Shown: piece by piece, positions 1 to 64,000 of the stretch
Position numbering within the stretch: position 1 is the first letter of the stretch
Layout of the letters: each line of letters starts with the position of its first letter
Source of the DNA: Auanema rhodensis
Taxonomy: Eukaryota; Animalia; Nematoda
Direction of reading: 5' to 3'
NCBI GenBank assembly: GCA_964057225.1
Contig: OZ059900.1
Location: 6,820,001-6,884,000, forward strand
DNA: 64,000 bases
Notes under the pieces: model-generated
What the model saw: only the letters and a program-made list of their open reading frames with translations
What the model was told of the DNA's origin: nothing
The model's database searches: none
Made by a program: the position numbers and the translations under genes

Positions 1-3000
1 CTCCAACTATGAAGATAAAGATGTTTGAATTCCTGTTAGAAGCTTTGATAGTGCATTTATGCAACTATTTATTCGGCAGGAAGCAAACAATATACGGTAA
101 AAATTTAAATTTTAATCGTTTATTTTTCATTAGGACCTTACTATTCTAATTGACTGATATGGAAAATCCACAACATACCCGTTTTCGTTTCGAACAAGAA
201 AGTTCGGAAGACAACTAGCATGAAAAAAGAGATGTGGAAGTTAATTAGTACATGGAAGTTTATTATAAGAATAGTATTCCTTTTGGGAGCTCAGTTACGG
301 TAATGGCAGATAACCTCAAATGGAGATAGATCTAGACTTCTTTCGAAACTCATTTTCTATTCGTTAACAATTTTTTTAGTTATTATTTTGAAGAGTGGAG
401 TATGTTTGACGATGATGTCCTATCAATTGCCTCAGTACCCGATGCTCCCATCTCCAACTATGAAGATAAAGATGTTTGAATTCCTGTTAGAAGCTTTGAT
501 AGTGCATTTATGCAACTATTTATTCGGCAGGAAGCAAACAATATACGGTAAAAATTTAAATTTTAATCGTTTATTTTTCATTAGGACCTTACTATTCTAA
601 TTGACTGATATGGAAAATCCACAACATACCCGTTTTCGTTTCGAACAAGAAAGTTCGGAAGACAACTAGCATGAAAAAAGAGATGTGGAAGTTAATTAGT
701 ACATGGAAGTTTATTATAAGAATAGTATTCCTTTTGGGAGCTCAGTTACGGTAATGGCAGATAACCTCAAATGGAGATAGATCTAGACTTCTTTCGAAAC
801 TCATTTTCTATTCGTTAACAATTTTTTTAGTTATTATTTTGAAGAGTGGAGTATGTTTGACGATGATGTCCTATCAATTGCCTCAGTACCCGATGCTCCC
901 ATCTCCAACTATGAAGATAAAGATGTTTGAATTCCTGTTAGAAGCTTTGATAGTGCATTTATGCAACTATTTATTCGGCAGGAAGCAAACAATATACGGT
1001 AAAAATTTAAATTTTAATCGTTTATTTTTCATTAGGACCTTACTATTCTAATTGACTGATATGGAAAATCCACAACATACCCGTTTTCGTTTCGAACAAG
1101 AAAGTTCGGAAGACAACTAGCATGAAAAAAGAGATGTGGAAGTTAATTAGTACATGGAAGTTTATTATAAGAATAGTATTCCTTTTGGGAGCTCAGTTAC
1201 GGTAATGGCAGATAACCTCAAATGGAGATAGATCTAGACTTCTTTCGAAACTCATTTTCTATTCGTTAACAATTTTTTTAGTTATTATTTTGAAGAGTGG
1301 AGTATGTTTGACGATGATGTCCTATCAATTGCCTCAGTACCCGATGCTCCCATCTCCAACTATGAAGATAAAGATGTTTAAATTCCTGTTAGAAGCTTTG
1401 ATAGTGCATTTATGCAACTATTTATTCGGCAGGAAGCAAACAATATACGGTAAAAATTTAAATTTTAATCGTTTATTTTTCATTAGGACCTTACTATTCT
1501 AATTGACTGATATGGAAAATCCACAACATACCCGTTTTCGTTTCGAACAAGAAAGTTCGGAAGACAACTAGCATGAAAAAAGAGATGTGGAAGTTAATTA
1601 GTACATGGAAGTTTATTATAAGAATAGTATTCCTTTTGGGAGCTCAGTTACGGTAATGGCAGATAACCTCAAATGGAGATAGATCTAGACTTCTTTCGAA
1701 ACTCATTTTCTATTCGTTAACAATTTTTTTAGTTATTATTTTGAAGAGTGGAGTATGTTTGACGATGATGTCCTATCAATTGCCTCAGTACCCGATGCTC
1801 CCATCTCCAACTATGAAGATAAAGATGTTTAAATTCCTGTTAGAAGCTTTGATAGTGCATTTATGCAACTATTTATTCGGCAGGAAGCAAACAATATACG
1901 GTAAAAATTTAAATTTTAATCGTTTTATTTTCATTAGGACCTTACTATTCTAATTGACTGATATGGAAAATCCACAACATACCCGTTTTCGTTTCGAACA
2001 AGAAAGTTCGGAAGACAACTAGCATGAAAAAAGAGATGTGGAAGTTAATTAGTACATGGAAGTTTATTATAAGAATAGTATTCCTTTTGGGAGCTCAGTT
2101 ACGGTAATGGCAGATAACCTCAAATGGAGATAGATCTGGACTTCTTTCGAAACTCATTTTCTATTCGTTAACAATTTTTTTAGTTATTATTTTGAAGAGT
2201 GGAGTATGTTTGACGATGATGTCCTATCAATTGCCTCAGTACCCGATGCTCCCATCTCCAACTATGAAGATAAAGATGTTTAAATTCCTGTTAGAAGCTT
2301 TGATAGTGCATTTATGCAACTATTTATTCGGCAGGAAGCAAACAATATACGGTAAAAATTTAAATTTTAATCGTTTATTTTTCATTAGGACCTTACTATT
2401 CTAATTGACTGATATGGAAAATCCACAACATACCCGTTTTCGTTTCGAACAAGAAAGTTCGGAAGACAACTAGCATGAAAAAAGAGATGTGGAAGTTAAT
2501 TAGTACATGGAAGTTTATTATAAGAATAGTATTCCTTTTGGGAGCTCAGTTACGGTAATGGCAGATAACCTCAAATGGAGATAGATCTGGACTTCTTTCG
2601 AAACTCATTTTCTATTCGTTAACAATTTTTTTAGTTATTATTTTGAAGAGTGGAGTATGTTTGACGATGATGTCCTATCAATTGCCTCAGTACCCGATGC
2701 TCCCATCTCCAACTATGAAGATAAAGATGTTTAAATTCCTGTTAGAAGCTTTGATAGTGCATTTATGCAACTATTTATTCGGCAGGAAGCAAACAATATA
2801 CGGTAAAAATTTAAATTTTAATCGTTTATTTTTCATTAGGACCTTACTATTCTAATTGACTGATATGGAAAATCCACAACATACCCGTTTTCGTTTCGAA
2901 CAAGAAAGTTCGGAAGACAACTAGCATGAAAAAAGAGATGTGGAAGTTAATTAGTACATGGAAGTTTATTATAAGAATAGTATTCCTTTTGGGAGCTCAG

Positions 3001-6000
3001 TTACGGTAATGGCAGATAACCTCAAATGGAGATAGATCTGGACTTCTTTCGAAACTCATTTTCTATTCGTTAACAATTTTTTTAGTTATTATTTTGAAGA
3101 GTGGAGTATGTTTGACGATGATGTCCTATCAATTGCCTCAGTACCCGATGCTCCCATCTCCAACTATGAAGATAAAGATGTTTAAATTCCTGTTAGAAGC
3201 TTTGATAGTGCATTTATGCAACTATTTATTCGGCAGGAAGCAAACAATATACGGTAAAAATTTAAATTTTAATCGTTTATTTTTCATTAGGACCTTACTA
3301 TTCTAATTGACTGATATGGAAAATCCACAACATACCCGTTTTCGTTTCGAACAAGAAAGTTCGGAAGACAACTAGCATGAAAAAAGAGATGTGGAAGTTA
3401 ATTAGTACATGGAAGTTTATTATAAGAATAGTATTCCTTTTGGGAGCTCAGTTACGGTAATGGCAGATAACCTCAAATGGAGATAGATCTGGACTTCTTT
3501 CGAAACTCATTTTCTATTCGTTAACAATTTTTTTAGTTATTATTTTGAAGAGTGGAGTATGTTTGACGATGATGTCCTATCAATTGCCTCAGTACCCGAT
3601 GCTCCCATCTCCAACTATGAAGATAAAGATGTTTAAATTCCTGTTAGAAGCTTTGATAGTGCATTTATGCAACTATTTATTCGGCAGGAAGCAAACAATA
3701 TACGGTAAAAATTTAAATTTTAATCGTTTATTTTTCATTAGGACCTTACTATTCTAATTGACTGATATGGAAAATCCACAACATACCCGTTTTCGTTTCG
3801 AACAAGAAAGTTCGGAAGACAACTAGCATGAAAAAAGAGATGTGGAAGTTAATTAGTACATGGAAGTTTATTATAAGAATAGTATTCCTTTTGGGAGCTC
3901 AGTTACGGTAATGGCAGATAACCTCAAATGGAGATAGATCTGGACTTCTTTCGAAACTCATTTTCTATTCGTTAACAATTTTTTTAGTTATTATTTTGAA
4001 GAGTGGAGTATGTTTGACGATGATGTCCTATCAATTGCCTCAGTACCCGATGCTCCCATCTCCAACTATGAAGATAAAGATGTTTAAATTCCTGTTAGAA
4101 GCTTTGATAGTGCATTTATGCAACTATTTATTCGGCAGGAAGCAAACAATATACGGTAAAAATTTAAATTTTAATCGTTTATTTTTCATTAGGACCTTAC
4201 TATTCTAATTGACTGATATGGAAAATCCACAACATACCCGTTTTCGTTTCGAACAAGAAAGTTCGGAAGACAACTAGCATGAAAAAAGAGATGTGGAAGT
4301 TAATTAGTACATGGAAGTTTATTATAAGAATAGTATTCCTTTTGGGAGCTCAGTTACGGTAATGGCAGATAACCTCAAATGGAGATAGATCTGGACTTCT
4401 TTCGAAACTCATTTTCTATTCGTTAACAATTTTTTTAGTTATTATTTTGAAGAGTGGAGTATGTTTGACGATGATGTCCTATCAATTGCCTCAGTACCCG
4501 ATGCTCCCATCTCCAACTATGAAGATAAAGATGTTTAAATTCCTGTTAGAAGCTTTGATAGTGCATTTATGCAACTATTTATTCGGCAGGAAGCAAACAA
4601 TATACGGTAAAAATTTAAATTTTAATCGTTTATTTTTCATTAGGACCTTACTATTCTAATTGACTGATATGGAAAATCCACAACATACCCGTTTTCGTTT
4701 CGAACAAGAAAGTTCGGAAGACAACTAGCATGAAAAAAGAGATGTGGAAGTTAATTAGTACATGGAAGTTTATTATAAGAATAGTATTCCTTTTGGGAGC
4801 TCAGTTACGGTAATGGCAGATAACCTCAAATGGAGACAGATCTGGACTTCTTTCGAAACTCATTTTCTATTCGTTAACAATTTTTTTAGTTATTATTTTG
4901 AAGAGTGGAGTATGTTTGACGATGATGTCCTATCAATTGCCTCAGTACCCGATGCTCCCATCTCCAACTATGAAGATAAAGATGTTTAAATTCCTGTTAG
5001 AAGCTTTGATAGTGCATTTATGCAACTATTTATTCGGCAGGAAGCAAACAATATACGGTAAAAATTTAAATTTTAATCGTTTATTTTTCATTAGGACCTT
5101 ACTATTCTAATTGACTGATATGGAAAATCCACAACATACCCGTTTTCGTTTCGAACAAGAAAGTTCGGAAGACAACTAGCATGAAAAAAGAGATGTGGAA
5201 GTTAATTAGTACATGGAAGTTTATTATAAGAATAGTATTCCTTTTGGGAGCTCAGTTACGGTAATGGCAGATAACCTCAAATGGAGATAGATCTGGACTT
5301 CTTTCGAAACTCATTTTCTATTCGTTAACAATTTTTTTAGTTATTATTTTGAAGAGTGGAGTATGTTTGACGATGATGTCCTATCAATTGCCTCAGTACC
5401 CGATGCTCCCATCTCCAACTATGAAGATAAAGATGTTTAAATTCCTGTTAGAAGCTTTGATAGTGCATTTATGCAACTATTTATTCGGCAGGAAGCAAAC
5501 AATATACGGTAAAAATTTAAATTTTAATCGTTTATTTTTCATTAGGACCTTACTATTCTAATTGACTGATATGGAAAATCCACAACATACCCGTTTTCGT
5601 TTCGAACAAGAAAGTTCGGAAGACAACTAGCATGAAAAAAGAGATGTGGAAGTTAATTAGTACATGGAAGTTTATTATAAGAATAGTATTCCTTTTGGGA
5701 GCTCAGTTACGGTAATGGCAGATAACCTCAAATGGAGACAGATCTGGACTTCTTTCGAAACTCATTTTCTATTCGTTAACAATTTTTTTAGTTATTATTT
5801 TGAAGAGTGGAGTATGTTTGACGATGATGTCCTATCAATTGCCTCAGTACCCGATGCTCCCATCTCCAACTATGAAGATAAAGATGTTTAAATTCCTGTT
5901 AGAAGCTTTGATAGTGCATTTATGCAACTATTTATTCGGCAGGAAGCAAACAATATACGGTAAAAATTTAAATTTTAATCGTTTATTTTTCATTAGGACC

Positions 6001-9000
6001 TTACTATTCTAATTGACTGATATGGAAAATCCACAACATACCCGTTTTCGTTTCGAACAAGAAAGTTCGGAAGACAACTAGCATGAAAAAAGAGATGTGG
6101 AAGTTAATTAGTACATGGAAGTTTATTATAAGAATAGTATTCCTTTTGGGAGCTCAGTTACGGTAATGGCAGATAACCTCAAATGGAGACAGATCTGGAC
6201 TTCTTTCGAAACTCATTTTCTATTCGTTAACAATTTTTTTAGTTATTATTTTGAAGAGTGGAGTATGTTTGACGATGATGTCCTATCAATTGCCTCAGTA
6301 CCCGATGCTCCCATCTCCAACTATGAAGATAAAGATGTTTAAATTCCTGTTAGAAGCTTTGATAGTGCATTTATGCAACTATTTATTCGGCAGGAAGCAA
6401 ACAATATACGGTAAAAATTTAAATTTTAATCGTTTATTTTTCATTAGGACCTTACTATTCTAATTGACTGATATGGAAAATCCACAACATACCCGTTTTC
6501 GTTTCGAACAAGAAAGTTCGGAAGACAACTAGCATGAAAAAAGAGATGTGGAAGTTAATTAGTACATGGAAGTTTATTATAAGAATAGTATTCCTTTTGG
6601 GAGCTCAGTTACGGTAATGGCAGATAACCTCAAATGGAGACAGATCTGGACTTCTTTCGAAACTCATTTTCTATTCGTTAACAATTTTTTTAGTTATTAT
6701 TTTGAAGAGTGGAGTATGTTTGACGATGATGTCCTATCAATTGCCTCAGTACCCGATGCTCCCATCTCCAACTATGAAGATAAAGATGTTTAAATTCCTG
6801 TTAGAAGCTTTGATAGTGCATTTATGCAACTATTTATTCGGCAGGAAGCAAACAATATACGGTAAAAATTTAAATTTTAATCGTTTATTTTTCATTAGGA
6901 CCTTACTATTCTAATTGACTGATATGGAAAATCCACAACATACCCGTTTTCGTTTCGAACAAGAAAGTTCGGAAGACAACTAGCATGAAAAAAGAGATGT
7001 GGAAGTTAATTAGTACATGGAAGTTTATTATAAGAATAGTATTCCTTTTGGGAGCTCAGTTACGGTAATGGCAGATAACCTCAAATGGAGACAGATCTGG
7101 ACTTCTTTCGAAACTCATTTTCTATTCGTTAACAATTTTTTTAGTTATTATTTTGAAGAGTGGAGTATGTTTGACGATGATGTCCTATCAATTGCCTCAG
7201 TACCCGATGCTCCCATCTCCAACTATGAAGATAAAGATGTTTAAATTCCTGTTAGAAGCTTTGATAGTGCATTTATGCAACTATTTATTCGGCAGGAAGC
7301 AAACAATATACGGTAAAAATTTAAATTTTAATCGTTTATTTTTCATTAGGACCTTACTATTCTAATTGACTGATATGGAAAATCCACAACATACCCGTTT
7401 TCGTTTCGAACAAGAAAGTTCGGAAGACAACTAGCATGAAAAAAGAGATGTGGAAGTTAATTAGTACATGGAAGTTTATTATAAGAATAGTATTCCTTTT
7501 GGGAGCTCAGTTACGGTAATGGCAGATAACCTCAAATGGAGACAGATCTGGACTTCTTTCGAAACTCATTTTCTATTCGTTAACAATTTTTTTAGTTATT
7601 ATTTTGAAGAGTGGAGTATGTTTGACGATGATGTCCTATCAATTGCCTCAGTACCCGATGCTCCCATCTCCAACTATGAAGATAAAGATGTTTAAATTCC
7701 TGTTAGAAGCTTTGATAGTGCATTTATGCAACTATTTATTCGGCAGGAAGCAAACAATATACGGTAAAAATTTAAATTTTAATCGTTTATTTTTCATTAG
7801 GACCTTACTATTCTAATTGACTGATATGGAAAATCCACAACATACCCGTTTTCGTTTCGAACAAGAAAGTTCGGAAGACAACTAGCATGAAAAAAGAGAT
7901 GTGGAAGTTAATTAGTACATGGAAGTTTATTATAAGAATAGTATTCCTTTTGGGAGCTCAGTTACGGTAATGGCAGATAACCTCAAATGGAGATAGATCT
8001 GGACTTCTTTCGAAACTCATTTTCTATTCGTTAACAATTTTTTTAGTTATTATTTTGAAGAGTGGAGTATGTTTGACGATGATGTCCTATCAATTGCCTC
8101 AGTACCCGATGCTCCCATCTCCAACTATGAAGATAAAGATGTTTAAATTCCTGTTAGAAGCTTTGATAGTGCATTTATGCAACTATTTATTCGGCAGGAA
8201 GCAAACAATATACGGTAAAAATTTAAATTTTAATCGTTTATTTTTCATTAGGACCTTACTATTCTAATTGACTGATATGGAAAATCCACAACATACCCGT
8301 TTTCGTTTCGAACAAGAAAGTTCGGAAGACAACTAGCATGAAAAAAGAGATGTGGAAGTTAATTAGTACATGGAAGTTTATTATAAGAATAGTATTCCTT
8401 TTGGGAGCTCAGTTACGGTAATGGCAGATAACCTCAAATGGAGATAGATCTGGACTTCTTTCGAAACTCATTTTCTATTCGTTAACAATTTTTTTAGTTA
8501 TTATTTTGAAGAGTGGAGTATGTTTGACGATGATGTCCTATCAATTGCCTCAGTACCCGATGCTCCCATCTCCAACTATGAAGATAAAGATGTTTAAATT
8601 CCTGTTAGAAGCTTTGATAGTGCATTTATGCAACTATTTATTCGGCAGGAAGCAAACAATATACGGTAAAAATTTAAATTTTAATCGTTTATTTTTCATT
8701 AGGACCTTACTATTCTAATTGACTGATATGGAAAATCCACAACATACCCGTTTTCGTTTCGAACAAGAAAGTTCGGAAGACAACTAGCATGAAAAAAGAG
8801 ATGTGGAAGTTAATTAGTACATGGAAGTTTATTATAAGAATAGTATTCCTTTTGGGAGCTCAGTTACGGTAATGGCAGATAACCTCAAATGGAGACAGAT
8901 CTGGACTTCTTTCGAAACTCATTTTCTATTCGTTAACAATTTTTTTAGTTATTATTTTGAAGAGTGGAGTATGTTTGACGATGATGTCCTATCAATTGCC

Positions 9001-12000
9001 TCAGTACCCGATGCTCCCATCTCCAACTATGAAGATAAAGATGTTTAAATTCCTGTTAGAAGCTTTGATAGTGCATTTATGCAACTATTTATTCGGCAGG
9101 AAGCAAACAATATACGGTAAAAATTTAAATTTTAATCGTTTATTTTTCATTAGGACCTTACTATTCTAATTGACTGATATGGAAAATCCACAACATACCC
9201 GTTTTCGTTTCGAACAAGAAAGTTCGGAAGACAACTAGCATGAAAAAAGAGATGTGGAAGTTAATTAGTACATGGAAGTTTATTATAAGAATAGTATTCC
9301 TTTTGGGAGCTCAGTTACGGTAATGGCAGATAACCTCAAATGGAGATAGATCTGGACTTCTTTCGAAACTCATTTTCTATTCGTTAACAATTTTTTTAGT
9401 TATTATTTTGAAGAGTGGAGTATGTTTGACGATGATGTCCTATCAATTGCCTCAGTACCCGATGCTCCCATCTCCAACTATGAAGATAAAGATGTTTAAA
9501 TTCCTGTTAGAAGCTTTGATAGTGCATTTATGCAACTATTTATTCGGCAGGAAGCAAACAATATACGGTAAAAATTTAAATTTTAATCGTTTATTTTTCA
9601 TTAGGACCTTACTATTCTAATTGACTGATATGGAAAATCCACAACATACCCGTTTTCGTTTCGAACAAGAAAGTTCGGAAGACAACTAGCATGAAAAAAG
9701 AGATGTGGAAGTTAATTAGTACATGGAAGTTTATTATAAGAATAGTATTCCTTTTGGGAGCTCAGTTACGGTAATGGCAGATAACCTCAAATGGAGACAG
9801 ATCTGGACTTCTTTCGAAACTCATTTTCTATTCGTTAACAATTTTTTTAGTTATTATTTTGAAGAGTGGAGTATGTTTGACGATGATGTCCTATCAATTG
9901 CCTCAGTACCCGATGCTCCCATCTCCAACTATGAAGATAAAGATGTTTAAATTCCTGTTAGAAGCTTTGATAGTGCATTTATGCAACTATTTATTCGGCA
10001 GGAAGCAAACAATATACGGTAAAAATTTAAATTTTAATCGTTTATTTTTCATTAGGACCTTACTATTCTAATTGACTGATATGGAAAATCCACAACATAC
10101 CCGTTTTCGTTTCGAACAAGAAAGTTCGGAAGACAACTAGCATGAAAAAAGAGATGTGGAAGTTAATTAGTACATGGAAGTTTATTATAAGAATAGTATT
10201 CCTTTTGGGAGCTCAGTTACGGTAATGGCAGATAACCTCAAATGGAGATAGATCTGGACTTCTTTCGAAACTCATTTTCTATTCGTTAACAATTTTTTTA
10301 GTTATTATTTTGAAGAGTGGAGTATGTTTGACCATGATGTCCTATCAATTGCCTCAGTACCCGATGCTCCCATCTCCAACTATGAAGATAAAGATGTTTA
10401 AATTCCTGTTAGAAGCTTTGATAGTGCATTTATGCAACTATTTATTCGGCAGGAAGCAAACAATATACGGTAAAAATTTAAATTTTAATCGTTTATTTTT
10501 CATTAGGACCTTACTATTCTAATTGACTGATATGGAAAATCCACAACATACCCGTTTTCGTTTCGAACAAGAAAGTTCGGAAGACAACTAGCATGAAAAA
10601 AGAGATGTGGAAGTTAATTAGTACATGGAAGTTTATTATAAGAATAGTATTCCTTTTGGGAGCTCAGTTACGGTAATGGCAGATAACCTCAAATGGAGAT
10701 AGATCTGGACTTCTTTCGAAACTCATTTTCTATTCGTTAACAATTTTTTTAGTTATTATTTTGAAGAGTGGAGTATGTTTGACCATGATGTCCTATCAAT
10801 TGCCTCAGTACCCGATGCTCCCATCTCCAACTATGAAGATAAAGATGTTTAAATTCCTGTTAGAAGCTTTGATAGTGCATTTATGCAACTATTTATTCGG
10901 CAGGAAGCAAACAATATACGGTAAAAATTTAAATTTTAATCGTTTATTTTTCATTAGGACCTTACTATTCTAATTGACTGATATGGAAAATCCACAACAT
11001 ACCCGTTTTCGTTTCGAACAAGAAAGTTCGGAAGACAACTAGCATGAAAAAAGAGATGTGGAAGTTAATTAGTACATGGAAGTTTATTATAAGAATAGTA
11101 TTCCTTTTGGGAGCTCAGTTACGGTAATGGCAGATAACCTCAAATGGAGATAGATCTGGACTTCTTTCGAAACTCATTTTCTATTCGTTAACAATTTTTT
11201 TAGTTATTATTTTGAAGAGTGGAGTATGTTTGACCATGATGTCCTATCAATTGCCTCAGTACCCGATGCTCCCATCTCCAACTATGAAGATAAAGATGTT
11301 TAAATTCCTGTTAGAAGCTTTGATAGTGCATTTATGCAACTATTTATTCGGCAGGAAGCAAACAATATACGGTAAAAATTTAAATTTTAATCGTTTATTT
11401 TTCATTAGGACCTTACTATTCTAATTGACTGATATGGAAAATCCACAACATACCCGTTTTCGTTTCGAACAAGAAAGTTCGGAAGACAACTAGCATGAAA
11501 AAAGAGATGTGGAAGTTAATTAGTACATGGAAGTTTATTATAAGAATAGTATTCCTTTTGGGAGCTCAGTTACGGTAATGGCAGATAACCTCAAATGGAG
11601 ATAGATCTGGACTTCTTTCGAAACTCATTTTCTATTCGTTAACAATTTTTTTAGTTATTATTTTGAAGAGTGGAGTATGTTTGACGATGATGTCCTATCA
11701 ATTGCCTCAGTAGCCGATGCTCCCATCTCCAACTATGAAGATAAAGATGTTTAAATTCCTGTTAGAAGCTTTGATAGTGCATTTATGCAACTATTTATTC
11801 GGCAGGAAGCAAACAATATACGGTAAAAATTTAAATTTTAATCGTTTATTTTTCATTAGGACCTTACTATTCTAATTGACTGATATGGAAAATCCACAAC
11901 ATACCCGTTTTCGTTTCGAACAAGAAAGTTCGGAAGACAACTAGCATGAAAAAAGAGATGTGGAAGTTAATTAGTACATGGAAGTTTATTATAAGAATAG

Positions 12001-15000
12001 TATTCCTTTTGGGAGCTCAGTTACGGTAATGGCAGATAACCTCAAATGGAGATAGATCTGGACTTCTTTCGAAACTCATTTTCTATTCGTTAACAATTTT
12101 TTTAGTTATTATTTTGAAGAGTGGAGTATGTTTGACCATGATGTCCTATCAATTGCCTCAGTACCCGATGCTCCCATCTCCAACTATGAAGATAAAGATG
12201 TTTAAATTCCTGTTAGAAGCTTTGATAGTGCATTTATGCAACTATTTATTCGGCAGGAAGCAAACAATATACGGTAAAAATTTAAATTTTAATCGTTTAT
12301 TTTTCATTAGGACCTTACTATTCTAATTGACTGATATGGAAAATCCACAACATACCCGTTTTCGTTTCGAACAAGAAAGTTCGGAAGACAACTAGCATGA
12401 AAAAAGAGATGTGGAAGTTAATTAGTACATGGAAGTTTATTATAAGAATAGTATTCCTTTTGGGAGCTCAGTTACGGTAATGGCAGATAACCTCAAATGG
12501 AGATAGATCTGGACTTCTTTCGAAACTCATTTTCTATTCGTTAACAATTTTTTTAGTTATTATTTTGAAGAGTGGAGTATGTTTGACCATGATGTCCTAT
12601 CAATTGCCTCAGTACCCGATGCTCCCATCTCCAACTATGAAGATAAAGATGTTTAAATTCCTGTTAGAAGCTTTGATAGTGCATTTATGCAACTATTTAT
12701 TCGGCAGGAAGCAAACAATATACGGTAAAAATTTAAATTTTAATCGTTTATTTTTCATTAGGACCTTACTATTCTAATTGACTGATATGGAAAATCCACA
12801 ACATACCCGTTTTCGTTTCGAACAAGAAAGTTCGGAAGACAACTAGCATGAAAAAAGAGATGTGGAAGTTAATTAGTACATGGAAGTTTATTATAAGAAT
12901 AGTATTCCTTTTGGGAGCTCAGTTACGGTAATGGCAGATAACCTCAAATGGAGATAGATCTGGACTTCTTTCGAAACTCATTTTCTATTCGTTAACAATT
13001 TTTTTAGTTATTATTTTGAAGAGTGGAGTATGTTTGACCATGATGTCCTATCAATTGCCTCAGTACCCGATGCTCCCATCTCCAACTATGAAGATAAAGA
13101 TGTTTAAATTCCTGTTAGAAGCTTTGATAGTGCATTTATGCAACTATTTATTCGTCAGGAAGCAAACAATATACGGTAAAAATTTAAATTTTAATCGTTT
13201 ATTTTTCATTAGGACCTTACTATTCTAATTGACTGATATGGAAAATCCACAACATACCCGTTTTCGTTTCGAACAAGAAAGTTCGGAAGACAACTAGCAT
13301 GAAAAAAGAGATGTGGAAGTTAATTAGTACATGGAAGTTTATTATAAGAATAGTATTCCTTTTGGGAGCTCAGTTACGGTAATGGCAGATAACCTCAAAT
13401 GGAGATAGATCTGGACTTCTTTCGAAACTCATTTTCTATTCGTTAACAATTTTTTTAGTTATTATTTTGAAGAGTGGAGTATGTTTGACGATGATGTCCT
13501 ATCAATTGCCTCAGTACCCGATGCTCCCATCTCCAACTATGAAGATAAAGATGTTTAAATTCCTGTTAGAAGCTTTGATAGTGCATTTATGCAACTATTT
13601 ATTCGGCAGGAAGCAAACAATATACGGTAAAAATTTAAATTTTAATCGTTTATTTTTCATTAGGACCTTACTATTCTAATTGACTGATATGGAAAATCCA
13701 CAACATACCCGTTTTCGTTTCGAACAAGAAAGTTCGGAAGACAACTAGCATGAAAAAAGAGATGTGGAAGTTAATTAGTACATGGAAGTTTATTATAAGA
13801 ATAGTATTCCTTTTGGGAGCTCAGTTACGGTAATGGCAGATAACCTCAAATGGAGATAGATCTGGACTTCTTTCGAAACTCATTTTCTATTCGTTAACAA
13901 TTTTTTTAGTTATTATTTTGAAGAGTGGAGTATGTTTGACGATGATGTCCTATCAATTGCCTCAGTACCCGATGCTCCCATCTCCAACTATGAAGATAAA
14001 GATGTTTAAATTCCTGTTAGAAGCTTTGATAGTGCATTTATGCAACTATTTATTCGGCAGGAAGCAAACAATATACGGTAAAAATTTAAATTTTAATCGT
14101 TTATTTTTCATTAGGACCTTACTATGCTAATTGACTGATATGGAAAATCCACAACATACCCGTTTTCGTTTCGAACAAGAAAGTTCGGAAGACAACTAGC
14201 ATGAAAAAAGAGATGTGGAAGTTAATTAGTACATGGAAGTTTATTATAAGAATAGTATTCCTTTTGGGAGCTCAGTTACGGTAATGGCAGATAACCTCAA
14301 ATGGAGATAGATCTGGACTTCTTTCGAAACTCATTTTCTATTCGTTAACAATTTTTTTAGTTATTATTTTGAAGAGTGGAGTATGTTTGACGATGATGTC
14401 CTATCAATTGCCTCAGTACCCGATGCTCCCATCTCCAACTATGAAGATAAAGATGTTTAAATTCCTGTTAGAAGCTTTGATAGTGCATTTATGCAACTAT
14501 TTATTCGGCAGGAAGCAAACAATATACGGTAAAAATTTAAATTTTAATCGTTTATTTTTCATTAGGACCTTACTATTCTAATTGACTGATATGGAAAATC
14601 CACAACATACCCGTTTTCGTTTCGAACAAGAAAGTTCGGAAGACAACTAGCATGAAAAAAGAGATGTGGAAGTTAATTAGTACATGGAAGTTTATTATAA
14701 GAATAGTATTCCTTTTGGGAGCTCAGTTACGGTAATGGCAGATAACCTCAAATGGAGATAGATCTGGACTTCTTTCGAAACTCATTTTCTATTCGTTAAC
14801 AATTTTTTTAGTTATTATTTTGAAGAGTGGAGTATGTTTGACGATGATGTCCTATCAATTGCCTCAGTACCCGATGCTCCCATCTCCAACTATGAAGATA
14901 AAGATGTTTAAATTCCTGTTAGAAGCTTTGATAGTGCATTTATGCAACTATTTATTCGGCAGGAAGCAAACAATATACGGTAAAAATTTAAATTTTAATC

Positions 15001-18000
15001 GTTTATTTTTCATTAGGACCTTACTATTCTAATTGACTGATATGGAAAATCCACAACATACCCGTTTTCGTTTCGAACAAGAAAGTTCGGAAGACAACTA
15101 GCATGAAAAAAGAGATGTGGAAGTTAATTAGTACATGGAAGTTTATTATAAGAATAGTATTCCTTTTGGGAGCTCAGTTACGGTAATGGCAGATAACCTC
15201 AAATGGAGATAGATCTGGACTTCTTTCGAAACTCATTTTCTATTCGTTAACAATTTTTTTAGTTATTATTTTGAAGAGTGGAGTATGTTTGACGATGATG
15301 TCCTATCAATTGCCTCAGTACCCGATGCTCCCATCTCCAACTATGAAGATAAAGATGTTTAAATTTCTGTTAGAAGCTTTGATAGTGCATTTATACAACT
15401 ATTTATTCGGCAGGAAGCAAACAATATACGGTAAAAATTTAAATTTTAATCGTTTATTTTTCATTAGGACCTTACTATTCTAATTGACTGATATGGAAAA
15501 TCCACAACATACCCGTTTTCGTTTCGAACAAGAAAGTTCGGAAGACAACTAGCATGAAAAAAGAGATGTGGAAGTTAATTAGTACATGGAAGTTTATTAT
15601 AAGAATAGTATTCCTTTTGGGAGCTCAGTTACGGTAATGGCAGATAACCTCAAATGGAGATAGATCTGGACTTCTTTCGAAACTCATTTTCTATTCGTTA
15701 ACAATTTTTTTAGTTATTATTTTGAAGAGTGGAGTATGTTTGACGATGATGTCCTATCAATTGCCTCAGTACCCGATGCTCCCATCTCCAACTATGAAGA
15801 TAAAGATGTTTAAATTCCTGTTAGAAGCTTTGATAGTGCATTTATGCAACTATTTATTCGGCAGGAAGCAAACAATATACGGTAAAAATTTAAATTTTAA
15901 TCGTTTATTTTTCATTAGGACCTTACTATTCTAATTGACTGATATGGAAAATCCACAACATACCCGTTTTCGTTTCGAACAAGAAAGTTCGGAAGACAAC
16001 TAGCATGAAAAAAGAGATGTGGAAGTTAATTAGTACATGGAAGTTTATTATAAGAATAGTATTCCTTTTGGGAGCTCAGTTACGGTAATGGCAGATAACC
16101 TCAAATGGAGATAGATCTGGACTTCTTTCGAAACTCATTTTCTATTCGTTAACAATTTTTTTAGTTATTATTTTGAAGAGTGGAGTATGTTTGACGATGA
16201 TGTCCTATCAATTGCCTCAGTACCCGATGCTCCCATCTCCAACTATGAAGATAAAGATGTTTAAATTCCTGTTAGAAGCTTTGATAGTGCATTTATGCAA
16301 CTATTTATTCGGCAGGAAGCAAACAATATACGGTAAAAATTTAAATTTTAATCGTTTATTTTTCATTAGGACCTTACTATTCTAATTGACTGATATGGAA
16401 AATCCACAACATACCCGTTTTCGTTTCGAACAAGAAAGTTCGGAAGACAACTAGCATGAAAAAAGAGATGTGGAAGTTAATTAGTACATGGAAGTTTATT
16501 ATAAGAATAGTATTCCTTTTGGGAGCTCAGTTACGGTAATGGCAGATAACCTCAAATGGAGATAGATCTGGACTTCTTTCGAAACTCATTTTCTATTCGT
16601 TAACAATTTTTTTAGTTATTATTTTGAAGAGTGGAGTATGTTTGACGATGATGTCCTATCAATTGCCTCAGTACCCGATGCTCCCATCTCCAACTATGAA
16701 GATAAAGATGTTTAAATTCCTGTTAGAAGCTTTGATAGTGCATTTATGCAACTATTTATTCGGCAGGAAGCAAACAATATACGGTAAAAATTTAAATTTT
16801 AATCGTTTATTTTTCATTAGGACCTTACTATTCTAATTGACTGATATGGAAAATCCACAACATACCCGTTTTCGTTTCGAACAAGAAAGTTCGGAAGACA
16901 ACTAGCATGAAAAAAGAGATGTGGAAGTTAATTAGTACATGGAAGTTTATTATAAGAATAGTATTCCTTTTGGGAGCTCAGTTACGGTAATGGCAGATAA
17001 CCTCAAATGGAGATAGATCTGGACTTCTTTCGAAACTCATTTTCTATTCGTTAACAATTTTTTTAGTTATTATTTTGAAGAGTGGAGTATGTTTGACGAT
17101 GATGTCCTATCAATTGCCTCAGTACCCGATGCTCCCATCTCCAACTATGAAGATAAAGATGTTTAAATTCCTGTTAGAAGCTTTGATAGTGCATTTATGC
17201 AACTATTTATTCGGCAGGAAGCAAACAATATACGGTAAAAATTTAAATTTTAATCGTTTATTTTTCATTAGGACCTTACTATTCTAATTGACTGATATGG
17301 AAAATCCACAACATACCCGTTTTCGTTTCGAACAAGAAAGTTCGGAAGACAACTAGCATGAAAAAAGAGATGTGGAAGTTAATTAGTACATGGAAGTTTA
17401 TTATAAGAATAGTATTCCTTTTGGGAGCTCAGTTACGGTAATGGCAGATAACCTCAAATGGAGATAGATCTGGACTTCTTTCGAAACTCATTTTCTATTC
17501 GTTAACAATTTTTTTAGTTATTATTTTGAAGAGTGGAGTATGTTTGACGATGATGTCCTATCAATTGCCTCAGTACCCGATGCTCCCATCTCCAACTATG
17601 AAGATAAAGATGTTTAAATTCCTGTTAGAAGCTTTGATAGTGCATTTATGCAACTATTTATTCGGCAGGAAGCAAACAATATACGGTAAAAATTTAAATT
17701 TTAATCGTTTATTTTTCATTAGGACCTTACTATTCTAATTGACTGATATGGAAAATCCACAACATACCCGTTTTCGTTTCGAACAAGAAAGTTCGGAAGA
17801 CAACTAGCATGAAAAAAGAGATGTGGAAGTTAATTAGTACATGGAAGTTTATTATAAGAATAGTATTCCTTTTGGGAGCTCAGTTACGGTAATGGCAGAT
17901 AACCTCAAATGGAGATAGATCTGGACTTCTTTCGAAACTCATTTTCTATTCGTTAACAATTTTTTTAGTTATTATTTTGAAGAGTGGAGTATGTTTGACG

Positions 18001-21000
18001 ATGATGTCCTATCAATTGCCTCAGTACCCGATGCTCCCATCTCCAACTATGAAGATAAAGATGTTTAAATTCCTGTTAGAAGCTTTGATAGTGCATTTAT
18101 GCAACTATTTATTCGGCAGGAAGCAAACAATATACGGTAAAAATTTAAATTTTAATCGTTTATTTTTCATTAGGACCTTACTATTCTAATTGACTGATAT
18201 GGAAAATCCACAACATACCCGTTTTCGTTTCGAACAAGAAAGTTCGGAAGACAACTAGCATGAAAAAAGAGATGTGGAAGTTAATTAGTACATGGAAGTT
18301 TATTATAAGAATAGTATTCCTTTTGGGAGCTCAGTTACGGTAATGGCAGATAACCTCAAATGGAGATAGATCTGGACTTCTTTCGAAACTCATTTTCTAT
18401 TCGTTAACAATTTTTTTAGTTATTATTTTGAAGAGTGGAGTATGTTTGACGATGATGTCCTATCAATTGCCTCAGTACCCGATGCTCCCATCTCCAACTA
18501 TGAAGATAAAGATGTTTAAATTCCTGTTAGAAGCTTTGATAGTGCATTTATGCAACTATTTATTCGGCAGGAAGCAAACAATATACGGTAAAAATTTAAA
18601 TTTTAATCGTTTATTTTTCATTAGGACCTTACTATTCTAATTGACTGATATGGAAAATCCACAACATACCCGTTTTCGTTTCGAACAAGAAAGTTCGGAA
18701 GACAACTAGCATGAAAAAAGAGATGTGGAAGTTAATTAGTACATGGAAGTTTATTATAAGAATAGTATTCCTTTTGGGAGCTCAGTTACGGTAATGGCAG
18801 ATAACCTCAAATGGAGATAGATCTGGACTTCTTTCGAAACTCATTTTCTATTCGTTAACAATTTTTTTAGTTATTATTTTGAAGAGTGGAGTATGTTTGA
18901 CGATGATGTCCTATCAATTGCCTCAGTACCCGATGCTCCCATCTCCAACTATGAAGATAAAGATGTTTATATTCCTGTTAGAAGCTTTGATAGTGCATTT
19001 ATGCAACTATTTATTCGGCAGGAAGCAAACAATATACGGTAAAAATTTAAATTTTAATCGTTTATTTTTCATTAGGACCTTACTATTCTAATTGACTGAT
19101 ATGGAAAATCCACAACATACCCGTTTTCGTTTCGAACAAGAAAGTTCGGAAGACAACTAGCATGAAAAAAGAGATGTGGAAGTTAATTAGTACATGGAAC
19201 TTTATTATAAGAATAGTATTCCTTTTGGGAGCTCAGTTACGGTAATGGCAGATAACCTCAAATGGAGATAGATCTGGACTTCTTTCGAAACTCATTTTCT
19301 ATTCGTTAACAATTTTTTTAGTTATTATTTTGAAGAGTGGAGTATGTTTGACGATGATGTCCTATCAATTGCCTCAGTACCCGATGCTCCCATCTCCAAC
19401 TATGAAGATAAAGATGTTTAAATTCCTGTTAGAAGCTTTGATAGTGCATTTATGCAACTATTTATTCGGCAGGAAGCAAACAATATACGGTAAAAATTTA
19501 AATTTTAATCGTTTATTTTTCATTAGGACCTTACTATTCTAATTGACTGATATGGAAAATCCACAACATACCCGTTTTCGTTTCGAACAAGAAAGTTCGG
19601 AAGACAACTAGCATGAAAAAAGAGATGTGGAAGTTAATTAGTACATGGAACTTTATTATAAGAATAGTATTCCTTTTGGGAGCTCAGTTACGGCAATGGC
19701 AGATAACCTCAAATGGAGATAGATCTGGACTTCTTTCGAAACTCATTTTCTATTCGTTAACAATTTTTTTAGTTATTATTTTGAAGAGTGGAGTATGTTT
19801 GACGATGATGTCCTATCAATTGCCTCAGTACCCGATGCTCCCATCTCCAACTATGAAGATAAAGATGTTTAAATTCCTGTTAGAAGCTTTGATAGTGCAT
19901 TTATGCAACTATTTATTCGGCAGGAAGCAAACAATATACGGTAAAAATTTAAATTTTAATCGTTTATTTTTCATTAGGACCTTACTATTCTAATTGACTG
20001 ATATGGAAAATCCACAACATACCCGTTTTCGTTTCGAACAAGAAAGTTCGGAAGACAACTAGCATGAAAAAAGAGATGTGGAAGTTAATTAGTACATGGA
20101 ACTTTATTATAAGAATAGTATTCCTTTTGGGAGCTCAGTTACGGCAATGGCAGATAACCTCAAATGGAGATAGATCTGGACTTCTTTCGAAACTCATTTT
20201 CTATTCGTTAACAATTTTTTTAGTTATTATTTTGAAGAGTGGAGTATGTTTGACGATGATGTCCTATCAATTGCCTCAGTACCCGATGCTCCCATCTCCA
20301 ACTATGAAGATAAAGATGTTTAAATTCCTGTTAGAAGCTTTGATAGTGCATTTATGCAACTATTTATTCGGCAGGAAGCAAACAATATACGGTAAAAATT
20401 TAAATTTTAATCGTTTATTTTTCATTAGGACCTTACTATTCTAATTGACTGATATGGAAAATCCACAACATACCCGTTTTCGTTTCGAACAAGAAAGTTC
20501 GGAAGACAACTAGCATGAAAAAAGAGATGTGGAAGTTAATTAGTACATGGAACTTTATTATAAGAATAGTATTCCTTTTGGGAGCTCAGTTACGGCAATG
20601 GCAGATAACCTCAAATAGAGATAGATCTGGACTTCTTTCGAAACTCATTTTCTATTCGTTAACAATTTTTTTAGTTATTATTTTGAAGAGTGGAGTATGT
20701 TTGACGATGATGTCCTATCAATTGCCTCAGTACCCGATGCTCCCATCTCCAACTATGAAGATAAAGATGTTTATATTCCTGTTAGAAGCTTTGATAGTGC
20801 ATTTATGCAACTATTTATTCGGCAGGAAGCAAACAATATACGGTAAAAATTTAAATTTTAATCGTTTATTTTTCATTAGGACCTTACTATTCTAATTGAC
20901 TGATATGGAAAATCCACAACATACCCGTTTTCGTTTCGAACAAGAAAGTTCGGAAGACAACTAGCATGAAAAAAGAGATGTGGAAGTTAATTAGTACATG

Positions 21001-24000
21001 GAAGTTTATTATAAGAATAGTATTCCTTTTGGGAGCTCAGTTACGGTAATGGCAGATAACCTCAAATGGAGATAGATCTGGACTTCTTTCGAAACTCATT
21101 TTCTATTCGTTAACAATTTTTTTAGTTATTATTTTGAAGAGTGGAGTATGTTTGACGATGATGTCCTATCAATTGCCTCAGTACCCGATGCTCCCATCTC
21201 CAACTATGAAGATAAAGATGTTTAAATTCCTGTTAGAAGCTTTGATAGTGCATTTATGCAACTATTTATTCGGCAGGAAGCAAACAATATACGGTAAAAA
21301 TTTAAATTTTAATCGTTTATTTTTCATTAGGACCTTACTATTCTAATTGACTGATATGGAAAATCCACAACATACCCGTTTTCGTTTCGAACAAGAAAGT
21401 TCGGAAGACAACTAGCATGAAAAAAGAGATGTGGAAGTTAATTAGTACATGGAAGTTTATTATAAGAATAGTATTCCTTTTGGGAGCTCAGTTACGGTAA
21501 TGGCAGATAACCTCAAATGGAGATAGATCTGGACTTCTTTCGAAACTCATTTTCTATTCGTTAACAATTTTTTTAGTTATTATTTTGAAGAGTGGAGTAT
21601 GTTTGACGATGATGTCCTATCAATTGCCTCAGTACCCGATGCTCCCATCTCCAACTATGAAGATAAAGATGTTTAAATTCCTGTTAGAAGCTTTGATAGT
21701 GCATTTATGCAACTATTTATTCGGCAGGAAGCAAACAATATACGGTAAAAATTTAAATTTTAATCGTTTATTTTTCATTAGGACCTTACTATTCTAATTG
21801 ACTGATATGGAAAATCCACAACATACCCGTTTTCGTTTCGAACAAGAAAGTTCGGAAGACAACTAGCATGAAAAAAGAGATGTGGAAGTTAATTAGTACA
21901 TGGAACTTTATTATAAGAATAGTATTCCTTTTGGGAGCTCAGTTACGGCAATGGCAGATAACCTCAAATAGAGATAGATCTGGACTTCTTTCGAAACTCA
22001 TTTTCTATTCGTTAACAATTTTTTTAGTTATTATTTTGAAGAGTGGAGTATGTTTGACGATGATGTCCTATCAATTGCCTCAGTACCCGATGCTCCCATC
22101 TCCAACTATGAAGATAAAGATGTTTATATTCCTGTTAGAAGCTTTGATAGTGCATTTATGCAACTATTTATTCGGCAGGAAGCAAACAATATACGGTAAA
22201 AATTTAAATTTTAATCGTTTATTTTTCATTAGGACCTTACTATTCTAATTGACTGATATGGAAAATCCACAACATACCCGTTTTCGTTTCGAACAAGAAA
22301 GTTCGGAAGACAACTAGCATGAAAAAAGAGATGTGGAAGTTAATTAGTACATGGAAGTTTATTATAAGAATAGTATTCCTTTTGGGAGCTCAGTTACGGT
22401 AATGGCAGATAACCTCAAATGGAGATAGATCTGGACTTCTTTCGAAACTCATTTTCTATTCGTTAACAATTTTTTTAGTTATTATTTTGAAGAGTGGAGT
22501 ATGTTTGACGATGATGTCCTATCAATTGCCTCAGTACCCGATGCTCCCATCTCCAACTATGAAGATAAAGATGTTTAAATTCCTGTTAGAAGCTTTGATA
22601 GTGCATTTATGCAACTATTTATTCGGCAGGAAGCAAACAATATACGGTAAAAATTTAAATTTTAATCGTTTATTTTTCATTAGGACCTTACTATTCTAAT
22701 TGACTGATATGGAAAATCCACAACATACCCGTTTTCGTTTCGAACAAGAAAGTTCGGAAGACAACTAGCATGAAAAAAGAGATGTGGAAGTTAATTAGTA
22801 CATGGAAGTTTATTATAAGAATAGTATTCCTTTTGGGAGCTCAGTTACGGTAATGGCAGATAACCTCAAATGGAGATAGATCTGGACTTCTTTCGAAACT
22901 CATTTTCTATTCGTTAACAATTTTTTTAGTTATTATTTTGAAGAGTGGAGTATGTTTGACGATGATGTCCTATCAATTGCCTCAGTACCCGATGCTCCCA
23001 TCTCCAACTATGAAGATAAAGATGTTTAAATTCCTGTTAGAAGCTTTGATAGTGCATTTATGCAACTATTTATTCGGCAGGAAGCAAACAATATACGGTA
23101 AAAATTTAAATTTTAATCGTTTATTTTTCATTAGGACCTTACTATTCTAATTGACTGATATGGAAAATCCACAACATACCCGTTTTCGTTTCGAACAAGA
23201 AAGTTCGGAAGACAACTAGCATGAAAAAAGAGATGTGGAAGTTAATTAGTACATGGAAGTTTATTATAAGAATAGTATTCCTTTTGGGAGCTCAGTTACG
23301 GTAATGGCAGATAACCTCAAATGGAGATAGATCTGGACTTCTTTCGAAACTCATTTTCTATTCGTTAACAATTTTTTTAGTTATTATTTTGAAGAGTGGA
23401 GTATGTTTGACGATGATGTCCTATCAATTGCCTCAGTACCCGATGCTCCCATCTCCAACTATGAAGATAAAGATGTTTAAATTCCTGTTAGAAGCTTTGA
23501 TAGTGCATTTATGCAACTATTTATTCGGCAGGAAGCAAACAATATACGGTAAAAATTTAAATTTTAATCGTTTATTTTTCATTAGGACCTTACTATTCTA
23601 ATTGACTGATATGGAAAATCCACAACATACCCGTTTTCGTTTCGAACAAGAAAGTTCGGAAGACAACTAGCATGAAAAAAGAGATGTGGAAGTTAATTAG
23701 TACATGGAAGTTTATTATAAGAATAGTATTCCTTTTGGGAGCTCAGTTACGGTAATGGCAGATAACCTCAAATGGAGATAGATCTGGACTTCTTTCGAAA
23801 CTCATTTTCTATTCGTTAACAATTTTTTTAGTTATTATTTTGAAGAGTGGAGTATGTTTGACGATGATGTCCTATCAATTGCCTCAGTACCCGATGCTCC
23901 CATCTCCAACTATGAAGATAAAGATGTTTAAATTCCTGTTAGAAGCTTTGATAGTGCATTTATGCAACTATTTATTCGGCAGGAAGCAAACAATATACGG

Positions 24001-27000
24001 TAAAAATTTAAATTTTAATCGTTTATTTTTCATTAGGACCTTACTATTCTAATTGACTGATATGGAAAATCCACAACATACCCGTTTTCGTTTCGAACAA
24101 GAAAGTTCGGAAGACAACTAGCATGAAAAAAGAGATGTGGAAGTTAATTAGTACATGGAAGTTTATTATAAGAATAGTATTCCTTTTGGGAGCTCAGTTA
24201 CGGTAATGGCAGATAACCTCAAATGGAGATAGATCTGGACTTCTTTCGAAACTCATTTTCTATTCGTTAACAATTTTTTTAGTTATTATTTTGAAGAGTG
24301 GAGTATGTTTGACGATGATGTCCTATCAATTGCCTCAGTACCCGATGCTCCCATCTCCAACTATGAAGATAAAGATGTTTAAATTTCTGTTAGAAGCTTT
24401 GATAGTGCATTTATACAACTATTTATTCGGCAGGAAGCAAACAATATACGGTAAAAATTTAAATTTTAATCGTTTATTTTTCATTAGGACCTTACTATTC
24501 TAATTGACTGATATGGAAAATCCACAACATACCCGTTTTCGTTTCGAACAAGAAAGTTCGGAAGACAACTAGCATGAAAAAAGAGATGTGGAAGTTAATT
24601 AGTACATGGAAGTTTATTATAAGAATAGTATTCCTTTTGGGAGCTCAGTTACGGTAATGGCAGATAACCTCAAATGGAGATAGATCTGGACTTCTTTCGA
24701 AACTCATTTTCTATTCGTTAACAATTTTTTTAGTTATTATTTTGAAGAGTGGAGTATGTTTGACGATGATGTCCTATCAATTGCCTCAGTACCCGATGCT
24801 CCCATCTCCAACTATGAAGATAAAGATGTTTAAATTCCTGTTAGAAGCTTTGATAGTGCATTTATGCAACTATTTATTCGGCAGGAAGCAAACAATATAC
24901 GGTAAAAATTTAAATTTTAATCGTTTATTTTTCATTAGGACCTTACTATTCTAATTGACTGATATGGAAAATCCACAACATACCCGTTTTCGTTTCGAAC
25001 AAGAAAGTTCGGAAGACAACTAGCATGAAAAAAGAGATGTGGAAGTTAATTAGTACATGGAAGTTTATTATAAGAATAGTATTCCTTTTGGGAGCTCAGT
25101 TACGGTAATGGCAGATAACCTCAAATGGAGATAGATCTGGACTTCTTTCGAAACTCATTTTCTATTCGTTAACAATTTTTTTAGTTATTATTTTGAAGAG
25201 TGGAGTATGTTTGACGATGATGTCCTATCAATTGCCTCAGTACCCGATGCTCCCATCTCCAACTATGAAGATAAAGATGTTTAAATTCCTGTTAGAAGCT
25301 TTGATAGTGCATTTATGCAACTATTTATTCGGCAGGAAGCAAACAATATACGGTAAAAATTTAAATTTTAATCGTTTATTTTTCATTAGGACCTTACTAT
25401 TTTAATTGACTGATATGGAAAATCCACAACATACCCGTTTTCGTTTCGAACAAGAAAGTTCGGAAGACAACTAGCATGAAAAAAGAGATGTGGAAGTTAA
25501 TTAGTACATGGAACTTTATTATAAGAATAGTATTCCTTTTGGGAGCTCAGTTACGGCAATGGCAGATAACCTCAAATGGAGATAGATCTGGACTTCTTTC
25601 GAAACTCATTTTCTATTCGTTAACAATTTTTTTAGTTATTATTTTGAAGAGTGGAGTATGTTTGACGATGATGTCCTATCAATTGCCTCAGTACCCGATG
25701 CTCCCATCTCCAACTATGAAGATAAAGATGTTTAAATTCCTGTTAGAAGCTTTGATAGTGCATTTATGCAACTATTTATTCGGCAGGAAGCAAACAATAT
25801 ACGGTAAAAATTTAAATTTTAATCGTTTATTTTTCATTAGGACCTTACTATTCTAATTGACTGATATGGAATATCCACAACATACCCGTTTTCGTTTCGA
25901 ACAAGAAAGTTCGGAAGACAACTAGCATGAAAAAAGAGATGTGGAAGTTAATTAGTACATGGAACTTTATTATAAGAATAGTATTCCTTTTGGGAGCTCA
26001 GTTACGGCAATGGCAGATAACCTCAAATGGAGATAGATCTGGACTTCTTTCGAAACTCATTTTCTATTCGTTAACAATTTTTTTAGTTATTATTTTGAAG
26101 AGTGGAGTATGTTTGACGATGATGTCCTATCAATTGCCTCAGTACCCGATGCTCCCATCTCCAACTATGAAGATAAAGATGTTTAAATTCCTGTTAGAAG
26201 CTTTGATAGTGCATTTATGCAACTATTTATTCGGCAGGAAGCAAACAATATACGGTAAAAATTTAAATTTTAATCGTTTATTTTTCATTAGGACCTTACT
26301 ATTCTAATTGACTGATATGGAATATCCACAACATACCCGTTTTCGTTTCGAACAAGAAAGTTCGGAAGACAACTAGCATGAAAAAAGAGATGTGGAAGTT
26401 AATTAGTACATGGAACTTTATTATAAGAATAGTATTCCTTTTGGGAGCTCAGTTACGGCAATGGCAGATAACCTCAAATGGAGATAGATCTGGACTTTTT
26501 TCGAAACTCATTTTCTATTCGTTAACAATTTTTTTAGTTATTATTTTGAAGAGTGGAGTATGTTTGACGATGATGTCCTATCAATTGCCTCAGTACCCGA
26601 TGCTCCCATCTCCAACTATGAAGATAAAGATGTTTAAATTCCTGTTAGAAGCTTTGATAGTGCATTTATGCAACTATTTATTCGGCAGGAAGCAAACAAT
26701 ATACGGTAAAAATTTAAATTTTAATCGTTTATTTTTCATTAGGACCTTACTATTTTAATTGACTGATATGGAAAATCCACAACATACCCGTTTTCGTTTC
26801 GAACAAGAAAGTTCGGAAGACAACTAGCATGAAAAAAGAGATGTGGAAGTTAATTAGTACATGGAACTTTATTATAAGAATAGTATTCCTTTTGGGAGCT
26901 CAGTTACGGCAATGGCAGATAACCTCAAATGGAGATAGATCTGGACTTCTTTCGAAACTCATTTTCTATTCGTTAACAATTTTTTTAGTTATTATTTTGA

Positions 27001-29777
27001 AGAGTGGAGTATGTTTGACGATGATGTCCTATCAATTGCCTCAGTACCCGATGCTCCCATCTCCAACTATGAAGATAAAGATGTTTAAATTCCTGTTAGA
27101 AGCTTTGATAGTGCATTTATGCAACTATTTATTCGGCAGGAAGCAAACAATATACGGTAAAAATTTAAATTTTAATCGTTTATTTTTCATTAGGACCTTA
27201 CTATTCCAATTGACTGATATGGAAAATCCACAACATACCCGTTTTCGTTTCGAACAAGAAAGTTCGGAAGACAACTAGCATGAAAAAAGAGATGTGGAAG
27301 TTAATTAGTACATGGAACTTTATTATAAGAATAGTATTCCTTTTGGGAGCTCAGTTACGGCAATGGCAGATAACCTCAAATGGAGATAGATCTGGACTTC
27401 TTTCGAAACTCATTTTCTATTCGTTAACAATTTTTTTAGTTATTATTTTGAAGAGTGGAGTATGTTTGACGATGATGTCCTATCAATTGCCTCAGTACCC
27501 GATGCTCCCATCTCCAACTATGAAGATAAAGATGTTTAAATTCCTGTTAGAAGCTTTGATAGTGCATTTATGCAACTATTTATTCGGCAGGAAGCAAACA
27601 ATATACGGTAAAAATTTAAATTTTAATCGTTTATTTTTCATTAGGACCTTACTATTCTAATTGACTGATATGGAATATCCACAACATACCCGTTTTCGTT
27701 TCGAACAAGAAAGTTCGGAAGACAACTAGCATGAAAAAAGAGATGTGGAAGTTAATTAGTACATGGAACTTTATTATAAGAATAGTATTCCTTTTGGGAG
27801 CTCAGTTACGGCAATGGCAGATAACCTCAAATGGAGATAGATCTGGACTTCTTTCGAAACTCATTTTCTATTCGTTAACAATTTTTTTAGTTATTATTTT
27901 GAAGAGTGGAGTATGTTTGACGATGATGTCCTATCAATTGCCTCAGTACCCGATGCTCCCATCTCCAACTATGAAGATAAAGATGTTTAAATTCCTGTTA
28001 GAAGCTTTGATAGTGCATTTATGCAACTATTTATTCGGCAGGAAGCAAACAATATACGGTAAAAATTTAAATTTTAATCGTTTATTTTTCATTAGGACCT
28101 TACTATTCTAATTGACTGATATGGAAAATCCACAACATACCCGTTTTCGTTTCGAACAAGAAAGTTCGGAAGACAACTAGCATGAAAAAAGAGATGTGGA
28201 AGTTAATTAGTACATGGAAGTTTATTATAAGAATAGTATTCCTTTTGGGAGCTCAGTTACGGTAATGGCAGATAACCTCAAATGGAGATAGATCTGGACT
28301 TCTTTCGAAACTCATTTTCTATTCGTTAACAATTTTTTTAGTTATTATTTTGAAGAGTGGAGTATGTTTGACCATGATGTCCTATCAATTGCCTCAGTAC
28401 CCGATGCTCCCATCTCCAACTATGAAGATAAAGATGTTTAAATTCCTGTTAGAAGCTTTGATAGTGCATTTATGCAACTATTTATTCGGCAGGAAGCAAA
28501 CAATATACGGTAAAAATTTAAATTTTAATCGTTTATTTTTTATTAGGACCTTACTATTCTAATTGACTGATATGGAAAATCCACAACATACCCGTTTTCG
28601 TTTCGAACAAGAAAGTTCGGAAGACAACTAGCATGAAAAAAGAGATGTGGAAGTTAATTAGTACATGGAAGTTTATTATAAGAATAGTATTCCTTTTGGG
28701 AGCTCAGTTACGGTAATGGCAGATAACCTCAAATGGAGATAGATCTGGACTTCTTTCGAAACTCATTTTCTATTCGTTAACAATTTTTTTAGTTATTATT
28801 TTGAAGAGTGGAATATGTTTGACGATGATGTCCTATCAATTGCCTCAGTACCCGATGCTCCCATCTCCAACTATGAAGATAAAGATGTTTAAATTTCTGT
28901 TAGAAGCTTTGATAGTCCATTTATGCAACTATTTATTCGGCAGGAAGCAAACAATATACGGTAAAAATTTAAATTTTAATCGTTTATTTTTCATTAGGAC
29001 CTTACTATTCTAATTGACTGATATGGAAAATCCACAACATACCCGTTTTCGTTTCGAACAAGAAAGTTCGGAAGACAACTAGCATGAAAAAAGAGATGTG
29101 GAAGTTAATTAGTACATGGAAGTTTATTATAAGAATAGTATTCCTTTTGGGAGCTCAGTTACGGTAATGGCAGATAACCTCAAATGGAGATAGATCTGGA
29201 CTTCTTTCGAAACTCATTTTCTATTCGTTAACAATTTTTTTAGTTATTATTTTGAAGAGTGGAGTATGTTTGACCATGATGTCCTATCAATTGCCTCAGT
29301 ACCCGATGCTCCCATCTCCAACTATGAAGATAAAGATGTTTAAATTCCTGTTAGAAGCTTTGATAGTGCATTTATGCAACTATTTATTCGGCAGGAAGCA
29401 AACAATATACGGTAAAAATTTAAATTTTAATCGTTTATTTTTCATTAGGACCTTACTATTCTAATTGACTGATATGGAAAATCCACAACATACCCGTTTT
29501 CGTTTCGAACAAGAAAGTTCGGAAGACAACTAGCATGAAAAAAGAGATGTGGAAGTTAATTAGTACATGGAACTTTATTATAAGAATAGTATTCCTTTTG
29601 GGAGCTCAGTTACGGTAATGGCAGATAACCTCAAATGGAGATAGATCTGGACTTCTTTCGAAACTCATTTTCTATTCGTTAACAATTTTTTTAGTTATTA
29701 TTTTGAAGAGTGGAGTATGTTTGACGATGATGTCCTATCAATTGCCTCAGTACCCGATGCTCCCATCTTTAACTATG
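1..29777 (+). repeat. 451-bp tandem satellite array, ~66 copies, open at the left window edge
   Basis: Near-identical ORF starts recur at 388+451n out to 29252 (64 x 451), so there are no net indels. Only scattered substitutions between copies. The last partial copy diverges at ~29768-29777 (cccatctttaactatgg). Confidence 0.99.
396..708 (+). pseudogene. USP7: USP7/MATH-33-like deubiquitinase gene fragment inside each 451-bp unit (first full copy shown): 2 exons + 37-nt intron
   Basis: Exon 396-547, intron 548-584 (gtaaaa...ttcattag), exon 585-708 translate to WSMFDDDVLSIASVPDAPISNYEDKDV*IPVRSFDSAFMQLFIRQEANNIR/TLLF*LTDMENPQHTRFRFEQESSEDN*HEKRDVEVN*YMEV. This is colinear with the USP7 catalytic-domain end as recalled (WCKFDDDVVSR...NYGG...NAYMLVYIR...VTDHDIPQQL..RLQEE...EAHLYMQV). 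Four in-frame stops. Confidence 0.8.
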
Positions 29778-29864
29778 GAGACACTGCTCAAGGTTCACAA
29801 AGGTATGATAACATATCATATGATAATTTAAAATGGAGGAAGAAGTTTCAAAAATTGTGTATGT

Positions 29865-30401
29865 GAGAAAGGAAAAAAAACTAAAATAAGCAACAAATTG
29901 GAAGAACTAAACAAACGCTAAAACAAGAATAAAGAAAAAAAATTCAAAAAATTCTATGAAAGAGAAAAACGAAAATTGAAAAAAGTTAAAAAGGGAAAGA
30001 AAAAAAGGTAAAAAAAAAAAAAAAAGGCCAAAAAAAGAATTAAACGAAAAAAACTTTTCAAAAGGTTATGAAAATATAAAAAAAAACAAAAAAAAACGGA
30101 AAAAAAGGCTTAAAAAAAAGAGTTGAACAAAAAAAATAAGAAAAAGGGTTTAAAAAGTAAAAAAACTGAAAAAAAGGCTTAAAAAAAAGAATTGAACAAA
30201 AAAAATCTTAAAAAAGGTTATGAAAAAGAGGAACTGAAAAAAAGGCTTTAAAAAAATTGAACAAAAAAATCGTAAAAAAGTTATAAAAAAGAAAAAAAAG
30301 GTTACAGAACAAATTGAACGAAAAGAATTTGAAAAAAGTTAACAAAAGGGTAAAAAAAAAAAGAAAAAAAAATATCAAGAATGTAGTTTTGAAAAAAAAA
30401 A
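29865..30401 (+). repeat. A-rich low-complexity tract between the two satellites
   Basis: Runs of A interrupted by gg/ggtt/gaac; loose internal repeats such as aaaaaaggcttaaaaaaaa and ttgaacaaaaaaa. Confidence 0.9.
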
Positions 30402-30580
30402 GCCCTCTGCCAGCACAACTTTGCGCCAACTTGTATATTTCTCTACGGAAATAGAGAACAACAGATTATGGAATATCATGCTAAGAAGGAAGATCAGTTG
30501 AATCACCTTAGAGGATGGGGCTTTTACCACTCACTATATCAATCAGATTCCATAAAGTAAATGTCAACAACAAATGATAC

Positions 30581-33500
30581 ATATTCCTCAGGCAGAAAAT
30601 GGTATACGGTATAAATTGAAATTTTGGTTAATTTTTTTTTCACAGGGACAGCAGTATTCCAATTTACTGAAAAACTCCTGATAGAAGCTTCACCAGTGCA
30701 TATATGCTTGTATATTCCTCAGGCAGAAAATGGTATACGGTATAAATTGAAATTTTGATTAATTTTTTTTTCACAGGGACAGCAGTATTCCAATTTACTG
30801 AAAAACTCCTGATAGAAGCTTCACCAGTGCATATATGCTTGTATATTCCTCAGGCAGAAAATGGTATACGGTATAAATTAAAATTTTGATTAATTTTTTT
30901 TTCACAGGGACAGCAGTATTCCAATTTACTGAAAAACTCCTGATAGAAGCTTCACCAGTGCATATATGCTTGTATATTCCTCAGGCAGAAAATGGTATAC
31001 GGTATAAATTGAAATTTTGATTAATTTTTTTTTCACAGGGACAGCAGTATTCCAATTTACTGAAAAACTCCTGATCGAGGCTTCACCAGTGCATATATGC
31101 CTGTATATTCCTCAGGCAGAAAATGGTATACGGTATAAATTGAAATTTTGATTAATTTTTTTTTCACAGGGACAGCAGTATTGCAATTTATTGATATGGA
31201 TAATCCACAACATTAGGAGCATCTTCCTTCTCACGATTCTCATTTTCAATTGGTTAACATTTTCTTTTTTGTATTTATTTTCAACAGTGGGGCAAGTTTG
31301 ACGATGAGCTTCACTACGCGTTGTTATCTTCTCACACTGTCGGAACGAAAATGTCGAAACTCCTGATAGAAGCTTCACCAGTGCATATATGCTTGTATAT
31401 TCCTCAGGCAGAAAATGGTATACGGTATAAATTGAAATTTTGATTAATTTTTTTTTCACAGGGACAGCAGTATTCCAATTTACTGAAAAACTCCTGATAG
31501 AAGCTTCACCAGTGCATATATGCTTGTATATTCCTCAGGCAGAAAATGGTATACGGTATAAATTGAAATTTTGGTTAATTTTTTTTTCACAGGGACAGCA
31601 GTATTGCAATTTATTGATATGGATAATCCACAACATTAGGAGCATCTTCCTTCTCACGATTCTCATTTTCAATTGGTTAACATTTTCTTTTTTGTATTTA
31701 TTTTCAACAGTGGGGCAAGTTTGACGATGAGCTTCACTACGCGTTGTTATCTTCTCACACTGTCGGAACGAAAATGTCGAAACTCCTGATAGAAGCTTCA
31801 CCAGTGCATATATGCTTGTATATTCCTCAGGCAGAAAATGGTATACGGTATAAATTGAAATTTTGATTAATTTTTTTTTCACAGGGACAGCAGTATTCCA
31901 ATTTACTGAAAAACTCCTGATAGAAGCTTCACCAGTGCATATATGCTTGTATATTCCTCAGGCAGAAAATGGTATACGGTATAAATTGAAATTTTGGTTA
32001 ATTTTTTTTTCACAGGGACAGCAGTATTGCAATTTATTGATATGGATAATCCACAACATTAGGAGCATCTTCCTTCTCACGATTCTCATTTTCAATTGGT
32101 TAACATTTTCTTTTTTGTATTTATTTTCAACAGTGGGGCAAGTTTGACGATGAGCTTCACTACGCGTTGTTATCTTCTCACACTGTCGGAACGAAAATGT
32201 CGAAACTCCTGATAGAAGCTTCACCAGTGCATATATGCTTGTATATTCCTCAGGCAGAAAATGGTATACGGTATAAATTGAAATTTTGATTAATTTTTTT
32301 TTCACAGGGACAGCAGTATTCCAATTTACTGAAAAACTCCTGATGGAGGCTTCACCAGTGCATATATGCCTGTATATTCCTCAGGCAGAAAATGGTATAC
32401 GGTATCAATTGAAATTTTGATTAATTTTTGTTTCACAGGGACAGCAGTATTCCAATTTATTGATATGGATAATCCACAACATTAGAAGCATCTTCCTTCT
32501 CACGATTCTCATTTTCAATTGGTTAACATTTTCTTTTTTGTATTTTTTTTCAACAGTGGGGCAAGTTTGACGATGAGCTTCACTACGCGTTGTTATCTTC
32601 TTACACTGTCGGAACGAAAATGTCGAAACTCCTGATAGAAGCTTCACCAGTGCATATATGCCTGTATATTCCTCAGGCAGAAAATGGTATACGGTATAAA
32701 TTAAAACTTTGAATAATTTTTTTTTCACAGGCACAGCAGTATTGCAATTTATTGATATGGATAATCCACAACATTAGGAGCATCTTCCTTCTCACGATTC
32801 TCATTTTCAATTGGTCAACATTTTCTTTTTTGTATTTATTTTCAACAGTGGGGCAAGTTTGACGATGAGCTTCACTACGCGTTGTTATCTTCTCACACTG
32901 TCGGAACGAAAATGTCGAAACTCCTGATAGAAGCTTCACCAGTGCATATATGCTTGTATATTCCTCAGGCAGAAAATGGTATACGGTATAAATTGAAATT
33001 TTGATTAATTTTTTTTTCACAGGGACAGCAGTATTCCAATTTACTGAAAAACTCCTGATAGAAGCTTCACCAGTGCATATATGCTTGTATATTCCTCAGG
33101 CAGAAAATGGTATACGGTATAAATTGAAATTTTGGTTAATTTTTTTTTCACAGGGACAGCAGTATTGCAATTTATTGATATGGATAATCCACAACATTAG
33201 GAGCATCTTCCTTCTCACGATTCTCATTTTCAATTGGTTAACATTTTCTTTTTTGTATTTATTTTCAACAGTGGGGCAAGTTTGACGATGAGCTTCACTA
33301 CGCGTTGTTATCTTCTCACACTGTCGGAACGAAAATGTCGAAACTCCTGATAGAAGCTTCACCAGTGCATATATGCTTGTATATTCCTCAGGCAGAAAAT
33401 GGTATACGGTATAAATTGAAATTTTGATTAATTTTTTTTTCACAGGGACAGCAGTATTCCAATTTACTGAAAAACTCCTGATAGAAGCTTCACCAGTGCA

Positions 33501-36500
33501 TATATGCTTGTATATTCCTCAGGCAGAAAATGGTATACGGTATAAATTGAAATTTTGGTTAATTTTTTTTTCACAGGGACAGCAGTATTGCAATTTATTG
33601 ATATGGATAATCCACAACATTAGGAGCATCTTCCTTCTCACGATTCTCATTTTCAATTGGTTAACATTTTCTTTTTTGTATTTATTTTCAACAGTGGGGC
33701 AAGTTTGACGATGAGCTTCACTACGCGTTGTTATCTTCTCACACTGTCGGAACTAAATGTCGAAACTCCTGATAGAAGCTTCACCAGTGCATATATGCTT
33801 GTATATTCCTCAGGCAGAAAATGGTATACGGTATAAATTGAAATTTTGATTAATTTTTTTTTCACAGGGACAGCAGTATTCCAATTTACTGAAAAACTCC
33901 TGATGGAGGCTTCACCAGTGCATATATGCCTGTATATTCCTCAGGCAGAAAATGGTATACGGTATCAATTGAAATTTTGATTAATTTTTGTTTCACAGGG
34001 ACAGCAGTATTCCAATTTATTGATATGGATAATCCACAACATTAGAAGCATCTTCCTTCTCACGATTCTCATTTTCAATTGGTTAACATTTTCTTTTTTG
34101 TATTTTTTTTCAACAGTGGGGCAAGTTTGACGATGAGCTTCACTACGCGTTGTTATCTTCTTACACTGTCGGAACGAAAATGTCGAAACTCCTGATAGAA
34201 GCTTCACCAGTGCATATATGCCTGTATATTCCTCAGGCAGAAAATGGTATACGGTATAAATTAAAACTTTGAATAATTTTTTTTTCACAGGGACAGCAGT
34301 ATTGCAATTTATTGATATGGATAATCCACAACATTAGGAGCATCTTCCTTCTCACGATTCTCATTTTCAATTGGTTAACATTTTCTTTTTTGTATTTATT
34401 TTCAACAGTGGGGCAACTTTGACGATGAGCTTCACTACGCGTTGTTATCTTCTCACACTGTCGGAACGAAAATGTCGAAACTCCTGATAGAAGCTTCACC
34501 AGTGCATATATGCTTGTATATTCCTCAGGCAGAAAATGGTATACGGTATAAATTGAAATTTTGATTAATTTTTTTTTCACAGGGACAGCAGTATTCCAAT
34601 TTACTGAAAAACTCCTGATGGAGGCTTCACCAGTGCATATATGCCTGTATATTCCTCAGGCAGAAAATGGTATACGGTATAAATTGAAATTTTGATTAAT
34701 TTTTTTTTCACAGGGACAGCAGTATTGCAATTTATTGATATGGATAATCCACAACATTAGGAGCATCTTCCTTCTCACGATTCTCATTTTCAATTGGTTA
34801 ATATTTTCTTTTTTGTATTTATTTTCAACAGTGGGGCAAGTTTGACGATGAGCTTCACTACGCGTTGTTATCTTCTCACACTGTCGGAACGAAAATGTCG
34901 AAACTGCTGATAGAAGCTTCACCAGTGCATATATGCCTGTATATTCCTCAGGCAGAAAATGGTATACGGTATAAATTGAAATTTTGATTAATTTTTTTTT
35001 CACAGGGACAGCAGTATTGCAATTTATTGATATGGATAATCCACAACATTAGGAGCATCTTCCTTCTCACGATTCTCATTTTCAATTGGTTAATATTTTC
35101 TTTTTTGTATTTATTTTCAACAGTGGGGCAAGTTTGACGATGAGCTTCACTACGCGTTGTTATCTTCTCACACTGTCGGAACGAAAATGTCGAAACTCCT
35201 GATAGAAGCTTCACCAGTGCATATATGCTTGTATATTCCTCAGGCAGAAAATGGTATACGGTATCAATTGAAATTTTGATTAATTTTTGTTTCACAGGGA
35301 CAGCAGTATTCCAATTTACTGAAAAACTCCTGATGGAGGCTTCACCAGTGCATATATGCCTGTATATTCCTCAGGCAGAAAATGGTATACGGTATAAATT
35401 GAAATTTTGATTAATTTTTTTTTCACAGGGACAGCAGTATTCCAATTTACTGAAAAACTCCTGATGGAGGCTTCACCAGTGCATATATGCCTGTATATTC
35501 CTCAGGCAGAAAATGGTATACGGTATCAATTGAAATTTTGATTAATTTTTGTTTCACAGGGACAGCAGTATTCCAATTTACTGAAAAACTCCTGATGGAG
35601 GCTTCACCAGTGCATATATGCCTGTATATTCCTCAGGCAGAAAATGGTATACGGTATAAATTGAAATTTTGATTAATTTTTTTTTCACAGGGACAGCAGT
35701 ATTCCAATTTACTGAAAAACTCCTGATGGAGGCTTCACCAGTGCATATATGCCTGTATATTCCTCAGGCAGAAAATGGTATACGGTATCAATTGAAATTT
35801 TGATTAATTTTTGTTTCACAGGGACAGCAGTATTCCAATTTACTGAAAAACTCCTGATGGAGGCTTCACCAGTGCATATATGCCTGTATATTCCTCAGGC
35901 AGAAAATGGTATACGGTACAAATTAAAACTTTGAATAATTTTTTTTTCACAGGGACAGCAGTATTCCAATTTACTGAAAAACTCCTGATGGAGGCTTCAC
36001 CAGTGCATATATGCTTGTATATTCCTCAGGCAGAAAATGGTATACGGTATAAATTGAAACTTTGAATAATTTTTTTTTCACAGGGACAGCAGTATTCCAA
36101 TTTACTGAAAAACTCCTGATGGAGGCTTCACCAGTGCATATATGCCTGTATATTCCTCAGGCAGAAAATGGTATACGGTATAAATTGAAATTTTGATTAA
36201 CTTTTTTTTCACAGGAACAGCAGTATTCCAATTTACTGAAAAACTCCTGATGGAGGCTTCACCAGTGCATATATGCCTGTATATTCCTCAGGCAGAAAAT
36301 GGTATACGGTATCAATTGAAATTTTGATTAATTTTTGTTTCACAGGGACAGCAGTATTCCAATTTACTGAAAAACTCCTGATGGAGGCTTCACCAGTGCA
36401 TATATGCCTGTATATTCCTCAGGCAGAAAATGGTATACGGTATAAATTGAAATTTTGATTAATTTTTTTTTCACAGGGACAGCAGTATTGCAATTTATTG

Positions 36501-39500
36501 ATATGGATAATTCACAACATTAGGAGCATCTTCCTTCTCACGATTCTTATTTTCAATTGGTTAACATTTTTTTTTGTTTTTATTTTCAACAGTGGGGCAA
36601 GTTTGACGATGAGCTTCACTACGCGTTGTTATCTTCTCACACTGTCGGAACGAAAATGTCGAAACTCCTGATAGAAGCTTCACCAGTGCATATATGCCTG
36701 TATATTCCTCAGGCAGAAAATGGTATACGGTATAAATTGAAATTTTGATTAATTTTTTTTTCACAGGGACAGCAGTATTCCAATTTACTGAAAAACTCCT
36801 GATGGAGGCTTCACCAGTGCATATATGCCTGTATATTCCTCAGGCAGAAAATGGTATACGGTATAAATTGAAATTTTGATTAATTTTTTTTTCACAGGGA
36901 CAGCAGTATTCCAATTTACTGAAAAACTCCTGATGGAGGCTTCACCAGTGCATATATGCCTGTATATTCCTCAGGCAGAAAATGGTATACGGTATAAATT
37001 GAAATTTTGATTAATTTTTTTTTCACAGGGACAGCAGTATTCCAATTTACTGAAAAACTCCTGATGGAGGCTTCACCAGTGCATATATGCCTGTATATTC
37101 CTCAGGCAGAAAATGGTATACGGTATAAATTGAATATTTGATTAATTTTTTTTTCACAGGGACAGCAGTATTCCAATTTACTGAAAAACTCCTGATGGAG
37201 GCTTCACCAGTGCATATATGCCTGTATATTCCTCAGGCAGAAAATGGTATACGGTATAAATTGAAATTTTGATTAATTTTTTTTTCACAGGGACAGCAGT
37301 ATTGCAATTTATTGATATGGATAATCCACAACATTAGGAGCATCTTCCTTCTCACGATTCTCATTTTCAATTGGTTAACATTTTTTTTTTGTATTTATTT
37401 TCAACAGTGGGGCAAGTTTGACGATGAGCTTCACTACGCGTTGTTATCTTCTCACACTGTCGGAACGAAAATGTCGAAACTCCTGATAGAAGCTTCACCA
37501 GTGCATATATGCCTGTATATTCCTCAGGCAGAAAATGGTATACGGTATAAATTGAAATTTTGATTAATTTTTTTTCACAGGGACAGCAGTATTCCAATTT
37601 ACTGAAAAACTCCTGATGGAGGCTTCACCAGTGCATATATGCCTGTATATTCCTCAGGCAGAAAATGGTATACGGTATAAATTGAAATTTTGATTAATTT
37701 TTTTATACAGGGACAGCAGTATTCCAATTTACTGAAAAACTCCTGATGGAGGCTTCACCAGTGCATATATGCCTGTATATTCCTCAGGCAGAAAATGGTA
37801 TACGGTATAAATTGAAATTTTGATTAATTTTTTTTTCACAGGGACAGCAGTATTGCAATTTATTGATATGGATAATCCACAACATTAGGAGCATCTTCCT
37901 TCTCACGATTCTCATTTTCAATTGGTTAACATTTTTTTTTTTGTATTTATTTTCAACAGTGGGGCAAGTTTGACGATGAGCTTCACTACGCGTTGTTATC
38001 TTCTCACACTGTCGGAACGAAAATGTCGAAACTCCTGATAGAAGCTTCACCAGTGCATATATGCCTGTATATTCCTCAGGCAGAAAATGGTATACGGTAT
38101 AAATTGAAATTTTGATTAATTTTTTTTTCACAGGGACAGCAGTATTGCAATTTATTGATATGGATAATCCACAACATTAGGAGCATCTTCCTTCTCACGA
38201 TTCTCATTTTCAATTGGTTAACATTTTTTTTTTTGTATTTATTTTCAACAGTGGGGCAAGTTTGACGATGAGCTTCACTACGCGTTGTTATCTTCTCACA
38301 CTGTCGGAACGAAAATGTCGAAACTCCTGATAGAAGCTTCACCAGTGCATATATGCCTGTATATTCCTCAGGCAGAAAATGGTATACGGTAAAAATTGAA
38401 ATTTTGATTAATTTTTTTTTCACAGGGACAGCAGTATTCCAATTTACTGAAAAACTCCTGATGGAGGCTTCACCAGTGCATATATGCCTGTATATTCCTC
38501 AGGCAGAAAATGGTATACGGTATAAATTGAAATTTTGATTAATTTTTTTATACAGGGACAGCAGTATTCCAATTTACTGAAAAACTCCTGATGGAGGCTT
38601 CACCAGTGCATATATGCCTGTATATTCCTCAGGCAGAAAATGGTATACGGTATAAATTGAAATTTTGATTAATTTTTTTATACAGGGACAGCAGTATTCC
38701 AATTTACTGAAAAACTCCTGATGGAGGCTTCACCAGTGCATATATGCCTGTATATTCCTCAGGCAGAAAATGGTATACGGTATAAATTGAAATTTTGATT
38801 AATTTTTTTTTCACAGGGACAGCAGTATTGCAATTTATTGATATGGATAATCCACAACATTAGGAGCATCTTCCTTCTCACGATTCTCATTTTCAATTGG
38901 TTAACATTTTTTTTTGTATTTATTTTCAACAGTGGGGCAAGTTTGACGATGAGCTTCACTACGCGTTATTATCTTGTCACACTGTCGGAACGAAAATGTC
39001 GAAACTCCTGATAGAAGCTTCACCAGTGCATATATGCCTGTATATTCCTCAGGCAGAAAATGGTATACGGTATAAATTGAAATTTTGATTAATTTTTTTA
39101 TACAGGGACAGCAGTATTGCAATTTACTGAAAAACTCCTGATGGAGGCTTCACCAGTGCATATATGCCTGTATATTCCTCAGGCAGAAAATGGTATACGG
39201 TATAAATTGAAATTTTGATTAATTTTTTTTTCACAGGGACAGCAGTATTCCAATTTACTGAAAAACTCCTGATGGAGGCTTCACCAGTGCATATATGCCT
39301 GTATATTCCTCAGGCAGAAAATGGTATACGGTATAAATTGAAATTTTGATTAATTTTTTTATACAGGGACAGCAGTATTCCAATTTACTGAAAAACTCCT
39401 GATGGAGGCTTCACCAGTGCATATATGCCTGTATATTCCTCAGGCAGAAAATGGTATACGGTATAAATTGAAATTTTGATTAATTTTTTTTTCACAGGGA

Positions 39501-41100
39501 CAGCAGTATTGCAATTTATTGATATGGATAATCCACAACATTAGGAGCATCTTCCTTCTCACGATTCTCATTTTCAATTGGTTAACATTTTTTTTTTTGT
39601 ATTTATTTTCAACAGTGGGGCAAGTTTGACGATGAGCTTCACTACGCGTTGTTATCTTCTCACACTGTCGGAACGAAAATGTCGAAACTCCTGATAGAAG
39701 CTTCACCAGTGCATATATGCCTGTATATTCCTCAGGCAGAAAATGGTATACGGTAAAAATTGAAATTTTGATTAATTTTTTTTTCACAGGGACAGCAGTA
39801 TTCCAATTTACTGAAAAACTCCTGATGGAGGCTTCACCAGTGCATATATGCCTGTATATTCCTCAGGCAGAAAATGGTATACGGTATAAATTGAAATTTT
39901 GATTAATTTTTTTATACAGGGACAGCAGTATTCCAATTTACTGAAAAACTCCTGATGGAGGCTTCACCAGTGCATATATGCCTGTATATTCCTCAGGCAG
40001 AAAATGGTATACGGTATAAATTGAAATTTTGATTAATTTTTTTATACAGGGACAGCAGTATTCCAATTTACTGAAAAACTCCTGATGGAGGCTTCACCAG
40101 TGCATATATGCCTGTATATTCCTCAGGCAGAAAATGGTATACGGTATAAATTGAAATTTTGATTAATTTTTTTTTCACAGGGACAGCAGTATTGCAATTT
40201 ATTGATATGGATAATCCACAACATTAGGAGCATCTTCCTTCTCACGATTCTCATTTTCAATTGGTTAACATTTTCTTTTTTGTATTTATTTTCAACAGTG
40301 GGGCAAGTTTGACGATGAGCTTCACTACGCGTTGTTATCTTCTCACACTGTCGGAACGAAAATGTCGAAACTCCTGATAGAAGCTTCACCAGTGCATATA
40401 TGCCTGTATATTCCTCAGGCAGAAAATGGTATACGGTATAAATTGAAATTTTGATTAATTTTTTTTCACAGGGACAGCAGTATTCCAATTTACTGAAAAA
40501 CTCCTGATGGAGGCTTCACTAGTGCATATATGCCTGTATATTCCTCAGGCAGAAAATGGTATACGGTATAAATTGAAATTTTGATTAATTTTTTTTTCAC
40601 AGGGACAGCAGTATTCCAATTTACTGAAAAACTCCTGATGGAGGCTTAACCAGTGCATATATGCCTGTATATTCCTCAGGCAGAAAATGGTATACGGTAT
40701 AAATTGAAATTTTAATTAATTTTTTTTTCCTAGGGACAGCAGTATTCCAATTTACTGAAAAACTCCTGATGGAGGCTTCAACAGTGCATATATGCCTGTA
40801 TATTCCTCAGGCAGAAAATGGTATACGGTATAAATTGAAATTTTAATTAATTTTTTTCCTAGGGACAGCAGTATTCCAATTTACTGAAAAACTCCTGATG
40901 GAAGCTTCACCAGTGCATATATGCCTGTATATTCCTCAGGCAGAAAATGGTATACGGTATAAATTGAAATTTTAATTAATTTTTTTTTCCTAGGGACAGC
41001 AGTATTCCAATTCATTGATACGGATATTCCACAAGATTAGGAGCATCTTCCTTCTTACGATTCTCACTTTCAACTTGTTAACATTTTCTTTGTTGTGTTT
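30581..41100 (+). repeat. Composite tandem array of 131-bp (S) and 292-bp (L = S + 161 bp) units
   Basis: The anchor attcctcaggcagaaaatggtatacgg recurs at 131- or ~292-bp spacing; S+L gives a 423-bp period at 31112/31535/31958. Terminal copy (~41000-41100) is degenerate. Confidence 0.98.
31288..31490 (+). pseudogene. USP7: Second, diverged USP7-like fragment forming the 131/292-bp units (one example shown)
   Basis: Acceptor ttttcaacag|TGG at 31288, then WGKFDD, a 13-bp deletion relative to the 451 unit, ASLRVVIFSHCRNENVETPDRSFTSAYMLVY, a 2-bp deletion, PQAENGIR, and a 37-nt intron 31425-31461 (gtataa...ttcacag). Continues TAVFQFT (S units) or TAVLQFIDMDNPQH (L units). SAYMLVY is the canonical USP C-terminal motif. 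Confidence 0.8.
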
Positions 41101-41119
41101 TGTTCATTCATTTGTCTAG

Positions 41120-44100
41120 GAGTGGAGGAGGAGAAAGGTTAGAAAAGGGTGAAAAAGAAGGTAAAAAAATGTAGAAAAAGAAGGGAAAAATTGGTAGAAA
41201 AAAAGGTGAAAAAAGGTAAAAAAAGGTTAAAAAAGAAGGGAAAAATTGGTAGAAAAAAAGGGAAAAATTGGTAGAAAAAAAGGGAAAAGGTTAAAAAAGA
41301 AGGGAAAAATTGGTAGAAAAAAAGGTGAAAAAAGGGAAAAATTAGTAGGAAAAAAGGGAAAAAGGTAAAAAAGGTGAAAAAAGGGAAAATGGTAGAAAAA
41401 GAAGGGAAAAATTGGTAGAAAAAAAGGGAAAAAGGTAAAAAAAGGGAAAATCGTTGAAAAAGAAGGGAAAAATTGGTAGAAAAAAAAGGTGAAAAAAGGG
41501 AAAAATTAGTAGGAAAAAAGGTGAAAAAAGGTTAAAAAAGAAGGGAAAAATTGGTAGAAAAAAATGTGAAAAAAGGGAAAAATTGGTAGAAAAAAAGGGA
41601 AAAGGTAAAAAAAGGTTAAAAAAAAGGGAAAAGGTAAAAAAAGGTTAAAAAAAGGGAAAAATTGGTAGAAAAAAAAGGAAAAATTGGTAGAAAAAAAGGG
41701 AAAAGGTAAAAAAAGGTAGAAAAGGAAGGGAAAAATTGGTAGAAAAAAAGGGAAAAATTGGTAGAAAAAAAGGGAAAAGGTTAAAAAAAAGGGGAAAATT
41801 GGTAGAAAAAAAGGGAAAAAGGTAAAAAAAGGTTAAAAAAGAAGGGAAAAATTGGTAGAAAAAAAGGGAAAAATTGGTAGAAAAAAAGGGAAAAGGTAAA
41901 AAAAGGTTAAAAAAAGGTAGAAAAGGAAGGGAAAAATTGGTAGAAAAAAAGGGAAAAATTGGTAGAAAAAAAGGGAAAAGGTAAAAAAAGGTAGAAAAGG
42001 AAGGGAAAAATTGGTAGAAAAAAAGGGAAAAATTGGTAGAAAAAAAGGGAAAAGGTTAAAAAAAAGGGAAAAATTGGTAGAAAAAAAGGGAAAAAGGTAA
42101 AAAAAGGTTAAAAAAGAAGGGAAAAATTGGTATAAAAAAAAGGGAAAAATTGGTAGAAAAAAAGGGAAAAGGTAAAAAAAGGTTAAAAAAAAGGGAAAAG
42201 GTAAAAAAAGGTTAAAAAAAAAGGGAAAAATTGGTAGAAAAAAAGGGAAAAATTGGTAGAAAAAAAGGGAAAAGGTAAAAAAAGGTAGAAAAGGAAGGGA
42301 AAAATTGGTAGAAAAAAAGGGAAAAATTGGTAGAAAAAAAGGGAAAAGGTAAAAAAAGGTTAAAAAAAGGTAGAAAAAAAGGGAAAAATTGGTAGAAAAA
42401 AAGGGAAAAGGTAAAAAAAGGTTAAAAAAAAAAGGAAAAATTGGTAGAAAAAAAGGGAAAAAGGTAAAAAAAGGTAGAAAAGGAAGGGAAAAATTGGTAG
42501 AAAAAAAGGGAAAAATTGGTAGAAAAAAAGGGAAAAGGTAAAAAAAGGTAGAAAAGGAAGGGAAAAATTGGTAGAAAAAAAGGGAAAAATTGGTAGAAAA
42601 AAAGGGAAAAGGTTAAAAAAAAGGGGAAAATTGGTAGAAAAAAAGGGAAAAAGGTAAAAAAAGGTTAAAAAAAAAAGGAAAAATTGGTAGAAAAAAAGGG
42701 AAAAAGGTAAAAAAAGGTAGAAAAGGAAGGGAAAAATTGGTAGAAAAAAAGGGAAAAATTGGTAGAAAAAAAGGGAAAAGGTTAAAAAAAAGGGGAAAAT
42801 TGGTAGAAAAAAAGGGAAAAAGGTAAAAAAAGGTTAAAAAAGAAGGGAAAAATTGGTAGAAAAAAAGGGAAAAGGTTAAAAAAAAAGGGAAAAATTGGTA
42901 GAAAAAAAGGGAAAAATTGGTAGAAAAAAAGGGAAAAGGTTAAAAAAAAAGGGAAAAATTGGTAGAAAAAAAGGGAAAAGGTTAAAAAAAAAGGGAAAAA
43001 TTGGTAGAAAAAAAGGGAAAAGGTAAAAAAAGGTTAAAAAAGAAGGGAAGAATTGGTATAAAAAAAAGGGAAAAATTGGTAGAAAAAAAGGGAAAAGGTA
43101 AAAAAAGGTTAAAAAAAAAGGGAAAAATTGGTAGAAAAAAAGGGAAAAATTGGTAAAAAAAAGGGAAAAGGTAAAAAAAGGTTAAAAAAAGGTAGAAAAA
43201 AAGGGAAAAATTGGTAGAAAAAAAGGGAAAAGGTAAAAAAAGGTTAAAAAAAGGTAGAAAAAAAGGGAAAAATTGGTAGAAAAAAAGGGAAAAATTGGTA
43301 GAAAAAAAGGGAAAAGGTAAAAAAAGGTAGAAAAGGAAGGGAAAAATTGGTAGAAAAAAAGGGAAAAATTGGTAGAAAAAAAGGGAAAAGGTTAAAAAAA
43401 AAGGGAAAAATTGGTAGAAAAAAAGGAAAAAAGGTAAAAAAAGGTTAAAAAAGAAGGGAAAAATTGGTAGAAAAAAAGGGAAAAATTGGTAGAAAAAAAG
43501 GGAAAAATTGGTAGAAAAAAAGGGAAAAGGTAAAAAAAGGTTAAAAAAAAAGGGAAAAATTGGTAGAAAAAAGGGAAAAATTGGTAGAAAAAAAGGGAAA
43601 AGGTAAAAAAAGATTAAAAAAGAAGGAAAAAATTGGTAGAAAAAAAGGGAAAAATTGGTAGAAAAAAAGGGAAAAGGTAAAAAAAGGTAGAAAAGGAAGG
43701 GAAAAATTGGTAGAAAAAAAGGGAAAAATTGGTAGAAAAAAAGGGAAAAGGTAAAAAAAGGTTAAAAAAAGGTAGAAAAAAAGGGAAAAATTGGTAGAAA
43801 AAAAGGGAAAAGGTAAAAAAAGGTTAAAAAAAAAAGGAAAAATTGGTAGAAAAAAAGGGAAAAAGGTAAAAAAAGGTAGAAAAGGAAGGGAAAAATTGGT
43901 AGAAAAAAAGGGAAAAATTGGTAGAAAAAAGGGAAAAATTGGTAGAAAAAAAGGGAAAAGGTAAAAAAAGATTAAAAAAGAAGGAAAAAATTGGTAGAAA
44001 AAAAGGGAAAAATTGGTAGAAAAAAAGGGAAAAGGTAAAAAAAGGTAGAAAAGGAAGGGAAAAATTGGTAGAAAAAAAGGGAAAAATTGGTAGAAAAAAA

Positions 44101-47100
44101 GGGAAAAGGTAAAAAAAGGTTAAAAAAAGGTAGAAAAAAAGGGAAAAATTGGTAGAAAAAAAGGGAAAAGGTAAAAAAAGGTTAAAAAAAAAAGGAAAAA
44201 TTGGTAGAAAAAAAGGGAAAAAGGTAAAAAAAGGTAGAAAAGGAAGGGAAAAATTGGTAGAAAAAAAGGGAAAAATTGGTAGAAAAAAAGGGAAAAGGTA
44301 AAAAAAGGTAGAAAAGGAAGGGAAAAATTGGTAGAAAAAAAGGGAAAAATTGGTAGAAAAAAAGGGAAAAATTGGTAGAAAAAAAGGGAAAAGGTTAAAA
44401 AAAAAGGGAAAAATTGGTAGAAAAAAAGGGAAAAAGGTAAAAAAAGGTAGAAAAGGAAGGGAAAAATTGGTAGAAAAAAAGGGAAAAATTGGTAGAAAAA
44501 AAGGGAAAAGGTAAAAAAAGGTAGAAAAGGAAGGGAAAAATTGGTAGAAAAAAAGGGAAAAATTGGTAGAAAAAAAGGGAAAAGGTAAAAAAAGGTTAAA
44601 AAAAAAAGGAAAAATTGGTAGAAAAAAAGGGAAAAAGGTAAAAAAAGGTAGAAAAGGAAGGGAAAAATTGGTAGAAAAAAAGGGAAAAATTGGTAGAAAA
44701 AAAGGGAAAAGGTAAAAAAAGGTTAAAAAAAAAGGGAAAAATTGGTATAAAAAAAAGGGAAAAATTGGTAGAAAAAAAGGGAAAAAGGTAAAAAAAGGTT
44801 AAAAAAGAAGGGAAAAATTGGTATAAAAAAAAGGGAAAAATTGGTAGAAAAAAAGGGAAAAGGTAAAAAAAGGTTAAAAAAAAAGGGAAAAGGTAAAAAA
44901 AGGTTAAAAAAAAGGGAAAAATTGGTAGAAAAAAAGGGAAAAGGTAAAAAAAGGTTAAAAAAGAAGGGAAAAATTGGTATAAAAAAAAGGGAAAAATTGG
45001 TAGAAAAAAAGGGAAAAGGTAAAAAAAGGTTAAAAAAAAAAGGAAAAATTGGTAGAAAAAAAGGGAAAAGGTAAAAAAAGATTAAAAAAGAAGGAAAAAA
45101 TTGGTAGAAAAAAAGGTGAAAAAGGTAAAAAAAGGGAAAATAGTAGAAAAAGAAGGGAAAAATTTGTAGGAAAAAAGGTGAAAAAAGGTAAAAAAGGTTA
45201 AAAAAGAAGGGAAAAATTGGTAGAAAAAAAGGGAAAAATTGGTAAAAAAAAAGGGAAAAGGTAAAAAAAGGTTAAAAAAAAAGGGAAAAGGTAAAAAAAG
45301 GTTAAAAAAAAAGGGAAAAATTGGTAGAAAAAAAGGGAAAAGGTAAAAAAAGGTAGAAAAGGAAGGGAAAAATTGGTAGAAAAAAAGGGAAAAATTGGTA
45401 GAAAAAAAGGGAAAAGGTTAAAAAAAAAGGGAAAAATTGGTAGAAAAAAAGGAAAAAAGGTAAAAAAAGGTTAAAAAAGAAGGGAAAAATTGGTAGAAAA
45501 AAAGGGAAAAATTGGTAGAAAAAAAGGGAAAAGGTAAAAAAAGGTTAAAAAAAAAGGGAAAAATTGGTAGAAAAAAGGGAAAAATTGGTAGAAAAAAAGG
45601 GAAAAGGTAAAAAAAGATTAAAAAAGAAGGAAAAAATTGGTAGAAAAAAAGGGAAAAATTGGTAGAAAAAAAGGGAAAAGGTAAAAAAAGGTTAAAAAAA
45701 AAAGGAAAAATTGGTAGAAAAAAAGGGAAAAGGTAAAAAAAGGTTAAAAAAAAAAGGAAAAATTGGTAGAAAAAAAGGGAAAAGGTAAAAAAAGATTAAA
45801 AAAGAAGGAAAAAATTGGTAGAAAAAAAGGTGAAAAAGGTAAAAAAAGGGAAAATAGTAGAAAAAGAAGGGAAAAATTGGTAGAAAAAAAGGTGAAAAAG
45901 GTAAAAAAAGGGAAAATAGTAGAAAAAGAAGGGAAAAATTGGTAGAAAAAAAGGGAAAAGGTTAAAAAAAAGGGGAAAATTGGTAGAAAAAAAGGGAAAA
46001 ATTGGTAGAAAAAAAGGGAAAAGGTAAAAAAAGGTTAAAAAAAAAGGGAAAAATTGGTAGAAAAAAGGGAAAAATTGGTAGAAAAAAAGGGAAAAGGTAA
46101 AAAAAGATTAAAAAAGAAGGAAAAAATTGGTAGAAAAAAAGGGAAAAATTGGTAGAAAAAAAGGGAAAAGGTAAAAAAAGGTTAAAAAAAAAAGGAAAAA
46201 TTGGTAGAAAAAAAGGGAAAAGGTAAAAAAAGGTTAAAAAAAAAAGGAAAAATTGGTAGAAAAAAAGGGAAAAGGTAAAAAAAGATTAAAAAAGAAGGAA
46301 AAAATTGGTAGAAAAAAAGGTGAAAAAGGTAAAAAAAGGGAAAATAGTAGAAAAAGAAGGGAAAAATTGGTAGAAAAAAAGGTGAAAAAGGTAAAAAAAG
46401 GGAAAATAGTAGAAAAAGAAGGGAAAAATTGGTAGAAAAAATAGGTGAAAAAAGGGAAAAATTTGTAGGAAAAAAGGTGAAAAAAGGTAAAAAAGGTTAA
46501 AAAAGAAGGGAAAAATTGGTAGAAAAAAAGGTTAAAAAAGGGAGAAAAAGAATGAAATAATTGGTAGAAAAAAAGGTGAAAAAAGGGAAAAATTGGTCGA
46601 AAAAAAGAAAAAAATTGGTAAAAAAAGGTGAAGAAGGTAAATAAGGTAGAAGAAGAATTGAAAAATTGGACTTTGGAAAAAATGAAAAATGAGGTAAAAT
46701 ATGGATAGGAAAAATAGAAAAAAGGTGAAAAAAGGGAAAAAAGGGAGACGAGGAAAAAATGGTAGAAAAAAGATAAAAAGGTAAAAAAAGGTAGAAAAGG
46801 AAGGGAAAAATTGGTAGAAAAAAGGTAAAAAGGTAAAAAAAAATTAGAAAAAGAATAGAAAAAGTGGACTTTAGAAAAAAATGAAAAATGAGGGAAATTA
46901 TGGATATGAAAAATAGAAAAAAAGGTAAAAAAAGGGAAAAAAGGAGAAAAGATTAGAAAAGGGAGAAAAAAAAGGCAAAAATTGATAGAAAAAAAGGTAA
47001 AAAAAGAGAAAAAGGTAAAAAAAGGTAGAAGAAGAATTGAAAAATTGGACTTTGGAAAAAATGAAAAATGAGGGAAAATATGGATAAGAAAAATAGAAAA

Positions 47101-47159
47101 GAGGTAAAAAAGGAAAAAGGGGAAAAAAGGAAAAAGGTAGAAAAAGAAGAAAAAGAACA
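41120..47159 (+). repeat. ~6-kb purine-rich (A/G) degenerate minisatellite, core ~22 bp gggaaaaattggtagaaaaaaa
   Basis: Shuffled modules aattggtag, gggaaaaggt, aaaggtt, ggaaggg separated by A runs. No C seen on the + strand until ~46600. A 490-bp internal duplication is shown by identical ORFs at 45763 and 46253. Confidence 0.97.
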
Positions 47160-47385
47160 ATCATGATGTACATTTCAACATCATTGATAGTATCAAACTT
47201 GACTTTAGTCTTCCCCAACATTGCATCCAAGAAGCTAAACGAGGGCTATTGAAATACCAATTTAGGTGATGATAGCATCCAAAATGTTCTTCCAATGAAT
47301 ATAAAGAATAGTGTTACACCAATCATGTCGTATCATTGAATTTTTGAAAACATCGCATTCTTCCATTACCTTTTGTAAATAAAAA
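47158..47385 (-). mobile_element. Degraded fragment of a Maverick/Polinton-type protein-primed DNA polymerase B gene
   Basis: Minus strand reads WYFNSPRLA(fs)DAMLGKTKVKFDTINDVEMYIMI with upstream YLQK...DVFKN. Resembles the recalled Polinton pPolB segment LYLKTDV..LADVFENFR...WY.TSPGLAWDAMLK.TKVKLELITDVDMYL.IEKGIRGG. Frameshifted and truncated. Confidence 0.55.
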
Positions 47386-47757
47386 AGAGTCTTCCTTTTC
47401 TTTTGTAGTTTGCGTTGATTTCGTGATTTCTCGTCTGTGATTATTATTGTTATTTTCTCCTTTTTGGTATTTTGTTGCACTTTTAAAAAATAATTTTTCC
47501 CTCAAAAAAATGAGAATTTACATAAACATGAGATACTTGTCATTTTTAAGTTATAAAATCATAAGAAGAGTTGTATTTAAATTCATGAATAAAAGGTTTT
47601 TTGTTGTGGACTTAAGTTTCGATTTATTTTATTCGGATGAAATTAAAAAAAAACTTTTTCTATTTTAAAATCTATCTTCTTTATTAATTTTTTCTTTTCT
47701 TTTCAATTTTTTTTATTAATTTGATTTTTTCAGATTACCTAAGCAATTTCTATCAAC

Positions 47758-47970
47758 ATGGACTCGGTATGTTTTGTTGATATTTTATCTTACTAGTTAA
47801 TAATCTTATTTTCAGTTCATTGTCATTCGAGGAAATGGACGGACTGTTAAAGTTACAGCAGAAAATGATGCCACAGTTAGCACTCTTCGCAGGGTTTCTC
47901 AACTTGAACAGGACGTGCCAATTGGATTATACACGAACAATAGAGCCTTGGTTTTGGGAGTAGGTTTTTA
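47758..47970 (+). CDS. Putative 5' exons of an unknown gene or pseudogene (MDS/FIVIRGNGRTVKVTAENDATVSTLRRVSQLEQDVPIGLYTNNRALVLG)
   Basis: ttttcag acceptor ending 47733 upstream of ATG 47758; canonical 49-nt intron 47767-47815 (gtatgt...ttttcag); open in-frame exon 2. No convincing downstream exon found. Confidence 0.45.
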
Positions 47971-48293
47971 AAGCTTTTATTAAAATACAACAATTTTCGT
48001 TAGCAATTTCGAATAAAATTTTGAACAAATTTTTCATGTAAATTTGCAGATGGCGACGCGAAAAAAATTATTATGTTTTCGAATTGATAGTTACATTTAT
48101 TTGTCTTAGTGCTTGCAGATGATTCTCCTGTATCTATTTTCATATACTAAAAAAATCATTTGATTCATTAATATATTTTTTCATAATGAAAAGTCTTTAA
48201 GAAATATTGGCAATACTTTATTAAAAGAAAACTTGAGCTACATAAAATTCCACTTTTTAGAATATGGATGTAGTGTAACTGTTTTTCTTGTCA

Positions 48294-48532
48294 TCAGTAT
48301 CGGGAGGGATTAAGCGCAGAGCTTGGTACGCATTGCTCGAGATAACAAGAATATCCTGGTTGGCAGAGGTTATTAATGCATGGTCCAACAGCCAAATCAA
48401 AAATGGTAGCAGCTGAAATATGTTAATAAATACTGTATAATTTTAAAATTTATGAAGAATCACTCAATTTAAAAACCAACCTTGAGAGAAAGCCAAGATG
48501 GCGAAGAAAACCAGGATGAGAACACGGATCAT
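48294..48532 (-). CDS. Small secreted 4-Cys peptide, nematode CC-domain-like, 56 aa (exons 48532-48481 and 48412-48294)
   Basis: MIRVLILVFFAILAFSQA/ATIFDLAVGPCINNLCQPGYSCYLEQCVPSSALNPSRY*. Hydrophobic signal peptide; phase-1 68-nt intron gttggt...atttcag; GPC-x4-C-PGYSC-x4-C motif; tandem TGA TGA stop. Absent from the ORF track because it is spliced. Confidence 0.88.
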
Positions 48533-48617
48533 GGTGAGGAAGGTAAATTGAAAAAGTCGTAAAGCACAGATAAAGAGAAAAAGAGATGAGGCTTGTTCAC
48601 TGTTCCGAAAAAATTGT

Positions 48618-48625
48618 CTTATATA
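48618..48625 (-). promoter_or_regulatory. Candidate TATA box of the CC-domain peptide gene
   Basis: TATATAAG on the minus strand ~85 nt upstream of ATG 48532. Confidence 0.5.
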
Positions 48626-49556
48626 GTGAAGCAGGCGGTCAGTACATTAAGAACCCCTTATTTACATTCAAACAAGAATAACAAGTAAATGATTCTTATT
48701 TTCAGTTAATTTCCGGCTTCTTTGTGTGAACTAGCACGACAACATCTAAGTAATCTTTGGTTATATGAAAAAAGTTTCCATTGTTGAAGTCTTGAGTGAA
48801 AACTTGTCACAAATATTAATAGTATTATGCCCGTACAGACATGCTGCTTGAGATTCGTTGGTGTAATCGACTGAGCAAATATCAGGCAGTCGTCACAATC
48901 TGTTTCTCATAGTTTTGAATGTAGTCGTCTCACTGAGTTCTCAGCGATGAAATGATCAAGAGTAAAGAGAAAATCTTAAATTAACTTTTGAAAACATGTT
49001 TACACATAGATATAGATAAATTAAAAGGGAGAGATAATTCATAAACAAACAGGACAATACTCTGATACATTGGGATACTTTGAAAGTTTTGATGGTAAAA
49101 TCTAAATGTATTTATTCTTGTTAAAATTGTTTTAACGTGCACAAACTGGCACCAACTAATAACATAACAAATCTCTGTTTTTCTCTATTTTTTCTGACTT
49201 TTACCGATCCTTCTTTCGATTGTTTCATTGCCTGTCCCTCTTTTGATCATATGATTCAAATATAGTTTGGCGCCCCATTGGTACTATAATTTTTTTACGA
49301 TGACTCAATAATTCATATTTATTTGTCACTGAAGTTTTCTGATGTTCTGTGGGTAAATGTCAAATTATCAGTCATCTACATAATGTTTTGTGTCATTTTA
49401 GTCAACTCATGACTATTGTTTGTATTTTCTTCGTTTGTAATTTTTTTACATTGTTCGATTTTACTACCTCATCTCATTCGCTCATTAGTTTTTGGTAAAT
49501 AATAAGTTAATATGGTAATCATTATCTCCACTTCTTTTCTCATCTTTTCTTTTAAG

Positions 49557-50096
49557 GATCTTGGTTCAACTTTCTATGATGATTATGATTGTTTATCAAG
49601 AAATGCGAAAAATGTGGAAGAACACATGCACAAAACAACTGTTGAAAACGAAGAAAGAAAAAGAAAAATCAACCGGGATAAAGCCAACCGTGCACACCAT
49701 ATCGACGCCATTCAGAAATTTGCACCGACTTCTGGAGATGCGTTGAAGAATTTGCATGATAAACTAGTTTTTCAAGAAAACAAGCTCACTTTCGCTCTGG
49801 CTCTTTACCATGACATCTCAAAGAGTATCAATGTGAAAAAAATATCGATTGCTCGTCTGAGAAAAGCAATTGAACTCAAAGTCGAACGTCGAGATATTGA
49901 CAAGCATGAGTTTTTGATGAGGCTTGAATTTCGCAGGCTATATACCATGATGACCGATTACATCAAGTTTTTACAAATTGTGGTTAAGCATCATCACGAA
50001 GCTGGCGTTATTATATCAGACAATTTGCTGAAAGAATTCGAAATGAAGAGAAAATATTTCTTGGAATTGAACGAAGTTTTGAAGAACAAGCTGTAA
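49557..50096 (+). CDS. Coding exon of an unknown helical/coiled-coil protein (~180 aa)
   Basis: 194-codon ORF with protein-like composition in AT-rich surroundings. A polypyrimidine tract plus tttaag| at ~49556 suggests an acceptor; ends at TAA overlapping a gtaagt donor. No family recognised. Confidence 0.6.
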   Translation, partial: DLGSTFYDDYDCLSRNAKNVEEHMHKTTVENEERKRKINRDKANRAHHIDAIQKFAPTSGDALKNLHDKLVFQENKLTFALALYHDISKSINVKKISIARLRKAIELKVERRDIDKHEFLMRLEFRRLYTMMTDYIKFLQIVVKHHHEAGVIISDNLLKEFEMKRKYFLELNEVLKNKL

Positions 50097-51103
50097 GTTT
50101 ATCTGTACATATACTCTTGATCATTAAAAATTTTTCCAGTTACAGCGTAGTATAAGCCGAAATAACGAGAAGATAAAGATTAAGATTACGTTGAGTTTTT
50201 GATTTTCTGTTTTATTTGTTTTGACATAATAACCTTTTTTTGAAATGAATAAATCTGATGATTTTGAAATTGACATCGAACTCAAGTAATAGACAAAAAA
50301 AAGTAAAACAGATACAAATAACAGAAAACATTTTTTTAAATGTAGTTGAATTTGAAATTTAGGACAAAGTGTATACACTAGCGTAGTGCATTTACAAGTT
50401 CAACCACTTTTTTCACAACTAGACCAAAAATCAGAGTAAACTCATGTATAATATCTTATAGTTGCGATTATTCAAACATGACGCTATATTTAATACAGTT
50501 TTGAAATTAAAAAAATTAGTATTATATTGAAATGTGTTTTACAAAAAAAGAACTCAGCTGTACTCGCTTTGAAATTAAAAAAATAATAAAAAAATAAAGA
50601 AAAAAATATTAAACCATGTACTATTCAAATATGATATTCTTTTTTTTTATTTTTTCAAGTTTAATTATACTTACTACCTATACTTTGTAAACACTGTGTG
50701 TTTTATTAATGAATATCCGGAATATACTGTTTTATTTAAAAAATTTTATTTAAAAAACCAAACAAGTTTAAGACAATCATAGTATGAGAAACAAAGAGAT
50801 CTAATTAATGTCTTAAAATATAGAAATATATGCTTGCAATAAAATATAGTAAAAAGAAAACAATAATTATAAAAAAAATGAAAAGTTGAGCGAAAATAAA
50901 TAATTTGGAAAATATTGGAAAAGCAAAAATCGGAACAATGATAGGAAAAGAAAAAATATTTGCGTTATTGATTGTATATTGGTATATTGGTATATTTGTA
51001 TTTTAGATTGAGTGTATATAACATCTTAGTCTAAATGATATGTTCTAGGTACAACGCATACATTCAGTGGATCGGATCCTCTACAGGTTAGTTTCAAAAA
51101 TAA

Positions 51104-51108
<5 letters not shown>

Positions 51109-51144
<36 letters not shown>
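51109..51144 (+). repeat. (CT)18 microsatellite; mirror (AG)12 at 53342-53365
   Basis: Direct reading of the sequence. Confidence 0.95.
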
Positions 51145-51147
<3 letters not shown>

Positions 51148-51334
51148 CATCTCTCTCTCACTTGATTACTTCCTCACCTACTCTCTCATCAGTTCTTCTC
51201 TGAATATCTGTAATCAACTGTGAATGTTTCTGAAATTCTGGAGAAATTGTGAACTATTTACTGATATTTCAATGTTTTTTAACATTTCTGTCGGAACTGT
51301 AGATCCTAAATTATTTGTTAACTCTTAGAGTATT

Positions 51335-51399
51335 GGCGTGATGACCAAGTGGTTATGCTATGTCTTCCCCACTATCATCGAAAGTTCGATTCCTTCGCT
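51335..51399 (+). other. tRNA-derived/SINE-head-like sequence with Pol III A and B boxes (left arm)
   Basis: A-box-like TGACCAAGTGG 51342-51352; B-box GTTCGATTCC 51384-51393 within an imperfect T-arm; followed by TTTT. No proper anticodon arm. Confidence 0.45.
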
Positions 51400-53086
51400 G
51401 AATTTTGGAAAAATCAATACTAATTCTAAAATCTAAAAAACGTTTGGATGGATTTGGCTTGTAAAAAACGATATCTTTTGATGTTTATAACCGTATAAAA
51501 CTTGTTCCACGCTGTTTTTTGGAATTATCTTTCTTTGTGTGAATAGCTAATGAATATATCTAGTCCAATGCAAAAGTTCATAACGATATCTCTGTTGGTA
51601 CAAAAGTTATAACTTTCTAAAAATAAGACAAACAGCTAAAACTTTGACTTTAAACGGCTTTATCTTCTTAACCATTGAGTTTTTTCAAAATTTTTTAATA
51701 GATCCGAGCTCTACTCATAAAGATCTTTTGAATGAGTTGTTGATCTAAAGGTTTAGAGCACTTTGAAATTTTAAGAAATAAAGAATTTGACCAATTTAGA
51801 ATTGAAAAAATAAAAATTTCAAGTTTTTTAACATTTAAGTATTGTATTTGAATAAACTAAACACGCTGATTTCAAATTTGAAAACCGAATTTCTCATTTC
51901 TCACGCTGAAAGGAGTTGTGATACTTTGAAATTTTTGGCGTTAATCATTCAGAAGGCTATAACTTCGTTAAAATGGAATTTCAGAGACTCCCACTTAGTT
52001 TAATCGTCTTCTCTGTCTTTCATTCATTTTGAATGTTGTTTTCACAACTTTTCTACAAAATTTTTATTTTTTGTTAAAATTGTTCAATTTCATGTACTCC
52101 CCCCTTACCTACTTTTTGATCATAACAATCGATATCATTGGAATTCTCAAAACATTTTCTAATTTCTTCGTTAATTATGTGGTATAATCAAAATTTGATA
52201 ATGCTTAGATGAGTATGTCATTGGAATTCTCAAAATATTCTCTAATGTACCTGTTAACTATGTGTTGTATGATATATCTAAGCATTATTGAGTCTTGATT
52301 ATACCACATAGTTAACGAAGAAATTAGAAAATGTTTTGAGAATTCCAATGATATCGATTGTTATGACCGAAAAGTAGGTAAGGGGGGAGTACATGAAATT
52401 GAACAATTTTAACAAAAAATAAAAATTTTGTAGAAAAGTTGTGAAAACAACATTCAAAATGAATGAAAGACAGAGAAGACGATTAAACTAAGTGGGAGTC
52501 TCTGAAATTCCATTTTAACGAAGTTATAGCCTTCTGAATGATTAACGCCAAAAATTTCAAAGTATCACAACTCCTTTCAGCGTGAGAAATGAGAAATTCG
52601 GTTTTCAAATTTGAAATCAGCGTGTTTAGTTTATTCAAATACAATACTTAAATGTTAAAAAACTTGAAATTTTTATTTTTTCAATTCTAAATTGGTCAAA
52701 TTCTTTATTTCTTAAAATTTCAAAGTGCTCTAAACCTTTAGATCAACAACTCATTCAAAAGATCTTTATGAGTAGAGCTCGGATCTATTAAAAAATTTTG
52801 AAAAAACTCAATGGTTAAGAAGATAAAGCCGTTTAAAGTCAAAGTTTTAGCTGTTTGTCTTATTTTTAGAAAGTTATAACTTTTGTACCAACAGAGATAT
52901 CGTTATGAACTTTTGCATTGGACTAGATATATTCATTAGCTATTCACACAAAGAAAGATAATTCCAAAAAACAGCGTGGAACAAGTTTTATACGGTTATA
53001 AACATCAAAAGATATCGTTTTTTACAAGCCAAATCCATCCAAACGTTTTTTAGATTTTAGAATTAGTATTGATTTTTCCAAAATTC

Positions 53087-53151
53087 AGCGAAGGAATCGA
53101 ACTTTCGATGATAGTGGGGAAGACATAGCATAACCACTTGGTCATCACGCC
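53087..53151 (-). other. Mirror copy of the tRNA-like A/B-box sequence (right arm)
   Basis: Reverse complement of 51335-51399. Confidence 0.45.
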
Positions 53152-54285
53152 AATACTCTAAGAGTTAACAAATAATTTAGGATCTACAGTTCCGACAGAA
53201 ATGTTAAAAAACATTGAAATATCAGTAAATAGTTCACAATTTCTCCAGAATTTCAGAAACATTCACAGTTGATTACAGATATTCAGAGAAGAACTGATGA
53301 GAGAGTAGGTGAGGAAGTAATCAAGTGAGAGAGAGATGTATAGAGAGAGAGAGAGAGAGAGAGAGTTTTTTTATTTTTGAAACTAACCTGTAGAGGATCC
53401 GATCCACTGAATGTATGCGTTGTACCTAGAACATATCATTTAGACTAAGATGTTATATACACTCAATCTAAAATACAAATATACCAATATACCAATATAC
53501 AATCAATAACGCAAATATTTTTTCTTTTCCTATCATTGTTCCGATTTTTGCTTTTCCAATATTTTCCAAATTATTTATTTTCGCTCAACTTTTCATTTTT
53601 TTTATAATTATTGTTTTCTTTTTACTATATTTTATTGCAAGCATATATTTCTATATTTTAAGACATTAATTAGATCTCTTTGTTTCTCATACTATGATTG
53701 TCTTAAACTTGTTTGGTTTTTTAAATAAAACAGTATATTCCGGATATTCATTAATAAAACACACAGTGTTTACAAAGTATAGGTAGTAAGTATAATTAAA
53801 CTTGAAAAAATAAAAAAAAAGAATATCATATTTGAATAGTACATGGTTTAATATTTTTTTCTTTATTTTTTTATTATTTTTTTAATTTCAAATTGTGGTG
53901 AAGCGCTGTTTTTCAACTTTTCAACGGATTGCATAGTTAATGATGAAAAATGAAAATGTGTTTAAACGCCTAATCGATTCGTTTTATAAAAAATAAATTG
54001 ATTGCTAAAACACTATCAATCTATAAAGTAACATAAATAAGTTATATAATAAATCATAATGAGATAATTTAAAAACAAAACACAACAATAACTGAATAAC
54101 TTGTTGATTAAAACGTAGATTGATTTGAAAAGTCATTTTCTGAAACTTTAAACATCTTTTGCATAAAGTTATGTATACGATAGAGTTCATAGTATTCTAA
54201 AATAAGTTAATTATATCAGCTAACTATATAAAGAACTTACATAAATATCATTTTCGTGAATTGTTTCCGAGATTTTTGATCTAAA

Positions 54286-57200
54286 TCACAAAACGTATCG
54301 CATTGCGGTAAATGTATCTGAGGGATTCCAGTTTTGAGGTATATATATTAAGTGTTCCAAACGAGAATACTCTATGGTTGTACGTACCTGAAATATTTTG
54401 TATAACGTTGAAAGATTCAAAAAAAACATACTGGTTTATAGACATCAAAAGTTGTGCTTTCAGTAGCGGTGAAATTGACCACTACATCGCCGATCCTGAT
54501 AAGCTGACTGATTGGGATCTCTACTGGTTGAACAAATGGTCTCTGTTCTCCAGATGTTGATACTTCACCTATATTAGGTTGTTCTCCATTTTGAAACACA
54601 ACATTTTCAGGAATATTAATGAAAAATGCTTCTATTTCTCGCAGATTTTCTCTCCTTCTTTCTCGTTCCAAACGATCCGTAAATCTGTTTACAAAATCGA
54701 AGCGTCCTTGATTTGTAGATAATGGAGCAAAGCATCTGAGAAGATACTCATGGTTTGGCAATCTCATTTCGACCAAGTATCTTGGATAAGTACGTGGAAT
54801 GAAAGCTACTTCTTGAACACGTGGCCTTTGGCCAAGAGCGTGGGAACGGTGAAATCTTGATATATTCAGTAAGCGGATAAATTCGCTATCAGAACGAGGA
54901 ATATAATACAGTATTGGTAGAGAGTGGATTCTAGTTCCACACAAACTTGAAAAATGAATGATAGGGTCTGGTCTACCTCGACCAGGCCCCAAAATGTTGC
55001 ATTTAAGTACAGGATGAACTATGTGGCAGCGTATACGATATCCTCTGAACATTGGATTTGTGGTGTCTCTCAAGGCAATATTTTTCAATCGATCTATAAA
55101 AGGTTTCATGTTCAAGTTGTAACCTCTGATTCGGATGCCATATTCGTTTGCAGAAATGTAGCTAGTATCATGTCCAATATAAATTCCTTGAATGTCAGGA
55201 TGAAGAGGATCATTATCAATTCTCAAAAAAAATTTGTTGTCCTCACTTCCTTTTTTTGTGCTTTCGATGCTCATTATAATGCCATTAAATTGAGGAACGG
55301 CATTTTCAATGTCTGGCATGACACGCGTATATCGAACAGCAGGCATTTGTTCAGGAATTGCCGCCGATTTAACAACTAGTCCACCTCCTCCCATTCTTAA
55401 GAGGTACAAGAATGCGTTACCATCTGTATCATTAGTTACAGAGCTTATGAGCTCAATTAGCTTGTTATGCTTATCGTGAACACATCCTATGCGTGGAAAT
55501 GCGTTGCAAGGTCGGTTAGATTCTTCTTTAGTAGAGCATGGGCTATAAGCAAGACTATTTCCAACGATTTTGGTTTCGCTCTCCCAGTGATGCAAACGAT
55601 TTGGCCGAGTTGTGTTTGGTCTAGGAGGACTTCTTGCCTGTCGACGAACTATAGTGCGAATAGGATATTTTGAATCAATTTTGCTATTGCACAGTATCAC
55701 AGATGGTTCGCCGGTGGGCTCAGGACTTGCGAATACTTTGCGTTGTCCTACAGGATGGGACACTCGGTTAAAATGAACTCGAATTCCGACACCGGTGCTG
55801 TTAGCGCCATCAGAAATATCTATTGCAGGTCCTTCGAAAAGTTCAGTTTTCAGTTGAAAAAAAGGTAAAGATGTTCTGATACTGCTGCAAGGTCGTTTTG
55901 GTGGTATCATATCATCAAATTCTCCAAAGTTATAATTAGTATTAGAAGTAGATGCTTTTCCTCTAGAACTCGGAGCAGTTGGTGTAGTTGGGGCATTTGG
56001 TCCAGTTGGCGTAGTAGGTGCCGTTGGTTTGCTCGGAGTTGTAGGTACAGGTGGCTGCGTTAAAACTGCTGTGCTCGCCGTATTTATATATTTTTTTTGT
56101 TTTTCATATCTTATGATTCGTGGATTTTTGATCATAACGACAGAATTAGAAGGGCTTGCTCGACGAACGTTTTTTCTACCGTTGGAGTTGTTAGTTCTTC
56201 CTAAAGTGTTGAACGAATTACATAGTACTCGTGCTGTTCCTATTTCTTCAAAGTGATTGACAATGAATCTTCGTCCGTAATTACTCCGGTTGAAATCATA
56301 ATTTCTGTAGAAAGCATATCTGCTCTTTTTCATTTGAGCAATGAAGTCAGTTTCTTCAACAATGTCCCTTGACGCATTAATACGGTTGTTGTCCTTCGTA
56401 TAAAATCTTATGTACGGGCGGCAGTAGTCATGCTCCGGTAACATTCTGCTGATGATCAAATGTTCAGCACTGCTTTCACTTGTAGTGCTAAAGCTGCTGC
56501 TATTATTTTCATAACGATTTTCTTCTTTATTCGTACTGCAACTGGAACGTTTTTTAATCTTCCTCTCCTGTTCATTCTCAGAATTGAAGTTACTGTCAGA
56601 AGAAGTCTCATTTTTTGTAACTCTGTTGAAAACAACTTTGTAGACTTCGGGATCAATAATGGCATCTGTTGAAATCTGACTATCATTATCAATAGCACGC
56701 TCAAGATCAGTTTCGTTTTCAATATCACTATCATCCTCGTCAGATTTACTTCCATTTTCTTCTATTTCAGTATCATTTGAATTATGAGTATTACATTCAT
56801 TTATTCCTCCATGTAAGTCACGCGATAGGTTGCTGCATTCACCAGAATCCCTGTCCTTTACTGGATTCTCAAACTGATTGGACTCCTCATGAACAATTGG
56901 ATTGTGACATTTCACAATGTTCAATTTTCCACCGTACATGCTGAGGTTTTTTGTATTCTGTTCATCAAGAAACTTGGATAACTTATGAGGTACTTCAATT
57001 AACAGTTGTGGAGACCAATAAACTGGCTCATCAAGAAGAGCATATGTCAGACGATTGAAAATGAATTGCATAGTAACTGGCACTCCATTGGATTTGATTT
57101 CTTCTTTTGCAATATATGGAAGATGTATTTGAAGTAAATTGTATTTGCAATACTCATCCGGAATGAACGTGCAAATTAATTCTTTGTGACCAGGCACTGT

Positions 57201-60200
57201 TTCCAAATTAGGGCAGATGTATTCATTCACTTTTTGTATTTCCTTTACAGTCTTAGTATCTCTTGTTTCCTCAATAAGAAATGCAGCTATACGCAAAGTG
57301 CTATTTTGGACGACTTCATGAACAAACAGATGTCTCTCAAATATATCCATCTTGTGAAATTTCTTCATTTCCTCTCTGAATTCTTCTTCGCTTTTTTCCA
57401 CTGCAGCATGAGGGTTGCCGAACAATTGGGTATTTCGAAATTCCTTGATATACCACTCTCGAGTGCGTTCTCTTGCAACTTGTTTTCTCTGATATGGTTC
57501 ATGTCTTGGTTTATATATGAGAAACCTTCCATGATACACATGGGAATGATCCCGGAGATGAATAGGAGTTCCATTTTTACATTTCCATTTCCTGTTTTGA
57601 AGCAACTTGATTTCTTCAACTGATGATTTGCGTGGAAGAGTAAGATTTCCGAATAGTTTACTAGTAACAGATCTCAGCTCATCCTTGTTATCAATGTCAG
57701 AAAAATTCACAGAATCAGCATTTAAAATGTAAAAGTAAATGCTATCTTTTTCAGTGGTGATCTTCCAATTTTTTACTTTTTGAAACAGTGAAGCCTGATA
57801 TTGTACATCTAAACGAGCTTGAATTTGCTTATTGGCTTCTAAATAAGCTTTGTTGATAACTTGTTTGCTCCCATTACCGATGTATACAGCACCGCGTAGA
57901 GCAAATGAATTTGGGGCTGTCACAGTTATATTCTTAGAAACATCGCCCGTTTCTATACAGGATGGTACGAAGTTGGTCTGGCGTGATAGTGCTTTCATAG
58001 ATGCAATATACAAGGCGGCATGCTCTTCAGATATAGGCATCATTACATATTGGAAATTTGGCTGATTGGAGATAACATCAGCATTGTAAACATCCTTGAC
58101 AAGATCCAGAGATTCCCTGTTGGAATCAATCTCCATAATATCTTCATCTTCTTCATCTTTGTTCACTTCATCATTGATGTTGCCATCTTTTTCTAATAAA
58201 TGGCTATTGAAAATTATATGAAGTGTTGATTCGAATTCAGTTGATTCCTCAGTTTTTTCTCTTCTTCGACCGCCTTTTCTCACTGATTTTTTTTGCAAAC
58301 GAGCAATATTGTCTTCAAACAGATCTTCAATAGCACGTGCAGCCAGCGTACGTTTTAAAATCTCTCTCTCGGTAAGCGATTTACTTACTTCACTTATAAG
58401 CATTTCTTGAGCTAGCTTAGCGCGTTCCACCAAATCATCAAATTGAGCTTCAAAGTTGTCAAAACGATCATCGTCTGGACGATCAAGTAGTCTACGGCTG
58501 AGTAAATATGCTCTATAGCATATGAACTGCATCATTGACTTTTTTCGCTGTAAAATATAATATGTTAAATGAGAATATTCTATAAGAAAAACAAACCTCA
58601 ACCAAATTCCAGAAATACATTTCTTCGGAAATAATATGATGATTGAATGCGAAAAAGCGAGCCATTTTCTGAAAAATAACAAATTTGTGAATTCACAAAA
58701 ACTGAGTAACTCACATATGTTATAATAGGGCTTACATCGATGAAATATCTCAACATAATTCCAAAATTGTATATGTCAATATGATGAGTTAATATGAGCT
58801 CTATAGCATCAGAAAATCTCTTTAGTTGCCATTTTTTAGCTGAAAAATAACAAAATAAAAAAATATTACAGTTACTTCAATTATATTTTACCAATTCTCA
58901 AGCATTCAAATAAGTATTCCGGACTCGAATAGAGTTGAGAATGTATAGCTCCTGTGGACATGAAATGTATAACCATTTCCAGCTGAAAATAAAATGAATC
59001 AAGCTCAACCGTTTTGAAATCTATTCTCACAATATGAATATTTGTATCGCATTGCATTTCTTCCATAGCTCTGTTTAATAAACGAAGTGTTGGTGATACG
59101 TCCAAGATTGGTCGAGAAACTGTTTTGTACTGTCCAGGATCAACCTAAATTGCCATTTTTGTTTTCTCTCACATCAAAAATACTACTTACTGAATGTACT
59201 CGAACTTTTATAGCATTAGGAGGAGGTTTCAATATTCGTTCATGCAGCAATTGCGCAAGCAAAGGTTTAAACATTTCGTTATCTCTTAGAACAGTATTTC
59301 GATCAAATTGAGATGGATATACAAGCTAAAGAATATATATATATGATTTTGAAGCATATTCATTAATTTTTCAAATACCTGAACGCGACATTTCCAAGTT
59401 TTATCTGGATACATATAGTTATTGAGAACTTCAATCGGACACTAAAAAAACTTTAATTTCAAATAAATTGATAAGGTTGTTATACAGTGTAGTTACGAAT
59501 TCTCTTGGTTGAATTATATTTATCAAACTCAAGATCTAAATCAGGAAGTTCCTCTTTGACCAAAGTTACGTACAAGTAACCATCAAATGGTGGAACATCT
59601 TCCTGAAACAAGTATTTTATATTAGTTTTATGTATAGTAATGAGCATACATCAGTTGCTTGAACAACTTCAATTAATGAATTTCCAACTGTTTCTCCTTT
59701 TCCGTTTTCATAATAAGTTATAGAATAAATTAGAGCAGCGTCCTTAATTTATTTGTTTTTAAAACTTGAAAGAGTTTTTCAAACTTACTTGATGGCATCT
59801 CAAAAATTTTCTTTTTTTCACTAACGTACGAGAATCCGATATGTCCTTTAAACAAATAAATAAGTGAAACTGAGAAAAGTATTAGCTACACGTTTGTATA
59901 AAATCTATTTGAAACTAAATTTTCTTTCAATTCACGCGTTGTATAGATTTATCAAAGATGTTTACTACATTATACAGTTATAGTATATAGTTTGTAGTTT
60001 AGTAATCAATATATTTTTGTTTTCAGTTAAGAGTAATTTAACAAGGCTTGAATATCTCGAATGATATATAAAAGATTATGATTTCATTTTTTTCTCGAAT
60101 TTTCAGAAATTTCTATTAATTTTTCAAAATGTAATTTTTATTTGATTTACACTTGAATTTATGCTTGAAATTTTAAGAAGATTTAAAATTTTAAAATTTT

Positions 60201-60416
60201 ATAGTTTTTTCTTTTTAAATTTAAAACAATGTTAACCTTTGGATAGTAAAACTCCTCTTCTCCTACCAATAATTCACCATGACACTTATTCATATATGTG
60301 GGCTGAACTAATGGAAATGCTGAAAAATTCTTGTTTCTTTCTTTATTTTTTGGTTTTATTTATTTTTATCAAAAAAGTAACTTACGAAGTGTTCGTGGAC
60401 GTGATGGAACCTCCAT
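54286..60416 (-). CDS. 13-exon, ~1730-aa protein: divergent N-terminal MATH-BTB-BACK (SPOP/bath-like Cullin-3 adaptor) plus ~1400-aa unknown C-terminus
   Basis: Manually spliced, all GT-AG and in phase: 60416-60386, 60319-60237, 59845-59789, 59742-59650, 59602-59486, 59441-59379, 59325-59191, 59144-59031, 58982-58892, 58839-58715, 58668-58597, 58547-54432, 54387-54286. Motifs: IYSITYYENGKGETVGNSLIEV and IEVLNNYMYPDKTWKCRVQL (MATH-like); ILEMVIHFMSTGAI...LFECLRIAKKWQLKRFSDAIELILTHHIDIYNF (BTB/3-box); RFFAFNHHIISEEMYFWNL (BACK-like). A few donors and the last exon are uncertain. Confidence 0.78.
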
Positions 60417-63400
60417 GCCTGTAAGTGCTTAATATTTGGTGTCTGTTTTTTAGTCAGTCTATAAAGGCATTCTTTATAACCGTTTAGTGAAAAAATGCCA
60501 AGAAGTTAGGAGAATAAGAAAAAAAATTGCAAGGAGTGAGGAGAATAAGAAAACAGTCGAACAATTCAAGTAATCTGAAAGAGCACCTACTCAGGAGCAG
60601 GGCATTAGAAGGAATGATGGGTCTCAGATAAACATAGGCGGGGCTTGCTCCATGTGAAGACAAAAATAATTTGATCAATGCAAGATATTTTTAAATGAGA
60701 TTTCATTTTAATAAATGATATTAGTCGTAAATAACTTCCAAAAGGAGTTTGGATTGGAACGGTTGCCTGGGAGATGAGCTCCCTTAATCCCGTAGGGAAG
60801 TAGATTATCGAAGTTGCAGTCATGTTTATTATTGATCAATTCTAAATTAATTTGATAATTATGAAATTACTAATATAAGAAATAGAATGGAATTAAAAAT
60901 TTTCGAAAATTCTTGAATCTGTAGCGTTTAATTTGGTTCGTTTAACTATTGAAGCAGATGTTCAAGAGGGAGCATTACGTTTTGCAATGGTTTCTTTGAA
61001 AGACGAAAAAAGGAGCCGCAAATATCAAAAGCAATGAAAATTTGCTGTTTTTTCTCCTAATGGGTTGAAAAAAGCTCTTTAAAAAATTTATGAGCTCGTT
61101 AATCATATTTTTTAAATAAATGAAAAAGCAAACGATGAGCTGGAGAGTAGTCTAGAAACATCAGAATCAATCTTGCTTCCAGTAATAATTTGTCGGCTCC
61201 ATTCAATTGCTCTAAGTTTTTTTGCATAAAACTTTTTTTCCTAAAGATGCAGAAGGATGATGCCATAAATGATTATATATTTCATTATGATGTAGTTGAT
61301 CCAGGTAATTAAAAATGGTTGAGGCATCAAGAAAAATTACATCCAAGGAAAATACAAAAAAAGAAAATAATGTTTTTTTCAAAGTAGGTAGCTATAAAAA
61401 AAATAGATAGAAATAAGAGATAGATATTTGATAAAAAAAACAAAAAAGAAGTTATAATCTCTTGAGATTTATTAAGAAATATTTTGGGTTGTTGAGGAAT
61501 AACAATGAGAGAGAAAGTCAAGTTATATATCATGAAAAAAGAAAATTGAGAAAAGTCAAAAATACAAGAATGCGTTCAATTCTTAAGAAATAAAAATGAA
61601 GTGGAAAAAATGATTTAATTCAATGTTTAGAATACTCGTATCAATTTCCCAAGTGCGATGAGTTTTTGAATTTGCTTCATATCAAGTTTTCTGTTTTTGC
61701 AATCCAAAACAATAAATCATATAGTTTACGGATTGAGTTGTTTTAGGGAGGCAACCTTGGGATAACATCCCATTTAATACAACATGTATCGCCGAAGATG
61801 ATATTAATATATAAGATATTTGAAGACGTTATGTAATTTTAGACAAAGTTTGAAACATATCTCAAAATTCACTGTATAATTAGTTCAAGTGTTTATATTA
61901 CATCCTTAAGGAGCATTGCATATAAATTATACAATTCAAAGTTGGAATATATTAGAACACTGAGTTGGGATTGATACAAATCGAGCATAATTTAATGTTT
62001 TGACTTTGAAAATTTTTTATTTTACAACTTCTTTTCAACTTTGACTCTGATTATTACTTAATTTTTAGCTCTTAATGACAGCCGGCTATTCATCTGTTTA
62101 AGCATTTGAATAACTTCTCAGTATACTTCTATACACATTAATCAGCATAATCAATGTATGAAACATGTATAAGTATTTTGTTTATATAATGCATGCAAAC
62201 AAGAATTATCATATCAAAATAGATTATCATTATCGAGATAAGGTATTCTATTGTTCATAGCATTGCTGTTAGGAGATATAAATAAAGAAAAGGAAGATAT
62301 AGTGATAGTAACAAGAGTAAATGAACACATAATGATAATATACTAGATAATCAAGGAGAAACAGAAAGATTGAAAAAGAAGAAAACGGTGCTAAGAGAGA
62401 GTGGTGATAGAAAAAGGTACATGTAGAGAGAAAAAGATAGAGGAAAAAACCGAGAGATTCATTGAATGATAGAAAATAAAGAAAAAGTAGTAGAAAAAAC
62501 TGTTAAGAGATGACGGGGGAGAGAGAGTGAGAATATGGTGAAATAATGAATGTGAAAGCTCAAAAAATAAAATTGTGCCAAAAGTTATATTCTGTAAAAG
62601 AGATGAATGAAGGCTGAAAAGATGAGAGCAATCCAAAGAAGCATTGCTGATGAACAATTCATGAATGAAATTCATATAAGGAACAAAAGTTTTAATGAAA
62701 TGTAATGCAAAACATGAGATCTAGAGAAATTGTGAGAGTAAGAAATGTGCAATTTTGTGAGAGATATAAAGAATCTTTCCATATAAGCCAAAGAAGATAA
62801 TGCGATTTCGATGTTTGATCAACAAAAGGACAGAATTAGTACAGCGTAAACTTTGCTTTTTTTTAGTTTTGAAACTATTGACTGGTGGTGCATGCTCACT
62901 GCGCAAATAAAAATAAAAAAACAAAAATAATTTTTTAAAATAAAAATTTAGAAAATATTTTTGTTGTTATCGCAGTTATGGCTATTGATTGCCAAATTGA
63001 ATAGACGCGGTACGCAAAGCATTCATATCCAACCAGAGCGTTCCTTGTTATTATGAGATGGTCAGCCTTATGGAAAAAACAAAAAGGCGCGAAAAAAATT
63101 TAAAGAAGGAAGTGTTGGGTTTGTAACTTCATAAAATTGAAATTTAATTATTTTATCTGTAATGAACACCATGAAAGGAATATTAAATGAGCAAAGGGGA
63201 GCTTGGAATAGGTAACTAAGGTAACTGGCTAGTTTGGTAAGGTAGTCTTCATGACACATGATGATAGGCGGGCATTTCTCCGACCGCGTTCGCGCCCGTT
63301 GACCTGAGATTATGCCAAACGCAGGAAATAGAGTGACATATTGACGCTCCTGCCTGTGCACGTTCATCATGCAGAAGGAGATTAGCTATCTCCACCACAG

Positions 63401-64000
63401 AATTATGGCTTGATGACCACCTTGCTAAAAATTTAAGAATGTCACTATAGGTGCTAGACAGGAAATCGTCTAACATCTCTCATAAATTTGTGTCAAGTCA
63501 AAGAATGCACATTCAAGAAGATATGATGCTCATCTTAACCGTGAGGCAATACTAATTATACGCATACACAATTGAATATTCTAAGAAAGGCTCTCTCTAC
63601 TAAGAAGTATAAGTGCATTTTCATTAGAAATTTCAATACTTGATAACTATCTAAATATTATAACAAAATTGAAAGACAAAATTGGTTAAATTCAAAAAAA
63701 ATACAGAGAAAATAAAGAAATGTATTGTTAGAAGAAATGATATGACATGAACCGTTAATTTTTTTCCGTTCCTGTAATAGATCATACGATGACTCCTGCC
63801 AGATTGACATGAAATTATCTGTGTAATTGAATAGATTTCAGCACAAATTCTGTATATGCAAATATTTATAAAAACTTGATAATCTAATAAATATTGAAAA
63901 AAAAACTAATTTTTTTCAGTAAAATTCACTACTTATGAAACAATATGTTCGAGATAAATGCAATTGATGAACTAGAATGATAAAATAATAAGGATGTAAG

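Follow-up and report, generated by a model that had tools for sequence, protein, structure and literature searches.

The origin of a satellite DNA is usually untraceable. CapA, a satellite of New World monkeys, is described in PMC7210261 (citing Valeri et al. 2018) as derived from an intron of NOS1AP, with a unit of ~1.5 kb and a share of up to ~5% of the genome. The Su(Ste) repeats of D. melanogaster are tandem, damaged copies of a protein gene (CK2beta-tes) that keep its exon-intron structure and, through transposon-driven antisense transcription, yield abundant piRNAs against the closely similar Stellate genes (PMC7874207). The RS447 megasatellite (USP17/DUB3) is a tandem repeat built on deubiquitinase sequence, with a 4.7-kb unit whose 1593-bp ORF is intact in most copies and from which the enzyme is made (PMC2874809). 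Another deubiquitinase, USP7, has the catalytic triad Cys223-His464-Asp481 (PMC12191434) and is represented in C. elegans by MATH-33 (PMC8527565). Auanema rhodense, according to the main text of a preprint (10.64898/2026.08.27.747507), loses ~61% of its genome by elimination, for the most part tandem repeats with units of 167-504 nt; the blocks named there are large and mostly eliminated, and that main text does not mention satellites derived from USP7 or from protein genes.

Here we describe a satellite, sat1, in a window of 64,000 nucleotides from Auanema rhodensis, the unit of which appears to be a fragment of a USP7-like gene; searches of the literature turned up no earlier account of a satellite derived from USP7. 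As is described for CapA, sat1 would have arisen from single-copy gene DNA via duplication and unequal crossing-over; CapA, however, contains intron sequence only, whereas the sat1 unit takes in parts of two exons and the intron between them, and its array is local, tens of kilobases long, with its siblings next to it. It resembles Su(Ste) in its tandem, damaged copies with exon-intron structure, but consists of a gene fragment only, in a unit without promoter or transposon, and gives almost no RNA. Unlike RS447, in which an intact, expressed ORF marks most units, sat1 carries none, its unit being a stop-ridden USP7 piece of ~93 codons that lacks the catalytic Cys and His. USP7/MATH-33 is the likely source of the sequence (catalytic-domain end plus connector helix), but the MATH domain, Cys box, His box, UBL domains and open frame are absent from sat1. 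The 451-bp unit lies within the size range given in the preprint's main text. The following features are given in positions of the window.

1 to 29781, + strand: sat1 satellite, 451-bp unit, at least 66 head-to-tail copies; left end open at the window edge
20691 to 20840, + strand: exon A in copy 46, free of the usual stop; served as search query
29217 to 29259, + strand: upstream ~43-nt intron remnant of the parent, last full unit; acceptor kept, donor lost; again at 29668-29710
29260 to 29411, + strand: exon A piece, 152 nt, last full unit; end of the USP catalytic domain, from WxxFDD (Asp481 equivalent) to an AYMLVY-like motif
29412 to 29448, + strand: 37-nt GT-AG intron, last full unit; GT..AG ends intact in 65/65 full units
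29449 to 29575, + strand: exon B piece, last full unit; USP7 connector helix, ending at YMEV
29576 to 29658, + strand: distal ~80 nt, last full unit; no consistent USP7 match
29782 to 30580, + strand: spacer between sat1 and sat2, unique and A-rich; no significant USP7 match
30581 to 41040, + strand: sat2, related satellite, units of 131 and 292 bp; identity to sat1 75% (276 aligned columns); same 37-nt intron

TRF placed the array at 1-29781 with a period of 451, 66.0 copies and 99% matches, in agreement with the ~30-kb array of 451-bp units reported in a preliminary description of this DNA. Each of the 65 full units measures exactly 451 bp and differs from the consensus at 0-4 positions; mean pairwise identity among units is 99.6%. 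Variants are shared between neighbours at lags of 1-4 units (p 0.0005-0.002), a signal lost by lag 8; neighbouring copies are thus more alike than distant ones, and the array is locally homogenised. As a long head-to-tail array of near-identical units sat1 is satellite DNA, and it matched no family in Rfam.

Within each unit two USP7-derived exon pieces, ~93 codons in all and equivalent to human positions ~477-570, flank the 37-nt intron. The acceptor just before the Trp codon of WxxFDD is present in many animal USP7 genes. Each of the 65 full units carries 4-6 in-frame stops, of which exon A nearly always contributes one and exon B three. Those of the last full unit lie at 29341-29343 (exon A) and at 29462, 29531 and 29561 (exon B), and the fifth stop that is usual in units lies in the distal part (29642-29644). 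Only copies 42, 46 and 49 lack the exon A stop. Segregating variants number 9 replacement to 2 silent, against ~4.2:1 for sites (the numbers are small), and so give no sign of coding constraint; together with the stops in the USP7 frame this marks sat1 as non-coding. From the catalytic triad the unit holds only the Asp481 region, Cys and His being absent. Judged by triad, MATH and UBL domains and a single open frame, sat1 does not specify a functional USP7 enzyme, and a working enzyme cannot be made from the array. The protein motifs quoted in the preliminary description are all present, and the 37-nt GT-AG intron that it placed in each unit recurs in 65 of 65. Its term 'spliceable' holds for the GT..AG dinucleotides, which survive in every full unit, and not for a product, the contigs of two RNA-like runs (X12, X13) containing no spliced form of the array. 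The stops, the missing Cys and His and the second intron remnant were overlooked there.

Compared with 177,635 PDB sequences, exon A of copy 46, which has no stop, matched only USP7 (E 0.034), in an ungapped alignment of 46 residues (human 477-522). Counted from the WxxFDD Trp of an invertebrate USP7 (L017), exon A has offset 0 and exon B offset 49; scored apart, each exceeded 1000 of 1000 shuffles (p ~0.001 each), and the remaining five frames scored 15 or less. The order of the two exons on invertebrate USP7s is correct. The exons were searched separately throughout and not as a joined spliced model. Exon A alone gave no match in Pfam (UCH included), phmmer against 1.8 billion representative proteins returned no USP7, and the ESM Atlas gave no USP7 match; three phmmer matches to unrelated repetitive proteins with summed scores, and MoeA_C look-alikes in the Atlas, all below 0.8, were rejected. 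A word-indexed homologue search yielded no candidate, an uninformative null since it covers only proteins of 28-88 aa. In metagenomes a nematode-style DNA pattern found nothing and a general one recovered 26 animal-type USP7 loci, none of them judged to be human. The spacer (29782-30580), the last 80 nt of the unit and what follows the A/G repeat were also considered as further USP7 pieces; this was rejected, with no PDB match and no consistent shuffle-tested match. The PDB match and the ordered exons point to homology of sat1 with the USP domain end and connector helix of the USP7/MATH-33 family.

In X12 and X13 a spliced USP7-like transcript of ~4 kb reaches ~86% identity to the unit in its best patches, 29709-29739 (27/31) and 29455-29526 (62/72); elsewhere identity falls under the 80% cut-off, for roughly 80% overall. 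The parent was identified from short matched patches and from 30-letter contig ends, the latter read by eye. The RNA label of the two runs is a guess; their long contigs lack an intron found in the DNA contig. The transcript is open where sat1 carries stops, and the stop at 29462 is derived, since the transcript has C there. The two patches are spaced 123 nt apart in the transcript, compared with 166 unspliced and 129 spliced in sat1. The unit keeps a 37-nt intron, the removal of which would fit the transcript spacing, and this argues for a genomic rather than a retrotransposed origin. The upstream intron remnant is likewise kept in DNA contigs and lost from RNA contigs: the parent DNA contig aligns to 29684-29739, the RNA contigs only from 29709, beyond which they continue into another, open exon. 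On the evidence of spacing for the first intron and of contig ends for the second, sat1 would be an unprocessed duplicate of a gene fragment. Both the USP7/math-33 assignment and the genomic origin proposed in the preliminary description are borne out by these comparisons, the latter by the ordered exons, a parent spacing that fits intron loss and the second intron remnant.

The most probable reading, to which we assign a probability of about 0.8, is that sat1 is a dead USP7 fragment amplified and homogenised as an ordinary satellite. A genomic piece of USP7/math-33, comprising an intron tail, exon A, the 37-nt intron and the start of exon B, would have been duplicated close to that gene and fused with another ~80 nt. 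Lesions shared among the units show that the copy then decayed without coding selection to ~80% identity, gaining stops and losing one splice donor, before the array expanded. Finally one decayed unit gave rise to at least 66 homogenised copies, as the pattern in the array shows, probably through local unequal exchange or slippage. The related arrays probably go back to sequences akin to this dead fragment: sat2 has the 37-nt intron in common with sat1, the upstream donor region is broken in both, and a 431-bp sister array outside the window is ~95% like sat1 over 200 nt.

Other readings must be weighed against this one. A Su(Ste)-like regulatory repeat, in which transcribed arrays, small RNAs or a heterochromatin domain tune the neighbouring USP7, has precedent in gene-derived repeats that silence their relatives (PMC7874207), and the 431-bp sister is found unspliced in both RNA-like runs at depths of 32 and 26, some 10x sat1, though in DNA it is only a third as abundant as sat1. 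Sat1 itself, however, is essentially silent in these runs: its specific contigs reach a depth of 3.1 in X12 and are absent from X13, where contig depth is a crude, strandless measure in which small RNAs would not show, and the parent transcript stands at 60-72. The regulatory idea of the preliminary description finds no support in these runs. Since identity to the parent is ~86% at best, perfect 21-22-nt matches must be few, and at ~80% identity small RNAs from sat1 related to the parent are unlikely; in Drosophila, Su(Ste) piRNAs spare CK2beta-tes, to which identity is ~70% (PMC7874207). A cis effect on chromatin would be independent of homology, but would leave the gene-derived sequence unexplained. 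We regard such a repeat as unlikely, and it is quite doubtful that the USP7-derived arrays are a lineage-specific regulator in which the transcribed sister, through small or read-through RNA, sets the chromatin state of every array and tunes the essential, adjacent USP7. That sat1 has a structural role, as germline-restricted DNA lost by programmed elimination or as a pairing or centromere-like landmark to which its gene origin is incidental, is very improbable. It would agree with the predominance of tandem repeats in the DNA that A. rhodense eliminates, as given in the preprint's main text, and with the low depth of the unique spacer right of sat1, which two DNA runs put at 0.36-0.45x the depth of the parent-gene contig. 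Sat1 contigs, however, stand at ~78x the parent-gene contig in X7, near the observed copy number, as fits retention, and apparently unlike the roughly eightfold drop of eliminated DNA reported in that text (10.64898/2026.08.27.747507). The right end of the array has no telomere repeat nor, judged by form and not by motif letters, a good 29-nt palindrome, the 64-kb window holds no telomere repeats (the left flank lies outside it), and genes resume at ~47 kb.

A hidden coding repeat, in which sat1 would be a tandem cassette of exons belonging to an expressed gene and removal of the 37-nt intron would leave repeats of 138 codons, could draw on the intact GT-AG ends and on the spliced length of 451-37 = 414 nt, which preserves the frame from unit to unit. 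These same two observations count against the reading of sat1 as a dead fragment; under a neutral model the frame-keeping length would be chance (1 in 3). Stops in 65 of 65 units refute a continuous reading frame through sat1 and leave short peptides or recoding alone, a search of the X12 and X13 contigs for a spliced joint across the intron found none in next to no RNA, and the 431-bp sister is out of frame once spliced (394 nt); we consider this reading extremely improbable. It is scarcely credible, too, that sat1 resembles USP7 by chance or derives from a transposon. The modest single-exon scores (PDB E 0.034) and the lack of a USP7 match in Pfam, the Atlas or either of the two very large searches could be taken that way, but the two exons lie in the correct order and spacing at p ~0.001 each, nucleotide matches tie them to the spliced 4-kb transcript, sat2 retains SAYMLVY, and transposon matches were absent from every search.

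The sat1 unit can be assigned to exons and introns of a gene that is conserved and single-copy; the transcript of this parent survives, as do three or more sibling arrays that differ in age, in an identity series running from 99.6% within sat1 through ~95% to the sister and ~75% to sat2, with roughly 80% to the parent. The family would neatly illustrate the succession 'duplicate, decay, amplify', and sat1 a clear example of satellite DNA from an ordinary gene. It would represent a new mechanism only if a regulatory role were shown. In Auanema rhodensis, USP7 annotation or RNAi design may cross-match these repeats.

Tandem Repeats Finder resolves the satellite at 1-29781 (sat1) into 66.0 copies of a 451-bp period with 99% matches, an array truncated by the left edge of the window. 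Each of the 65 full units measures exactly 451 bp and departs from the consensus at 0-4 sites; compared in pairs, the units are on average 99.6% identical, 27 of them carry the consensus sequence itself, and 21 distinct sequences occur. Adjacent units share variants in excess (0.42 vs 0.09 by chance at lag 1, p 0.0005), an excess that is gone by lag 8. We infer the recombination mechanism: variants shared between neighbours are the pattern expected of local unequal exchange or slippage. The parts of the unit, positioned on its last full copy, and a related satellite, sat2, are as follows.

29260-29411, exon A, with WSMFDDDV at its start and ...RSFDSAFMQLFIRQEANNIR at its end
29412-29448, intron of 37 nt, with GT and AG present in 65/65 units
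29449-29575, exon B, containing LTDMENPQH, FRFEQE and YMEV
about 80 nt after exon B, distal part, without a consistent USP7 match
after the distal part, AT-rich stretch whose terminal AG directly precedes the next unit's Trp codon
30581-41040, sat2, with 131- and 292-bp units in a mixed, irregular higher-order arrangement

All of the protein motifs from which the preliminary description had recognised a USP7-like gene are found in the sat1 unit. A natural 50-residue query, exon A from one of the three copies that lack its stop, matched only USP7 among all PDB sequences (residues 477-522, ungapped, E 0.034), a stretch that includes Asp481 of the catalytic triad Cys223-His464-Asp481 (PMC12191434) and from which the catalytic Cys and His are absent. 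Exon B was tested on animal USP7 genes taken from metagenomes, in which Pfam confirms MATH, UCH, USP7_ICP0_bdg and USP7_C2. In separate ungapped scoring against one such locus (L017), exon A is placed at the Trp itself (offset 0; 15/46 identical) and exon B at offset 49 from it (11/42 identical). The two outscore 1000/1000 shuffles each, with scores of 73 and 49 and at most 15 for the other five frames. On this locus tblastn joins both pieces (E 5e-4); the same exon order is repeated on two others (L010 and L004), and a fourth (L018) supports exon A only. Pfam gave no match to exon A, and two very large homologue searches and the ESM Atlas returned nothing useful for a query so short and decayed. 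That the resemblance to USP7, whose closest C. elegans ortholog is MATH-33 (PMC8527565), arose by chance is scarcely credible.

The frame is broken throughout. One stop lies in exon A in 62/65 units, three lie in exon B in 64/65 (two in the remaining unit) and usually a fifth lies in the distal part, giving 4-6 in-frame stops per unit and no stop-free unit among the 65. Of the variants that segregate within the exon parts, 9 are replacement and 2 silent, with sites at about 4.2:1, and these small numbers give no sign of coding selection; a hidden coding repeat is extremely improbable. Some segregating variants remove stops, including 101A>T, 220T>C and 400T>C, and such variants occur in copies 42, 46 and 49 (18870, 20674, 22027), 60 (26988) and 10-21. 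The 220T>C state, which is that of the parent gene and of a 431-bp sister satellite, may mark either a relic or a tract of conversion.

Fourteen runs contain the stretch, three of them RNA by a guessed label; two RNA-like runs (X12 and X13) and two DNA runs (X5 and X7) were compared over 29331-29960. Each RNA-like run contains an approximately 4-kb contig, at depth 72 in one and 60 in the other, which agrees with the array at 29709-29739 apart from 4 differences and at 29455-29526 apart from 10. Between these patches lie 123 letters in the RNA contig and, in the array, 166 unspliced or 129 once the 37-nt intron is removed, so that the parent transcript would fit splicing plus a two-codon difference. 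In the X5 contig 169 letters precede 29455, with the start of exon A unmatched, a spacing that fits an intron in the parent gene; in X7 the joint is listed as in the RNA contigs, with no separate spacing given. On the upstream side of the Trp codon, an open frame ending ...KAKPK is found in the RNA contigs, and the X7 DNA contig carries a GT-starting insert between that exon end and the Trp. Because the insert is absent from the RNA contigs, the long contigs are truly spliced RNA; because its final 27 letters match 29684-29710, the sat1 unit also contains most of a second intron of about 43 nt, its donor lost. In many animal USP7 genes an acceptor occupies the corresponding position upstream of the Trp. 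At 29462, where a stop interrupts the array, the parent transcript reads C, and it continues ...EESRRKKEKMEA at the array's next stop. The retained 37-nt intron and the second intron remnant, set against spliced parent RNA, thus agree with the earlier proposal of genomic duplication rather than retroposition, which is well supported. Overall identity to the parent is about 80%, reaching 86-87% in the two patches and dropping under the 80% cut-off in the rest. The array's own units, at 99.6%, are much more alike, so the fragment was already long dead by the time the present array expanded.

The monomer had also been called spliceable; the GT and AG hold in every full unit, but with the frame broken, and the contigs of the RNA-like runs contain no joint skipping 29412-29448. 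Contigs specific to sat1 have a depth of 3.1 in X12 and are absent from X13. A cyclic contig with a 431-bp unit, about 95% like sat1 over 200 nt, represents the sister satellite outside the window, recognised from contigs aligned to 29332-29782; it differs by a 48-nt deletion that is encoded in the DNA and by a segment that has been replaced. Its depth in the RNA-like runs is 32 and 26, about ten times sat1, with the intron retained, and it is three times rarer than sat1 in DNA. As DNA carry-over does not explain this reversal, the sister array seems to be weakly transcribed and sat1 not, which is a lead only, contig depth being crude, strandless and blind to small RNAs. Weak transcription or read-through from a live gene are possible sources of the sister RNA.

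Over 276 aligned columns sat2 matches sat1 at 75%; it has the same intron (26/37 identical) and preserves the SAYMLVY motif better. Homogenisation looks weaker in the last sat2 unit (to about 41040), which reads FIDTDIPQD. A broken upstream donor region, compared by eye with the loose end of the parent, is common to both satellites and points to their descent from a single dead ancestor; the order in which the sibling arrays arose is likewise inferred. The spacer between them holds no reliable USP7 match. An X7 DNA contig shares only 36 letters (29783-29818) with the right flank of sat1 and differs on both sides, and the last sat1 unit finishes on the variant of the sister (NYGD); the right edge may mark a join with another locus across a short sequence common to both.

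Elsewhere in the window, a 6-kb purine-rich minisatellite of degenerate A/G runs (41134-47160; GC skew 1.0 over 42-46 kb) has more than 120 stops per plus-strand frame and is therefore non-coding, and 29979-30400 is occupied by a smaller A-rich repeat. A single 3.3-kb palindrome at 50568-53892 (arms 96.8% identical, centre about 52230) resembles a foldback or MITE-type element. A stop-free frame of 1421 codons (54417-58682, minus strand) has neither a Pfam match nor an exact record, and a helical-looking 194-codon frame (49512-50096, plus strand), also without a Pfam match, probably represents the terminal exon of a small, spliced gene.

We favour, at a probability of roughly 0.8, an origin of sat1 in which a genomic piece of USP7 would have been copied, the copy would have lost its function, and one decayed version would have been expanded and homogenised into satellite DNA. 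Sat1 itself demonstrates the homology, the retained intron, the common stops, the neighbour-shared variants and the near-silence. A regulatory role like that of the Su(Ste) repeats, damaged gene copies with introns (PMC7874207), is unlikely, given the low identity of sat1 to its parent, its near-silence in the RNA-like runs and the escape from targeting of a fly relative at about 70% identity (PMC7874207). An eliminated or structural block is more doubtful still. In Auanema rhodense about 61% of the germline genome is eliminated, most of it 167-504-nt tandem repeats, according to a preprint (10.64898/2026.08.27.747507) whose main text makes no mention of USP7. In each of the two DNA runs the unique spacer at 29786-29960 reaches only 0.36-0.45 of the parent-gene contig's depth, for which AT bias, an extra gene copy or partial elimination may account. 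Sat1 contigs reach about 1800 in X7 vs 23 for the parent-gene contig, and this ratio of about 78-fold suits somatic retention better than elimination.

It is well known that rDNA spacers and transposons give rise to satellites (PMC5615363), the CapA satellite is traced to a single-copy intron (PMC7210261), and RS447 is a tandem repeat carrying an intact deubiquitinase gene (PMC2874809); our literature searches turned up no satellite derived from USP7. Sat1 is gene-derived satellite DNA, an already known kind, and a new and unusually traceable case of it.

Follow-up and report, generated by a model that had tools for sequence, protein, structure and literature searches.

The stretch of the Auanema rhodensis assembly analysed here, hereafter the window, comprises 64,000 nucleotides (contig OZ059900.1, positions 6,820,001–6,884,000 of the forward strand), and all coordinates below count from its first nucleotide. 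Its left part is occupied by 30 kb of a 451-bp satellite, which is adjoined by 10.5 kb of a second, differently sized tandem array. TRF placed the former at 1–29781, with 66 copies at 99%, and the latter, which we call array 2, at 30581–41012, as a repeat of 131, 292, and 423 bp. The two arrays are adjacent and co-oriented, both on the + strand. In the 451-bp satellite, each of the 66 copies carries 0–4 differences from the consensus, and indels are absent. Its right flank (29782–29838, + strand) is a diverged variant of exon A, one of the gene-derived segments described below, with extra sequence at 29783–29818 that read contigs also place elsewhere in the genome, between exon-A-like flanks; single-copy contigs span this boundary between array and flank. 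An A-rich low-complexity spacer follows (29839–30380, + strand; 64% A, with repeats of ∼69 bp), and then a unique spacer (30381–30580, unstranded) that lacks USP7 homology and from which single-copy contigs of two runs extend into array 2. When its diverged last unit is included, array 2 covers 30581–41126 (+ strand) and is bounded on the right by a 6-kb minisatellite (41134–47155, + strand) composed of 62% A, 26% G, 12% T, and 0.1% C, C thus being nearly absent from its + strand. To the right of 47155 lie ordinary nematode-looking genes.

As assigned by homology, the 451-bp unit consists, in order, of the rest of exon B, a 30-nt GT..AG linker, the tail of exon Z, a 31-nt intron, exon A, a 37-nt intron, and the start of exon B. 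To judge from the sequence, the 30-nt linker probably contains the tandem junction. Exon A carries the pattern W.FDDDV...NY...A.M..IR.E, and, with X written at the in-frame stop, it retrieved 26 matches from the PDB, all of them USP7 (E 0.005). It aligns to human USP7 gapless over 47 residues, around W.KFDDDV...NYGG...AYMLVYIRE. Stop-free single pieces of the 451-bp unit's exon are too short and returned no USP7 match from the PDB, and a Pfam search with the X-joined exon returned nothing. The X-joined exon of the 292-bp unit found no match in the PDB either, so that the USP7 origin of the 292-bp family rests on its DNA homology with the 451-bp family. When the X-joined exon was searched against a protein database for ORFs of the intact gene or of other families, no candidates emerged. 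Only about 50–100 codons of USP7 are present, interrupted by stops or frameshifts, and a functional USP7 paralogue was rejected given that no ORF runs through the catalytic domain. Searches of the flanks of array 2 and of the region from 47 to 64 kb with both consensus units, by blastn and tblastx, recovered the array edges only; with no other USP7-like sequence in these flanks, no relic of a seed pseudogene lies at array 2.

Array 2 was parsed into units by the anchor CTCCTGAT, which yielded 38 short units (129–131 bp) and 19 long units (290–292 bp), the latter count taking in the diverged terminal one. The units lie head to tail with high identity within the array, as is characteristic of a satellite: across the 57 units, mean pairwise identity was 97.9% among long units and 96.9% among short units. 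An example of a long unit (31068–31359, + strand) contains the end of exon A, an intron, the start of exon B, the junction ..CCACAACAT/TAGGAG.., the exon Z tail, a 35-nt intron, and the start of exon A. A short unit, exemplified by 35327–35457 (+ strand), is a long unit minus 161 bp, from the middle of exon B to the middle of exon A. The unit types are therefore nested, 131 inside 292 and 292 inside 451. Two bases that the short units have in common with the 451-bp unit are changed in the long-unit consensus; because the short units retain these shared states, the deletion that formed them appears to be old, and the long units appear to have been homogenised later.

The units are arranged in blocks. 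The domain at 31068–35195 (+ strand) is built of short-long dimers of 423 bp, several of them 100% identical, and contains a duplicated 1561-bp block whose two copies are 99.7% alike. A run of nine short units follows (35196–36374, + strand), and the domain at 36375–40891 (+ strand) consists mostly of long-short-short-short blocks of 681–684 bp that are 98.1–99.7% alike. The array ends in a single long unit (40892–41126, + strand) that has the 292-type junction and differs from the consensus by 6.5% (13 of 200 reliable columns), keeping the 451 state at five of these columns, while the consensus matches 451 at six. Given that this unit looks older and already has the 292 junction, the interior has turned over since the junction formed, a pattern of interior turnover with old edges. 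The edge unit dates the junction only to before the present homogeneity of the array, not back to the split between the families. The 423-, 683-, and 1561-bp blocks, together with copy-number differences estimated roughly from contig depth, are what unequal exchange produces, and array 2 has grown by block duplication.

The 292- and 451-bp families are homologous, as the preliminary description of this locus had proposed. The full-length 292 consensus aligns to the last ∼300 bp of the rotated 451 consensus with 215 matches, 64 mismatches, and 35 gap columns (77% identity; K2P 0.27), and the local score of 162 stands far above the 20.6 ± 2.6 obtained in 300 dinucleotide shuffles (z = 54). The three pairs of sequence stretches quoted in support of that alignment are present in the DNA. 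Also borne out was the claim that the families were disabled by different lesions: the 451-bp unit has an intact frame with in-frame stops, whereas the 292-bp unit has 13-nt and 2-nt deletions and none of these stops, reading GAA at the position of the first. All long units have both deletions in common, as well as a TAG at the junction, and unspliced ORFs reach at most 97 aa. As anticipated, an ancestor combined from both families is more USP7-like than either, with human residues retained at 22 of the 47 aligned positions in the union, compared with 17 of 47 in the 451-bp family and 13 of 47 in the 292-bp family. Relative to 451, roughly 160 bp are absent from the 292-bp unit, between ..CCACAACAT in exon B and the exon Z tail; the 451 tandem junction falls inside the absent stretch, and a look-alike motif, CCTCAAAT, lies at its other end.

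Between the families, the two introns are 81% and 82% identical, and the exon parts 74–79%. Given that the introns are at least as conserved as the exons, coding constraint has been absent since the split, and both families have diverged neutrally. Identity within families (97–99.6%) far exceeds the 77% found between them. On a tree, a long branch separates the 451-bp units from those of array 2, which fall into one tight cluster where short and long units are intermixed; the direct derivation of one array from the other, which had been named as an outcome that would count against two separate copies, did not appear. The sequence comparison supports a shared origin of both families in one exon-intron-exon segment of USP7, and array 2 belongs, as non-coding satellite DNA, to one superfamily with the 451-bp satellite.

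Both the 451-bp and the array-2 families recur in read contigs from three studies (P1, P3, and P4), whose runs carry three coded organism labels, and these contigs span the boundary between the unique spacer and array 2 at single-copy depth. They also contain a third family, of 431 bp, which is collinear with the 451-bp unit over 256 bp with 15 differences, its unit length differing by indels. This family lacks 48 bp around the first intron, has GAA in place of the stop, and reads NYG for NYE. An apparent synonymous bias in it (5 of 10 differences) was not significant, with a binomial estimate of about 0.08–0.2. In 55 securely aligned columns, private changes numbered three in the 451-bp family, three in the 431-bp family, and ten in the 292-bp family, which indicates a hierarchy of 451 and 431 on one side and of 292, then 131, on the other. 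By rough contig depth, run X4 has about 53–71 copies of the 451-bp unit and about 15 long units (19 in the assembly), and run X8 has about 170–280 and about 28, respectively. From these differences, array copy number seems to be polymorphic.

We consider that both arrays probably descend from a single ancestral tandem array that was split into domains and remodelled by deletion. The source is a USP7 fragment at the end of the catalytic domain, comprising the exon Z tail, an intron, exon A, an intron, and the start of exon B. A proto-array with units of about 450 bp would have arisen when this fragment was duplicated once in tandem, downstream of USP7, and the local action of unequal exchange could have split it into domains drifting apart neutrally. 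In one of these domains, the 292-bp unit would have been created by a deletion spanning the unit junction from the motif CCACAACAT to its look-alike CCTCAAAT, and the 131-bp unit by a second deletion, of 161 bp. Blocks of mixed units may then have been multiplied by unequal crossing-over, and the shared core would be what remained after nested deletions. We infer the single origin and this order of events from the nested units, the adjacency and co-orientation of the arrays, the older edge unit, and the presence of several related families in one block. The same direction is indicated by the short units, in which a deletion from 292 to 131 bp followed by re-amplification has operated within array 2 itself. 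This weighing rests on an unrooted comparison of the array families with one another, in which shared derived changes are unpolarised.

The preliminary description had proposed instead that two paralogous copies decayed and that each was then recently amplified. Of this, the common origin, the independent neutral decay, and the recent turnover within arrays stand, while the separate amplification of two copies sits poorly with the nested units and with flanks devoid of USP7 relics. In its full form, two separate partial USP7 pseudogenes would have decayed as single copies and then amplified independently around overlapping segments, an account that we regard as possible but rather unlikely. 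Tandem junctions, lesions, and unit lengths all differ between the families, which are 23% apart compared with 0.4–3% within each, and 451 and 292 form separate clusters on a long branch, the 292 branch being about three times the 451 branch, as would be expected of an older separate derivation. On the other hand, two tandemisations of the same roughly 300 bp would be required, adjacent and co-oriented, no pseudogene remains lie beside array 2, at least 6.5% of divergence has accumulated since the 292 junction formed, and array 2 itself directly displays nested deletion with subsequent amplification. Two independent amplifications are thus less parsimonious, and we rank a single remodelled array above them.

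Some observations run counter to a single origin. The 292 junction could equally well be the primary tandem-duplication junction of a separate single-copy pseudogene, the sequence being the same by either route. The 23% that separate the families are a large distance, and none of the units in the window is intermediate.

Array 2 also appears to give rise to spliced transcripts that run in the USP7 sense direction. In run X12, labelled RNA by guess only and seen as contigs, three of the contigs that match array 2 start or stop precisely at a gap of 44 nt. This gap can be placed in three equivalent ways, one of which is a GT..AG segment with donor AAAATG/GTATACGG and acceptor CACAG/GGAC, as at 33110–33153 (+ strand), of which 33117–33153 is the 37-nt version. 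The common 37-nt intron of the preliminary description is right in that both families have a 37-nt GT..AG segment in homologous positions, but the contigs skip 44 nt, with the donor 7 nt upstream. Contig depths in this run were 20–76 for array 2, 32 for the 431-bp family, and only 3 for the 451-bp family, the reverse of the DNA proportions, and the single-copy spacer was mostly uncovered. A spliced short unit would be 87 nt long with one open frame, and ORFs joined in silico reach 264 aa. A coding reading of spliced short-unit runs was rejected and given no weight, an open frame being found in 42% of shuffled units too. An array of structured or known RNA genes was likewise rejected, given that searches of Rfam with the repeat units gave no match at the gathering score and that the folding of the units was not unusual (z between −0.6 and −1.1).

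These observations bear on the earlier suggestion that the exon-intron-exon core is amplification-prone or selected, which gained no support. Selection on the core, for example through a spliced RNA of the repeat with a role in USP7 regulation or as input to small-RNA pathways, is in our view improbable, as is a mechanistic proneness of the core to amplification. The intron and its flanks are kept in every unit type seen (451, 431, 292, and 131), the intron is removed in the three contigs of what is probably an RNA run, whose depths are unlike the DNA proportions, and the spliced short unit is open. However, if both arrays are one remodelled ancestral array, descent alone accounts for the shared core, the divergence between the families is neutral, neither the fold nor Rfam sets the units apart, open frames are common among shuffled units, and the run that would show splicing is known from contigs under a guessed label. 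At least as improbable is the more elaborate account in which array transcription follows the USP7 sense, the retained intron is efficiently spliced, and the core persists because the spliced RNA brings some benefit or enjoys protection, for instance by evading or supplying small-RNA silencing or by controlling the USP7 gene next to it. In a variant of this account, spliced runs of short units would encode a 29-residue repeat protein.

Finally, although long satellites are difficult to assemble, it is extremely improbable that array 2 is a mis-assembled or collapsed part of the 451-bp array, given that the unit types recur in contigs from runs of three studies, that such contigs extend across both boundaries at single-copy depth, and that the depth specific to long units in run X4 corresponds to roughly the number assembled.

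The origins of satellites are rarely readable, and the series of 451-, 431-, 292-, and 131-bp units still shows the exons and introns of a gene. A single remodelled array offers a traceable route from a gene fragment to an anonymous satellite, via junction-spanning deletion, block duplication, and homogenisation with older edges. The locus lends itself well to teaching and could serve as a marker in population studies of copy number, and the hint of a spliced satellite RNA is the only part with potential to grow. Literature searches returned no report of USP7-derived satellites, and a preprint on telomere-to-telomere assemblies of C. nigoni and C. briggsae makes no mention of USP7 or of tRNA arrays. 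Array 2, put forward in the preliminary description as the best candidate for an undescribed system, is a gene-derived satellite that evolves as library and unequal-crossover models predict, which is ordinary satellite-DNA evolution, visible here with unusual clarity, with no new mechanism.

Under the satellite library and unequal-crossover models, and in higher-order repeats such as primate alpha satellite, related families lie side by side, homogeneous inside and diverged between. Array 2 resembles these systems in its duplicated multi-unit blocks, in edges older than the interior, and in polymorphic copy number. It is unlike them in that its monomer can still be traced to a protein-coding gene, and nothing in the holocentric-nematode context points to a centromere role. 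In Drosophila, Stellate and Su(Ste) are transcribed tandem arrays derived from the CK2-beta gene, intron sequence included. The arrays described here similarly derive from a protein-coding gene with an intron and are apparently transcribed; in contrast, Stellate keeps its ORF and Su(Ste) acts via piRNAs. The human RS447 megasatellite carries USP17, in 4.7-kb units with whole, intact, intronless genes. It shares with our arrays the presence of deubiquitinase gene sequence in a tandem array of variable copy number, and it differs in that the units here are broken fragments of 131–451 bp.

The units of array 2, the USP7-derived satellite at 30581-41126 (+), seem to be transcribed from the + strand and spliced, because 44 nt bounded by GT..AG are missing from these units in contigs of sequencing run X12, whose RNA label is a guess. 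On the + strand, the missing stretch lies at 33110-33153 in one unit and at 34539-34582 in another, and at the corresponding position in further array 2 units. Contig depth in this run was 20-76 for array 2 and 3 for the 451-bp unit of the neighbouring USP7-derived satellite, which differs from the DNA proportions. Removing the 44-nt (or 43-nt) skip from a short unit leaves 87 nt with one frame open, giving a 29-residue repeat, and joining skipped units in silico across short-unit runs (the nine consecutive units at 35196-36374 and other runs) yielded open reading frames of up to 264 aa, with the control showing a frame likewise open in 42% of shuffled units.

Flanking array 2 are two low-complexity repeats, both A-rich on the same strand: one at 29839-30380 to the left, and one at 41134-47155 to the right, which spans 6 kb and has only 0.1% C. 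They show 65-67% similarity to each other, a likeness that composition alone may explain. Elsewhere in the window, a near-perfect inverted duplication (51842-52187 and 52299-52644) carries the same pair of ORFs on opposite strands, and an uninterrupted ORF of 1421 aa (54417-58682, -) had no match in Pfam.

As a rough estimate from contig depths (29100-31400), copies of the 451-bp unit relative to the single-copy flank differed ~3- to 4-fold between the X4 and X8 samples. Read contigs matching 29276-29755 were the only source of a 431-bp sister family, present in roughly 20-60 copies by contig depth, which has 15 differences from the 451-bp unit over 256 bp, a 48-bp deletion relative to it (29677-29724), and no stop at the position of the 451 stop codon. 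This family is probably one of the arrays upstream of the window. Finally, on its right side the 451 array is flanked by sequence that includes a 36-nt segment (29783-29818), which could be an insertion variant or a real-gene intron absent from all arrays; elsewhere in the genome, this segment lies within sequence resembling exon A, the USP7-like exon of the 451-bp unit, as an additional ~44 nt flanked by ..AAAGACGTC.. and ..CTTGTTAGAAG...
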